NCBI GenBank assembly: GCA_024508855.1
Contig: JANINJ010000006.1
Coordinates: 38,301-102,300, forward strand
Source of the DNA: Xanthobacteraceae bacterium
GTDB lineage: Bacteria > Pseudomonadota > Alphaproteobacteria > Rhizobiales > Xanthobacteraceae
Reading direction: 5' to 3'
Length of the DNA stretch: 64,000 bases
A model generated the notes under the pieces. It saw only the letters and a list, made by a program, of their open reading frames with translations. It was not told the origin of the DNA and did no database searches. This document shows, piece by piece, positions 1 to 64,000 of the stretch. The position numbers were made by a program, and so were the translations under genes. Numbering within the stretch: the stretch's first letter is position 1; each line of letters begins with the position of its first letter.

Positions 1-240
1 CCACGCGGCGCGCGGATCGAGCCCAAGGCCGCCATAGAGGCTTGGCTGAGTGATGCGAAACAGCCCTTCCGCCACCAGCCGCTCCACCACTTCCGGCGTC
101 AGGCTACGCCGCTGCTCGATTTCGACCGCCTTGCTGCGCAGCCATTCCTGCATATGGGCCGCATTGGTGACGACGGCAGCAGCGCCGTTGCTGCCCTCTC
201 TCGATCGGTCATCTGCTTGCGCAAGTGCCATTGACGCCAT
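1..240 (-). CDS. Acyl-CoA-dehydrogenase-fold flavin-dependent monooxygenase, oxygenase component (5' end only; gene runs off the window)
   Basis: Not in the ORF track because it is open at the window edge. Minus-strand reading from ATG 240..238 (alt ATG 231..229) gives 80 codons with no stop: MASMALAQADDRSREGSNGAAAVVTNAAHMQEWLRSKAVEIEQRRSLTPEVVERLVAEGLFRITQPSLYGGLGLDPRAAW. The R.L.PEVV..L.E.GLFR...P..YGG pattern is typical of N-termini of HsaA/HpaH-C2/DszC-type two-component monooxygenases (recognised from memory). A flavin reductase gene lies 0.8 kb away. Confidence 0.5.
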   Translation of the reverse strand, partial: MASMALAQADDRSREGSNGAAAVVTNAAHMQEWLRSKAVEIEQRRSLTPEVVERLVAEGLFRITQPSLYGGLGLDPRAAW

Positions 241-368
241 CGGCTCCATCCGAAAAACTCATGCTGATGACGCTAGCCCAGCCGATTTTCGCCGGGCTGT
301 ATCGCCCTATACGAGATGGCACATCTTTTCCGTTCAATCTGGGATTCATGACCCGGACCACGCATGAC

Positions 369-1031
369 ATGACGAAAAAGAAACTCGGCACATGGCGCAT
401 CGACCGTCAGCTCGTCGAACAGATCAGCCGACATGCCGCCTATGGCCGCCGCCGCAAGTTCAAGAAGAACGCCGTGCTCTATGAGCAGGGTGAAATCTCG
501 ACGCGGTTCTATTTCGTGCTCAAGGGACTGGTACAGATCTCGATCTTCCGTGCGGATGGCTCCGAGGTGGTGCTCGAACTAATGGGGCCGGAAACCATCT
601 GCGGCGAAGGCTCCGCGTTCGACGGCCTGCCGCGTTTTTCCAGCGCCGCTGCTGTGGAAGACACCGAGGCGATCGAGTTCGATACTTCGAAGATGACCGA
701 GATTTTCCGCTCCCATCCGGAGTTCGCGACGTCGCTGCTGCGTGTGACCAGCCTGAAGCAGCGTGTGGTCGCAATCCGCCTCAAACACCTCGCATCACGC
801 GAGCCTCAGGACCGCATCATGGAACTGCTGACACGCCTCGAGGAAATGTTTGCGATCGACCACCCGAAGGGGCGACTGCTGGTCACTCACGTTACGCACG
901 AACAGATCGCAACCATGACCGGCACCTCACGCGTGACCGTCACGCGCACGTTGCATCGACTGCGCGAGCAGAATCGCATCGACATCGTCGACGGACATAT
1001 CCTGCTCAAGCGCCGAGCTACTGCTGGCTGA
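369..1031 (+). CDS. Crp/Fnr-family transcriptional regulator (paralogue 1)
   Basis: ORF 225..1031 trimmed to ATG 369 (MTKKKLGTW...). It has a cNMP-binding-like beta-barrel (RFYFVLKGLVQISIFRADGSEVVLELMGPETICGEGSAFDG) and a C-terminal wHTH (THEQIATMTGTSRVTVTRTLHRLREQ). There is no N-terminal Cys cluster. Confidence 0.85.
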   Translation: MTKKKLGTWRIDRQLVEQISRHAAYGRRRKFKKNAVLYEQGEISTRFYFVLKGLVQISIFRADGSEVVLELMGPETICGEGSAFDGLPRFSSAAAVEDTEAIEFDTSKMTEIFRSHPEFATSLLRVTSLKQRVVAIRLKHLASREPQDRIMELLTRLEEMFAIDHPKGRLLVTHVTHEQIATMTGTSRVTVTRTLHRLREQNRIDIVDGHILLKRRATAG

Positions 1032-1040
1032 AGCGATGAC

Positions 1041-1562
1041 CTATCCGCACGCGCCGAGCGGATGCGGCCGCATCACGCTGTAACGCCCCTCGTGATAGAG
1101 CAGTGGATGTTTTGCCGTTGCAGGGCCGACAATCTCCCGCACGGCACCAACAATGATGGTGTGGTCACCACCCGGATAGGTGCTGGCGACATCGCAGAAC
1201 ATTGCCGCGTTGCAGTCCGGAATCGTAAACCAGTCCAAGTACCGATGGCACGCACTCGCATTCCAACCTTCCGCCCGCCCCGCGAAGTAACCGGAGATAT
1301 GTTGTTGTGCATCCGAAAGAATGTTGACAGAAAACGAACCACGCGTGATCACCGCCTGACCGGTGCGGCTTTCGTTGCGGGCGCAGAACAGCAGAAGTGG
1401 CGGATCGAGGCTGAGCGATGTCAGCGAGTTGACCGTGAGGCCGATCGGTCCTTCTTCGCCAGCTGTCAGCACCACCGCGACACCGGTGGCGAACCGCCCC
1501 ATCAGGCGGCGAAACGTCAAGGCAGCAGCATCGATCATCCGCAATCGTCCCGGTCGTTGCAT
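1041..1562 (-). CDS. Flavin reductase (HpaC/RutF-like, Flavin_Reduct domain)
   Basis: ORF 1041..1724 trimmed to ATG 1562 (alt ATG 1538) so that it clears the upstream Crp gene. Core: FRRLMGRFATGVAVVLT...GLTVNSLTSLSLDPPLLLFC...GDHTIIVGAVREI. Confidence 0.8.
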   Translation of the reverse strand: MQRPGRLRMIDAAALTFRRLMGRFATGVAVVLTAGEEGPIGLTVNSLTSLSLDPPLLLFCARNESRTGQAVITRGSFSVNILSDAQQHISGYFAGRAEGWNASACHRYLDWFTIPDCNAAMFCDVASTYPGGDHTIIVGAVREIVGPATAKHPLLYHEGRYSVMRPHPLGACG

Positions 1563-1635
1563 CGACCGGGAGCATGGCGGATTGTTTCGAAGAATGCCGT
1601 ATCGCGGTACACAGGCTCGCGTATTGCGGGAAATA

Positions 1636-2334
1636 TCAGGCCTGCACGCGTGCACCGTCGCCAAGACCGTAACACGGCGACCGTACCAGCTCGTAATTGC
1701 CGCGCTTGCACCGCACAGCGCCATCGCGCCTCAACTTCTGCATCGCCCGCGTCACGGTGATACGCGAGGCCCCGATCAGATTGGCGATCTGCTGATGAGT
1801 CAGAACGATAGTCGGCGATTCGGGCGTCGTGATCTGCGACAGCAGTTCGGTGATCCGGCCCTCGGGCGAAGCTTGAGTCACCTGCGCGAGACGCGTCGCC
1901 AGCATACGCTGCTTGAGTGCAATGGTCTGCACCACGAGCGGCGCGAGTCCGGCGTGGCCGGACATCAGCTTGCAGAAATCAGTGGCCGGGATCACGAGAA
2001 CCTCGCAATCCTCCAGCGCATTGGCACTGGAAAATCGTGGCAGACCATCGAAGGCGGCACCTTCGCCGCACAGCGCACCTGCACCCACAATGTCGATCAG
2101 CAACTCTTGTCCGTCGGCACGCAGCATCGTGATGCCGATGCGACCCGATATCACAACGAACACCTGATCGCTCACTTCATCCTGCCGATAAAGCGCGCAT
2201 CCCTTCGGATATCTACGGCGCATCAAGGCCGGTGCGAGACCTAGAAGATACGCCAGCATCGCTTGCGGAACGCGCAGCGTTTCGCTCACTCCCGGACGCA
2301 TGAGTTTGGATACCGTGTCCTGCATCCGGGACAT
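1636..2334 (-). CDS. Crp/Fnr-family transcriptional regulator (paralogue 2)
   Basis: 232-aa ORF with the same architecture as 369..1031. It shares the block CGEG(A/S)AFDGLPRFSSA and has the HTH THQQIANLIGASRITVTRAMQKLRRD. No FNR-type Cys cluster. Confidence 0.85.
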   Translation of the reverse strand: MSRMQDTVSKLMRPGVSETLRVPQAMLAYLLGLAPALMRRRYPKGCALYRQDEVSDQVFVVISGRIGITMLRADGQELLIDIVGAGALCGEGAAFDGLPRFSSANALEDCEVLVIPATDFCKLMSGHAGLAPLVVQTIALKQRMLATRLAQVTQASPEGRITELLSQITTPESPTIVLTHQQIANLIGASRITVTRAMQKLRRDGAVRCKRGNYELVRSPCYGLGDGARVQA

Positions 2335-2404
2335 TCTGTCACTCCTCGAACAAAGGGTCGGCGGATCAATACCAGGCGGCCGACAATACGCAGTCGCCGT
2401 TATA

Positions 2405-3331
2405 TCATCCCGCCGTGGTGCGCAGCCACAGCGTCATGGCCTCATGCTCGGCCTGGGCGGCTTCGCATAGCGCCCTTGCGCGCACAAAGCCGTGAATGAG
2501 CCCGAGACCGGGGCGAAACGTCACAGGAACGCCGGCCGATTTCAGATGCTCCGCATAGGCATGACCGTCGTCACGCAGCGGATCATGTTCGGCAACCACA
2601 ATGAAGGCAGGCGGCAGATTGGAGAGATTGTCGCATCGCATCGGCACCGCAAGCGGGTTCTGACGCTGCCCCGCATCTGGGCAATACTGGTTCCAGAACC
2701 AGACCATCTCGACCGCCTTCAGGTAAGGCGCTTCGGCTTCGCTGCGATAGGATCCGCGTTCGAAATCGGTGTCCACACACGGATAAAGCAGCAATTGCCC
2801 TCGCAGCCGCAAGGGACTGTCGCGGAAGGCAAGGGTCATCGCGGCAGCGAGATTCCCGCCGGCGGAGTCGCCGCCAACAAAGATAGCGGTCGGGTCCACG
2901 CCCATTGCGCCGGCATTGGCGAAGGTCCAGGCGACAACGGCACGACAATCTTCCATCGGCCCGGGAAACGGATGCTCTGGCGCGCGAGCATAATCCACGC
3001 TGATCACCACGCAGGGCGTATCCGCAGCAATTGCCGCGGTGATGGAATCGTGACTATCGATACTGCCGATCACCCACCCGCCGCCGTGCATGTAGATCAG
3101 CGCGGGCAGCGGCTTGGGCGCGTGCGGACGATAGATGCGGACACGCACCGGCCGCGGACCATCGATCACCCGGGTCTCGACCTCGAGTCCATCGGGATAA
3201 GGCGTGCGCGCTGCGGCCGACAGCCGCTCGACGCGATCGCGCCAGGCATCGATCGGTAACGACAGCACCGGCTCCGGCCACGCCTCCTCCAGCCGCGCGA
3301 TGAAGGGAGCAAGCTGCGGATCAATAGCCAT
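2405..3331 (-). CDS. Alpha/beta hydrolase, Abhydrolase_3 (HSL/arylformamidase-like esterase or deformylase)
   Basis: ORF 2405..3529 trimmed to ATG 3331 (MAIDPQLAPF...), 32 nt after the upstream stop. It has the oxyanion motif HGGGW (IYMHGGGWVIGS), the nucleophile elbow GDSAGG, and a C-terminal DPLRDD...H. Confidence 0.8.
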   Translation of the reverse strand: MAIDPQLAPFIARLEEAWPEPVLSLPIDAWRDRVERLSAAARTPYPDGLEVETRVIDGPRPVRVRIYRPHAPKPLPALIYMHGGGWVIGSIDSHDSITAAIAADTPCVVISVDYARAPEHPFPGPMEDCRAVVAWTFANAGAMGVDPTAIFVGGDSAGGNLAAAMTLAFRDSPLRLRGQLLLYPCVDTDFERGSYRSEAEAPYLKAVEMVWFWNQYCPDAGQRQNPLAVPMRCDNLSNLPPAFIVVAEHDPLRDDGHAYAEHLKSAGVPVTFRPGLGLIHGFVRARALCEAAQAEHEAMTLWLRTTAG

Positions 3332-3363
3332 GGGTGACGTATCCTGCGTGATAACCGATTGAA

Positions 3364-5034
3364 CTAGATACTGCCGTGAACGAATTTTCCGCCGACCATG
3401 GTGGCAAGGCAGGACAGCGTTTCCAGCTCCTCGCCCGGCATGGTGAGTGGACAGCCGCTGAGCACCGTGAGGTCGGCAAAATAACCCGGGGCGATCCGCC
3501 CCTTGACGTTTTCCTCGAACGAAAACCACGCGCCGTTCTGCGTCATCGCGCGCAGCGCAAGTTCGGCGGTGGTCCGTCCGCCCGCGCCCAGCACTTCGCC
3601 GGTGGTGCGCTCACGGCGGGTGCGCATCGCCCGCATAGTCGCCAACGGATTGAAAGGGCTGTTATCGGTGCCGCACGCCACCGGCACGCCGAGCGCGTCG
3701 AGCTGCGCCGTCGGCGACACCAACTCGCGATCAGCTTCGGACAATGGGAAAAAGCGGGTGCCGACTTTCCAGACGTGATAATCCGGAATCAGGGTAACGC
3801 CGATGCCAAGCGCCTTGAGGCGCGCAAGATCGGATGCCGATGCATGACTCATGTGCTCCACCACCCAGCGGCGGCGTGAAATGTCGTGAACCGCATGCAC
3901 GCGTTCGAAGATCGGCAGCAATTCGCACAGCTTGTCGACGGCGATGGTGTGAATACGTAAATCATGCGCGGCCGTGCGCATGCACAGCTTTTCGAAGTCA
4001 TCCGGCTCATTGGCGTGCTTGATGTAACATGACCAGCCGAGATCGGCCGGATCGATCCGCGCGGCGCGGGCCGCCGTCGGCTCGCCGCCATAACCGACAA
4101 AAATGCCGCCGATGCGGAGCGTGGCGTCGCCAATTCCAGCCCCGCGCGCATGCGACAGCCAATCGCGCATCATCAGTTCGGCTTCCTCGCACGTCGTCCA
4201 GGTCGGACTGACGACGAGATGCATGCGCATGGTCAGCTCGTTCGCCTGCCATAGATCGCGATAAGCATTGATGACTTCGGGCGCGCAGCCGTGACCTTCA
4301 TAAACGCTGGTGGTTCCGACAGCATGATAGGCGCGCACCGAACGCAGGATGCCGTCCCGGCGGTCCTTTGGTGAAAAACGTGGCACGGCCGGCAATAACG
4401 CGATCTGGGCGGAATCCGGATAGTTATGCTCGACGATCACGCCGGTCAGTTCGCCCGCGGCGTCGCGCTCCAGTTCGACGCCTTCGACCGGCGACGTGGA
4501 ATTCCGGTCCAACCCGTTCGCTTTGAGCGCGAGCGAATTGAGCGCGGTGCAACACGGCAACAGGCTCCAGTAGCCGGACGGCGGCAGGATGCAGACGGGA
4601 TGATCCGGCGCCACACGGTCAAGCTCGGCGCGCGTCGGCATCCGTCCTTCCTTCAGGACCGAAGGGCCGCCGAAATAGAACGGTGCGTCGCCCACCGGCA
4701 TGGTGACGATCCACTCGCCGCGTGGCGTTTCGCGGGCGAGTCCTGCAATCCGCGCCAGCACATCGGCAATGCTGCGGACATGGCCAAGCGAGGGGAAACG
4801 GTCGCGTAGCCCCTCCGTATCCAGATGCGCGTGAGCATCATTGAAACCGGGAATGATCGTGCCGTCGGTTTCGGTGATGCGCGTAGCCGTTCCTTTCAGA
4901 TCCAGAATCGCACGGCGATCTCCGACGGCAACGATGTGGCCGTCCTGAACTGCAACGGCTTCGGCAATGCGCCCGCTCTCATCGAGAGTAATAACCCGTC
5001 CGGTAAGGATATGGTCGATGTCACGCCGGCTCAT
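3364..5034 (-). CDS. Amidohydro_3 (YtcJ/NfdA-like) metal-dependent amidohydrolase
   Basis: ORF 3364..5061 trimmed to ATG 5034 (MSRRDIDHILTG...). It has the metal motif PGFNDAHAHLD after an N-terminal beta-sandwich. The ~556-aa size is typical of this family. The start overlaps the LivM-like stop by 14 nt. Confidence 0.8.
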   Translation of the reverse strand: MSRRDIDHILTGRVITLDESGRIAEAVAVQDGHIVAVGDRRAILDLKGTATRITETDGTIIPGFNDAHAHLDTEGLRDRFPSLGHVRSIADVLARIAGLARETPRGEWIVTMPVGDAPFYFGGPSVLKEGRMPTRAELDRVAPDHPVCILPPSGYWSLLPCCTALNSLALKANGLDRNSTSPVEGVELERDAAGELTGVIVEHNYPDSAQIALLPAVPRFSPKDRRDGILRSVRAYHAVGTTSVYEGHGCAPEVINAYRDLWQANELTMRMHLVVSPTWTTCEEAELMMRDWLSHARGAGIGDATLRIGGIFVGYGGEPTAARAARIDPADLGWSCYIKHANEPDDFEKLCMRTAAHDLRIHTIAVDKLCELLPIFERVHAVHDISRRRWVVEHMSHASASDLARLKALGIGVTLIPDYHVWKVGTRFFPLSEADRELVSPTAQLDALGVPVACGTDNSPFNPLATMRAMRTRRERTTGEVLGAGGRTTAELALRAMTQNGAWFSFEENVKGRIAPGYFADLTVLSGCPLTMPGEELETLSCLATMVGGKFVHGSI

Positions 5035-6061
5035 TTTGTGCACTCCCCACAGGCGCCACAACCGATCGTTTCGCGCTGGCTCCCTCTACCCAACCCAGTC
5101 GCGCACGGATAAACAGCCGTTCGCTCAGTCCGCCGATGCCCGCGGGTATCGCCACCAGCGTCAGGATCAGCGCGCAACCGAACACGAGGCCGCCGAGCGA
5201 GACGTCGATATCGCTAGCCCAGACCGGTACGAACTGGATGAACATGGCACCGACGATGGCGCCGTTGAGCGACGTGATCCCGCCCACCACAGCTCCGACG
5301 AACAGGCTGAGGCTCATCATCACGTTGAACGTATCCGGCGACACGAAGCCGACGATCATGGCATAGAGTGAACCCGCAACCCCCGCATAGAGGCTGCTCA
5401 TCGCGAAGGTCGCGGTCGTCAACGTTGCGCGATCGACGCCCATCACGGCACCGACGAGTTGATTGTCGCGTGCTGCCACCAGCGCCCGCCGCAGCGGTCC
5501 CGACAGAATGCGGCGGGCAATCACGTAGAGAACAGCAGCAACGGCAAGCGATACGAAATAGATCCACTGCGAATCGTCGATCGGAAGAAATGCAGGCGCT
5601 TCGGGATTTCCGACGTTGAGCCCCTGGACGCCGCCGGTAAATCCTTCAAATCGCTTGAGCACCGGCGGCACCGTGATCGAAAGCACCAGCGTTCCCAATG
5701 CCAGATAGAGTCCCTGCAACCGCAATGCCGGAAATCCGAGACACCAGCCGGCGACCCAGCTCAGCGCGGCCGAGACCGGAATGGTCGCATAGGGATTCCA
5801 GCCATATCGCACCACCAGAATCGCGGTGGTGTAAGAGCCGAGCGCAACGAATGCTGCATGGCCGAGCGTGATGGCGCCGCCAAAACCCGTCACCAGATTG
5901 ATGCCGACGATGGCAATTGCGAATACCAGCACCGTCGCGAACTGGCTGACCAGATAGTTCGGAATGACGAACGGAATGACGTAGAGAAACACAACGGCGA
6001 GCGCGGCACCCACGATCGCACGGACCGCGATCGGCAATCTCGGTTTGATGACAACGTTCAT
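5021..6061 (-). CDS. HAAT-family ABC transporter permease (LivM-like)
   Basis: Only the C-terminal 346 codons of ORF 5021..6775 are credible. ATG 6061 (MNVVIKPRLPIAVRAIV...) overlaps the LivH-like stop as ATGA. The protein is multi-TM with the block GFGGAITLGHAAFVALGSYT. Confidence 0.85.
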   Translation of the reverse strand: MNVVIKPRLPIAVRAIVGAALAVVFLYVIPFVIPNYLVSQFATVLVFAIAIVGINLVTGFGGAITLGHAAFVALGSYTTAILVVRYGWNPYATIPVSAALSWVAGWCLGFPALRLQGLYLALGTLVLSITVPPVLKRFEGFTGGVQGLNVGNPEAPAFLPIDDSQWIYFVSLAVAAVLYVIARRILSGPLRRALVAARDNQLVGAVMGVDRATLTTATFAMSSLYAGVAGSLYAMIVGFVSPDTFNVMMSLSLFVGAVVGGITSLNGAIVGAMFIQFVPVWASDIDVSLGGLVFGCALILTLVAIPAGIGGLSERLFIRARLGWVEGASAKRSVVAPVGSAQNEPA

Positions 6062-6939
6062 AACCGCACGACCTTCTTCCGACCGAACAAACCGTCCGGC
6101 TTGATCAGCAGCGTCCCGAAAATCAGGACCAGCGCCACGATGATCTTGAGATCGGGACCGATCCAGGGGACGTAGGTACCGACCAGATTCTCGACCACGC
6201 CCACCAGAAGACCGCCGACAACCGCGCCGACGATACTGTCGAATCCGCCAAGCGTCGCCGCGGCGAACGCGTAGATGATCACGCCGAACATCATCGTTGG
6301 ATTCAGAAATACGCGCGGCGCGACCAGAATGCCCGACAGCGCCCCGAGCGCAGCCGCGATGCCCCAGCCGATCAAAAGCATCACCGGCACCGATACGCCC
6401 ACCAGAACAGCTGAATCCGGTGTCGAGGCCGCACCGCGCATCGCCAGTCCCACCTTGGTGGTCTCGAACAACAGATAGAGCAGCAACAAGACAAGACCGA
6501 CCACGACGATGATTCCGGCGGTTTCCGCCGAAACGCTGAACGAGCCGAACTGAAGATGAGCTTTGGGAAACAGGCTCGGAAGCGGCTTGATGGTGTAAGT
6601 CCAGATAAATCCGGCCAGGCTGTTGAGCGCTAGATACAATCCGATCAGAACGCTGACGACCGTCAACAGGCTGGCATGCGACAGCGGCTTCACGATGGAA
6701 GCGTAAAGCAATGTGCCCGCGATGAACGAAACAACGATACTGACGAGCACCGCCGGAATCAGCGGCAGCCCCCATGCCATCAACTGCCAGACGAGATAGG
6801 CCGAAAGCATCGCCATTTCGCCCTGAGCGAAGTTTACGATACCGGTCGAGCGATAACTGAAAACGAGGGCGAGCGCGAGCGACGCGTAGATCGCGCCGTC
6901 GGCAAGACCGTCGACAATCTGGCTGGCGAAGAGCGTCAT
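6058..6939 (-). CDS. HAAT-family ABC transporter permease (LivH-like)
   Basis: 293 aa, multi-TM (MTLFASQIVDGLADGAIYASLALALVFSYRSTGIVNFAQGE...). It has 4-nt overlaps at both ends. Confidence 0.9.
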   Translation of the reverse strand: MTLFASQIVDGLADGAIYASLALALVFSYRSTGIVNFAQGEMAMLSAYLVWQLMAWGLPLIPAVLVSIVVSFIAGTLLYASIVKPLSHASLLTVVSVLIGLYLALNSLAGFIWTYTIKPLPSLFPKAHLQFGSFSVSAETAGIIVVVGLVLLLLYLLFETTKVGLAMRGAASTPDSAVLVGVSVPVMLLIGWGIAAALGALSGILVAPRVFLNPTMMFGVIIYAFAAATLGGFDSIVGAVVGGLLVGVVENLVGTYVPWIGPDLKIIVALVLIFGTLLIKPDGLFGRKKVVRL

Positions 6940-7646
6940 TCGTACCCCAAATAGATGCGTCGGACTTCGTCGTTGCCTGCGAGGCTCTGCGCGGAATCGC
7001 GTAGCACGATCTGCCCGCTCTCCAGAACGACTCCGGAATCTGCCACTTCGAGTGCGAGATTTGCGCTCTGTTCGACGATCAGCATCGTCATGCCGGTCTC
7101 TTCGCGGATCGCGGCAAGCGTTCTGAACAGCCCCTGCGTGATGATGGGTGCGAGCCCGAGCGAAGGCTCGTCCAGCAACAGCAATCGGGGCCGCAGCATC
7201 AGGGCGCGTGTGATCGCCAGCATCTGCTGCTCACCGCCGGACAGGCTGCCGGCCTGCTGGGACAAGCGTTCGCGCAGCCGCGGGAAGAAGGTCAGCCAAC
7301 GTTCCCGATCCTGCCGCGCCTCCGCCACGGTGCGCAGATAAGCGCCGAGGCGGATGTTCTCGTCGACCGTGAGATCGGCGAAGGTGCCCCGCCCCTGTGG
7401 GACATGGGCAATGCCGGCAGCGACGATCTTTCGCGCGGAAAGCCGATCGATCGGCATGCCGCCGAACATGATCGTTCCCTGCCGGGCGATAGTGCCGGAG
7501 ATCGCACGCAGCAGCGTCGTCTTGCCTGCGCCATTGGCGCCCAGCACGACCTGGATCTGCCGCTCCTCGACATCGAGTTCGATATCGTGCAGCACGCTGC
7601 GCGCATCGTAGCCGGCCCGTATCTGCCTGAGGCTGAGAAGGCTCAT
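6936..7646 (-). CDS. HAAT-family ABC transporter ATP-binding protein (LivF-like)
   Basis: 236 aa with Walker A GANGAGKTTLL, signature LSGGEQQML and Walker B LLLLDEPS. Confidence 0.9.
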   Translation of the reverse strand: MSLLSLRQIRAGYDARSVLHDIELDVEERQIQVVLGANGAGKTTLLRAISGTIARQGTIMFGGMPIDRLSARKIVAAGIAHVPQGRGTFADLTVDENIRLGAYLRTVAEARQDRERWLTFFPRLRERLSQQAGSLSGGEQQMLAITRALMLRPRLLLLDEPSLGLAPIITQGLFRTLAAIREETGMTMLIVEQSANLALEVADSGVVLESGQIVLRDSAQSLAGNDEVRRIYLGYE

Positions 7647-8407
7647 GCCGCGGCCCCCAGATAAGCCGCGGCGACGTTTGGATCGGCCTTGACTTCAGAC
7701 GGCGTGCCATCGGCGATCTTGATGCCGTTCTCGAGTACCACGACGCGATCGGAAATACGCATCAGCATCCGCATGTGATGCTCGACCAGCAGGACCGTGA
7801 GACCATGCCGCTGCCGCACCCGAAGGATGACGTCGGACAATTCGTCGACTTCACCGTGCGACAGACCATTGGCCGGTTCGTCCAGCATCAGCAACCGCGG
7901 ATGCGAAATCAGAGCCCGCGCAAGCTCGATCCGCTTCAAGGTACCGAACGGCAAACCACCGGCCAGATGATCGGCAACCGCGGACAACCCGAGATCATGA
8001 AGGATGTCGCGCGCCTCATTCTCAATCGCAGCCGGATCGATTAACGCGCCTTTTGCGAAAATAGCGTTGACGAAACCCGGCCGTAGCCGATGATGGGCGC
8101 CCAGCAACACATTCTCCGTCACCGACATCGCGCCGAACAGGCCGACATTCTGCAGCGTCCGTGCAATGCCGAGCCCAATGATCCGGTTCGCCGGCAGCGC
8201 CGTGATATCCTGGCTGGCAAAATGGATCGAACCCTGGCTGACCTCGTAGACGCGGGAGATCGCGTTGAACAGGGTGGTTTTCCCGGCTCCGTTCGGGCCG
8301 ATCAATCCACAGATCGTGCCGTCTTCGACATCGAACGAGACGTCCTGCAGCGCGCGAACGCCACCGAACTGGATGCCGACATTGCGGACCTGAAGCAAGG
8401 CGGTCAT
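7643..8407 (-). CDS. HAAT-family ABC transporter ATP-binding protein (LivG-like)
   Basis: 254 aa with Walker [12 protein letters not shown] and Walker B LLMLDEPANGL. It has 4-nt overlaps with both neighbours. Confidence 0.9.
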   Translation of the reverse strand: MTALLQVRNVGIQFGGVRALQDVSFDVEDGTICGLIGPNGAGKTTLFNAISRVYEVSQGSIHFASQDITALPANRIIGLGIARTLQNVGLFGAMSVTENVLLGAHHRLRPGFVNAIFAKGALIDPAAIENEARDILHDLGLSAVADHLAGGLPFGTLKRIELARALISHPRLLMLDEPANGLSHGEVDELSDVILRVRQRHGLTVLLVEHHMRMLMRISDRVVVLENGIKIADGTPSEVKADPNVAAAYLGAAA

Positions 8408-9354
8408 GCGCCGCCCTCAAAGATCGCTTTCGGCATGCGCGCATGAATGCCGTTCACGCCATTGACGAGTTGGGTCACCAACAGATCGGCCTGCAGGGAA
8501 CACAACGCATAGGCGTCGGATCGCGTCATATCCTTGGTCTTCACCATCAGTTCAATCATGTCGAGCACCGCCAGCCGCGCGGCTTCGCGGAGATCTTCGT
8601 CCAGTCCCATGGTGATGAAGTACTCGCGGGTCTCGGCCCACGGGCGCACGATCGGCTCGCCCTTGACAACCGTCAGCCGAAGCTGCGCTGCAGTCATCGC
8701 GGTCTCCAGCGCGGTCTGCACCACCTCGCCGGAGCCCTGCGCCGCATGCGCATCACCTGCGTAAAAGCCCGCGCCTTCAACAAAAACCGGAAGATACAGA
8801 ACGCTACCCGCGACGAGATCGGCGCAATCGATATTGCCACCGAAATTGCCCGGGATGGCCGAACTGCGCGGCTCTTCATCTGGCGGCGGCAGCACACCCA
8901 TGATGCCGAGGAACGGGCGCAGTGGAATCCGGATATCCTTACCAAACCTGGTGGTCATGGTCCGCCGGTCGAGCTCGAAATGGCGCAACTCGGCATCCTG
9001 AAAGATATCATTCAGCAGACCGCGACTGCGTCCTCCAGGGAAGATCAGGTTGATGCCATGATCGGCAACCTCGAGGCTTTGAATTTCGACTTTCAAAACA
9101 TCGCCCGGTCGAGCCGTCTCGATGGCAATCGGTCCGGTGAGACTGTGCGGGCCGCGACCTTCGGTGCGAAACTTCTCACGCAGCGCCATCGCCCGCTCGA
9201 GATCGAGCGATGGCCCACCCGCATTGTCCCACATCGCCCAGGTGTCGAGAATCACTGTGTCGCCGGAGGCCACCGTGTGGACGGTCTTGGCCCCCGGATC
9301 GATGATCCCGCTCTGAACGGTCGATGCACAGGCTTTGAGAACGTGAGTCGCCAT
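8404..9354 (-). CDS. Acetamidase/formamidase-family (FmdA_AmdA) amidohydrolase
   Basis: ORF 8404..9693 trimmed to ATG 9354 (MATHVLKACASTV...), which overlaps the DUF1989 stop (ATGA). About 316 aa. Family-like blocks: GPHSLTGPIAIETARPGDVLKVEI, GGNIDCADLVAGSVLYLPV, AGDAHAAQGSGEV. The call is from motif memory. Confidence 0.75.
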   Translation of the reverse strand: MATHVLKACASTVQSGIIDPGAKTVHTVASGDTVILDTWAMWDNAGGPSLDLERAMALREKFRTEGRGPHSLTGPIAIETARPGDVLKVEIQSLEVADHGINLIFPGGRSRGLLNDIFQDAELRHFELDRRTMTTRFGKDIRIPLRPFLGIMGVLPPPDEEPRSSAIPGNFGGNIDCADLVAGSVLYLPVFVEGAGFYAGDAHAAQGSGEVVQTALETAMTAAQLRLTVVKGEPIVRPWAETREYFITMGLDEDLREAARLAVLDMIELMVKTKDMTRSDAYALCSLQADLLVTQLVNGVNGIHARMPKAIFEGGA

Positions 9355-10043
9355 CAATTCGCCTGCGCTGCCGCCGCGTCGGCAAATACCTGCAATCGCA
9401 TCGGCGTGCAGCGGCCACCGTTGATCTGGCTGATATGATCTTCCGGGCAATTGGAGATGGCGACCAGGCAATCGGTCTCCGCACGCAGTTCGACATAGTC
9501 GCCCGGCTTGGAGACGGGTGCTTCGGCCACCCAGGAGTGGCTGGCGCAATCGTGGTGGTAGTTCATGAAGAAATCGATGGTATCCGGAATATCTTCGGGG
9601 CGAATCCCGTACGGCGCCACGATCCCGCTGATGATCTCGTGGCAACCGTCGATGCCGGACAAGCCGAAGCTTTCGTAGAAGCGCCGGTTGCACATGCGCT
9701 GATTGACCTTGTGAACGCCTTTTGGTTCCGGCGTTTCCTTGATGATCGTCATCAACGGGGTGTAGATGGTGGACATCAGCACGTCGCCTTCGGTGAGAAA
9801 GTCCTTGGACATGGCCACCGTCGGTTCGGGACGCCTCCCGCGCTTTGCGCTGTATTGCATCGCGTAACGCGTAGTGGAGTAGGATAGCGACAGTCGATCG
9901 CGATAGTTGTTGGCATTGAAGATCGCCACATCGACGACCTGCTGCCCTTCCAGATCCGTGATTCTGAGAACTTCACCGGTACGGACGATCAACGCTCGTC
10001 CGGTTTTCGGCGGCAGAACTTCATTCAACAATTCAGTGGCCAT
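9354..10043 (-). CDS. DUF1989 ('urea carboxylase-associated'/carboxyguanidine-deiminase-like) family protein
   Basis: ORF 9354..10049. The first ATG is at 10043 (MATELLNEVLPPKTG...); the track start at 10049 is TTG. Blocks LRITDLEGQQVVDVAIF and GDYVELRAETDCLVAISNCPED resemble DUF1989 proteins. The call is from memory. Confidence 0.65.
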   Translation of the reverse strand: MATELLNEVLPPKTGRALIVRTGEVLRITDLEGQQVVDVAIFNANNYRDRLSLSYSTTRYAMQYSAKRGRRPEPTVAMSKDFLTEGDVLMSTIYTPLMTIIKETPEPKGVHKVNQRMCNRRFYESFGLSGIDGCHEIISGIVAPYGIRPEDIPDTIDFFMNYHHDCASHSWVAEAPVSKPGDYVELRAETDCLVAISNCPEDHISQINGGRCTPMRLQVFADAAAAQAN

Positions 10044-10058
10044 GATCAACCGCCCATC

Positions 10059-11330
10059 TCACTTGGTCTGATGAGGCGTCTTGCCTTCGTACTTCGTGAT
10101 GATGTCACCGACCGGCTCCCAGTTTCCCTTGGCGTAGCGGACGACCTGCATCGACTCGACGTAGAATGGATCGGTCTTGCCGTCGACGCAGACCTTGACG
10201 CCAGGCACCACGCCGAGCACCGGCACGCCGCAAAGATGGCGGGCCGACTCCATGATCGCCGCGCGCGTCGGCGCCTTCGTTTTCTCCAGCACCGCGACCA
10301 TGGTCTGTGCCTGACCGAATCCGTACATCGTCATCGGATCGTCCAGATTGAGCCCGGTTGAACTGAACTTGGTGCCGATCTCGCGATAAGCCTTCATGTC
10401 TTTGGTCGCGGCATAATCGGACGTCGTCGGGTCCATCAGGCTGACCACCGAATAGACGCCCTCCGAGGCCTCGGCACCTGCCGGCTCCATCACGGTTTTC
10501 TTCGACGCACTGATGTTGGTGACGATCACCATCGGCCGCCACGACGTATCCTGAACCTTGCGAAGGGTCTGCGCGGTGAACTTGGGCACCGCGAATACCA
10601 GGAGAACATCGGCGTTCGTTGCTGCAAGGTTCGATACCTGCGAATCCACCGTCGGCGAGGTCACCTCGTAGGACTGCGCGTCGGCAACCGTAATGCCGCT
10701 GCCTTCGGCCGCATGCTTGAAGGCATTCAGCAATTCTTTGCCGAAGTCATCGTTCTGATAGAGGATCGCGACTTTTGCGTTGGGTTTCTTCGATTTCACG
10801 AACTCGGCGTAGATACTGCCTTCGGTCGTGTAAGAAGGCTGCCAGCCGACAGTCCACGGATATTTCTCCATGTCGGTGCTGAACGCGGACAAGCCGCTTC
10901 CAACCGAAAGCTGAGGGATGCCGCGCTTGTTGAGATAGTCGCGGATCGCAAGGCCGGTCGCACTGCCGAGCGGGCCGATGACCAACGCGACCTGGTCGCG
11001 TTCGACCAGGCGCCGCGCCTGCTCCACGGTACGCGGCGGCGAGTAGCCGTCGTCATAATAGACATAGGATATCTTGCGACGCTTGCCGTCGCCCATCATC
11101 ACACCGCCGTCGCGATCGTTGATGTATTTGAAATAAGCGTCCTGCATTGCGCAGATTGTGACAAAGGACGCGATCGGGCCCGTGCTCGGGCAGATACCGC
11201 CAATTTTCACTTCGGTGTCGGTGATGCCGGGCGTTGCTTTCTCGGCCGCCACAGCACCTGACGTCGCCATTGCAAAAACGGCGCCCGCGACGAGAGCCGA
11301 ATTGATCCAATTGAAGCACGTATTGCGCAT
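10059..11330 (-). CDS. Periplasmic substrate-binding protein, Peripla_BP_6 (LivK-like)
   Basis: ORF 10059..11423 trimmed to ATG 11330. MRNTCFNWINSALVAGAVFAMATSGAVAAEKA reads as a Sec signal peptide. It is followed by a type I binding-protein fold (CPSTGPIASFV..., VALVIGPLGSATG). Confidence 0.85.
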   Translation of the reverse strand: MRNTCFNWINSALVAGAVFAMATSGAVAAEKATPGITDTEVKIGGICPSTGPIASFVTICAMQDAYFKYINDRDGGVMMGDGKRRKISYVYYDDGYSPPRTVEQARRLVERDQVALVIGPLGSATGLAIRDYLNKRGIPQLSVGSGLSAFSTDMEKYPWTVGWQPSYTTEGSIYAEFVKSKKPNAKVAILYQNDDFGKELLNAFKHAAEGSGITVADAQSYEVTSPTVDSQVSNLAATNADVLLVFAVPKFTAQTLRKVQDTSWRPMVIVTNISASKKTVMEPAGAEASEGVYSVVSLMDPTTSDYAATKDMKAYREIGTKFSSTGLNLDDPMTMYGFGQAQTMVAVLEKTKAPTRAAIMESARHLCGVPVLGVVPGVKVCVDGKTDPFYVESMQVVRYAKGNWEPVGDIITKYEGKTPHQTK

Positions 11331-11473
11331 CTCAAACCTTCCCTTCCCCCGGCGGCCAAACCGCCTCATTCCCATTCCAAATCGATGACCATCGGCCGCA
11401 CGAAGCCGCTCTCGGACGAGCACCTGCTCGCCGGCTAATGGCGCTATCCTGAATTTGCTTACGTCAGCCGCAG

Positions 11474-11782
11474 CTAGGCGACCGGCCCTTTGCCTTGAAG
11501 TGATTCAACGAGCTTGTTCACGGCGACAGTCGCCCCCTTGCCGGCTTCGTTGCCGAAGATAAGCCGAGCGAACTGCCCGCCGAGATATGGATGAAGTCCG
11601 ATGTCGTAGAGCGCGAGAAAGTTGCGTGTTTCAATCGCGTGACGCTCGTCTTTCCGCAACAGATAGCGATCGAGCACTGTGGCTTCGTTCGCAGCGAATT
11701 CCTCGCGCAGTTCCGGCGACCACTTCAAATCCTGGATCAGATCGTGCGTTGCCAGCGACGGGTTGAACTTCTCAAGACCCAT
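11474..11782 (-). CDS. LigA-family small subunit of a class III extradiol ring-cleavage dioxygenase
   Basis: 102 aa. It has the LigA-like helical repeat FAANEATVLDRYLLRKDERHAIETRNFLALYDIGLHPYL and starts 14 nt after the LigB-like stop. Confidence 0.7.
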   Translation of the reverse strand: MGLEKFNPSLATHDLIQDLKWSPELREEFAANEATVLDRYLLRKDERHAIETRNFLALYDIGLHPYLGGQFARLIFGNEAGKGATVAVNKLVESLQGKGPVA

Positions 11783-11796
11783 AATCGTCTCCCGTA

Positions 11797-12675
11797 TCAG
11801 GCCGCGGCGCGCGACTTCGGCATGTTAGGGCTCATGTCCCACAGCACGCCACCGACGCCGCACTTGAAGTCCTTGTGAACCGTGTAACCAAAGCTCTTTC
11901 CAGGCTTCGAACCGATGGCGCCGAGCACGACGACCCATGAAAGCAGTTCTGCCGTCCCGCCGGAGCCAGCCGCTTCCATCTTCTCCAGTGTCAGTTCGTT
12001 CAGCAGTTTCTCGTGATCGCCGGACGCGACCAGATCGAGGAACCAGCGATCGAACTCTTCGTCGATGAAGTAATAGCGTGCACCACCGGGTTCATGGCTC
12101 AGGCCGCCAGAACCGAGCAACGCAACCCGCATATCGGCGGGAAGATCGTTGCGGATGAAGTCACCGAGCGCCTTGCCGACCTCGTAGCAACGGCGCTGAT
12201 CCGGGATCGGCGGAACAGTGCAGTTCTGCAGCACAGGCACCATTGGAATGCCGCTACCCGCGACATTGGTCAGCAACACGGGTACCGAGATATTGTCGTC
12301 GAATTTCAGATTTTCATTTTGCGCGAACATCCGGATGCCGCGCCGTGTCATGCCGTCAAACAGAGCCGCGGCAACTTCGGGCGATCCCTTCACGGTGTAG
12401 TCCTCGCAGCCGATCCACGGCTTGAACCATTCGTAAGGACCGCGGTGCTCTGCGGCCATTCCAATCAGAAAGTCGGGATAGGCGCGCACCTTGCTGTTTG
12501 CCAGATGATCGTTCGCGAACACGATCAATACATCCGCCTTTGCCGACGCCATCGCATCCGCGAGACTGCGATAGGTGCTGGTCACCACATCCTTCACATC
12601 GGCCGGCGCGGCTTCCAGCAGTCCGATCAAACCCGGCGCATGCGGCGCACCGGCGGCGTAAACGATCTCGGCCAT
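11797..12675 (-). CDS. LigB-family catalytic subunit of a class III extradiol ring-cleavage dioxygenase
   Basis: ORF 11797..12774 trimmed to ATG 12675 (MAEIVYAAGAPHAPGL...). The contexts of the LigB Fe(II) ligands and catalytic His are present: APHAP, FANDH, LGSGGLSHEPGG. Confidence 0.8.
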   Translation of the reverse strand: MAEIVYAAGAPHAPGLIGLLEAAPADVKDVVTSTYRSLADAMASAKADVLIVFANDHLANSKVRAYPDFLIGMAAEHRGPYEWFKPWIGCEDYTVKGSPEVAAALFDGMTRRGIRMFAQNENLKFDDNISVPVLLTNVAGSGIPMVPVLQNCTVPPIPDQRRCYEVGKALGDFIRNDLPADMRVALLGSGGLSHEPGGARYYFIDEEFDRWFLDLVASGDHEKLLNELTLEKMEAAGSGGTAELLSWVVVLGAIGSKPGKSFGYTVHKDFKCGVGGVLWDMSPNMPKSRAAA

Positions 12676-12724
12676 GGCGTTCTCCTTATCGATCCAAAGT
12701 TGTTCTATAATTCCAAACATGTCA

Positions 12725-12740
12725 AGATTTTCGAAAATCT
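12725..12740. promoter_or_regulatory. Perfect 16-bp palindrome, candidate operator in the divergent ligB-like/GntR promoter region
   Basis: AGATTTTCGAAAATCT is its own reverse complement. It sits in the visibly AT-rich 134-bp spacer between ATG 12675 (minus) and the start at 12810 (plus). Confidence 0.35.
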
Positions 12741-12809
12741 CTTTCTGCTTGGATTTTGGACAATGCTCGCTCATATTGGATGCAGATTCGCGACAAATAG
12801 GCGCAGCGT

Positions 12810-13565
12810 ATGAGGAATATGTCCAAGCAACCCGCGCACCGGTGGGGTCCCAGCCTGCATTCCTCGCGGGACGAAACGCCGAAAACGCTCGCAGGCCGGG
12901 TCGCGCAACAACTACGCCGCGATATCATCCGCCATCAGCTTACCCCGGGCGAACGGCTGCAATTCGAGAAACTGAGCAAGCGGTACGAAGTCGGTACCAG
13001 TCCATTGCGCGAGGCCCTGTTCCAGGTCGCAGCACAGGGACTGGTGATTGCCGAAGATCATAAAGGCTTCGTCGTTGCGCCGATTCATTTCGACGAGATG
13101 CTGGACGTTTCCAACCTGCGTGCAAATCTGGAAGCCTACGCAATCCGCGGCGCGATCCGCGACGGCCACGAGGATTGGGAAGTCGATCTGCTCTCAGCTT
13201 TTCATCGTCTCAAGCTTGCCGGCATCGCAGTGTCGGCCGATCAGGAGGACGAAGGCCGCCGCACCGAGTGGGAAGATCGCCATCGCGAATTCCACTACGC
13301 GCTGTGCAAGGGATGCGGCTCGCCCTGGCTGCTGCATTTCTTCGACGAACTGTACGACCACATGGAGCGCTACCGGCGCTACTTCTGGAAATATGCCGAG
13401 CGGGCTGTTGCCGCCGACGGCGAGCACGAGGCCATCATGAAGGCGGCGCTCGATCGCGATGAAGAGCGCGCAGTCAACCTTCTCCAGGCCCACTTCCAGA
13501 AGCAGGCACGCCTCACCATGAATTTGCGGAAGAAGGTCGAGCGCGCCACCGCTGCGGCCAGCTAA
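12810..13565 (+). CDS. GntR-family transcriptional regulator with FCD-type C-terminal domain
   Basis: 251 aa (alt ATG 12819). It has an N-terminal wHTH (LQFEKLSKRYEVGTSPLREALFQVAAQGLV) and an all-helical FadR/FCD-like C-domain. It is divergent from the catabolic operon. Confidence 0.85.
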   Translation: MRNMSKQPAHRWGPSLHSSRDETPKTLAGRVAQQLRRDIIRHQLTPGERLQFEKLSKRYEVGTSPLREALFQVAAQGLVIAEDHKGFVVAPIHFDEMLDVSNLRANLEAYAIRGAIRDGHEDWEVDLLSAFHRLKLAGIAVSADQEDEGRRTEWEDRHREFHYALCKGCGSPWLLHFFDELYDHMERYRRYFWKYAERAVAADGEHEAIMKAALDRDEERAVNLLQAHFQKQARLTMNLRKKVERATAAAS

Positions 13566-13617
13566 AACTTTCGCTCCCGATGGGATTGGAAGCGCGATTC
13601 TGCCACGGACACATCGA

Positions 13618-15117
13618 TTACTGCGCCCGGGGCTTGCGGTCCGTGTTCAGGGATGCCGTGTTCTGTGGATTCCATCCCCCGCCAAGCGCCTGAAACAGGC
13701 TGCTGGCGGCGAGCAGTTTCGTCAGCCGCACCTGGACCAGCGTATTTTCCGCGGTGAAGAGGGTTTGCTGGGCCTGCAGCACCGTGATGAGATTGACGGT
13801 GCCGCCGCGCAATTGCGTCTCTGCGACATCGAACGCCTTGCGGGAAGCCGCCACCACTTCGGCTTGCAGCCGTTCCTGCAGCGTATATTGCTGAAGTGCG
13901 ACAAGCGCCTTTTCGACATCCGCGAATGCCGAGAGAACGGCTTTGCGATAAGCCTGCAGATACTGCAGTTGCAGGCCCTTCGCCTGCTTCAGCTGGCTTT
14001 CCAGCAGAAAGCCATCGAAGATCGGCTGGGTCAGACCCGCGGCCAGCGTGTAGTACCAGGCACCGGGTCCGAACAGCGCGGCAAGCGCGGCGCTTTGGGA
14101 TCCGGTTTGACCCGTTAGCTGAATCTGCGGAAAAAACGCGGCGCGCGCCGACTCCACGCTAAAGTTAGAGGATGCAAGTTGCGCTTCGGCCTGACGGATA
14201 TCCGGCCGCTGATATAGCAATTCGGAAGGCAGGCCTGGCGTGACGCGTGGAACGGTGATCTGCGTCGTTGCTCCACCGGCTACATTGAAATTTGCCGGCG
14301 CCCGCGCAACCAGCACGGCGAGAGCCGCGATGTTCTGCCGCAAGGTCACTTCGAGCGGCGGAATCGCGGCCCGTTGAGTTGCGACCAGCGCTTCCTGTTG
14401 CGAAAGATCGAGCTGCGATGCGGTTCCGCCTGCGAATTGCTTCTTGATCAGGGTCAGGATGCGTTCCGCAGCCGCCAGATTTCGGCGAACGACGCGAAGC
14501 TGGTCCTGCGCCGCCAAGATCTGGAAGTAGGTATTGGCGACGGTCACGATGGAGGTAAGCGTTACGACGTCACGGTTATATCGGGCGACCGTCGCATTCT
14601 CTTCGGAAGCATAAAGCGTCGCGCGGTTCTTGCCCCAAAAGTCGATCATGTAGCTCGCAGTGAGACCCGCACTGTATTGCGAAAACTGGGTCGCAGGAGT
14701 TGCAGTGGTCCCGACGGTGGAAGCTGCATTCCGCACTCGTTCGGCGTTTGCCGTTCCGGTGACCGACGGCAACAGCGGTGCACCCGCGATACCCACCTGT
14801 GCATCTGCCTGGATGATTTGCGCATAGGCCACGGCGATATCCAGGTTGGACGTCTGTGCGGCTTCCATCAGCGACGTCAGTTCTTTCGAGCGGAATCCTC
14901 GCCACCAATCCAGGGACGGTACGGCAGCGTCGGGAGCGCGTGACGACGCTTCGCGATACTGAGCCGGAATCTGGAGATCGAGCTCGGGCCGCTCGCTGCC
15001 AAGGATACAGCCGGAGAGTGCAGGAGCGAGCAGCAGCACGGAAAGTATCGATGCCACGCGCTCCTTAACGCAACCCCGTGATGCAGCAGGAATGGACATC
15101 AATACCGCGCTGCGCAT
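13618..15117 (-). CDS. RND efflux outer-membrane factor lipoprotein (NodT/OprM family)
   Basis: ORF 13618..15255. The likely start is ATG 15117 or 15099, giving a signal peptide and lipobox (LLLAPALSG|C). It has duplicated OEP repeats and ends ...LFQALGGGW. Confidence 0.85.
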   Translation of the reverse strand: MRSAVLMSIPAASRGCVKERVASILSVLLLAPALSGCILGSERPELDLQIPAQYREASSRAPDAAVPSLDWWRGFRSKELTSLMEAAQTSNLDIAVAYAQIIQADAQVGIAGAPLLPSVTGTANAERVRNAASTVGTTATPATQFSQYSAGLTASYMIDFWGKNRATLYASEENATVARYNRDVVTLTSIVTVANTYFQILAAQDQLRVVRRNLAAAERILTLIKKQFAGGTASQLDLSQQEALVATQRAAIPPLEVTLRQNIAALAVLVARAPANFNVAGGATTQITVPRVTPGLPSELLYQRPDIRQAEAQLASSNFSVESARAAFFPQIQLTGQTGSQSAALAALFGPGAWYYTLAAGLTQPIFDGFLLESQLKQAKGLQLQYLQAYRKAVLSAFADVEKALVALQQYTLQERLQAEVVAASRKAFDVAETQLRGGTVNLITVLQAQQTLFTAENTLVQVRLTKLLAASSLFQALGGGWNPQNTASLNTDRKPRAQ

Positions 15118-15255
15118 CGGGACCTCAATCGAGTTATCGCCTCGATCGTGTTCCAGCTTTTCCGTATCCGCAAGAGAGTTGTCCCCTGTTCGAAGCGGAC
15201 AACGGCGGCGGCGTAACAATTCTTCGCTCGCGATACCCATCGGCCACATTCGCAC

Positions 15256-18200
15256 TTACTCACCGGGCTGCGGCGTGGGCGCAAGCGGCGCGGTTCCTCT
15301 CCCGCGCCGACACCAGAGCCGGAATCGATCGATGTAAAGATAGATAACGGGCGTCGTATAAAGCGTCAGCATCTGGCTGAGAATGAGGCCGCCGACGATG
15401 GCGATACCGAGCGGTCGCCGCAACTCGCTCCCCTCGCCCATACCGATTGCAAGGGGGAGCGCACCCAGCATGGCAGCCATGGTGGTCATCATGATCGGCC
15501 TGAAGCGAAGCAGGCTGGCTTCACGGATCGCGTCGAACGAGGAGAGACCGCGGGAGCGCTCGGCGTCGAGGGCGAAGTCGATCATCATGATGGCGTTCTT
15601 CTTCACGATGCCGATCAGCAGGATCACGCCAATGAGTGACATGATGCTGAACTCCGTGTTGAATGCCATCAGGGCCAGCAACGCCCCCACGCCTGCGGAC
15701 GGAAGCGTGGACAGAATCGTCAATGGATGAACGTAGCTTTCATAGAGAACGCCGAGGACGATGTAGATCGTAATCAGGGCCGCAAGAATGAGATAAGGTT
15801 GATTGCTGAGCGAGTCCTGAAACACTTTCGCGGTGCCCTGGAAGCTGCCGTGGACCGTGGCCGGAACACCCATGCGGTTCATCGTCGCCTCGATCGTGGC
15901 GACGGCTGTGCTGAGCGACACGTTTGGCGGGAGGTTGAAGGAAATGGTGTTCGCGACAAGCAACCCCTGATGGTTCACCGCCAGCGGCGTTGCACCTTGT
16001 TCGAAATGAGCAACCGCGGATAGCGGGATCATCGTCTCCTGACCGGTGCTTACCGCGGACCCCGTCGAGGACGCTCCTTTACCAGTTGCGCCAATCGAGT
16101 TGGTCGCGAGGTTGCGGGCAGCGTTCGCATTGGCCGAATTGGCCGAAGCCGATTTTCCCGCGGCGACCACCGTACCGGCGACGGCGTTGGTCGCCTGCGA
16201 GCCTCCAACGGATCCGCCAGAGGTGCTAATATAGACGTCCTTCAACGTTTCGGGATTTTGCCAGAAACGGGGGGCGACCTCCATGATCACATGATACTGA
16301 TTGCGGGCGACGTAGATGGTCGAGACCTGACGCTGGCCGAAGGCATCGTAAAGCGTGTTGTCGATCTGGCTGACCGTGATTCCCAGACGGGCTGCCGCGT
16401 CCCGATCGATCACAAGATTGGACTCAAGCCCCTTGTTCTGCTGGTCGCTGTTGACGTCGGCGAGGGTAGGTTCGCGTTGTAGCGCGGCCGCAATCTTTGG
16501 AGTCCACTCATTTAGTTCCTCCAGCGTGGGGCTCTGCAGCGTGTATTGATACTGTGCATTGCTGGCACGTCCTCCGGCCCGAATATCCTGGACTGCCTGG
16601 AGATAAAGTGTCGCGCCGGGGACAACGGCCAGCTCGCGCCGCAGGCGCGTGATCATCTGATCTGCCGACAGCTTCCGCTGGTCGAGAGGCTTCAACGAGA
16701 CGAACATGAAGCCGGAGTTGATCTGCCCGCCGCCCGTGAAACCAACAGCCGTTTCGACCGCAGGGTCCTTCTTGATAATCGAGACGAATTGCGTGAGCTT
16801 CTGCTGCATCAGTTGAAATGAAATGCTCTGATCCGCTTGGATGATGCCGATCAGCCGCCCGGTGTCCTGCTGCGGGAAGAAGCCTTTGGGGATTATGTCG
16901 TACAAGTAGAAATTGAGACCGAGGATCGCGAGTAGAACCATGATCACCGAACGGGGATGCCGCAGCGCAATGGTCAGCGTGCGCCGGTAGCCGTTCAGCA
17001 TCGCTTCAAAAACACGCTCGCTTGCCTGGTAGATTCGTCCATGGCCACGATCGGATTCCCTGCGAAGCAAGATCGCGCACATCATGGGCGTCGTCGCCAG
17101 CGAGATCACGAGCGAAATGACGATGGCGATGGAAATCGTCATGGCGAATTCGCGGAACAGCCGGCCGACAATACCCCCCATCAGCAGGATCGGAATGAAG
17201 ACGGCGATCAGCGACACACTCATCGACAAGACGGTGAAGCCGACTTCTTTGGCGCCGAGCAATGCGGCGTCGATACGTGACATGCCTGCTTCGAGGTGTC
17301 GCGTGACATTTTCAAGCACGACGATGGCGTCGTCCACCACAAATCCAGTGGCGACCGTCAATGCCATGAGGGAGAGGTTATCGAGGCTGTAGCCCATCAG
17401 ATACATGACGGCGAAGGTCGCGACCAGCGACACCGAGACCGCGACAACGGGAATCAGCGTCGCACGGCCATTCCGCAGAAAGGCAAAGACCACGACGACG
17501 ACGAGAAAAATGGCGATGAGCAGCGTGAATTCGACGTCGCGCAACGAGGATCGGATGGTCGTCGAGCGGTCCACGGCTACGTCGATGTCGATCGCGGGCG
17601 AGACCGAAGCCCGCAGTTGCGGCATCAGCGCGATCACGCGATCGACGATGCCGATGATGTTACCAGCGGGCTGTCGGTAAAGCACGATGAGGACGGCGGG
17701 CTTGCCGTTGGCGAGGCCGGCGTTGCGGAGGTTCTCGACCGAATCCGATACTTCGCCCGCATCGGAAAGCCGAACCGCCGCACCATTGCGGTAGGCAATG
17801 ATCAGCGATTTATACTGATCCGCCTTGTTTGCCTGATCGTTGGCATAGATCTGGTAACGCCGGTTCTCGACATCGATACCACCCTTCGGGCTGTGCGCAT
17901 TGGCGCTCGCGAGCGCAGCTCGAACGTCTTCGAGACCGATGCCATACTTGTAGAGCGCCTGTGGGATCAGTTCGACCCGCACGGCAGGCAGCGAGCTACC
18001 GCCCACGATGACTTCGCCAATCCCCTCGACCTGGGAAAGCTTTTGCGACAGCACCGTGGATGCGGCATCGTAGAGTTGGCCGCGCGTCAGCGTGTCCGAT
18101 GTCAGCGTCAGGACCATGATCGGAGCGTCGGCCGGATTGACCTTGCGGTAGGTCGGGTTCGCCCGCAGGCTGGTCGGCAAATCCGCGCGCGCGGCATTGA

Positions 18201-18534
18201 TGGCTGCCTGCACATCGCGCGCTGCGCCATTGATGTCGCGGCTCAATCCGAATTGCAGGGTAATGCGCGTCGACCCCACCGTGCTGGACGAGGTCATTTC
18301 GGTGACATCGGCGATCTGGCCGAGATGACGCTCGAGCGGGCTTGCGACCGTGGTCGCTACATCCTGCGGGCTACCGCCCGGCAAGGTCGCCTGAACCGAG
18401 ATAGTGGGGAAATCGACCTCCGGCAGCGGGGATACCGGAAGCTTGAAAAAGGCGACCGCCCCCACCGCCGCAAGCCCGAAGGTGAGAAGCGTCGTGGCGA
18501 CCGGCCGACGAATGAAGATGCTCGACGGACTCAC
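15256..18534 (-). CDS. mdtC: RND multidrug efflux permease, MdtC-like
   Basis: 1092 aa with a 12-TM ACR_tran architecture. It has a 4-nt overlap with the upstream RND gene. It carries a ~60-aa low-complexity insert (see findings). Confidence 0.9.
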
Positions 18535-21500
18535 GGCTCGATTCCATCTGTCGCTGGGCGGCCGCTGGATGATTGCCCGGAGAAGCGGAGCGAAAGGCGA
18601 TCGAACCAGAGATAGATCACCGGCGTGGTGAACAGTGTCAGCAACTGACTGACCAGGAGGCCGCCGACGATGGAGATACCGAGTGGGTGCCGTAGTTCGG
18701 AGCCTGCGCCGGTGCCGAGCATCAGCGGCAGCGCCCCCAGCACCGCAGCCATCGTGGTCATCAGGATCGGCCGAAATCGCAACAGGCAGGCTTGATAGAT
18801 CGCCTCGCGCGGCGGCTTGCCTTCATTACGCTCTGCATCGAGCGCGAAGTCGATCATCATGATCGCATTTTTCTTCACGATGCCGATAAGGAGAATGATT
18901 CCGATAATCGCGACGATAGTGAGATCCTGACCGGCGGCCATCAGCGCGAGTAGCGCACCAATTCCGGCGGAAGGCAGCGTGGATAGAATTGTGAGCGGAT
19001 GAATGAAGCTCTCGTAGAGCACACCCAGCACGATGTAGACGGTGACGATCGCCGCGAAGATCAGAAACATCTGGTTTGAGAGAGACGATTGAAACGCCAG
19101 CGCGGCGCCCTGAAAGCTGCTGATCACGCTAGCTGGCAACCCGACATCGGCTTGCGCCTGTTTGATCGCGGTCACGGCCTCACCCAGCGACGCACCAGGC
19201 GCGAGGTTGAAGGAGATGGTTGTTGAGGGAAACTGTCCGAGATGAGAGACCTGCAGCGGCGCGGTTTCTTCCCTCATCTTTGCCAACACCGAAAGCGGCA
19301 CCGGTGCGCCGCCGACCGAGGACGGCAGATAGATCGCCGATAGCGCCTGCAGCGATGTTTGCAGCGATGGATCTGCTTCGAGGATCACGCGATACTGATT
19401 GGAATTGGTGAAGATCGTCGAGACGATCCGCTGCCCATATGAATCGTAAAGTGCGTTGTCGATGGTGGCGGGCGTGATGCCGAAACGCGCGGCCTGGTCG
19501 CGGTCGATATCCACGAAGACCGAGAGCCCTTTCGCCGATATATCGCTGGTGACATCGGCAAGCTGCGGGAGCTGATTCAATTTGTCGACCAGCTTGGGCG
19601 TCCATTCCGCAAGCTGCGCCGCGTCGGCATCCTGTAGGACGAATTGATACTGCGTCCGGCTGACGGTGCCTTCGATGGTCAGATCCTGCACCGGTTGCAT
19701 ATACAGCGTGATGCCCGGGAGAGAGGTCGTTCGATTCTTCAGGCGCTGCATCACCGTTGTGATGCTGGATCGGCGCTGATCGCGTGGTTTGAGGTTGATC
19801 AGGATGCGGCCGCTGTTGAGCGTCGTGTTGGTCCCGTCGACGCCGATGAACGAGGACAGGCTGACGACGTCAGGGTCTTCGAGAATGGCACTCGCAAGCT
19901 GTTGTTGTCGTTCCGCCATCGCGGCATAGGAAACCGACTGCGGTGCTTCGGAGATCGCCTGGATGACGCCGGTATCCTGAAGCGGAAAGAACCCCTTGGG
20001 AATGATGACGTAAAGTGCCCCGGTCAGCACGAAAGTGCCCAGCGCCACCAGCAGCACGAATGTCTGGCGATCGAGCACCCAATTGAGCGCGCGGCCATAT
20101 GCTGCGATCAGCCGGTCGAAGCCCTCGCGGCTGTAGCGTTGAAACAGATTCTCGCGGTCATCCGCTGCGGCTTTCAGAAGCTTGGCGCAAGCCATCGGGA
20201 CCAGCGTGAGCGAGACCACGCCCGAGATGAGAATGGTGACCGACAGGGTAATGGCAAATTCCCGGAACAGCCGGCCGACCACATCGCCCATGAACAGCAG
20301 CGGAATCAGCACCGCGATCAGCGAGACGGTGAGCGAGATGATGGTGAAGCCGATCTGTTCGGAGCCGCGCAGCGCGGCCTGCAACGGGGTCTCACCCTCT
20401 TCGATATAGCGCGAAATATTCTCGATCACGACAATCGCGTCGTCGACCACGAAACCGGTTGCGATGGTGAGTGCCATCAGGGAAAGATTATTGAGACTGA
20501 AGCCGAACAGGTACATCGCGCCGAGTGTACCGACCAGCGAAAGCGGCACCGAGAGACTCGGAATCAGGGTCGCCCGCGCGCTGCGCAGGAAGACGAAGAT
20601 CACCAGCACGACCAGGATCACCGCAAGCGTGAGCTCGTATTCCACGTCCCGCACAGATGCACGGATGGTGACGGTGCGGTCGGTGAGAACGTTCACGTCG
20701 ATCGAAGCAGGCAGTGACGCTTGCAGTTGTGGCAACAGTGCCTTGATTCCCGCGACCACGGAAATCACGTTGGCGCCCGGCTGCCGCTGAATGTTCAAGA
20801 TGATCGCGGGCGTCTTGTTCATCCAGGCGCCGAGCTTGTCGTTCTGCGCGCCATCGACCACATCGCCGACATCGCTCAGTCGCACCGGCGAACCGTTTTT
20901 GTAGGCAACGATCAGCGACTTGTATCCGATGGCGTTCCGGATCTGATCGTTGGCATTGATGGTATAGGCGCGCATCGGCCCGTCGAAGTTTCCCTTCGGC
21001 GTGTTGATATTGGCATTGCCGAGCGTGGTACGAAGATCGTCGATGTTGAGGCCGTAGGCGGCGAGTTTGCGAATGTCGGCACGAATGCGCACTGCGGGTC
21101 GCTGGCCGCCGCTAATGCTGACCAATCCGACACCCGGAAGCTGGGAAATCTTTTGCGCCAGACGGGTATCGGCAAAATCCTCCACCTGAGTCAGTGGCAT
21201 CGTCTCCGAGGTCAGCCCGAGTGTCAGAATCGGCGCATCGGCTGGATTCACCTTGGCGTAGATCGGTGGGGCCGGCAGGTCGGAAGGCAGCAGATTGCCC
21301 GCGGCATTGATGGCGGCTTGCACCTCCTGCTCGGCAACGTCGAGGGATATGCTGAGCCCGAATTGCAGCGTGATGACCGATGCGCCGGCGGAGCTCACCG
21401 AACTCATCTGATTCAGATTCGGCATCTGCCCGAGCTGGACTTCCAGCGGCGCCGTAACGGATGACGTCATCACGTCCGGGCTGGCGCCGGGATAAAAGGT

Positions 21501-21644
21501 CTGAACCTGGATCGTTGGATAGTCGACTTCGGGGAGCGCCGCGACCGGCAGGAAGCGAAAGGCGAGCAAGCCGGACAACATGATTGCCACCATCAGCAAC
21601 GTGGTTGCCACTGGCCGCAAAATGAAGGGTCGCGATGGGCTCAT
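18531..21644 (-). CDS. mdtB: RND multidrug efflux permease, MdtB-like
   Basis: 1037-aa RND permease with 4-nt overlaps on both sides. One membrane fusion protein followed by two tandem RND permeases is the mdtABC architecture. Confidence 0.9.
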
Positions 21645-22903
21645 CGTTTCTGGCCGCTATTCGAACGCTGCTTCGTGCTTCCCGATTTATCCGATGCTGG
21701 ATGACTGTCGCTGCCGGCTTCCGTACGAATGGCGATCTTCGCGCCGTCGCGCAGCTTGTCGGCGCCATCGACCACAATGCGATCACCGGGGGCCAATCCC
21801 GAAACGACCTCGACGCGTTCGCCATCGGTGACGCCGAGTTCAACCTTGCGAACGGATACGGTGCTATCGGAATTGACGAGATAGACAAAGGTACCCGGAA
21901 CGCCGCGCTGAATACCGGCGGTGGGCATCACGGTGACATCGCTATGCGTATCGACCAGCAGCCGGACGTTGACGAACTGGTTTGGATAGAGCGCTCTCGT
22001 ATCGTTTGGAAACTGGGCCCGCAGTTTGATCGTTCCGGTGGTCGGATCGATCTGGCTGTCGAAGGTCTGCAGCACGCCATCCGCGATCTTGTTGACGCCG
22101 CTACGGTCATACGCGGTCGCAGGCAGCGTGGCACCGGCCTGAATCCGCTTTGAAATTGCCTGCAGATTATCTTCCGGCAACGTGAACAGGACGCTGATCG
22201 GCTGCAGCTGCGTGATGACGACAAGACCGTTGGTGTCTCCCGGCGTCACGTAGTTGCCCTGGTCCACCTGACGCAGTCCGACGCGTCCATCGAGCGGCGA
22301 CACGATATGGCAATATTGCAGGTTTACCTGAGCTGCCTTCACTGCGGCATGGTCAGCCTCGACTGTCCCCTGATATTGGGCGACCAGGGCCACTTGGGTG
22401 TCGAGCGTTTGATGAGGCACGGCATTCTGCGCAGCCAGCCCCTGGTATCGAGTCAGATCAACCTGTGCGCCTTTCAGAAGCGCCTGGTCGCGCGTCAGAT
22501 TTCCGTTCGCTTGAGCCAGGGCGGCCTCATACGGCCGCGGATCGATTTCCGCGAGCAGATCGCCTTTCTTGACCTCCTCCCCCTCTTTGAAATCGATCTT
22601 CATCAGGTAGCCGCTGATTTGCGTCCTGATGGTGACCGTTGCCAGCGACGTGACGGTGCCGAGCGCATTGAGGTTGATACCGATATTGCCCTTCCCGACC
22701 GTCTCGGGAACGATCGACATCGGCGGAGCGCTGCGGCCATTTCCCGCCGGCTTCGGTGCCTGCGCACGCTCACGCCACACCACAGCACCAGCGACGATCA
22801 GCACCAGCACCAAAATCCATACTATGCGCTGGCGTGACTTGCGCTGAGGCGGCGGTGCCGCGGTGAGCGGGCGCTCCTTGCCGGGGTTTACTGGCTGATC
22901 CAT
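21641..22903 (-). CDS. mdtA: RND efflux membrane fusion protein (periplasmic adaptor), MdtA-like
   Basis: 420 aa with an N-terminal anchor ([17 protein letters not shown]) and HlyD-type lipoyl, hairpin and beta-barrel regions. Confidence 0.85.
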
Positions 22904-23426
22904 GAACGTGCCAAGATGCCCTTGTTCGCGGAGATACTGAGCACCGGAAATCCGGCATTCAGAAAACCTCGGCGAAGTCCCTATTCATCGCAGCCGTCAA
23001 AAACGGTGACGACTTCCCCGATGCCGCGCTAACCAGCGAGATTACCACACCGCAAGAGGCGGGCCTTTTAATATTCTGTAAGGAGACGCTCGCCGGAATT
23101 ATGGATTTTATCATTGCGGCATTCGAACGTCCCCAACGAAAGATGATCCGCCGGTCAGGTTTGCGAGACAGATACGGATCGACGACTTGCCGTTTCATCT
23201 CGGGAGTTGCGCGAGAAGCCCGCGCAAAAACAGGCATCGTGCTGCTTGTTCATGATTGCTTACAACGCATCGAAAGATAGTGCGATGCAGGCGCGGAAGG
23301 TCTGCGCTCAAGCTCTCTTCAAGACTATTTGATCTGACAGGCCAGATGCGCCAGCGGGGGAAAACCTGATGAAGTCCGGGCTTTGGCGCGCATTGCCCCT
23401 GCAAAATAGGGAGCGCTTGAGTCGAG

Positions 23427-23516
23427 TGGCGGAGAGAGTGGGATTCGAACCCACGGTACGGTTTCCCGCACACACGCTTTCCAAGCGTGCGCCTTAAGCC
23501 ACTCGGCCATCTCTCC
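23427..23516 (-). tRNA. tRNA-Ser (anticodon GGA), CCA encoded
   Basis: The reverse complement reads GGAGAGA-TG-GCC-GAGTGGCTTAA-GGC-G-CACGC-TTGGAAA-GCGTG-(long variable arm TGTGCGGGAAACCGTACC)-GTGGG-TTCGAAT-CCCAC-TCTCTCC-G-CCA. It has a 7-bp acceptor stem, a T-loop, a long variable arm typical of Ser, and anticodon loop TT-GGA-AA. Confidence 0.9.
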
Positions 23517-23755
23517 GGCTGCCCTCTCATGACGGGACGAACCGACTTTTGCAAGAGACTGCGGCGGTTACTGCAACGATTTTCGTAACCAACTGAAGCT
23601 TTTACGCTATTTCAGTCGGGCGATCGCGAACTTGACGTCCCGATCGCCGCTATGCGGCTTCAACGCCGAACATGATCCGGGAAGGCAACGCCGGCTGGCA
23701 ATTCGCAGCCCAATCAGATCGAGACGGACCTGACGCGGCCGCGGGCCGTCAGATC

Positions 23756-24163
23756 CTAGTGCATTGCAGTCGAGCTAAGCTGGCTCTGGATGCTCTTGAA
23801 GTGATCGAGCCGCTCGATGGCGTGATCGAGTTCGGAGCCTTCCTTCTCGGCAAGCTTTGCTTCCATGCCCGAAATCGTTTCGGCGAATTCGGCACGATCG
23901 AGTTCATCGATCGAGGTCGCGACGTCCGCGAGTACGGTAAGACCCTTCTCCGATACTTCGGCGAGGCCGCCGAGCACGATGATCTTCTGATGATTGCCGC
24001 CGGTCGTCACCGTGAGAATGCCGGGACGGACCGCAGCAATGACGGGTGCATGGCCGGCGAGCACGCCGAAGTCACCCTCCACGCCGGGGACGTCGACCTG
24101 ATCGACTTCGCCTGAGAAGGCGAGCTTTTCGGGAGACACGAGATCGAAGTGGAAGGTGGCCAT
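23756..24163 (-). CDS. atpC: F1 ATP synthase epsilon subunit
   Basis: 135 aa, [27 protein letters not shown].... It is the last gene of the F1 operon. Confidence 0.9.
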
Positions 24164-24173
24164 TTCAAACCTG

Positions 24174-24201
24174 CGAATAGTGAATAGCGAATAGCGAATA
24201 G
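24174..24201. repeat. 4 x 7-bp tandem repeat (C/T)GAATAG in the atpD-atpC spacer
   Basis: CGAATAG TGAATAG CGAATAG CGAATAG. An imperfect inverted partner (TTCGCTACTCCCTACTCGC, ~24230..24250) allows a ~19-bp stem with G-U pairs in the atp-sense RNA. Confidence 0.5.
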
Positions 24202-24259
24202 ACGACGAGAGGAAGCAGCGGGTTGAACTGTTCGCTACTCCCTACTCGCGTTCGCTCTC

Positions 24260-26117
<1,858 letters not shown>

Positions 26118-26139
26118 CGATCGCTCCTGCCTGTCTGCC

Positions 26140-27018
26140 TTAAACGGCCTCGGCGCCCGAGATGATTTCGATCAGTTCCTTGGTAATCATGGCCTGACGC
26201 GTGCGGTTGTAGATCAGCGTCTGCTTGCGGATCATTTCGCCCGCGTTGCGTGTTGCGTTGTCCATCGCGCTCATCTGCGCACCATAGAAGGACGCATTGT
26301 TTTCCAGCAGCGCGCGGAAAATCTGGACCGCCAGGTTGCGCGGCAGAAGCCGGGTGAGGATTTCGTCTTCCTCCGGCTCGTATTCGTAGGAGGTCTTCGG
26401 ACCGGCATTGGCGGCAGGTGCTTCCACCACCAGCGGAATGATCTGTTGCGCGGTCGGCAACTGCGAGATCACCGACTTGAACCGGGAATAGAACAAGGTG
26501 CATACGTCGAATTCGCCGGCCTCGAAACGGGCAATCACCTTCTTGGCGATCGCTTCCGCATTGACGAAACCAAGCTGACGCACGGAGCGCAAATCGACAT
26601 GCTCCACGATCTGCTTGTCGAACGTGCGGCGCAGCTGCTCGTAGCCCTTGCGGCCGACGCAGAAGAACTTGACCTCTTTGCCCTGGTTGATGAGGACAAG
26701 GGCACGCTCGCGCGCCAGACGCACGATCGACGAGTTGAAAGCGCCCGACAGGCCTCGCTCGCCGGTGCAGACCAGCAGCAGGTGAACCTGATCCTTGCCG
26801 GTGCCTCCGAGCAGAACCGGCGCACCCGGAGACCCGGCCGCGGCGCTCGCGATGTTGGAAATCACCGCATCCATCTTCTCGGCATAGGGCCGCGCCGCCT
26901 CGGCCGCGCTCTGCGCACGGCGAAGCTTAGACGCTGCGACCATCTGCATGGCCTTGGTGATCTTCTGCGTCGCCTTGGTCGAGGCGATGCGGACGCGCAT
27001 GTCTTTTAGAGAAGCCAT
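26140..27018 (-). CDS. atpG: F1 ATP synthase gamma subunit
   Basis: 292 aa, [36 protein letters not shown].... Confidence 0.95.
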
Positions 27019-27068
27019 TCTCAGCTCACCCTTGCGACCGGATCGAGCCGTGTCGCGAACCCCTGTAT

Positions 27069-27164
27069 TTCGTCATGCCTGGCCTTGTGCCGGGCATCCA
27101 CGTCATTCTGCGCCGCCACGCCTCAAGGCATGGACTGGCCGGGACAAGCCCGGCCATGACGAAT
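27069..27164. repeat. REP/MITE-like palindromic intergenic element ('PGLVPGIHV...SPAMT' type)
   Basis: Terminal inverted repeats TTCGTCATGCC (27069..) and GGCCATGACGAA (..27163), with internal GGCCTTGTGCCGGGCATCCACG and GGGACAAGCCCGGCC. It fills almost the whole 146-nt atpA-atpG spacer. Its pseudo-translation (MPGLVPGIHV...AGTSPAMT) matches a repeat family I recall as abundant in Bradyrhizobium/Rhodopseudomonas genomes. Confidence 0.6.
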
Positions 27165-29254
<2,090 letters not shown>

Positions 29255-29980
29255 TAGCGCGCTCTTCAGGCTGTCAAATTCGCAAGGGAAAGACCGTCGC
29301 CAGAAATGCGGCGGCAATCGGCCTAAGTCCTTGGAATTCAAGCGGGACTTCGATTTTCGACCGAAACGAAGTGTTCCGGCAACGTCAAAATCGCGGCCTT
29401 GCTAACATAGCGCGCGCGCAGGTGCAACATGACGGCGTTGAACGGCGATGCCATGTCGCATCCAATTTTGGATAAGGCACCTCGGACACCACCGCATCGC
29501 GTCGACGCTTGCGCCGATCCGCGCTTGAGCTTCCGCATCAGTGTTGGGCGGCATGCCGAGCATCAGCCGCGCCGCGCTGACAGAATAATCCAAGTCATCT
29601 CGCAACAGTCTCGCAGATATCGAAAGCTGCGGCGGCTATCCGCGACATCGCATTGCGAAATAATTCCTGCGTCACCTCGGCAGAAAAAAGTTCCTCAATA
29701 AAACGTCGCCCTCGAATACTTGGCGAATGCTGGCCATGCAGAAATTCGCGTCACTTCTACAGAAGTACCAAGTATTTAAAAGTTAATAATTTGTTAATTC
29801 GGAAATTTAGCCAATAACCGGATTCGGACATAAACCATCACAAGATGTTTCAATCCGGGACTGCTTGAGGTTTCTGCCAATTTTACGCCTTATTAAGCAG
29901 CCAACTCTCCCGCCGCGAATTGGGACGGGGGGTTCCACTTGCCGCGTTCGCGGCAATACTTGCTTCCGAGGATAATTTAA

Positions 29981-30472
29981 ATGCTTAAAGCCAAAGCTGT
30001 ATTGCGCCGTCTGACCCGATCCCGCACTGCGGTCGCCGTCATCGCCGCAACGGTCGTGCTGGGTGGGGGACTCACCGAGGCCTCAGCGAAATCCCGGCAT
30101 CACCGCCACCATCACTATCACCACCACCATCATCGGCATCACGCCCATAATTCCTGGCTGAACGCCAATGCATCGATCGGTCCCACCGGCGGCCGAAGTT
30201 TTTCCGGCGTGGCTTCCTATTACGGCAACGAAGCGGGCAGCCGTACCGCATCGGGCCAGCGCTTCAATCAACACGCCATGACCGCAGCTCATCGCAGCCT
30301 GCCGTTCGGTACGCGTTTGCGGGTCACCCACGGCGGCCGCAGCGTCGTCGTTACCATCAACGATCGCGGCCCCTTCATTCGCGGCCGCGTGCTCGACCTG
30401 TCCAAGGGTGCTGCCCAGGCTATCGGCCTCACGGGCCGCGGCGTCGGCCGGGTCGTTGCCGAAGTCATGTAA
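29981..30472 (+). CDS. Secreted RlpA-family (DPBB) lytic-transglycosylase-like protein with His-rich tract
   Basis: 163 aa. It has a signal peptide (AVAVIAATVVLGGGLTEASA), then KSRHHRHHHYHHHHHRHHAHNS. The RlpA core follows: GVASYYG...TASGQRF...MTAAHRSLPFGTRLRVTH..RSVVVTINDRGPF..GRVLDLS. Confidence 0.8.
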   Translation: MLKAKAVLRRLTRSRTAVAVIAATVVLGGGLTEASAKSRHHRHHHYHHHHHRHHAHNSWLNANASIGPTGGRSFSGVASYYGNEAGSRTASGQRFNQHAMTAAHRSLPFGTRLRVTHGGRSVVVTINDRGPFIRGRVLDLSKGAAQAIGLTGRGVGRVVAEVM

Positions 30473-30566
30473 GCGACGTTCTTCGCTTACTTCCATTCGT
30501 AAGCGTTGCGTTTCCATGCGTGAGTATTGAGTTGCGTACGGCTATCGGGATTTCCCGTGCCGAGTA

Positions 30567-30599
30567 CCTGCCATCGCAAATGATGGCAGGTTTTTTTTT
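30567..30599 (+). terminator. Rho-independent terminator of the RlpA-like gene
   Basis: CCTGCCATC-GCAAAT-GATGGCAGG (9-bp perfect stem) followed by nine T residues. Confidence 0.7.
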
Positions 30600-30663
30600 G
30601 TCCGATCGTTTGTTTTAATGCGGCATCGCGCGATCCGAACCATGCCGCCGGAAGCGCGATGCG

Positions 30664-32880
30664 CTACAGAAAACTCTGCGGATCGACATCGACTTCCAGC
30701 TTGAGATTGCCTTTGGTCTTCGGTCCGGCGGCGAGCCACTCGCGCAGGTAATGCGACAGATCGACCCCGCGCGCCGATTTCACCAGCAACCTGAACCGGT
30801 AGCGGCCCTTGATGACCGCGAGCGGCGCCTCTGCCGGACCCAGCACCTGGATGCGTTCGTCGATCGGCGCCACTGCGGCCAGCTTTCGCGCAAAACCTTC
30901 CGCCGTCGGACGATCGCCTGCCGAAACGATCAGGCTCGCCAGCCTGCCGAACGGCGGATAGAGCGCGCGTTCGCGCTGTTCGATTTCAGTATCGTAAAAA
31001 GCTTCCCGATCGCAGGCGACCAGCGCCTTCATTACCGGGTGCTCCGGCTGATGCGTTTGCAGATAGCCGACACCCCGCCCTTGCTCGCGGCCGGCGCGGC
31101 CGATCACCTGATTGAGCAACTGGAAGGTCCGCTCGGCAGCGCGTGGATCGCCGTTGCTCAACCCCAGATCGGCATCGACGACGCCCACCAGATTGAGCCG
31201 CGGAAAGTTGTGGCCCTTGGCGACGAGTTGCGTACCGATGATGATATCGACACGCCCTTCGGCAATCTCGTTCAGTTCCGAGCGCATGGTTTCGATCGAA
31301 GTGATGAGATCGCTCGACAGCACCATGGTGCGCGCATCCGGAAACAGTGCAGCGGCTTCTTCCTGCAAGCGCTCGACACCGGGACCGACCGCGGCGAGCG
31401 ATTCCTCGGCAGCGCAGTGTGGACACTGATGCGGCCGTGGCATCGAGAAGCCGCAATGATGACAGACCAGTCTTTGTCGAAAGCGATGATCGACCAGCCA
31501 CGCGTCGCAAATCGTGCAGGCGAAGCGATGGCCGCAGGCGCGGCACAAGGTCAGCGGCGCATAGCCGCGGCGATTCAAGAACAGCAGCGCCTGCTCGCGC
31601 CGCTCGACCGCGATCTTGATCGCTTCGGCCAGCGGCGGCGAGATGAAGCGCCCGCGCGGCGGTCCCGCGCGGCGCAGATCGATCGCCTCGATGTGCGGCA
31701 TGTGCTGGCCACCGAATCGCGACGGCAGCGGCACGCGCAGATAACGACCTTTGCGGGCATTGACCTCACTCTCAACCGATGGTGTAGCGGAGGCCAGTAC
31801 GATCGGAATCTTGGCGATATGTGCGCGCACCACCGCCATGTCACGCGCGTGATAATGTGCGCCGTCATCCTGCTTGTAGGCCTGATCGTGCTCCTCATCG
31901 ACGACGATCAAGCCGAGATCGGCGTAGGGCAGGAACAGCGCCGAACGCGCGCCAACCACGACATGCGCTTCGCCCGCAGCAATCGAGGCCCAGTTGCGCG
32001 CGCGGGTGCGCGGCGTCAGTTCCGAATGCCATTCCAGCGGCCGCACACCGAACCGGCGCGCGAAGCGGTCGAGAAACTGGCCGGTCAGCGCGATCTCCGG
32101 CATCAAGATCAAGACCTGCCTGCCGCGCCGCACGGCTTCCGCCACAGCTTCGAAATATACTTCGGTCTTGCCGGAGCCGGTGACGCCATCGAGCAGCGCC
32201 ACCTGAAACGCATCCTTCGCCGCAAGCTGCTGCAGGATTTGTGCGGCTGACTGCTGCTCCGGCGAGAAATCCGGCGCCGCGAAAGTCGGATCGGGCGCCG
32301 GCGGCGGCAGCGCGCGCGGCATCGGCTCGACCGCCAGCGTCCCTTCGTCGACCAGACCATCGATCACGCCGGCACTGACGCCGGCTTCTTTCGCCGCATC
32401 GGATTTGCCGTGGAGGAGACCGTCCGACAAAATCTCGATCAGCCGCCGTCGTGCCGTCGTCATACGTTGCGGCGGATTGCCGATCAGCCGCACGCCGAGC
32501 CGCACCCGCTCGGGGGCAAGATGCTCGCCCATCCGCAGCGTCATCCGCAGCACCATGCCGCGCGCCGACAGCGTGTAATTGGCAACCCAGTCCACCAGCG
32601 TGCGCAGTTCCTCGCGCAACGGCGGCACATCGAGCTTTGCACTGACGTCCTTGAGCCGGTTGTGCAGGCGAGGATCCGGGTTGGCGTTCTCGGCCCATAC
32701 GACCGCCGTTACCTCGCGCGGCCCCAATGGCACGCTGACCACGTCACCCGGCTTCAGATCCGTGCCGCGGGGCACGCGATAGGAATAAGCATGGTCGAGC
32801 GCCACCGGCACCAGCACATCGACGACGCGCGAGCCTGACGACGTTGTCGAAGAAGGTTTTCCCAGTACGGAACGGTCCAT
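30664..32880 (-). CDS. priA: Primosomal replication restart helicase PriA
   Basis: 738 aa with Walker A GVTGSGKTEVY, DEAH-box VVDEEHD, and a Cys-rich Zn region (CRACGHRFACTICD...CHHCG...CPHC). Confidence 0.9.
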   Translation of the reverse strand: MDRSVLGKPSSTTSSGSRVVDVLVPVALDHAYSYRVPRGTDLKPGDVVSVPLGPREVTAVVWAENANPDPRLHNRLKDVSAKLDVPPLREELRTLVDWVANYTLSARGMVLRMTLRMGEHLAPERVRLGVRLIGNPPQRMTTARRRLIEILSDGLLHGKSDAAKEAGVSAGVIDGLVDEGTLAVEPMPRALPPPAPDPTFAAPDFSPEQQSAAQILQQLAAKDAFQVALLDGVTGSGKTEVYFEAVAEAVRRGRQVLILMPEIALTGQFLDRFARRFGVRPLEWHSELTPRTRARNWASIAAGEAHVVVGARSALFLPYADLGLIVVDEEHDQAYKQDDGAHYHARDMAVVRAHIAKIPIVLASATPSVESEVNARKGRYLRVPLPSRFGGQHMPHIEAIDLRRAGPPRGRFISPPLAEAIKIAVERREQALLFLNRRGYAPLTLCRACGHRFACTICDAWLVDHRFRQRLVCHHCGFSMPRPHQCPHCAAEESLAAVGPGVERLQEEAAALFPDARTMVLSSDLITSIETMRSELNEIAEGRVDIIIGTQLVAKGHNFPRLNLVGVVDADLGLSNGDPRAAERTFQLLNQVIGRAGREQGRGVGYLQTHQPEHPVMKALVACDREAFYDTEIEQRERALYPPFGRLASLIVSAGDRPTAEGFARKLAAVAPIDERIQVLGPAEAPLAVIKGRYRFRLLVKSARGVDLSHYLREWLAAGPKTKGNLKLEVDVDPQSFL

Positions 32881-32955
32881 GCGACGATCGGTTAGTGAAG
32901 ATGCAACGAAAGCGGTGCGATATAGTCATGAGACCTATCGCACTCTAGGGCAACC

Positions 32956-33927
32956 ATGGCGAAGCCGGACCCGACCCCCGCGCAACCCGAGATCACCTGC
33001 GCCGACGCCGACGTCGTCGCGGAAATGACGCGATGGATGGCGCATTTGCGCGCGGAACGCCGGCTGTCGCCGAAAACCAGCGAGGCCTATGCACGGGATC
33101 TGCGCCAGTTCCTGGTGTTTCTCGGCGCACATTGGGGGGCGTCGGTGACCCTGAAGCGATTCGCCGAACTTGAGGCAAGTGACGTGCGCGCCTTCATGGC
33201 GGCGCGGCGGATCCAGCAGATCGGCGGGCGGTCGCTGATGCGGGCTCTCGCAGGATTGCGCTCGTTCGCCCGTTTCCTGGAGCGCGAGGGCAAAGGCAAG
33301 GTCGGCGCCCTGTCGGCGATTCGCGCGCCCAAGGTCGGCAAGAGCCTGCCGAAGCCCATAGCCGTCGGCGCGGCGAAAGAACTGACCGATGCCGACCTGC
33401 GTGCCGGCGAAAACCGCGAGCCGTGGATCTGGGCGCGGGACGCCGCCGTCATGGCGCTCCTCTATGGGTCTGGCCTCCGTATCTCCGAAGCGCTCGGCCT
33501 CAAGAAGCGCGACGTGCCGCTACCGGGCAGCGGTGATGTGCTGACGGTGATCGGCAAGGGTAACAAGACCCGCATGGTCCCGGTGCTGCAGAATGTGCTG
33601 GCACTGATCCAAGACTATGTCGCCATGTGTCCGCACACGATTGCCGCCGATGGGCCGATTTTCGTCGGCGCGCGTGGCGGCCCGTTGAGCCCGCGGATCA
33701 TCCAGCTCACCATGGAGCGGCTGCGGGGCGCGCTCGGCCTGCCCGACAGCGCCACGCCCCATGCGCTACGTCATTCGTTCGCCACCCACCTGCTTGGCCG
33801 GGGCGGCGACCTTCGGGCCATCCAGGAACTGCTCGGCCACGCCTCGCTATCGACCACGCAGATTTATACCGGCATCGATACCGAACGGTTACTTGAGGTC
33901 TACCGCACCTCGCATCCCCGCGCCTGA
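32956..33927 (+). CDS. xerC: Xer-type tyrosine site-specific recombinase
   Basis: 323 aa. It has an N-terminal SAM-like domain (LSPKTSEAYARDLRQFLVFL) and a catalytic domain with HALRHSFATHLL and LSTTQIYTGI. It is divergent from priA in a housekeeping context. The XerC-versus-XerD assignment is tentative. Confidence 0.75.
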   Translation: MAKPDPTPAQPEITCADADVVAEMTRWMAHLRAERRLSPKTSEAYARDLRQFLVFLGAHWGASVTLKRFAELEASDVRAFMAARRIQQIGGRSLMRALAGLRSFARFLEREGKGKVGALSAIRAPKVGKSLPKPIAVGAAKELTDADLRAGENREPWIWARDAAVMALLYGSGLRISEALGLKKRDVPLPGSGDVLTVIGKGNKTRMVPVLQNVLALIQDYVAMCPHTIAADGPIFVGARGGPLSPRIIQLTMERLRGALGLPDSATPHALRHSFATHLLGRGGDLRAIQELLGHASLSTTQIYTGIDTERLLEVYRTSHPRA

Positions 33928-34012
33928 CCGCACCTCTCAGAATAATTCCCGGGACGCCGCAGCCGGCCACTTGTCTGCCGGAACCGGTTCGGTCAATCGT
34001 AAGGCTCCTCAA

Positions 34013-34618
34013 ATGGAGCAGGATGCCATGAGCGCCCACGAAAGCATGGAACACGCCGAACATGCCGAGCACGCGTCTGGTGAGAACAAGAAGATCGCAT
34101 TGCTGATCGCGATCATCGCCCTGTGCCTCGCGCTCTCCGAGACGCTGGGCAAAGGCGCGCAGACCGAATCGATCAGCGAGAACGTGGCATCCGCCAACCT
34201 CTGGGCGTTCTTCCAGGCCAAGAGCATCCGCCTGACCACGGTAAAGACCGCCGCCGAACAACTTCAGGCGCAGGCCGACACGACCGTCGACCCAGCCGTC
34301 AAGGCAGCGCTGGCCAAGCGCATCGAGGCCTGGCAGAAGACCGCGGCGCGCTACGACGACGAGCCCGAAACCGGCGAAGGCCGCAAGCAACTGGCGGAAC
34401 GCGCCAAGCACGCCGAGCACGGGCGCGACCTGGCCATGGCGAAGTACCATCACTTCGAGATCGCATCGGCGGCATTCCAGATCGCCATCGTGCTGGCGTC
34501 CGCCACCATCATCACCGGGATAGTAGCGCTGTCATGGGGTGCCGGCCTTCTGGCGCTTGCCGGGATCGCATTCACCGCCATCGGCATCTTCGCGCCGCAC
34601 GCCGTTCATCTCATGTAG
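34013..34618 (+). CDS. DUF4337-family membrane protein
   Basis: Only the C-terminal ~200 codons of ORF 33761..34618 are credible. The start is ATG 34013 or ATG 34028 (the latter has GGAG 8 nt upstream). MSAHESMEHAEHAEHASGENKKIALLIAIIALCLALSETLGKGAQ...NLWAFFQAKSIR is DUF4337-like. There are two TM segments. Confidence 0.7.
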   Translation: MEQDAMSAHESMEHAEHAEHASGENKKIALLIAIIALCLALSETLGKGAQTESISENVASANLWAFFQAKSIRLTTVKTAAEQLQAQADTTVDPAVKAALAKRIEAWQKTAARYDDEPETGEGRKQLAERAKHAEHGRDLAMAKYHHFEIASAAFQIAIVLASATIITGIVALSWGAGLLALAGIAFTAIGIFAPHAVHLM

Positions 34619-35516
34619 CGGCAGCCGATCGGCAAAGCCGAAGAACGGCGTCCGCAAAGGCCTGCGGCGCTTCCTGCGGCGGATTGTGGCCGATGCCTTT
34701 GAGCACGCGACGCTCGTAAGGCCCGACAAAGTATTTTTGATGTGCTTCCGATCCATGGACCGGAAGCACGCCATCGACTTCACCATGGATTGCGATGGTC
34801 GGCACACCGATCGTCGGCTGGGCTGCAAGTCGTGCTTCGATTGCCGCATAGCGCGGATCGCCCGGCGCATTGCCGGTGCGATGACGATAGGCGTGGATGA
34901 CGACGTCGACAAAGTCCGGATTGTCGAACGATTGCGCGGTGGCATCGTAAGTCGCGTCGTCGAAAGCCGATGTCGGCGACCACATGGTCCACAATTTCTT
35001 GCAGAGGTCGTACCGATTCTGCCGCAGGCCGTTACGGCCACGCTCCAAGTGAAAATAATACTGGTACCAGAACCGCGCCTCCTGTTCCGGGTCTGCCGGT
35101 TCGGCCGAGCGCGCGATGTCCTGGATCAGATAACCCGCGCAGGTCACGAGGCCGTGCACACGCTCCGGCCATAGCGCCGAAACGACGCAGGCCGCGCGGC
35201 CACCCCAGTCGAAGCCGGCGAGGACAGCTTTCGGAATGTTCAACGCATCGAGCAGATCGAGCAGGTCCTGTCCGACCGCAGCCTGCTCGCCGGAGCGCGG
35301 CGTATCCGCTGATAAGAAAGTCGTCGCGGCATAACCGCGGACGTCGGGGACGATGGTACGAAACCCGGCGGCGTTGAGGATCGCAACCACATCATCGAAA
35401 GCATGCGCGTCGTACGGAAAGCCATGCGACAGAACGACAGGCAATGCATCCGGTGGACCACTATCCTGATAGGCGAGATTGAGCACCGGGGTTTGCACGA
35501 AGGATCGTTCTGTCAT
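34611..35516 (-). CDS. Alpha/beta hydrolase, epoxide-hydrolase/haloalkane-dehalogenase-like
   Basis: 301 aa with the HGxP oxyanion motif (SHGFPY) and an Asp nucleophile elbow (GFDWGG). Its 3' end overlaps the convergent DUF4337 gene by 8 nt. Confidence 0.8.
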   Translation of the reverse strand: MTERSFVQTPVLNLAYQDSGPPDALPVVLSHGFPYDAHAFDDVVAILNAAGFRTIVPDVRGYAATTFLSADTPRSGEQAAVGQDLLDLLDALNIPKAVLAGFDWGGRAACVVSALWPERVHGLVTCAGYLIQDIARSAEPADPEQEARFWYQYYFHLERGRNGLRQNRYDLCKKLWTMWSPTSAFDDATYDATAQSFDNPDFVDVVIHAYRHRTGNAPGDPRYAAIEARLAAQPTIGVPTIAIHGEVDGVLPVHGSEAHQKYFVGPYERRVLKGIGHNPPQEAPQAFADAVLRLCRSAAAT

Positions 35517-35549
35517 CGCACCATCCCCACCTATGATCGACGAAGCATC

Positions 35550-36089
35550 TCAGGTCACGCGCGAGCGCGCCGATTGCACACGATGCCGGATGCGTTGCAC
35601 CAGCCGCATCCATCGCGACGATGAGTTGGAACGAAGACTCCGAAGCACGGCCTTCACGCGATCCATGATTGGCGCAACCAGTTCGAGAGCTCGCGCGCGG
35701 ATCAGCAGCACGGATTCATAGAGCCAGCGAAACCACGCCATCTGGAGAAGTTTTGGCCGCGTGACATCGAAGATAAAGGCCGCAACGCCGACGCCCATCA
35801 ATTTGGCAAACACGATGACGGCCATCGCGCCGACCCAATAATGGTGTGCGAGCAGCCAGAGACCCAGCACCTTCAGCGGGAATAGCAGGATCACCGGAAC
35901 CAGAAAGACGATCAAGGTGAGCGGCGGCGACAGCCGCTGAACCTTTTCAGCGATCCATGCCTTGATCGCCCACAGCGGGATAAGCGCGACGATCCGCGCA
36001 ACAACGGGTTCGAGATGATCCCAGAGCCACGCCTCAAGCAGGAAGATCAGCGCGAGCAGGACCCAGAGCGGTTGCAGCAGACGACGCAT
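35550..36089 (-). CDS. Hypothetical integral membrane protein (about 4 TM, basic C-terminal tail)
   Basis: 179 aa with good coding-like hydrophobic periodicity (LWVLLALIFLLEAWLW, LTLIVFLVPVILLFPLKVLGLWLL). It starts 36 nt after the lpdA stop on the same strand. No family recognised. Confidence 0.6.
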   Translation of the reverse strand: MRRLLQPLWVLLALIFLLEAWLWDHLEPVVARIVALIPLWAIKAWIAEKVQRLSPPLTLIVFLVPVILLFPLKVLGLWLLAHHYWVGAMAVIVFAKLMGVGVAAFIFDVTRPKLLQMAWFRWLYESVLLIRARALELVAPIMDRVKAVLRSLRSNSSSRWMRLVQRIRHRVQSARSRVT

Positions 36090-36125
36090 CGGCAGGTTCC
36101 CGTTCCGGCAGCGCGCCGGTTATCA

Positions 36126-37529
36126 CTACATATGGATGGCCCGCTTGCCGACCGCCAGAGCCGCTTCCTTCACTGCTTCCGAGCGTGTCGGATGGGCATG
36201 GCATGTACGCGCCAGATCCTCGGCAGAGCCGCCGAACTCCATCAACACGCAGGCCTCGTGAATCATTTCACCAGCCTCACGACCAACGATGTGAACCCCA
36301 AGGACACGATCCGTCTTGGCATCCGCCAGAATCTTCACGAAACCTTCCGTGGTCTGGTTGACCTTGGAGCGGCCGTTGGCGGTGAACGGAAACTTGCCGA
36401 CGGTGTAGGCGACGCCAGCCTGCTTCAACTCTTCCTCGGTCTTGCCGACCGAGGCGACTTCGGGCGTCGTGTAGACGACGCCGGGGATCACGTCGTAGTT
36501 CACATGCCCGGCTTGCCCGGCAAGGATTTCGGCGACCGCGACTCCCTCGTCCTCGGCCTTGTGTGCCAGCATCGGGCCACGAACGACGTCACCGATGGCG
36601 TAGATGCCTGCCACGTTGGTCGCGAAGTGATCGTTGATCTCGACGCGGCCGCGATTGTCGACGTTGACGCCGGCTTCCTTCAACCCAAGGCTGTCGGTGT
36701 GCGCGGCGCGGCCGATCGCCACCAGCACCACATCGGCGTCAATCGTTTCCGCCGCACCACCGGCTGCCGGCTCGACCTGCACCTTCAAGGTCTTGCCGCT
36801 GCTGTCGATGCTCGTGACCTTGGCTCCGAGCTTGAAGGTGAAGCCCTGCTTCTCGAGGATGCGCTGGAATTGCTTCGCCACCTCGCCGTCCATGCCCGGC
36901 AGGATACGGTCGAGGAATTCCACCACGGTGACCTGCGCGCCGAGGCGTCGCCAGACCGAGCCCAGTTCGAGGCCAATGACGCCGGCGCCGACGATCAGCA
37001 GCTTCTCCGGCACCTTGTCGAGCGCGAGCGCGCCGGTCGACGACACAACGCGCTTTTCGTCGATCTCGATGCCCTTGAGCTTCGCGACATCCGATCCGGT
37101 CGCGATGACGATGTTCTTGGTCTCGACCACCTGGGTCTGGCCATCGGCACCCTTCACCTCGACCTTGCCGGCGGAGACGATGCGGCCGGTGCCGTGCAGC
37201 ACGTCGATCTTGTTCTTCTTCATCAGGAATTCGACGCCCTTGACGTTGCCGTCGATGCCTTCCTGCTTGAATTTCATCATCGACGGCAGATCGAGCTTCG
37301 GCGCGCCGACCGAAATGCCCATCTTGGCGAAGGAATGCTCGGTCTCCTCGAACAGTTCCGACGCGTAGAGCAGCGCCTTCGACGGCATGCAGCCGACATT
37401 GAGGCAGGTGCCGCCCAAGGTCGCATTCTTCTCGACGACAGCGACCTTCATGCCGAGCTGGGCTGCACGGATCGCGCAGACGTAGCCGCCGGGGCCGGTG
37501 CCGATGACAACGAGATCGTAGGAAGCCAT
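36126..37529 (-). CDS. lpdA: Dihydrolipoyl dehydrogenase (E3)
   Basis: 467 aa with FAD motif GTGPGGY, redox-active disulfide [10 protein letters not shown], and C-terminal HAHPT. Confidence 0.95.
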
Positions 37530-37565
37530 GAGTTCAATCCTGTCGTTTCAATCCTGGCGTCGCGG

Positions 37566-38327
37566 CTAGCGACCGCCGGATACATTCAACGTGGTGCCGG
37601 TGACATAGGATGCCTCATCCGACATCAGCCAGACGATGGCATTGGCGATTTCATCCGCGGTGCCGACACGCTGCATCGGCACCGTCTTGCTCAGGCGGTG
37701 ATGCCGATCCGGATCGCCGCCGCTGGCATGGATTTCGGTATCGATCAGACCCGGCCGGATGCCCGCAACGCGAATGCCTTCGGCCGCGACCTCATTGGAG
37801 AGGCCGAGCGTGAAGGTATCGATGGCGCCCTTTGAGGCGGCGTAGTCGACATAGGTATTTGCAGAGCCAAGTGTCGCAGCAACCGATGACAGGTTGACGA
37901 TCACGCCGCCCTTGCCGCCATGCCTGGTCGACATCCGCTTCACCGCCTCGCGCGCACAAAGGAAACTGCCGGTGACATTGACGCGCAGCATATGATTGAT
38001 GCGATCGGCGGTCAGGTCTTCCACCCGCGCGGTCTGACCGACAATGCCGGCATTGTTGACCAGCGCGCCAAGCGGGCCGAACGAATCGGCAGCCTTGAAC
38101 AAGGCGAGGATGTCTGCCTCGACGCCGACATCGCATTTGACCGCGAGCGCCTTGCCGTTACTGGCCTCGATCTTCGCTACCACGTCGTCAGCGGCTACCT
38201 TGTTCGTAGCGTAACCGATGACAACCCGCCAGCCGCGCTTCGCAGCAGCCAGCGCTGTGGCGCGGCCGATGCCTCGGCTGCCGCCGGTGATAATGACAAC
38301 GCGTGAAGACTGCGATCCGCCGTTCAT
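37566..38327 (-). CDS. Short-chain dehydrogenase/reductase (SDR)
   Basis: 253 aa with TGGSRGIG, NNAG and YAASKGA (the YxxxK motif). It lies between sucB and lpdA. Confidence 0.85.
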   Translation of the reverse strand: MNGGSQSSRVVIITGGSRGIGRATALAAAKRGWRVVIGYATNKVAADDVVAKIEASNGKALAVKCDVGVEADILALFKAADSFGPLGALVNNAGIVGQTARVEDLTADRINHMLRVNVTGSFLCAREAVKRMSTRHGGKGGVIVNLSSVAATLGSANTYVDYAASKGAIDTFTLGLSNEVAAEGIRVAGIRPGLIDTEIHASGGDPDRHHRLSKTVPMQRVGTADEIANAIVWLMSDEASYVTGTTLNVSGGR

Positions 38328-38336
38328 CGCCCCGCC

Positions 38337-39599
38337 TTAGAGATCCAGCACCAGGCGCGCCGGGTCTTCGAGGGTCTCCTTGACGCGCACCAGGAACGTC
38401 ACCGCTTCCTTGCCGTCGATGACGCGGTGGTCGTAGGACAGCGCGAGATACATCATCGGCCGGATTTCGATCTTGCCGCCGATCGCGACCGGCCGCTCCT
38501 GAATCTTGTGCATGCCGAGAATGCCGGATTGCGGCGCATTGAGGATCGGCGTCGACATCAGCGAACCGTAGATGCCGCCATTGGTAATGGTGAAGGTGCC
38601 ACCCTGCATCTCGTCGATCTTGAGATGGCCGTCGCGCGCCCGCCGGCCGAAGTCAGCGATGCTCTTTTCGATGTCGGAGATCGATTTCTGGTCGCAGTCG
38701 CGCACTACCGGCACGACGAGGCCCTTGTCGGTGCCGACCGCGATGCCGACATGATAGTAATTCTTGTAGATCAGATCGGTACCGTCGATCTCGGCGTTGA
38801 CGGCGGGAATATCCTTGAGCGCCTGCACGCAGGCCTTGGTGAAGAAACCCATGAAGCCGAGCTTGGTGCCGTGCTTCTTCTCGAACACGTCCTTGTACTG
38901 CGAGCGCAGCGCCATGACGTGACTCATGTCGACCTCGTTGAAGGTCGTGAGCATGGCGGCGGTGTTCTGAACATCCTTGAGGCGGCGCGCGATGGTCTGG
39001 CGCAGCCGAGTCATCTTCACACGATCCTCACGCGCGGCATCGTTGGCCGGAGACGGCGCCCGGACCTGCACGGCGGCGGCAGGTTGGTTGACCGGCGTCG
39101 GCGACGATGCGGCTTTCTCGATCGCGGCCAGCATATCGCCCTTGGTGACGCGGCCGTCCTTGCCGGAACCGGGCACGGTCGACGCATCGACGCCGCTCTC
39201 GGCGGACAGCTTGCGCACCGACGGCGCCAGCGGCGCATCGGCAGGCGGCGACTTCTGTTGAGGCGCGGGTGCAGCGGCAGCAGGGGCTGACGCGGCCGGC
39301 GGTGGCGGTTCGGCGGGTGCAGCCGGCTTGGCGGGTGCTGCAGCGGCAGGCTTTGCCGCACCGGCGCCATCGGTGATCTGGCCGAGCAACGCTCCAACCG
39401 CAACCGTCTCGCCATCCTTGGCGACGATTTCGCCGAGCGTTCCTGCGGAAGGCGCAGGCACTTCGATGGTGACCTTGTCGGTCTCGAGCTCCACCAGCGG
39501 CTCGTCGACGGCGACAGCATCGCCGGCCTTCTTGAACCAGCGGCCGATCGTAGCTTCGGTGACGGATTCGCCGAGCGTGGGGACTCGAATTTCAGTCAT
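38337..39599 (-). CDS. sucB: 2-oxoglutarate dehydrogenase E2, dihydrolipoamide succinyltransferase
   Basis: 420 aa with a lipoyl domain ([11 protein letters not shown]), an Ala/Pro linker, and the catalytic motif DHRVIDG. Confidence 0.95.
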
Positions 39600-39735
39600 T
39601 GGAATTCACCTTCGAATATCGACTTGAAATCTTCGTTCGTGCGGGATGTTTCGACAAGTCGCGGAACGATATGAGGCAGATCGCGGGAGTTTTCGTTCGC
39701 CGCGCCCGGAACCGGACGCGGCGATTATTCAGAGG

Positions 39736-42690
39736 TCAGCCGAGCGCATCATCGAGGAACGCCTTGAGCTGCGCCAAGTGCTTCGACATCAGGCCAGTAG
39801 CCGTCGCTGCAGCCGCGGCACGGCCGACATAACGTGGCCGACGATTCGGGGCACCGGACTGGTTCAATACCCATTCAAGATATGGCTCGATGAAGTGCCA
39901 CGCGCCCATGTTGCGCGGCTCTTCCTGACACCACACCACTTCGGCGTTCTTGAACCGCGACAGCTCCTGCACCAGCGTCTTCAGCGGCACGGGATAGAGC
40001 TGCTCGATGCGCATCAGATAGATGTCGTCGATCTCGCGCTTCTCCCGCTCCTCGTAAAGGTCGTAATAGACCTTGCCGGAGCACAGCACGACGCGGCGCA
40101 TCTTGTCGTCGGCAACCAGCTTGATCGGCTGGTCCGGCAGCGTTGCCGCGTCATCGTGCAGGATACGGTGGAACGTGGTATCGGCGCCCAGCTCATCGAG
40201 CCGCGAGACCGCACGCTTGTGACGCAGCAGCGACTTCGGCGTCATCATGATGAGCGGCTTGCGGATTTCCCGCTTCAACTGCCGGCGCAGCACATGGAAG
40301 TGGTTGGCCGGCGTGGTGCAGTTGGTAACCTGCATGTTGTCTTCTGCGCACATCTGCAGATATCGCTCGAGACGCGCCGACGAGTGCTCGGGTCCCTGTC
40401 CCTCGTAGCCATGCGGCAGCATACAGACGAGGCCCGACATGCGCAGCCACTTGCGCTCGCCGGAAGAGATGAACTGGTCGAACACCACCTGCGCGCCGTT
40501 GGCGAAGTCGCCGAACTGCGCTTCCCACATCGTCAGCGCCTTCGGCTCCGCCAGCGAGTAGCCGTATTCGAAGCCGAGCACGGCCTCTTCGGACAGCAAC
40601 GAGTTGATGACCTCGTAGTGTCCCTGCTCGGGAGCGAGGTGGTTGAACGGCGTGTAACGGCTTTCGTCCTCCTGATCGAACAGCACCGAGTGGCGCTGCG
40701 AGAAGGTGCCGCGCTCGCTGTCCTGTCCGGACAGGCGAACACGATGGCCTTCCAGCAGAAGCGTACAGAATGCCAGTGCTTCGCCGGTCGCCCAGTCGAT
40801 TCCAACACCGTTCTCGATCGCCTTGGCGCGGTTCTCGAGGAAACGCTGCACCGTGCGGTGAACGCGGAAGCCATCCGGCACCTTGGTGATCTTCCGCCCA
40901 ATCTCCCTGAGTTCACCGACGTCAACGCCGGTAATGCCGCGGCGCGGATCGTCGTCTTCGCCGGCAGTCTTGAATCCGGCCCACTTGCCGTCGAGCCAGT
41001 CGGCCTTGTTCGGCTTGTAACCCGAACCAGCCTCCAGTTCAGCGTCGAGGTGCGCCCGCCAGCCGGCCTTCGCCTTATCGACTTCGCCTTCTGTGATGAC
41101 ACCTTCAGCAATCAACCGCTTCGAATAGAGATCGAGCACCGAAGCGTGCGTTGCGATCTTCTTGTACATCAGCGGCTGGGTGAACGACGGCTCGTCGCCT
41201 TCGTTGTGGCCGTGCCGCCGGTAGCAGAACATGTCGATGACGACAGGCTTGTGGAATTTCTGCCGGAACTCGATGGCGATCTTGGCCGCGAACACTACGG
41301 CTTCCGGATCGTCGCCGTTGACGTGGAAGATCGGCGCATCGATCATCTTCGCAACATCCGACGGATACGGCGAAGACCGCGAATAGCGCGGATAGGTGGT
41401 GAAGCCGATCTGGTTGTTGACGATGAAGTGGATCGAACCGCCGGTGCGATAGCCCTTGAGGTCGGAGAGCGCGAAACATTCGGCCACTACGCCCTGGCCG
41501 GCAAACGCCGCGTCGCCATGCATCAGCAGCGGCAACACCGACGTACGCTGATCCGGCGCATCGCCATGCTGGTCCTCCTTGGCGCGGGCCTTACCCAGCA
41601 CGACGGGATCGACGATCTCGAGATGCGATGGGTTGGCGGTAAGCGACAGGTGGACCTTGTTATTGTCGAACTCGCGATCCGATGACGCGCCGAGGTGATA
41701 CTTGACGTCGCCCGAACCTTCGACCTCGTCCGGATTGGCCGAGCCACCCTTGAACTCATGGAACAGCGCACGGTGCGCCTTCGCCATCACCTGCGTCAGC
41801 ACGTTGAGCCGCCCGCGATGCGGCATGCCGATGACGATCTCCTTGACGCCGAGATTGCCGCCACGCTTGATGATCTGCTCCAGCGCCGGGATCAGCGACT
41901 CGCCACCGTCAAGACCGAAGCGCTTGGTACCGGTGAACTTGAGATCGCAGAACTTCTCGAAACCTTCGGCTTCGATCAGCTTCATCAGAATGGCGCGACG
42001 CCCTTCCGGCGTGAAGCTGATCTCCTTGTCTGGCCCCTCGATACGTTCCTGAATCCACGCCTTCTGCGCACCGTTCGAGATGTGCATGAACTCGACGCCG
42101 AGCGTCTGGCAGTAGGTGCGCTCGCAGAGGGCCACGATCTCGCGCAGCGTGCCGTATTCGAGACCGAGCACGTGATCGAGGAATATCTTGCGGTCGAGGT
42201 CCGCGTCGGTGAACCCGTAGGTGCGGGGATCGAGTTCTTCGTGATCCTTGGCCGGCTCGAGACCCAGCGGATCGAGCTTGGCATGGAAATGACCGCGCAT
42301 GCGGTAAGCCCGGATCAGCATCAGGGCGCGGACCGAATCCCGGGTCGCCTGGTTGATGTCGACCGCCGGCTCGGTTCCCGCGGCTTTGGCCTTGGCCTGG
42401 AGCTTGCCGCTGATCGCCGTCTCGACCTGGGCCCAATTGCCGTCCAGTGCCGACGTCAGGTCGTCCCTTGGGGTCAACGGCCAGTTCGCCCTCGCCCACG
42501 GCGGCCCCTCGGCGTTCTTCAACACATCGGCCGGAGAATCTTTCAGGCTGCCGAAGAACTCGCGCCACTCGGCGTCGACCGAATTGGGGTCCTTTTCGTA
42601 GTCGGCATAGATGTCGTCGATATAGCTGGCATTTGCGCCGTAGAGGAACGAGGAGAGAGCAAATGCTGCATTTGCGTCCTGGCGAGACAT
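39736..42690 (-). CDS. sucA: 2-oxoglutarate dehydrogenase E1
   Basis: ORF 39736..42720 trimmed to ATG 42690 (MSRQDANAAFALSSFLYGANASYIDD...). 984 aa. Confidence 0.95.
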   Translation of the reverse strand: MSRQDANAAFALSSFLYGANASYIDDIYADYEKDPNSVDAEWREFFGSLKDSPADVLKNAEGPPWARANWPLTPRDDLTSALDGNWAQVETAISGKLQAKAKAAGTEPAVDINQATRDSVRALMLIRAYRMRGHFHAKLDPLGLEPAKDHEELDPRTYGFTDADLDRKIFLDHVLGLEYGTLREIVALCERTYCQTLGVEFMHISNGAQKAWIQERIEGPDKEISFTPEGRRAILMKLIEAEGFEKFCDLKFTGTKRFGLDGGESLIPALEQIIKRGGNLGVKEIVIGMPHRGRLNVLTQVMAKAHRALFHEFKGGSANPDEVEGSGDVKYHLGASSDREFDNNKVHLSLTANPSHLEIVDPVVLGKARAKEDQHGDAPDQRTSVLPLLMHGDAAFAGQGVVAECFALSDLKGYRTGGSIHFIVNNQIGFTTYPRYSRSSPYPSDVAKMIDAPIFHVNGDDPEAVVFAAKIAIEFRQKFHKPVVIDMFCYRRHGHNEGDEPSFTQPLMYKKIATHASVLDLYSKRLIAEGVITEGEVDKAKAGWRAHLDAELEAGSGYKPNKADWLDGKWAGFKTAGEDDDPRRGITGVDVGELREIGRKITKVPDGFRVHRTVQRFLENRAKAIENGVGIDWATGEALAFCTLLLEGHRVRLSGQDSERGTFSQRHSVLFDQEDESRYTPFNHLAPEQGHYEVINSLLSEEAVLGFEYGYSLAEPKALTMWEAQFGDFANGAQVVFDQFISSGERKWLRMSGLVCMLPHGYEGQGPEHSSARLERYLQMCAEDNMQVTNCTTPANHFHVLRRQLKREIRKPLIMMTPKSLLRHKRAVSRLDELGADTTFHRILHDDAATLPDQPIKLVADDKMRRVVLCSGKVYYDLYEEREKREIDDIYLMRIEQLYPVPLKTLVQELSRFKNAEVVWCQEEPRNMGAWHFIEPYLEWVLNQSGAPNRRPRYVGRAAAAATATGLMSKHLAQLKAFLDDALG

Positions 42691-42824
42691 GGTTCGTCCT
42701 AAGTTATTGGTGTCGCGCATAAAAACGGATTACGCCGTCGATCCGGCAGTTCGGATCGACCACGTTTTTGACCTTTTACCCTATTTAAGGCGAATATACG
42801 CGCCGAAAAGACCCAATAAGTGAA

Positions 42825-43709
<885 letters not shown>

Positions 43710-43713
43710 CGGC

Positions 43714-44910
<1,197 letters not shown>

Positions 44911-44940
44911 CCGCGCCCCTTACGTTTTCGGAATTCGATG

Positions 44941-44974
44941 TAGAAAAAGCCGCGCTGGCGAGGCCAACGCGGCT
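44941..44974 (-). terminator. Rho-independent terminator/attenuator after mdh
   Basis: The minus-strand RNA reads AGCCGCGTTGGC-CTC-GCCAGCGCGGCT (12 pairs, 1 mismatch) followed by TTTTCTA. It starts 5 nt after the mdh stop, within the 69-nt mdh-sucC spacer. Confidence 0.55.
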
Positions 44975-44979
44975 GAGAT

Positions 44980-46008
<1,029 letters not shown>

Positions 46009-46087
46009 TTAGACCTTTCGAAGGAACCGTTCAAGTCGCGGCCGCTGCAAATTTACCTCGCGCGCTATCTCGGGAAGAAAACCGGCT

Positions 46088-47272
46088 TCACGTTTCGACC
46101 AGCCCGGTGGTAGCGCCTGATGCCTCGGACAGACTGCGTCCGTGCGGGAGCGCGAGATAGGATTCCGAACTCATTTCGATCAGGCGAGAGGACGTGCGCT
46201 TGAACTCGTTCGCCTCGGTGCCTTCGGTTGCCCGATAAAGCGTCAGCGGATCGGCGTCGGCGGACGCCATCAGCTTCACTGCGTTGTCATAAAGCGTGTC
46301 GATCAGCGAAATGAACCGCTTGGCTGCGTTGCGATCCGCGATATCCATCACCGGAATACGGTCGATCATGATGGTGTGATAGTCATGCGCGAGCCGCAGA
46401 TAATCCGAGGCAGCCAGCGGCTGCTCGCACAGATCCGCGAATGAAAATCGCGCCACGCCATGCGCCGCGCGCGGCACGTGCAGCTTGCGGCCCTTGATCA
46501 CCAGATCGAGCGGCGCACCGGCGTCGCCGCCGGTCATCTTGAGCCACGCCTTGTCGAGCGCGGCTTCCGCCGCCGCATCGGCAGGCACCAGCCACATCTT
46601 CACGCCCGCAAGTTTCTCCATGCGGAAATCAGTCCGGGCGTCGAGCCGAAGCACATCCATGTGGGATTCGATCTGCGCGATGAACGGCAGGAACAGCGCA
46701 CGGTTGAGGCCTCCCTTGTAAAGGTCTTCCGGCGCGACGTTCGATGTCGCCACCACCACGGTGCCGAGATCGAACAGTTGCGAGAACAACCGGCCGAGGA
46801 TCATCGCATCGGCGATATCGGTGACGTGGAATTCGTCGAAGCAGAGAAGCCACGCCTCGTCGAAGATGGACGACGCCGTCAGTTGCACCACGTCGCTGTC
46901 GGCGATCTCGCCGCGCGCGATGCTTTGACGAAAGTTGTAGATACGCTCGTGCACGTCGGCCATGAATTCATGGAAATGCGCACGACGCTTGTGCATCACC
47001 TGGCTCTGCCGAAAGAACAGGTCCATCAGCATGGTCTTGCCGCGGCCAACGTCACCATGAATGTAAAGTCCGTGTGGCGCAGCGTCGTTCTTGTCGGAGA
47101 ACAGTCGGCCGAAAAAGCCCTGCTTGCGCGCCGGGCGATAGCGCATCAGCTTTTCATCGAGCGCCGCAAATGCCTCGACGGCACGCGCCTGCGCCGGATC
47201 GGCCTCGATTGCGCCGGACGAGACAAGCGACTGGTATTCGGCGCGGAACGAAGCAGGCGACGATGCATCCAT
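46088..47272 (-). CDS. zapE: AFG1-like cell division ATPase ZapE
   Basis: ORF 46088..47296 (a GTG start). The first ATG is at 47272 (MDASSPASFRAEYQ...). Walker A is GDVGRGKTMLMD and Walker B is LLCFDEF. Confidence 0.85.
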   Translation of the reverse strand: MDASSPASFRAEYQSLVSSGAIEADPAQARAVEAFAALDEKLMRYRPARKQGFFGRLFSDKNDAAPHGLYIHGDVGRGKTMLMDLFFRQSQVMHKRRAHFHEFMADVHERIYNFRQSIARGEIADSDVVQLTASSIFDEAWLLCFDEFHVTDIADAMILGRLFSQLFDLGTVVVATSNVAPEDLYKGGLNRALFLPFIAQIESHMDVLRLDARTDFRMEKLAGVKMWLVPADAAAEAALDKAWLKMTGGDAGAPLDLVIKGRKLHVPRAAHGVARFSFADLCEQPLAASDYLRLAHDYHTIMIDRIPVMDIADRNAAKRFISLIDTLYDNAVKLMASADADPLTLYRATEGTEANEFKRTSSRLIEMSSESYLALPHGRSLSEASGATTGLVET

Positions 47273-47376
47273 GCGCGCTAACGGCCCTAGCGCCACAAAA
47301 AATGCAAGACGAAATTTTCAAGGACCGGCATTGCGCGGAGCGCGCGATCCGGACTTCCTCTGGCATACCAGCAACG

Positions 47377-47913
47377 TCACGCGCTCAGGGCGTATGCATC
47401 CTCGACAACGTACGGTCCGCCGCCGACCGACGCACGGGACGAGAACAGCACGAACCGCGAGGCCGTGAATACCCGGGTCGGGAAGTACCCGCGCACCGAC
47501 AGATAGTCGGCGACGTCCTGGTTCGACGAGTCACGCAGCCGCGCCAGCGTGACATGCGGCGTGAACTTGCGTCCCTCCGGATGCAAACCGATCCGCTGCA
47601 TCATGCGCTCCAGCTCGGCCTGCAATTCCAGAAGCGGCCGGCTCGGCACCACGGTCGCAACAACCGCGCGGGGTTTCTTGCCGCCGAAGCTCGAAAGCCC
47701 CTGCAGCGCAACCTCGAAGGGCCTGCGGTTGACTCGTGGCAGCATCGAAGCGATCTCGTTGGCCGCGAGGCCATCGATGTCGCCGATGAAGCGCAAGGTG
47801 ACGTGATAATTTTCGGGATCGATCCAGCGGGCACCCGGCAGGCCCCCGCGTAAGTTGGACAGCGTCTGGCCGATCTCGGCCGGTATTTCCAGTCCGGTAA
47901 ATAAGCGCGGCAT
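47377..47913 (-). CDS. thpR: RNA 2',3'-cyclic phosphodiesterase (2H family, LigT/ThpR)
   Basis: 178 aa with two H-x-T motifs: YHVTLRFIGD and PHVTLARL. Confidence 0.85.
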   Translation of the reverse strand: MPRLFTGLEIPAEIGQTLSNLRGGLPGARWIDPENYHVTLRFIGDIDGLAANEIASMLPRVNRRPFEVALQGLSSFGGKKPRAVVATVVPSRPLLELQAELERMMQRIGLHPEGRKFTPHVTLARLRDSSNQDVADYLSVRGYFPTRVFTASRFVLFSSRASVGGGPYVVEDAYALSA

Positions 47914-48055
47914 CGCGAAACCCCCGATGCTGAAACCCGGCGACGAATCACCGATACTGATTTTTACCGTAGTTATGTGACTGTGCGAAGTGATGTGCGG
48001 TTCAAGCTGTCGTTAACCGTGGAAAAGAAGCCGCCTGTTCCGCACCCTCGCGACG

Positions 48056-48700
48056 TCAGCCATCCTTTGCCTTGATCGTTGCCAGCAACGCTTCAACACT
48101 GGGCAAAATCCGCGACACGATCACATCGACGCCTTGCGCCGTCGGATGCATTCCGTCGGCCTGATTGAGGGTCGCTTCCGCCGCCACCCCGTCGAGGAAG
48201 AACGGATACAATGGCACTCCATATTGCTTCGCCAGTTCCGGATAGATCGCATTGAACCGGGCCGCATAGTCCGCGCCATAGTTGGGCGGCGCCAGCATCC
48301 CGCACAGCAAGACCGCAATGTTGCGCGCCTTGAGCCGCTTCAAAATGTCCTCGAGCGCATCGCGTGTGAGCTTCGGATCGATCCCGCGCAACGCATCGTT
48401 GGCGCCGAGTTCGAGAATGACGGCGTCGGTGCCGTCCGGCACCGACCAGTCGAGCCGGTCGCGGCCACCCGAACTGGTGTCGCCCGACACTCCCGCGTTG
48501 CTGATCTCGGCATCTATGCCCTTGTTTTTCAAAGAACTTTGCAATTTTACCGGGAATGTCGATTGCGCCGGCAACCCCAGTCCGGCGGTCAGGGAATCGC
48601 CGAGCACGACAATTCTGACCGGCTTACCGGTCTGCGCCCCGGCGGGAAGCGACGACATGAGCGCGATCATCACGAGACCGAGGCAGGCGCTCAGAAACAT
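48056..48700 (-). CDS. tesA: SGNH/GDSL arylesterase-lysophospholipase (TesA-like), secreted
   Basis: ORF 48056..49066 trimmed to ATG 48700. MFLSACLGLVMIALMSSLPAGAQT reads as a signal peptide. Block I is VVLGDSLTAG, block III is GANDAL, and block V is DGMHPT. The longer ORF runs antisense into ybbA. Confidence 0.8.
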   Translation of the reverse strand: MFLSACLGLVMIALMSSLPAGAQTGKPVRIVVLGDSLTAGLGLPAQSTFPVKLQSSLKNKGIDAEISNAGVSGDTSSGGRDRLDWSVPDGTDAVILELGANDALRGIDPKLTRDALEDILKRLKARNIAVLLCGMLAPPNYGADYAARFNAIYPELAKQYGVPLYPFFLDGVAAEATLNQADGMHPTAQGVDVIVSRILPSVEALLATIKAKDG

Positions 48701-48749
48701 CCGCGCCCGCCTCTCGACCACCGCAAAGCAATCGCCATATGAACGCGGC

Positions 48750-49499
48750 ATGGACACTCTCATCACCTCTTCATCGGCGCCTTCTTCGACAAGCGGGACG
48801 CCGGATTCCATTTCGATCGCCAACATCAATCTCTCGCTGGGCCAGAGCGCGGCGCGGGTACACATCCTCAAGGACATCAGCCTGCAGGTCGCCTCCGGCG
48901 AAGCGATCGGACTGGTCGGCGCATCGGGCTCCGGCAAATCCACGCTGCTGATGGTAATGGCGGGCCTGGAACGTCCCGACAGTGGAGAGGTGGTGGTCAG
49001 CGGCACCGCCTTCAATGCCCTCGATGAAGATGGTCTCGCCCGCTTCCGCGGACGCCACGTCGGCATCGTGTTCCAATCCTTTCACCTGATCCCCACCATG
49101 ACCGCGCTGGAGAATGTCGCGGTGCCGCTCGAACTGGCCGGCGTTGCCGACGCTACCGAGCGCGCAGCACGCGAACTGACGTCGGTCGGTCTCGGCGAGC
49201 GCCTACACCACTATCCGACGCAACTTTCCGGCGGCGAGCAGCAGCGTGTCGCAATCGCACGCGCGCTGGCGCCTGACCCGGCAATTCTGGTGGCTGACGA
49301 GCCCACCGGCAATCTCGATGAGACCACCGGTCAGCAGATCGTCGATCTGCTGTTTGCCAAACACGCCGAACGCGGCATGACACTGGTGCTGGTGACTCAC
49401 GATCATTCGCTGGCACAGCGCTGCGACCGCGTCGTTCGTCTGCGCTCGGGACGGATCGACGGTCCGGCCACCGATCGGCACTGGGTCGAGACGGCTTGA
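48750..49499 (+). CDS. ybbA: ABC transporter ATP-binding protein (YbbA/LolD-MacB-type)
   Basis: ORF 48282..49499 trimmed to ATG 48750 (MDTLITSSS...). Walker A is GASGSGKST, the signature is [15 protein letters not shown], and Walker B is [12 protein letters not shown]. It is divergent from the tesA-like gene (49-bp spacer), as in E. coli tesA/ybbA. Confidence 0.85.
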
Positions 49500-52075
49500 C
49501 CGCGATGACCACCACCATCGATCGAGTGCCTGGCCGTCCGCTCACGCTGTTGCCATTACGTTACGCCTTTCGTGAGTTACGCAGCGGTCTGCGCGGCTTC
49601 TACGTCTTCATCGCCTGCATTGCGCTCGGGGTGATGGCCATCGCCGGCATCGGCTCGGTCGCGGCCAGTCTCAACGACGGCCTGGCGCGCGAGGGGCGCA
49701 CGCTGCTCGGCGGCGACGTCGCGTTCTCGCTGATCCAGCGAGAGGCGAAACCCAACGAAGTTGCCTTTCTCCGTAAACACGGACAGGTCTCGGTAGCGGC
49801 GACGATGCGCGCCATGGTGCGCGCGCAGGACGGCCAATTGGCGCTGGTCGAACTCAAGGCCGTCGACAGTGCCTATCCGATGCTCGGCGAACTCACGCTC
49901 GATCCGAAAACTGCAACGGCCGACTTGCTTGCAAAGCGCGACGGAGCGTTTGGCGCGGCCGCGGATCCGACGCTGCTGGCGCGGCTCGATCTCAAGGTCG
50001 GCGATCGCGTCACGGTCGGGAGCGCGACATTCGAAATCCGCAGCGCCGTCACTGCCGAACCGGACAAGCTCGCAGGCGGTATCGGCTTCGGTCCGCGCTT
50101 CCTTATCAGCGAAGCGGGACTACGCGCGACCGACCTGCTGCAACCGGGCAGCCTGGTGAAGTGGATCTATCGCGTGCGGCTTCCCGACAACGCCGCGAAC
50201 GACAGCGCCGCGAAGAGTTTCGTCGACGCCACGCGCGCCGCGCTTCCCGATGCCGGCTGGGAAATCCGCTCGCGCGACAATGCTTCCCCGCAACTCGAAC
50301 GCACGATCCAGCGCTTCACCCAGTTCCTGACGCTGGTCGGCCTCGCCGCACTACTGGTCGGCGGCGTCGGCGTCGCCAATGCCGTGAAGAGCCACATCGA
50401 CCGCCGCCGCGATGTGATCGCGTCGTTCAAGGCGCTCGGCGCCACCGGCGGGCGCGTCTTTTCGATCTACCTGACGCAAGTGATCGTGCTGGCGGTTATC
50501 GGCTCGCTGATCGGCCTCGCGGCAGGTGCGGTGCTGCCGTTCGCCATCGTCGGGCTGTTCGGCAAGCTGTTGCCGCTGCCGGTCGAACCGGCATTGCATC
50601 TCGGCGAACTGGCGCTGTCGTTCGTCTACGGTCTGCTGACGGCGCTCGCTTTCGGGCTATGGCCGCTGGGTCGCATTCATGACGTACCGGTTGCGGCGCT
50701 GTTTCGCGATGTGGTGACGCGAGAACGGCATCGGCCGCGCATCAACTATCTCATCGGAATGGCGATCGTGATCGCGCTCCTGATCGCAATCGCCATCGGC
50801 CTCGCCTACGACAAGCGCGTCGCTATGGTGTTCGTTGCCTCATCGGTGGTGGTGTTTGCATTGCTGCGCGGCATCGCCGCCGCCGTCATGGCGATCGCGC
50901 GACGATTGCCACGGCCGCGCAACACGATGCTGCGCCTTGCACTGACCAACATTTATCGGCCCGGTGCGCTGACGCCATCGGTCGTGATGTCGCTGGGCCT
51001 CGGCCTCGCCGTGCTGGTCACCATCACCCAGATCGACGGCAACCTGCGTCGGCAGTTCATGGCTGCGCTACCCGAACACGCACCGTCGTTCTATTTCATC
51101 GATATTCCCTCCACCGACGCGGCTCGATTCAGCGCATTCCTCAAGCAGCAGGTGCCGCAGGCCACTGTCGAGGACGTGCCGATGCTGCGCGGGCGCATCG
51201 TGTCCGCCCGTGGCGTCAAGGCGGAGGACCTCAAGCCGTCGCACGACGCCGAATGGGTGCTGCAGAGCGACCGCGGCCTGAGCTACACCGGCGAAATCCC
51301 GCGCGGCTCCAAGTTGGTCGAAGGGCAATGGTGGGGACCGGATTACGACGGTCCGCCGCTGGTGTCGTTCGAGAAGAAGCTCGCTGACGGCCTCGGCCTC
51401 AAGATCGGCGACGAGGTGGTGGTCAACGTGCTCGGCCGCAACATCACCGCAACCATCAGCAACTTGCGGACGGTCGACTGGCAAAGCCTCGGCATCAACT
51501 TCGTGCTGGTATTTTCGCCGAACACCTTTCGCGGCGTACCACATACCCACATCGCCACGCTCACCGAACCCGATGCCAGCCCGACCCGCGACGCCGATGT
51601 CGTCAAGGCCATTGCCGGTGCTTTCCCGATGGTGACCAGTGTTCACGTCCGCGAGGCGCTGGAGACCGTCGGCACCGTGGTCACCAATCTGGTGCTGGCG
51701 ATCCGCGGCGCCAGCGCCGTGACCTTGTTGGCCGCGATCCTCGTGCTCGGCGGCGCGCTCGCGGCCGGGCACCGCCATCGCGTCTACGACGCGGTCATCC
51801 TCAAGACCCTCGGTGCGACCCGCATGCGGCTGCTTGGCGCCTACGCGCTGGAGTATCTGATGATCGGATTCGCCACCGCCGTGTTCGGGGTCCTGGCGGG
51901 TTCCGTGGCGGCGTGGCAGATCGTGACGCGGCTGATGACACTGGGCTTCGTCTGGCAGGCCGGCAGTGCGGCGGTTGTCGTCTTGGCCGCCCTGGCGGTA
52001 ACGGTCGGGCTCGGGCTCGCAGGTACGCTCGTCGCCCTTAACCGCAAGCCGGCCTCCGTGCTGCGGAATTTATGA
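49496..52075 (+). CDS. ybbP: FtsX/MacB-like ABC transporter permease (YbbP-like, duplicated FtsX domains)
   Basis: 859 aa. The TTG at 49496 overlaps the ybbA stop, and the first ATG is at 49505. It has two FtsX-type 4-TM modules separated by large extracytoplasmic domains. Confidence 0.85.
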   Translation: MTAMTTTIDRVPGRPLTLLPLRYAFRELRSGLRGFYVFIACIALGVMAIAGIGSVAASLNDGLAREGRTLLGGDVAFSLIQREAKPNEVAFLRKHGQVSVAATMRAMVRAQDGQLALVELKAVDSAYPMLGELTLDPKTATADLLAKRDGAFGAAADPTLLARLDLKVGDRVTVGSATFEIRSAVTAEPDKLAGGIGFGPRFLISEAGLRATDLLQPGSLVKWIYRVRLPDNAANDSAAKSFVDATRAALPDAGWEIRSRDNASPQLERTIQRFTQFLTLVGLAALLVGGVGVANAVKSHIDRRRDVIASFKALGATGGRVFSIYLTQVIVLAVIGSLIGLAAGAVLPFAIVGLFGKLLPLPVEPALHLGELALSFVYGLLTALAFGLWPLGRIHDVPVAALFRDVVTRERHRPRINYLIGMAIVIALLIAIAIGLAYDKRVAMVFVASSVVVFALLRGIAAAVMAIARRLPRPRNTMLRLALTNIYRPGALTPSVVMSLGLGLAVLVTITQIDGNLRRQFMAALPEHAPSFYFIDIPSTDAARFSAFLKQQVPQATVEDVPMLRGRIVSARGVKAEDLKPSHDAEWVLQSDRGLSYTGEIPRGSKLVEGQWWGPDYDGPPLVSFEKKLADGLGLKIGDEVVVNVLGRNITATISNLRTVDWQSLGINFVLVFSPNTFRGVPHTHIATLTEPDASPTRDADVVKAIAGAFPMVTSVHVREALETVGTVVTNLVLAIRGASAVTLLAAILVLGGALAAGHRHRVYDAVILKTLGATRMRLLGAYALEYLMIGFATAVFGVLAGSVAAWQIVTRLMTLGFVWQAGSAAVVVLAALAVTVGLGLAGTLVALNRKPASVLRNL

Positions 52076-52388
52076 CAATATGTAGCAGGCGGGCCACGCC
52101 TCTCGAAATGATGACTCGGCGTTAACGAAATGCTTCGACCCGGCTGAATATAAAGTGGTTTCCGAACGTCGGCGGGGCTGCAGTCGCCCAGGCGGCATGC
52201 TACGGAGCGACATTCAGCCGCGCGTGGAAGCTTGCGCCGAATGTGTTAGTTTCCCACATATCAACTTGGGTCAGATGCCTGTTCGATGACGCAAATGTAA
52301 TGTCAGGGGACAGCGGTATCTGGGATAGATTTCGCGCTGGCGGCGCGAGCCCTTCGCACTTTGCCAGACAACCACGAGGGTTTCGACC

Positions 52389-53180
52389 ATGTCGGACTTG
52401 GACCGTAACTACTCTTCACCTTTCGGCCGGGCCGCCGGGCGCGTTGACACCGCCGCCGTCGATGCTGGCTTGCGCGCATACATGCTGCGCATCTACAACT
52501 ATATGGCGATCGGCCTGGCCATTACCGGCCTGGCGGCGCTTGGCGTCTACATGGCCGCCGTCACCGGCGACCCGGCAGGCGCTGCCGCCAAGATCGGCAA
52601 CGCCTATCTGACGCCGTTCGGCTATGCGCTGTTCGTGAGCCCGCTGAAGTGGGTGTTCATGCTGGCGCCGCTGGCGATGGTGTTCGTCATCTCCTTCGGC
52701 ATCAACCGGCTTCGCCCGGCGACGGCGCAAATGCTGTTCTGGGTGTTCTCGGCGCTGATGGGTATCTCGCTGTCGTCGATCTTCCTGGTGTACACGCACA
52801 CCTCGATCGTGCGCGTGTTCTTCATCACGGCGGCTTCGTTCGGTGCGCTGAGCCTCTACGGCTACACCACCAAACGTGACATGACCGGCATGGGCTCGTT
52901 CCTGATGATGGGCCTGTTCGGCATCATCATCGCCAGCCTGGTGAACATCTTCGTTGCCAGCTCGATGCTGCAGTTCGTGATCTCGGTGATCGGCGTCCTG
53001 GTATTCGCCGGCCTGACCGCCTGGGACACGCAGCGCCTGAAGAACGACTACATCTACGGTTACGCCTCGGCCGGCGGCGATATTGCGGAACGGGCCGCGA
53101 TCACCGGCGCGCTGTCGCTGTACCTGAACTTCATCAACCTGTTCACGCTGCTGCTGCAGTTGCTCGGCCAGCGAGACTGA
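52389..53180 (+). CDS. BAX inhibitor-1/YccA-family membrane protein
   Basis: 263 aa, 7 TM, with YMLRIYNYMAIGLAITG...WDTQRLKN.... Confidence 0.85.
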   Translation: MSDLDRNYSSPFGRAAGRVDTAAVDAGLRAYMLRIYNYMAIGLAITGLAALGVYMAAVTGDPAGAAAKIGNAYLTPFGYALFVSPLKWVFMLAPLAMVFVISFGINRLRPATAQMLFWVFSALMGISLSSIFLVYTHTSIVRVFFITAASFGALSLYGYTTKRDMTGMGSFLMMGLFGIIIASLVNIFVASSMLQFVISVIGVLVFAGLTAWDTQRLKNDYIYGYASAGGDIAERAAITGALSLYLNFINLFTLLLQLLGQRD

Positions 53181-53206
53181 TCGAACGGGTCGAACATCAA
53201 ATACCA

Positions 53207-53239
53207 AGCCCCGGCCTCACCGCCGGGGCTTTTCTTTTG
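53207..53239 (+). terminator. Rho-independent terminator of the BI-1/YccA-like gene
   Basis: AGCCCCGGC-CTCACC-GCCGGGGCT (9-bp perfect stem) followed by TTTCTTTTG. Confidence 0.75.
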
Positions 53240-53264
53240 CCTCCGACAAAAATACTCTCCGCCC

Positions 53265-53795
53265 ATGTCCGCCGCCGATATCAGGCCCGCCGTCGAGGCG
53301 GACCTTCCTGCCATCACCGCAATTTACGAACGCGAGGTCCTTCATGGCACCGCGACGTTCGAACTCACCCCGCCCGACCTCGCCGAGATGACGCGGCGCT
53401 TCCGGGCGCTGGCGGATGGCAGTTTCCCGTATCTTGCGGCGGAGGTTGCAGGCGAGGTCGTCGGCTACGCCTATGCCGGCCCTTATCGGCCACGGCCGGC
53501 CTACCGGTTCACGGTCGAAAACTCGGTCTATCTCGCGCCCGCCGTCCACCGGCAGGGCATCGGCATGAAGCTGCTGCGACGCCTGATCGACGAATGCGAG
53601 GCGCGCGGCCATCGCCAGATGATCGCAGTCATCGGCGATTCCGCCAACGCCGGATCCATCGGCCTGCACAGCCGGGCCGGCTTCGAGATGATCGGCACGC
53701 ATCCCAATGTCGGGTTCAAGTTCGGCCGCTGGCTGGACACCGTGATGATGCAGCGCGCGCTGGGAGAGGGCGCCGGGACGACGCCGCGCGGCTAA
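53265..53795 (+). CDS. GNAT N-acetyltransferase (phosphinothricin/methionine-sulfoximine acetyltransferase-like)
   Basis: 176 aa with IRPAVEADLPAITAIYEREVLHGTATFE...VENSVYLAPAVHRQGIGMKLL...GFKFGRWLD. Confidence 0.85.
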   Translation: MSAADIRPAVEADLPAITAIYEREVLHGTATFELTPPDLAEMTRRFRALADGSFPYLAAEVAGEVVGYAYAGPYRPRPAYRFTVENSVYLAPAVHRQGIGMKLLRRLIDECEARGHRQMIAVIGDSANAGSIGLHSRAGFEMIGTHPNVGFKFGRWLDTVMMQRALGEGAGTTPRG

Positions 53796-53803
53796 TCCTA
53801 ATT

Positions 53804-54175
53804 TCAGACCACCGCCAGCTTGCGATCAATCACCAGCAGCACACGCTCCAGTTCGTGCCCGCGCCGCAGGATCAAACCACCGGCCGAAATCACGCTGTAG
53901 ATGCCTTGCTTGCGTGCCAACCGTGGATCCTTCTCGATCCGGTAGATCGGGACCTCCGATGCACGGCGGAAAATCGAGAACACCGCCTTGTCTTTCAAAA
54001 AGTCGATCGCATAGTCGCGCCATTCACCCGCCGCCACCATCCGCCCGTACAGGTTGAGGATGCGGTTGAGTTCGAGACGGTTGAATGTGACTCGACTTGG
54101 CAGAGGGACCGCAGCGGCAATGCGCTCCGGCCCCCGACTCTCTCCGGGATCGGCGTCCCCCGACATTGAGCTCAT
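53804..54175 (-). CDS. DUF2794-family protein
   Basis: ORF 53804..54250 trimmed to ATG 54175. The core is FNRLELNRILNLYGRMVAAGEWRDYAIDFLKDKAVFSIFRRASEVPIYRIEKDPRLARKQG. About 123 aa. Confidence 0.65.
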   Translation of the reverse strand: MSSMSGDADPGESRGPERIAAAVPLPSRVTFNRLELNRILNLYGRMVAAGEWRDYAIDFLKDKAVFSIFRRASEVPIYRIEKDPRLARKQGIYSVISAGGLILRRGHELERVLLVIDRKLAVV

Positions 54176-54611
54176 GTCGCGCCTCCTGTCATCTGTCCGA
54201 CATGATCGCGCCGACCGGCCTGCTCCGCAAGGGCCCGATGAGGTCAGCACGCAATCTTGTCGGCGGCAAAGACTGCCGAGAACCGCACGAGCCGGCCAAC
54301 GTCACGGGAACGTTAGTCAAATCATAATACTGCCTAAATTCGGTCAAGCCGACGCCGTGCTGGATTGCGAGAAAACACTCACTGCGTTGGCCCGGTCCTA
54401 TCGATTCCGGATTCCTCAGCCCCCAGCCCCCCGGGGTCGACGGGACCGGGTCTGTACGCAGGAAGTTAATCCCCACACTACGGGCCAACGCGAGTTGGTC
54501 CTTTTTCTTTTTGGGGACCTGCTATCCAGAGTGGCTGGATTGGCGTCGGAGTCGGTGCACCAAGTCACCCGGCGCTACCTGCTCCGGTAGCGCGCAAGCA
54601 GTGCAGCAATC

Positions 54612-55367
54612 CTAATGTAGTGAAGTATAGGCAGCGCCCAGCATCGGGCCGGGTCGATCGCGGGTACCGTCCTGAAGATAGACGACCGCGGCATCGACGC
54701 CGTCGCGCGCGATATTTTCCATCGGCACCGACCAGTTTCCCGGCGCGCCAGTCCAGTCGCCAACCTTCAGCCAGTTGCGCACGACGTTGTGATAGATGAT
54801 TTCACGTCCGCGATTCTCCCCGCGTCCGATGGCGATCGGCACCGCTTTCGAGAGCGCGCAGATCCACACCTCGCCGTGGCTGGCGGTGTGATTCGCACGC
54901 GGGCCCGACACGCTGACATTCAATTGCTTGCCGGATACCGTCATCGAGATCGGCACCGACATGACGTCACCGGACTTTCTGGTGGCATGGATCGCGTTTT
55001 CGATGCCAGCCCGGTCACTGCCGATCACATGCGTCTCGCCGTTGACGATGACCTGCGGCGTATAGACGTCGCGGTCGCCACGCACATGCGAGTAGGCTTT
55101 CTGACGCGCGCTGAATCGCGAATCGGCCAGCGTGTCCTTCCAGCCGAGATAATCCCAGTAATCGATCGGCATGCTCAACGCGACGATCGAGGGATCCTTG
55201 GCGAGTTCACCAAGAATCTTGTCTGCAGGCGGACACGACGAGCAACCTTGCGACGTAAACAATTCCACGACTGCTCGCGGATCTGCCTTGGCGGGAGCAG
55301 TGACAACCATGACAGTGGCCACGCCAAGCGCGCCCGACCATTTCAGAATGTCTTCGTATCCCATCAT
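54612..55367 (-). CDS. DUF1223-family secreted thioredoxin-fold protein
   Basis: ORF 54612..55418 trimmed to ATG 55367 or 55364 (MMGYEDILKWSGALGVATVMVVTAPAKA reads as a signal peptide). It contains ELFTSQGCSSCPPAD and IDYWDYLGW. Confidence 0.75.
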   Translation of the reverse strand: MMGYEDILKWSGALGVATVMVVTAPAKADPRAVVELFTSQGCSSCPPADKILGELAKDPSIVALSMPIDYWDYLGWKDTLADSRFSARQKAYSHVRGDRDVYTPQVIVNGETHVIGSDRAGIENAIHATRKSGDVMSVPISMTVSGKQLNVSVSGPRANHTASHGEVWICALSKAVPIAIGRGENRGREIIYHNVVRNWLKVGDWTGAPGNWSVPMENIARDGVDAAVVYLQDGTRDRPGPMLGAAYTSLH

Positions 55368-55503
55368 TCTGCCGTGAAGAATCCTGGCTCTACTATCGCT
55401 GCTACAGTGCGATTCCAAACCCTCGAATGCGAGAAGGCGACCCTTTCATAGGCCGCCTTCTCATCACTCGCTACTCACTTCGCAGTGAGACGTTCGGTCG
55501 CAG

Positions 55504-55581
55504 CTAGTGGAGCGGATTTGACATTCGCTGCCCACCTTGCCGCGAGTCCGGAGGCGAATGTCAAATCCAAGGCTCCACTAG
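55504..55581. repeat. Long two-tier hairpin H1 (10-bp + 15-bp perfect stems, 25-nt loop)
   Basis: CTAGTGGAGC-GGATTTGACATTCGC-[25 nt]-GCGAATGTCAAATCC-AAG-GCTCCACTAG. Base pairing was checked position by position. Confidence 0.6.
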
Positions 55582-55594
55582 AAGTCTATAATTT

Positions 55595-55670
55595 CTGGTG
55601 GTCCCTATGATTCTAACATTTGCGAGAACGCCGCCGAAACGGGACGCAAATGTTAGAATCGGACCACCAG
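55595..55670. repeat. Long two-tier hairpin H2 (10-bp + 16-bp perfect stems, 20-nt loop), homologous to H1 in inverted orientation
   Basis: CTGGTGGTCC-CTAT-GATTCTAACATTTGCG-[20 nt]-CGCAAATGTTAGAATC-GGACCACCAG. It ends 2 nt from the acnA stop codon (55673..55675). Confidence 0.6.
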
Positions 55671-55672
55671 CA

Positions 55673-58393
<2,721 letters not shown>

Positions 58394-58584
58394 GTGGAGC
58401 AATCCCAGTGTTTTCGTTAGAGATACCCGAAATCAGGTATCTGGACACCATCGGAAGACGGGCCGTTTGGCTTGCAGGTGCGCATTGTGTGCTGCATCAA
58501 GTTCCGGCTTATAGAATCTTTCTAGGGGCACCGCCACACCGACAATCGTTACGCAGCAATGTGTAATGAGAGAGCCGTAAAACG

Positions 58585-59202
58585 ATGAAAAATCCAGCAA
58601 TGCGGCTCTCCGGACGCGACGTCCGATGCGTGCGTGGGGGCCGCGAGATTTTCACCGATCTGAGCTTTTCGGTGCAAAGCGGCGAGGCCCTTGCGGTGAC
58701 CGGGCCAAACGGCGCCGGCAAGACTTCCCTGCTGCGGGTGATTGCAGGCCTGCTGGCGCTTGCGGGCGGCACGATCGACCTCGAAGGCGGAACCGGAGAA
58801 CTGACCACGGCCGAGCAGGCTCACTATCTCGGTCACCGCGATGCCCTCAAGCCGGCGCTCAGCGTCGGGGAGAATCTGGCCTTCTGGCGCGATTTTCTCG
58901 GCGGCGCTCCCGACCACAAGCAAAACGCGCTGACCGCCGTCGGGCTCGACCATATCGCCCACCTGCCGGCCGCCTTTCTCTCGGCCGGCCAGCGGCGGCG
59001 GCTGTCGATGGCCCGCCTGCTGGCGGTGCGGCGACCGGTGTGGCTGCTCGACGAGCCCACATCGGCGCTCGACGCCGCCGGCCAGTCGGTGTTCGCCCGT
59101 CTGATGCAGGATCACCTCGAGAACGGCGGCCTGATCGTGGCTGCAACCCACGCCCCGCTCGGAATTACTACCCACGATCTGTGGATGGGAGCGCAGCCGT
59201 GA
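58585..59202 (+). CDS. ccmA: Cytochrome c maturation heme exporter ATP-binding protein CcmA
   Basis: 205 aa with Walker [13 protein letters not shown], signature [14 protein letters not shown], and Walker [12 protein letters not shown]. It is divergent from acnA. Confidence 0.9.
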
Positions 59203-59867
59203 CCGCTCTTGCCGCGCTGATTCGCCGCGATATCCGGGTTGCACTGCGCATCGGCGGCGGCGCCCTGATCGGCGTGCTGTTTTTCCTCACGGTGGTGGTG
59301 CTGATGCCGTTCGCGGTCGGTCCGGATCTGGCGTTGCTGAAACGGCTGGGTCCGGCAATCCTGTGGCTCGGCGCTTTGCTCGCCAGCCTGCTGACGCTGG
59401 ACCGGCTGTTCATGGCCGACCATGACGACGGTTCGCTCGATCTCCTTGTGATGAGCCGGACGCCGCTCGAACTGGCCTGCGCCACCAAGGCGCTGGCGCA
59501 CTGGCTGGTCGCCGGCCTTCCGCTGATCGTTGCCACGCCGGTTTTGGGACTGCTGCTCAATCTCGACGGCAGCGCGACCCTGGCGGTGGCCCTGACACTG
59601 CTGGCCGGCACGCCCGCACTGACCCTCACCGGCATGATCGGCGCGGCGCTGGCCGTGACGTTGCATCGCGGCGGCCTTCTGCTGGCCGTGCTGGTGCTGC
59701 CGCTGTCGATCCCGGTGCTGATCTTCGGCGTCGCGGCCTCCAATGCCGCTACTTCCGGCGACACTCCATTCGGAACACCCTTCACGATCCTGTGCGCGCT
59801 TTCGCTCGCCAGTCTGGTGATCGGACCGTTCGCAGCCGCGGCAAGCCTGCGGCATGGGCTGGACTGA
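59199..59867 (+). CDS. ccmB: Heme exporter permease CcmB
   Basis: This is the C-terminal part of ORF 58626..59867. The GTG at 59199 overlaps the ccmA stop (GTGA). [21 protein letters not shown]... gives 222 aa and 6 TM. Confidence 0.85.
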
Positions 59868-59949
59868 ACATGCCGACGATCCACGGAACCGAAATGAAAC
59901 CGGCATCCCTGCATTGCCTGCCGGACCCGCGACGATTATCAGGAACGCC

Positions 59950-60684
59950 ATGACGCTGCTCGACCTCGCCAACCCCACCCGCTTCCTGTCGCTGACGGCA
60001 AAGATCCTGCCGTGGCTGGCGGGCGCGACGGCGGTGCTGCTGGTGATCGGCCTGTATCAATCGGCCATGGCGCCCGACGACTATCAGCAGGGCGCGACCG
60101 TGAAGATCATGTTCATCCACGTCCCCAACGCCTGGCTGGCGATGTTCGTGTGGGGCGTGATGAGCATTGCCGCGCTCGGCACGCTGGTGTGGCGGCATCC
60201 CCTGGCGGACGTCGCGGCCAAGGCCGCCGCCCCGATCGGCGCAGCCTTCACGTTTCTGGCGCTCGTCACCGGCTCGCTGTGGGGCCGGCCAATGTGGGGC
60301 ACCTATTGGGAATGGGATGCGCGGCTGACCTCGGTGCTGATCCTGTTTCTGATGTATCTCGGCCTGATGGCGTTGTGGCGCGCGGTCGAGGATCCGTCCC
60401 GCGCTGCGCGTGCGGCTGCGATCCTGACGCTGGTCGGTGCTATCAACCTGCCGATCATCAAGTTCTCGGTCGACTGGTGGAATACGCTGCATCAGCCCGC
60501 CTCGGTCATGCGGATGGGCGGCTCGACGCTCGACAAGGCCTTTCTGATTCCGCTGCTGGTGATGGCGGTCGCCTTCTCATTTCTGTTCGTCACGCTTCAT
60601 ATCGCCGCCATGCGCAACGAGATCCTGCGCCGCCGCGTCCGCTCCCTGCAGATGATGCAGGCCGGCAAACCTTCGGCATCCTGA
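59950..60684 (+). CDS. ccmC: Heme exporter/heme lyase component CcmC
   Basis: ORF 59854..60684 trimmed to ATG 59950 (AGGA 9 nt upstream). It has the Trp-rich WWD motif [16 protein letters not shown]. Confidence 0.9.
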
Positions 60685-60689
60685 GCGCC

Positions 60690-60869
60690 ATGACCCTCGG
60701 TCCCTACGAATCCTTCATCGTCACGTCCTACGTGCTGGTCGCTGCCGTGGTGGCGCTGCTGATCGTCTGGATTACCGTCGATTATCGCCGGCAGAAGGCA
60801 CGCCTGCGTGACCTCGAAGCCCGCGGCGTGACGCGCCGTTCGGGCCGCAGCGCGTCGGATATGTCATGA
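60690..60869 (+). CDS. ccmD: Heme exporter small membrane protein CcmD
   Basis: 59 aa, read from the tail of ORF 60012..60869: [43 protein letters not shown].... It has a single TM, sits between ccmC and ccmG, and its stop overlaps the ccmG ATG. Confidence 0.7.
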
Positions 60870-61459
60870 GCGAGCCCACGGCACAGGACAGCACGGCACG
60901 GCGGCGAATTCTGATGCTGCTGCCGCTATTGATATTCGCCGCGCTGGCGGCGCTGTTCTGGTTTCGGCTCGGCGACCGCGATCCCTCCCGCATCCCCTCG
61001 GCGCTGATCGGCCGGCCGGTGCCGCAAACGACGCTGCCGGCGCTCGCCGGCCTGACCCGCGACGGCGCGCAGGTGCCGGGGATCGATCCCGGAGCTTTCA
61101 AGGGCAAGGTCAGCGTCGTCAACGTGTGGGCCTCCTGGTGCGTGCCGTGTCACGAGGAAGCTCCGCTGCTGACCAAGCTCAGCGCGGACAAGCGGATTCA
61201 GATCGTCGGCATCAACTACAAGGACACGCCGGACAACGCACGGCGCTTTCTCGGCCGCTACGGCAATCCCTTCGGCATCGTGGGCGCCGACAGCAACGGC
61301 CGCGCGTCGATCGAATGGGGGGTCTACGGCGTGCCGGAGACCTTCATCGTCGGCCGCGACGGCAAGATCGCCTACAAGCTGATCGGCGCCGTGACCCCGG
61401 AAAACATCGACACGGTATTGAAGGCAGAGATCGACAAGGCACTCCAGGCCGGATCGTAA
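60866..61459 (+). CDS. ccmG: Periplasmic thiol:disulfide oxidoreductase CcmG/DsbE
   Basis: 197 aa with an N-terminal anchor, the thioredoxin motif [11 protein letters not shown], and GVYGVPETF. Confidence 0.9.
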
Positions 61460-61566
61460 ATAATTTTCCGGCGTTTAACTGCCGTTCATTTCGCAGCCAT
61501 GGCGCTGCCACGAATCCGAAGCTAGCTTTGTTCCGTGACAACTATCGTCCTTGGAGGGACATCCCT

Positions 61567-61935
61567 ATGCGTCGTTTCACGCTTGCTTCCCTGACCGCCG
61601 CGGCGCTTACGCTCGGTCTGCTCGCATCTGCGCCGTCGATGGCCCAGTCGACCCAGACCGCGCCGAGCAGTTCGAAGATGGCGCCTTCGAATAAAATGAT
61701 GGCCCCGGCCGCGACCAAGACCTCTCCAACCGCCGGCGCCAAGACTGAATTGCTCGATATCAATTCCGCCAGCGCCGACGAGCTCGACGCACTGCCGGGC
61801 GTCGGCAAGGCGTATTCCGCCGCAATCATCAAAGGCCGCCCCTACAAGGGCAAGGACGATCTGGTGCAGAAGAAGATCGTGCCGCAGAAGACCTATGACG
61901 GCATCAAGGACAAGATCATCGCCAAGCAGAAGTAG
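61567..61935 (+). CDS. Secreted helix-hairpin-helix (ComEA-like) DNA-binding protein
   Basis: This is the C-terminal part of ORF 61126..61935. ATG 61567 has GGAGGGA 8 nt upstream. It has a signal peptide ([26 protein letters not shown]), a Pro/Ala/Ser/Lys linker, and an HhH motif ([25 protein letters not shown]). Confidence 0.7.
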
Positions 61936-61966
61936 CCGACGCGAATTAGTCTTCTCGAATCGAAAG

Positions 61967-61997
61967 CAATGCATCGGCACACCGCGCCGGTGCATTG
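61967..61997. terminator. Stem-loop between convergent HhH and yciB genes (possible bidirectional terminator)
   Basis: CAATGCATCGGC-ACACCGC-GCCGGTGCATTG forms a 12-bp stem with one G-U (plus strand) or mismatch. There is no clean U-tract on either side. Confidence 0.4.
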
Positions 61998-62013
61998 TCA
62001 TGTCGGGAGATCG

Positions 62014-62616
62014 TCAGCCCTTGCCGATGTCGCCTTCCTTGGCGTCGCTGGCTTCGAGCGTCACCGGCTCCAGATGATGGCGCTTGACCAGCGGCATCTG
62101 CAGCATGGCGAACACCATGGTGATCGGAATCACGCCGAATGCCTTGAAGGCGACCCAGAAATCCGTGGTCTGCGTGCGCCAGATGAACTCATTGAGCAGC
62201 GCCATCGCCAGAAAGAACAGCGCCCAGCGCAACGTCAATAGCCGCCAACCCTGCGGGGTGAGGTTGAACATCTGATCGAACATGATGGCGATGAAGGAGC
62301 GACCGAACAGCAGGCCGCCGCCGAGGATCGCCGCGAATAACCCATAGATGATAGTCGGCTTGACCTTGATGAAAGTCTCGTCGTGCAGCACCAGCGTCAA
62401 CGTGCCGAACACGATGACGATGACGCCAGTGACCAGCGCCATGATCGGGATGTGTCGGGTGACGGTGTAGGATGCGATCATCGCGACCACGACCGCGACC
62501 ATGAACGCACCGGTGGCGACGAACAGATTGAACTTGGCGTTGGCGAAGAAAAAGATCAGCAGCGGCCCGAGTTCGGTCGCGAGCTTGAACAGCGGATGCG
62601 GCTGCTTCTTGTCCAT
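62014..62616 (-). CDS. yciB: Intracellular septation protein A (YciB/IspZ)
   Basis: ORF 62014..62685 trimmed to ATG 62616 ([30 protein letters not shown]...). 200 aa, 5 TM. It starts 1 nt after the ftsY stop. Confidence 0.85.
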
Positions 62617-62617
62617 G

Positions 62618-63565
62618 TCAGCTCTCAATCCCTGCGATGGCCTTCGAGAAATCCGGTGCCGTGAACGGCGACAGATCGTCGACACCTTCGCCGACGCCGA
62701 TGAAATGTACCGGCAGTTTGAACTTCTGCGCCAGCGCCACCAGAATTCCGCCGCGCGCGGTGCCGTCCAGTTTTGTCATCACGAGACCGGTGACGCCCGC
62801 CACGCGATGGAACGCTTCGACCTGCGACAGCGCGTTCTGGCCGACCGTGGCATCGAGCACCAGCAACACGGCGTGGGGCGCGGTGGCATCGACCTTTCGG
62901 ATGACGCGAACGACTTTCTCGAGCTCGTTCATCAGCTCCGCCTTGTTCTGCAACCGGCCCGCGGTGTCGATCAGCAGCACGTCGGATGAGGCCGTTTTCG
63001 CCTCGGTGATCGCATCGAATGCCAGGCCTGCCGAGTCCGATCCTTGCGCACGGGCGATCACCGGCGCGCCGGTGCGTTCGCCCCAGACCTTGAGTTGCTC
63101 AATGGCAGCCGCGCGAAACGTATCGCCCGCCGCGAGCATCACCTTGCGGCCTTCCGCGGCAAAGCGCGACGCCAGCTTGCCGATGGTCGTGGTTTTGCCG
63201 GAACCGTTGACGCCGACCACCAAGATCACGAAGGGCTTCTTCGCACCGTCGATCACCAGCGGCATCGCCACCGGCGTCAGCACCTTCTCGACCTCGGAGG
63301 CAACCACGGCCTTCACTTCGTCGGCCGAAATCGTCTTGTCGTAGCGGCCGTGACCGACCGCAGCCGCAATCTTTGCTGCAACATCGGTTCCAAGATCGGC
63401 GCGCAACAGCACATCCTCGATATCCTCGAGCATGGCGCGGTCGAGCTTGCGGCGGATCACCAGATCGGCCACTGCCGACCCGATCGAGCTTGACGTTCGC
63501 TTCAGGCCGCTGGAAAGCCTGCGCCACCAGCTCTGTTTCGGTTGTTCAGGATTGTTGTCGGTCAT
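62618..63565 (-). CDS. ftsY: Signal recognition particle receptor FtsY
   Basis: 315 aa. The NG domain has [20 protein letters not shown] and [10 protein letters not shown]. Confidence 0.95.
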
Positions 63566-63610
63566 GTCCGGAATGCTCTAAACACTTTATCGCTCAAACG
63601 AAAGCCGCCA

Positions 63611-64000
63611 ATGGATACGCCGCAACTCAGCGCCGACGAAATTCTGGCCCGCGTCCTGCATCGCGACGGATTGATGCTGGTGATCGACAAGCCTGCAGGA
63701 CTGCCGGTGCATCGTGGGCCGAAGGGCGGTGCAAATCTCGAAGATTCGTTCGATGCGTTGCGCTTCGGCCTGCCGCGTCCGCCCGTGCTGGCGCACCGGC
63801 TGGACCGCGACACCTCGGGCTGTCTCGTTCTGGGGCGGCACCGCAAAGCGACGGCGTCGCTGGGTTTGCTGTTCAAGCATGGCAAGATTGAGAAGACCTA
63901 CTGGGCCGTCGTCGAAGGCGGGCCGACCGAAGACGAAGGCGTGATCGATATCCCGCTCGGACGGCTCAACGCCGACCGCGGCTGGTGGCAGAAGTCCGAT
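63611..64000 (+). CDS. RluA-family pseudouridine synthase (5' part; runs off the window)
   Basis: Not in the ORF track because it is open-ended. ATG 63611 gives MDTPQLSADEILARVLHRDGLMLVIDKPAGLPVHRG...VLAHRLDRDTSGCLVLGRHRKA...KTYWAVVEG with no stop up to position 64000. HRLDRDTSG is the catalytic Asp motif. Confidence 0.8.
   Translation, partial: MDTPQLSADEILARVLHRDGLMLVIDKPAGLPVHRGPKGGANLEDSFDALRFGLPRPPVLAHRLDRDTSGCLVLGRHRKATASLGLLFKHGKIEKTYWAVVEGGPTEDEGVIDIPLGRLNADRGWWQKSD

Follow-up and report, generated by a model that had tools for sequence, protein, structure and literature searches.

Two adjacent but separable catabolic units, one an uncharacterised ring-opening operon, in a Xanthobacteraceae contig

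The left end of the window (the whole 64,000-nt stretch of DNA analysed) carries a long run of catabolic genes, and raises the question of whether these form one large new pathway or several neighbouring ones. An earlier note, made from the sequence alone, had read positions 1–13,565 as a single locus for hydroxylation, ring cleavage and hydrolysis. The genes, protein families, motifs and overlapping junctions it described are all present, with family calls that hold at Pfam gathering scores, but its interpretation is only partly supported. The best explanation is that two catabolic units lie side by side here and can be told apart. The first, unit A (nt 12810 to 2405), is an operon of 11 genes, LigB through Abhydrolase_3, controlled by a GntR/FCD regulator; the second, unit B (nt 2334 to 1, continuing past the window edge), comprises two Crp/Fnr regulators (Crp1, Crp2), a flavin reductase and an acyl-CoA dehydrogenase (ACAD)-fold oxygenase. 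With unit A as an uncharacterised ring-opening operon, the stretch holds an orphan pathway rather than a single large new system. For this explanation as a whole, including the chemistry proposed below, we estimate a probability of about 0.5.

One gene run, two units

Thirteen same-strand genes (minus strand), and not twelve as previously counted, run from nt 12675 to 1041 in the order LigB, LigA, binding protein, DUF1989, FmdA, LivG, LivF, LivH, LivM, Amidohydro_3, Abhydrolase_3, Crp and flavin reductase. DUF1989 and FmdA thus sit between the binding protein and the remaining importer genes, and do not follow a complete importer as had been described. The overlap positions given earlier were all borne out by reading the sequence: the FmdA start overlaps the DUF1989 stop by 1 nt (TGATG, nt 9354), ATGA overlaps occur at the starts of LivG (with FmdA, nt 8404–8407), LivF (nt 7643–7646), LivH (nt 6936–6939) and LivM (nt 6058–6061), and Amidohydro_3 overlaps LivM by 14 nt (nt 5021–5034). 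Seven genes are therefore joined by these six overlaps; the other junctions of the run are gaps of 14, 104, 15, 32, 70 and 97 nt. A related locus, L062, has the same overlaps, and its proteins here are about 82–96% identical.

The last genes of the run belong elsewhere. Crp1 (nt 1636–2334, minus strand; cNMP_binding and HTH_Crp_2) is assigned to unit B by synteny: in Bradyrhizobium sp. NP1, which lacks unit A, it lies ahead of the flavin reductase, and in locus L019 it adjoins an HpaD-type gene. It is followed by the flavin reductase (165 aa, nt 1041–1538, minus strand; Flavin_Reduct, 117.5 bits), the reductase partner of the unit B oxygenase, the exact protein being found also on a 35-kb contig. 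Crp2 (nt 369–1031, plus strand; cNMP_binding and HTH_Crp_2) is divergent from the oxygenase gene, the first of the unit B operon, of which the window holds only the first 80 codons of 404 (nt 1–240, minus strand; Acyl-CoA_dh_N, 22.8 bits). The full gene, on L056, specifies Acyl-CoA_dh_N and Acyl-CoA_dh_2 domains but scores below its best NCBIfam models (HsaA, 188 versus 450; p-hydroxyphenylacetate 3-hydroxylase oxygenase, 130 versus 650).

Longer contigs reveal what follows the oxygenase. L056, L062 and L063, in which the Crp2 arrangement is identical, share the order Crp1, flavin reductase, Crp2, oxygenase, RidA, dioxygenase, ABC importer, RidA and Amidohydro_3, and L062 and L063 run on into an aldehyde dehydrogenase (Aldedh) gene. 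The dioxygenase passes the HpaD equivalog (TIGR02295, 373.7 versus 321.4) and the dehydrogenase the HpaE equivalog (TIGR02299, 746.5 versus 638.35). Unit B is, then, the start of an ordinary hydroxyphenylacetate/homoprotocatechuate-type pathway with its own extradiol dioxygenase, which removes both Crp genes, the reductase and the oxygenase from the single-locus reading. Under Crp/Fnr control, the flavin reductase and ACAD-fold oxygenase would hydroxylate a 4-hydroxyphenylacetate-like phenol, the HpaD-type enzyme would cleave the product, and HpaE would oxidise it further. Since the hydroxylated product would be cleaved by unit B's own dioxygenase, and since unit B stands alone in NP1 (no unit A gene in the 10 kb upstream), the two-component monooxygenase most likely serves unit B, feeding HpaD and not LigBA, and the first step proposed in the earlier note is not supported.

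The control regions separate in the same way. A conserved box, CGTATAGGGCGATACAG (nt 297–313), in the region ahead of the oxygenase gene (nt 241–368) is kept in the window, L062 and NP1, and CGTATCGCGGTACACAG lies upstream of the flavin reductase (nt 1598–1614). The pattern CGTAT-N6-AYACAG precedes both genes in the window and L062, so that the flavin reductase shares its box with the oxygenase operon and not with LigBA; the conserved upstream boxes of units A and B differ. Some functional link between the units may nevertheless exist, as three different arrangements (that of the window, L019 and L023) place the two, or portions of them, next to each other. Each also occurs without the other: unit B in NP1, and the unit A core, within the sequence covered, in Bradyrhizobium U87765, Cucumibacter, Candidimonas, Rhodoferax, Ilumatobacteraceae (a short contig) and on C. 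glutamicum p48A.

Enzymes, importer and control region of unit A

The operon begins with a class III extradiol dioxygenase of two subunits, a LigB-type catalytic subunit (292 aa, nt 11797–12675; PF02900, 121.9 bits) and, 14 nt after it, a separate LigA-type small subunit (102 aa, nt 11474–11782), confirmed by PF07746 (33.6 bits, above the cut-off of 25.3). The translations contain APHAP, FANDH and LSHEPGG, and His12, His57, Glu243 and His194 align with the metal ligands and catalytic histidine of LigB; among 26 homologues the first three are invariant and His194 is at least 90% conserved. Both the ligands and the catalytic histidine are intact. An AF2 model of the LigB-like protein (pLDDT 86.9) matched DesB (TMq 0.81) and LigB (0.79) as best folds. 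Every one of the 42 genome loci that have a full-length LigB match also has a LigA homologue after LigB (the contig of L052 ends inside LigB, and this locus is outside the count). The LigB-like protein passes no NCBIfam cut-off, and shares only 29% identity with PydA, the dioxygenase for 3-hydroxy-4-pyridone.

Four further genes for probable enzymes lie on the same strand. The stand-alone DUF1989 protein (229 aa, nt 9354–10043; PF09347, 118.3 bits) falls below the UAAP1/UAAP2 and Tdm cut-offs of NCBIfam. DUF1989 structures coordinate Zn via three cysteines (PMC12560246). Three cysteines of the window protein align with those of the TMAO demethylase 9q59 and would be the same Zn-binding residues; from its sequence it is a probable Zn enzyme of unassigned reaction. 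The short-form FmdA/AmdA-family amidase (316 aa, nt 8404–9354; PF03069, 128.4 bits) misses the formamidase equivalog (71 bits versus 500). The Amidohydro_3 metal hydrolase (556 aa, nt 3364–5034; PF07969, 195.2 bits) carries an HxH motif (GFNDAHAHLD), and returned no solved relative at E ≤ 1e-5 and no NCBIfam model above cut-off. The last gene specifies a hormone-sensitive-lipase (HSL)-type alpha/beta hydrolase (308 aa, nt 2405–3331; Abhydrolase_3, 242 bits) with HGGGW and GDSAGG motifs, which misses its nearest NCBIfam models, LipP1 (314.8 versus 350) and chloramphenicol hydrolase (248 versus 500). The latter enzyme cleaves an amide, which counts for amide chemistry in unit A. Curated equivalog cut-offs are missed by every enzyme of unit A, so their activities are assigned at the family level only.

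The importer is a Liv-type (HAAT) ABC system, with a periplasmic binding protein (nt 10059–11369; Peripla_BP_6, 172.5 bits) that has an N-terminal signal-like segment, the ATPases LivG (nt 7643–8407; ABC_tran 100 bits, BCA_ABC_TP_C 37 bits) and LivF (nt 6936–7646; ABC_tran, 101.4 bits), and the permeases LivH (nt 6058–6939; BPD_transp_2, 113.1 bits) and LivM (nt 5021–6061; BPD_transp_2, 100.4 bits), all on the minus strand. The best solved relatives of the binding protein include CouP-type aromatic-acid binders, at only about 47 bits. CouP Arg197, its carboxylate-binding residue, and Ser222 both align with valine, and the protein is an orthologue of neither CouP nor TarP.

Divergent from LigB is a GntR-family regulator with an FCD effector domain (nt 12810–13565, plus strand; GntR 55.3 bits, FCD 76.9 bits). 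In the FmdA-linked loci that have it (19 of 43 genome loci), a homologue 57–94% identical is likewise divergent from LigB. The intervening control region (nt 12676–12809) contains the perfect palindrome ATTTTCGAAAAT (nt 12727–12738), a second, degenerate copy (nt 12752–12764) and an adjoining CTTGACA on the LigB strand. Sixteen aligned sequences (from the window and 15 loci, including Candidimonas and Cucumibacter) keep this block upstream of LigB, and the window has a single exact copy of the palindrome. Most likely, the regulator binds it and controls unit A as one operon.

Conserved core and substrate of unit A

GntR, LigB, LigA, a short FmdA-type amidase, an HSL-type hydrolase and a transporter form a core that is seen again in Alpha- and Betaproteobacteria, and the LigB-LigA-FmdA trio is present in Actinobacteria too. 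Both hydrolases belong to the conserved core of Bradyrhizobium U87765, Cucumibacter, Candidimonas and Alcaligenaceae, while among the 43 loci DUF1989 is restricted to Xanthobacteraceae/Bradyrhizobium-type loci, and Amidohydro_3 is also lineage-specific. No paper assigning this gene set, and no characterised pathway with this set of enzymes, was found in the literature, in agreement with the earlier note.

The substrate could be a nitrogen-free, lignin-type catechol. This would fit Reyranella, where LigB proteins 88% identical have no FmdA within 10 kb and neighbour CoA-ligase, enoyl-CoA hydratase, SDR and GST genes. Counting for amide chemistry instead, 21 of the 43 loci, as well as C. glutamicum p48A, have FmdA linked to LigBA, and this linkage has a basal position in the LigB tree. 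In some of the loci that lack FmdA, LigA is followed by a KynB-type cyclase (PF04199; L037) or by an Amidohydro_2 protein (four loci), and in Bosea by an isochorismatase-type hydrolase and an Amidohydro_2 protein. The association of the LigB-like protein with C–N hydrolases is thus persistent. In three lineages a TRAP binding protein 74%, 54% and 50% identical to TarP (PDB 7NQG) adjoins the core; TarP binds coumarate, caffeate, ferulate, cinnamate and 4-hydroxyphenylpyruvate with nanomolar Kd (PMC3610893). These neighbours constrain the substrate towards an aromatic carboxylic acid, within which the hydroxypyridines and aminophenols suggested earlier are possible. Together, the evidence points to an aromatic acid carrying or yielding an amide or ester.

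In the pathway we propose, the Liv-type system would import the aromatic carboxylic acid and the Fe(II) enzyme LigBA would open an ortho-dihydroxylated (or o-aminophenolic) ring. The FmdA-type amidase and HSL-type hydrolase would cut amide/formamide and ester/aryl-amide bonds, either in the ring-fission product or in the substrate before ring cleavage, and DUF1989 and Amidohydro_3 are lineage-specific additions that probably take off more nitrogen or acyl groups. As a dehydrogenase, a hydratase, an aldolase and a C–C hydrolase are all lacking from unit A, the lower pathway for a benzene-ring substrate would have to be encoded outside it. In line with amide chemistry, FmdA-like relatives (44–47% identical) are also found in hydrolytic clusters, with allantoinase, ring-opening amidohydrolase, amidase and DUF3830 genes in Skermanella, and with amidohydrolase-family, dihydroorotase-family and DUF3830 genes in Azospirillum.

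Gene layout and division into two units

ORF listing, translation and Pfam scans recovered every protein family named in the earlier note. In order along the minus strand, the genes encode LigB (11797-12675), LigA (11474-11782), a Peripla_BP_6 binding protein (10059-11369), a DUF1989 protein (9354-10043), an FmdA_AmdA protein (8404-9354), two ABC ATPases (7643-8407 and 6936-7646), two BPD_transp_2 permeases (6058-6939 and 5021-6061), an Amidohydro_3 protein (3364-5034), an Abhydrolase_3 protein (2405-3331), a Crp/Fnr regulator (Crp1, 1636-2334), a Flavin_Reduct protein (1041-1538) and the first 80 codons of an Acyl-CoA_dh_N protein (1-240). A second Crp/Fnr gene (Crp2, 369-1031) and a GntR/FCD regulator gene (12810-13565) lie on the plus strand. 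The minus-strand run from LigB to the flavin reductase, previously counted as 12 genes, comprises 13, and its overlapping junctions are as described: a 1-nt TGATG overlap at 9354, ATGA overlaps at 8404-8407, 7643-7646, 6936-6939 and 6058-6061, and a 14-nt overlap at 5021-5034. These overlaps, all within the part of the run called unit A below, are retained in a related genome (L062, a 447-kb contig). The gene order given earlier needs correction, as DUF1989 and FmdA sit between the binding-protein gene and the remaining importer genes.

An unchanged LigB protein was found by protein search on metagenome contigs only, and the nearest genome loci (95-97% identity) are from Xanthobacteraceae/Hyphomicrobiales MAGs. 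Genes in related loci were called with a codon log-odds caller trained on the genes of the window. Much of the remaining window (23756-58402) specifies core housekeeping functions (PriA, aconitase, mdh, the alpha and beta subunits of ATP synthase, 2-oxoglutarate dehydrogenase E1 and succinyl-CoA synthetase beta from sucAB/sucCD, and an FtsX-type permease), which places the catabolic units on the chromosome. Directly adjoining the GntR gene is an RND efflux operon (13618-22903, minus strand) with an OEP outer-membrane factor, two AcrB-family pumps (1092 and 1037 aa) and a membrane-fusion protein. The closest MAGs carry other genes on this side of GntR, so the LigBA genes have no constant neighbours there.

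The genes from the GntR/FCD regulator to the Abhydrolase_3 protein, at which it ends, are here called unit A (12810 to 2405), and those from Crp1 to the oxygenase, running past the window edge, unit B (2334 to 1). The exact flavin reductase of the window recurs on L056, a 35-kb contig that reaches past the left edge of the window. There, the reductase gene is followed by a divergent Crp2, a 404-aa Acyl-CoA_dh_N/Acyl-CoA_dh_2 oxygenase, RidA and a two-domain Glyoxalase-type extradiol dioxygenase, and then by a second Peripla_BP_6/Liv importer, a second RidA and a second Amidohydro_3. The same order, with an added aldehyde dehydrogenase, is kept in L062 and in the chromosome of Bradyrhizobium sp. 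NP1 (L063). Equivalog models were applied to L062, whose oxygenase and dioxygenase are 89% and 95% identical to the L056 proteins: the dioxygenase exceeds the HpaD cut-off (TIGR02295, 373.7 vs 321.4) and the dehydrogenase that of HpaE (TIGR02299, 746.5 vs 638.35), both genes lying outside the window. The unit B oxygenase is nearest to HsaA (188.4 vs 450) and to the C2 oxygenase of p-hydroxyphenylacetate 3-hydroxylase (129.8 vs 650), below cut-off in both cases, and FerA is the best model for the reductase at a score (113.8 vs 260) that supports family-level membership only.

Unit B makes up a meta pathway of the homoprotocatechuate type and includes a ring-cleavage enzyme of its own. It is like the hpa/hpc pathway that uses a two-component ACAD-fold 4-hydroxyphenylacetate 3-hydroxylase (Acinetobacter C1/C2 type) in pairing a flavin reductase with an ACAD-fold oxygenase and in the HpaD and HpaE assignments of its close relative, but differs in the low scores of the oxygenase, in the two flanking Crp/Fnr regulators and in several additional genes. 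It is, in short, an ordinary hpa-type pathway with unusual extras. These extras, two RidA genes, one Amidohydro_3 gene and a separate Liv-type importer, lie between or after the HpaD and HpaE genes (L056 11308-20498; L062 10001-21212; L063 10001-21221); they are unusual for a homoprotocatechuate pathway and hint at an amino- or amide-substituted, hydroxyphenylacetate-like substrate.

The two units also occur apart. Bradyrhizobium NP1 has the Crp1-reductase-Crp2-oxygenase block without a LigBA unit upstream, and the LigBA core is present without unit B genes in Bradyrhizobium U87765, Cucumibacter, Candidimonas, Rhodoferax, an Ilumatobacteraceae MAG and the C. glutamicum plasmid p48A. Their upstream elements differ as well. 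A box of the form CGTAT-N6-AYACAG precedes both the oxygenase (297-313) and the flavin reductase (1598-1614) genes; L062 retains the two of them and NP1 the one before the oxygenase gene, although the window contains no more matches in all than chance would give and the box draws its weight from placement and conservation. The LigB-GntR intergenic region instead carries the perfect palindrome ATTTTCGAAAAT (12727-12738), which occurs once in the 64-kb window, beside CTTGACA, together with a second, degenerate copy. This element is conserved in 16 aligned sequences (the window and 15 loci), as far out as Candidimonas and Cucumibacter. Given the separate synteny and the differing upstream boxes, Crp1, the flavin reductase, Crp2 and the oxygenase were assigned to unit B. 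No Fnr/Crp consensus site (TTGAT-N4-ATCAA) was found in the control regions, and scans for sigma-70 promoters and terminators gave results not above chance.

The earlier note had proposed that the whole locus works as one pathway: hydroxylation of an N-heteroaromatic or an aminophenol by the two-component flavin monooxygenase, cleavage of the diol by LigBA, and then a deformylase and an amidase as in NicX-NicD-NicF. The window and its relatives do have the genes side by side on one strand, the hydrolase set would suit N-formyl or amide removal, and HpaD-type and RidA genes adjoin GntR-LigBA in two other arrangements, in Bradyrhizobium 1H092 (L019) and Reyranella (L023), which possibly reflects aromatic-pathway clustering or a real metabolic link. 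However, neither of these two loci has the oxygenase or the reductase, the oxygenase heads its own operon with the HpaD-type and HpaE genes, the box of the reductase is that of the oxygenase operon, and each unit is found without the other. The monooxygenase step was accordingly abandoned, and the single-locus model is unlikely.

The LigBA dioxygenase and its hydrolase partners

The LigB protein of the window is a class III dioxygenase of the LigAB form (PF02900, 121.9 bits). The best Foldseek matches to its AF2 model (pLDDT 86.9) are DesB (TMq 0.81) and LigB of the LigAB enzyme (0.79), with a range of 0.79-0.82 for LigAB and DesB/GalA; next come a 3,4-dihydroxyphenylacetate dioxygenase of A. 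baumannii, MhpB and 2-aminophenol dioxygenases. The 2-His-1-Glu ligands of Fe(II) in LigB (His12, His61, Glu242) and its catalytic His195 align with His12, His57, Glu243 and His194 of the window protein. Among 26 homologues (64-88% identity) the three ligands are invariant and His194 is conserved in at least 90%. The LigA-type subunit (PF07746, 33.6 bits) is encoded separately, as in LigAB, 14 nt downstream, and is paired with LigB throughout the related loci; in some family homologues (400-425 aa) both domains are held in one chain.

Beyond these shared features, the enzyme is set apart from LigAB and DesB by an identity of about 23% and by scores far below the cut-offs for protocatechuate 4,5-dioxygenase (PRK13372, 91 vs 837), gallate dioxygenase (81 vs 412) and LigA (PRK13378, 23 vs 161). 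The LigB protein reached no cut-off among NCBIfam subfamily and equivalog models, and named LigB-family enzymes encoded on plasmids are all about 28-31% identical to it. Its gene order is B then A, unlike LigAB, and the downstream partners LigC/LigI/LigJ/LigK are replaced by amidase and esterase families. Where the Asp-His127 of LigB aligns, the window protein has an invariant F125-D126-D127-N128 and none of the 26 homologues has a His, the alignment at this loop not being secure; a PydA-type protein has G-N-N at the same position. The loop sequence may mark a different handling of substrate.

LigB and LigA form a constant pair in the 43 genome loci compared, and in 21 of these FmdA is linked to them. 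A GntR homologue is present in 19 of the 43, every one of them FmdA-linked, and within the FmdA-linked group an HSL-type hydrolase is found wherever the sequence extends far enough. DUF1989 and Amidohydro_3 are limited, among these loci, to the Xanthobacteraceae/Bradyrhizobium type. In a neighbour-joining tree of LigB, the deepest branches include the FmdA-linked loci of C. glutamicum (49.5% identity), Ilumatobacteraceae, Candidimonas, Rhodoferax and Cucumibacter, and the clades lacking FmdA are nested inside FmdA-linked ones, which indicates that FmdA is the ancestral partner of LigBA. Where FmdA is absent, LigA is followed in one locus (L037) by a cyclase of PF04199, the kynurenine formamidase/isatin hydrolase family, in four loci by Amidohydro_2, and in Bosea the pair is followed by an isochorismatase-type hydrolase and then Amidohydro_2; the other loci without FmdA have unrelated neighbours. 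The earlier proposal of an uncharacterised LigBA operon tied to C-N hydrolases holds up, through the FmdA linkage and a literature in which no paper assigning the set was found. The literature searches paired LigB with formamidases or amidases, N-heterocycles, and caffeate/TRAP transport, and returned no paper on the LigBA-FmdA-Abhydrolase_3 combination, an account in a subscription journal being possible; a search on N-acetylanthranilate amidase gave nothing useful for unit A.

None of the unit A proteins passed an NCBIfam equivalog cut-off, and a sequence search of solved structures returned only distant matches to LigB, DesB and MhpB and uncharacterised acetamidases, with nothing for Amidohydro_3. 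The FmdA-like protein scores far below formamidase (NF045496, 71.4 vs 500) and, at 316 aa, is shorter than the long form of about 407 aa; among solved structures it comes closest to short proteins of the acetamidase/formamidase type that are uncharacterised. Relatives of 44-47% identity are encoded in Skermanella beside an allantoinase, a ring-opening amidohydrolase, an amidase and DUF3830, and in Azospirillum beside amidohydrolase-family, dihydroorotase-family and DUF3830 genes. The near NCBIfam models of the alpha/beta hydrolase include the amide-cleaving chloramphenicol hydrolase. An HSL-type aryl-acylamidase, Amq, reportedly acts after dioxygenolytic cleavage of an N-heteroaromatic ring in quinaldine catabolism. 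The DUF1989 protein falls below the cut-offs for the urea/guanidine carboxylase-associated type, UAAP1/2 and CgdAB (TIGR03424, 88.8 vs 284.7; TIGR03425, 53.3 vs 206), and for Tdm (87.7 vs 1100), and translations and a Pfam scan showed neither a carboxylase gene nor a GcvT domain associated with it. Three of its Cys residues align with those of trimethylamine N-oxide (TMAO) demethylase, and DUF1989 structures bind Zn through three Cys (PMC12560246). The characterised members of the family are carboxyguanidine deiminase and TMAO demethylase (PMC11271267, PMC12560246).

It could also be supposed that the binding protein, DUF1989, FmdA and LivGFHM form an uptake-hydrolysis cassette for short-chain amides or urea, inserted by chance between an unrelated LigBA pair and hydrolases downstream. 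FmdA-like genes are common on plasmids (1070 records), and the nearest NCBIfam models of DUF1989 are urea-amidolyase-associated proteins (UAAP). In the fmd genes of Methylophilus, FmdA stands beside amide-urea importers of the Liv/Urt type, an arrangement in keeping with such a cassette. Such an insertion is nevertheless very unlikely, as LigBA and FmdA are adjacent without a Liv-type importer or DUF1989 in Bradyrhizobium U87765, Cucumibacter and C. glutamicum, and the GntR operator and gene core are conserved as one unit. Scores against the formamidase, UAAP and UrtA models fall far short of the cut-offs, and neither urea carboxylase nor allophanate hydrolase is present.

Transporters, substrate clues and known pathways

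The transporter associated with the core (GntR, LigB, LigA, a short FmdA-type amidase and an HSL-type hydrolase) is exchangeable: a Liv-type ABC system is found in the window and in Candidimonas, a TRAP system in three lineages, and an additional NMT1-type ABC system in some Bradyrhizobium MAGs. The TRAP binding protein of Bradyrhizobium U87765 matches PDB 7NQG over its full length (569.7 bits, 74% identity), and those of Alcaligenaceae CGII-47 and Cucumibacter are 54% and 50% identical, giving full-length matches in three lineages. PDB 7NQG was identified as TarP (RPA1782) because its chain termini, QDKTVNW and KYDAGL, match those encoded by the rpa1782 primers (PMC3610893). TarP binds coumarate, caffeate, ferulate, cinnamate and 4-hydroxyphenylpyruvate at nanomolar Kd, and TRAP binding proteins hold the carboxylate with a conserved Arg (PMC3610893). 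Judged from these sequence relationships, the evidence favours, as the unit A substrate, an aromatic carboxylic acid roughly as large as a hydroxycinnamate and makes a neutral hydroxypyridine less likely. The window itself has no TarP-type TRAP protein and uses the Liv-type system, the binding protein of which is distantly related to CouP (47 bits). A CouP-like ligand site was rejected, since Arg197 and Ser222 of CouP align with Val, and the protein therefore gives no ligand information.

In Bradyrhizobium sp. U87765 (L007/L025, 13270-14301), the TarP orthologue is encoded 74 nt after the alpha/beta hydrolase gene without TarQ or TarM beside it, while the Cucumibacter and Alcaligenaceae loci include TRAP membrane components. 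In some Bradyrhizobium-type loci (L019, L024, L026 and L050), unit A is interrupted or adjoined by genes for a further Amidohydro_3 protein, a binding protein of the NMT1/THI5 type and an ABC ATPase fused to its permease.

Two pathway types offer alternative readings of unit A. In the first, its substrate is a hydroxylated N-heteroaromatic ring, a pyridone or pyridinediol that may also bear a carboxyl group, broken down along the lines of the pyd and nic systems: opening beside the ring nitrogen would give an N-formyl or amide product, which hydrolases alone would take to small acids, formate and ammonia. By analogy of logic, the nearest counterpart of unit A is indeed the pyd cluster for 3-hydroxy-4-pyridone (3,4-dihydroxypyridine) catabolism in Rhizobium sp. 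TAL1145. In both, the gene of a PF02900 ring-cleavage dioxygenase is divergent to that of a GntR-type regulator and is followed by genes for hydrolases and for an importer with a binding protein, and neither a dehydrogenase nor an aldolase is present. Catabolic enzymes other than the dioxygenase and hydrolases are missing from unit A, in which it resembles the pyd cluster. PydA is a PF02900 protein (PMC7356986) with 29% full-length identity to the window LigB (121 bits), four hydrolase families of C-N type occur in unit A, relatives of its FmdA-like protein lie in N-heterocycle hydrolysis clusters, and RidA or aminotransferase genes stand beside LigBA in Reyranella. Membership of the pyd type fails, however, on identity, motifs and companion genes. 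PydA is a single 333-aa subunit without LigA and with an insertion of about 45 residues, its motifs DDHFENH and EWICGM (PMC3637104) are replaced in the window by FANDHLANS and DFKCGV, and its identity to the window LigB is not above that of other LigB-family types, so that orthology was rejected. The hydrolase PydB is of the Abhydrolase_1/6 and not the Abhydrolase_3 type, the importer PydCDE is a sugar-type rather than a Liv-type ABC system, FAH and RidA belong to pyd only, and FmdA, DUF1989 and Amidohydro_3 to unit A only. The TarP-like binding proteins and the FCD regulator favour a phenylpropanoid-size aromatic carboxylate over a neutral pyridinediol, and in Reyranella and some other loci the dioxygenase gene has lignin-type or pcaHG genes as neighbours. 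On balance, a heterocyclic substrate of this kind is doubtful.

The nicotinate enzymes NicX-NicD-NicF resemble unit A in functional logic only, as a dioxygenase followed by an alpha/beta-fold deformylase and an amidase. NicX acts on a para-diol and is not known to belong to the LigB family, nor is any of the three enzymes known to have a homologue among the unit A proteins of the window.

In the second alternative, the substrate is a nitrogen-free plant phenolic, a methoxylated or esterified catechol acid that is cleaved at the substituted carbon to give an ester for the alpha/beta hydrolase, and the FmdA-like protein is a non-amidase or has a side role. Syringate catabolism supplies the precedent: after the LigAB-type dioxygenases MgaAB/DesZ, the CHMOD methylesterases (MgaC, DesC and DesD), which are alpha/beta-fold hydrolases, act on the methyl-ester ring-fission product and remove the acyl substituent made by ring cleavage (PMC12314914). 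These esterases, however, are of the MenH/Abhydrolase_1 type, and the syringate clusters lack an amidase family. DesB and LigB are the closest folds to the window dioxygenase, and TarP-like binding proteins adjoin the core. In Reyranella, a LigB of 88% identity is encoded beside a CoA ligase, an enoyl-CoA hydratase, SDR, GST, Meth_synt_2 and Amidohydro_2, and pcaHG-pcaB-like genes (recognised from translations) adjoin some LigBA loci. A nitrogen-free substrate would, however, leave FmdA unexplained as the most persistent and ancestral partner of LigBA, as well as the KynB-type cyclase or isochorismatase-type hydrolase beside LigBA in some loci without FmdA and the addition of DUF1989 and Amidohydro_3. 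With the scores far below the gallate and protocatechuate dioxygenase cut-offs also counting against it, this alternative is improbable.

Possible route and related clusters

The most far-reaching reading, with a probability of roughly 0.3, is an undescribed route in which LigBA would open the ring of an aromatic acid that is amino- or amido-substituted or N-heterocyclic (such as one of the pyridone type or one derived from a plant phenolamide) and the short FmdA-type amidase would process the ring-fission product, the stand-alone DUF1989 zinc protein and Amidohydro_3 taking part in the lineage of the window. In the mechanism considered most likely, the imported aromatic acid would carry, or yield on cleavage, an amide or formamide and/or an ester. 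After ring opening by LigBA, acyl-N and acyl-O groups would be removed by the FmdA-like amidase and the HSL-type hydrolase, a chemistry that DUF1989 and Amidohydro_3 may extend in this lineage, and the GntR/FCD protein may control the operon through the palindrome. The anatomy of the unit, its conservation and its intact catalytic residues are observed directly; we infer the substrate, the order of steps and the pairing of regulator and operator. Unit A includes no lower-pathway enzymes. Its products would either reach central metabolism by hydrolysis alone, as in the heterocycle reading, or pass to pathways encoded elsewhere, possibly the neighbouring hpa-type unit.

Many orphan aromatic-catabolism operons are carried by soil Alphaproteobacteria, those of the general type of unit A are common, and nothing in the unit is mechanistically unexpected. 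It has, nevertheless, a conserved and portable core, with a swappable importer and a recognisable operator, and the LigB-LigA-FmdA trio extends to Actinobacteria (C. glutamicum p48A). Finding the substrate of this core would give functions to a LigB subfamily, to the very common short FmdA-like proteins and, in the lineage of the window, to the stand-alone DUF1989 and Amidohydro_3 proteins, and would possibly explain the turnover of nitrogen-bearing plant aromatic acids in soil. If the undescribed route is correct, the short FmdA-like proteins would gain a physiological role and stand-alone DUF1989 a new one outside guanidine and TMAO metabolism. In practical terms, with the monooxygenase left out, the target shrinks from 16 genes to 11, and the candidate substrates narrow to hydroxycinnamate-sized aromatic carboxylic acids and amides or esters of these.

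An Rfam search for riboswitches and other RNA elements, such as a guanidine riboswitch before DUF1989, returned only a sub-threshold match to the PinT sRNA (10570-10623, minus strand; 24.5 bits vs a gathering score of 60, E 0.22), which lies inside the binding-protein gene and is almost certainly due to chance.

Several plasmids carry more distant clusters. On C. glutamicum p48A (L054, NZ_CP014329, 5111-11179), the only actinobacterial isolate context seen, the LigB (49.5%)-LigA-FmdA trio immediately follows genes for an IclR regulator and for hydantoinase/oxoprolinase A and B, with a dmpFG-type aldolase/dehydrogenase, an alpha-hydroxy-acid oxidase and an HpcH-type aldolase nearby. A plasmid of Bosea sp. 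Tri-49 (L055, NZ_CP017947, 2140-11538) encodes a 39%-identical relative in the order LigA-LigB, followed by an isochorismatase-family hydrolase and Amidohydro_2, while genes for an FCD regulator, a Liv-type importer and a creatininase-family protein run divergently from it. NicF belongs to the same isochorismatase family. The conjugative plasmid pCB3060_4 of the Leucaena symbiont Rhizobium sp. CB3060 (L053, 7211-15956) holds a complete pyd-type cluster, annotated only generically, with two GntR genes, a dioxygenase bearing the DDHFENH and EWICGM motifs of PydA, an alpha/beta hydrolase, an ABC importer, FAH and RidA. Plasmid p1 of Rhizobium rosettiformans (L066, 4552-12801) specifies a LigB-family dioxygenase about 30% identical to that of the window and a small 'subunit of meta cleavage enzyme', next to two alpha/beta hydrolases, an FAD monooxygenase and a molybdenum hydroxylase of three subunits, a gene set that resembles a cluster for an N-heterocycle of the quinoline type.
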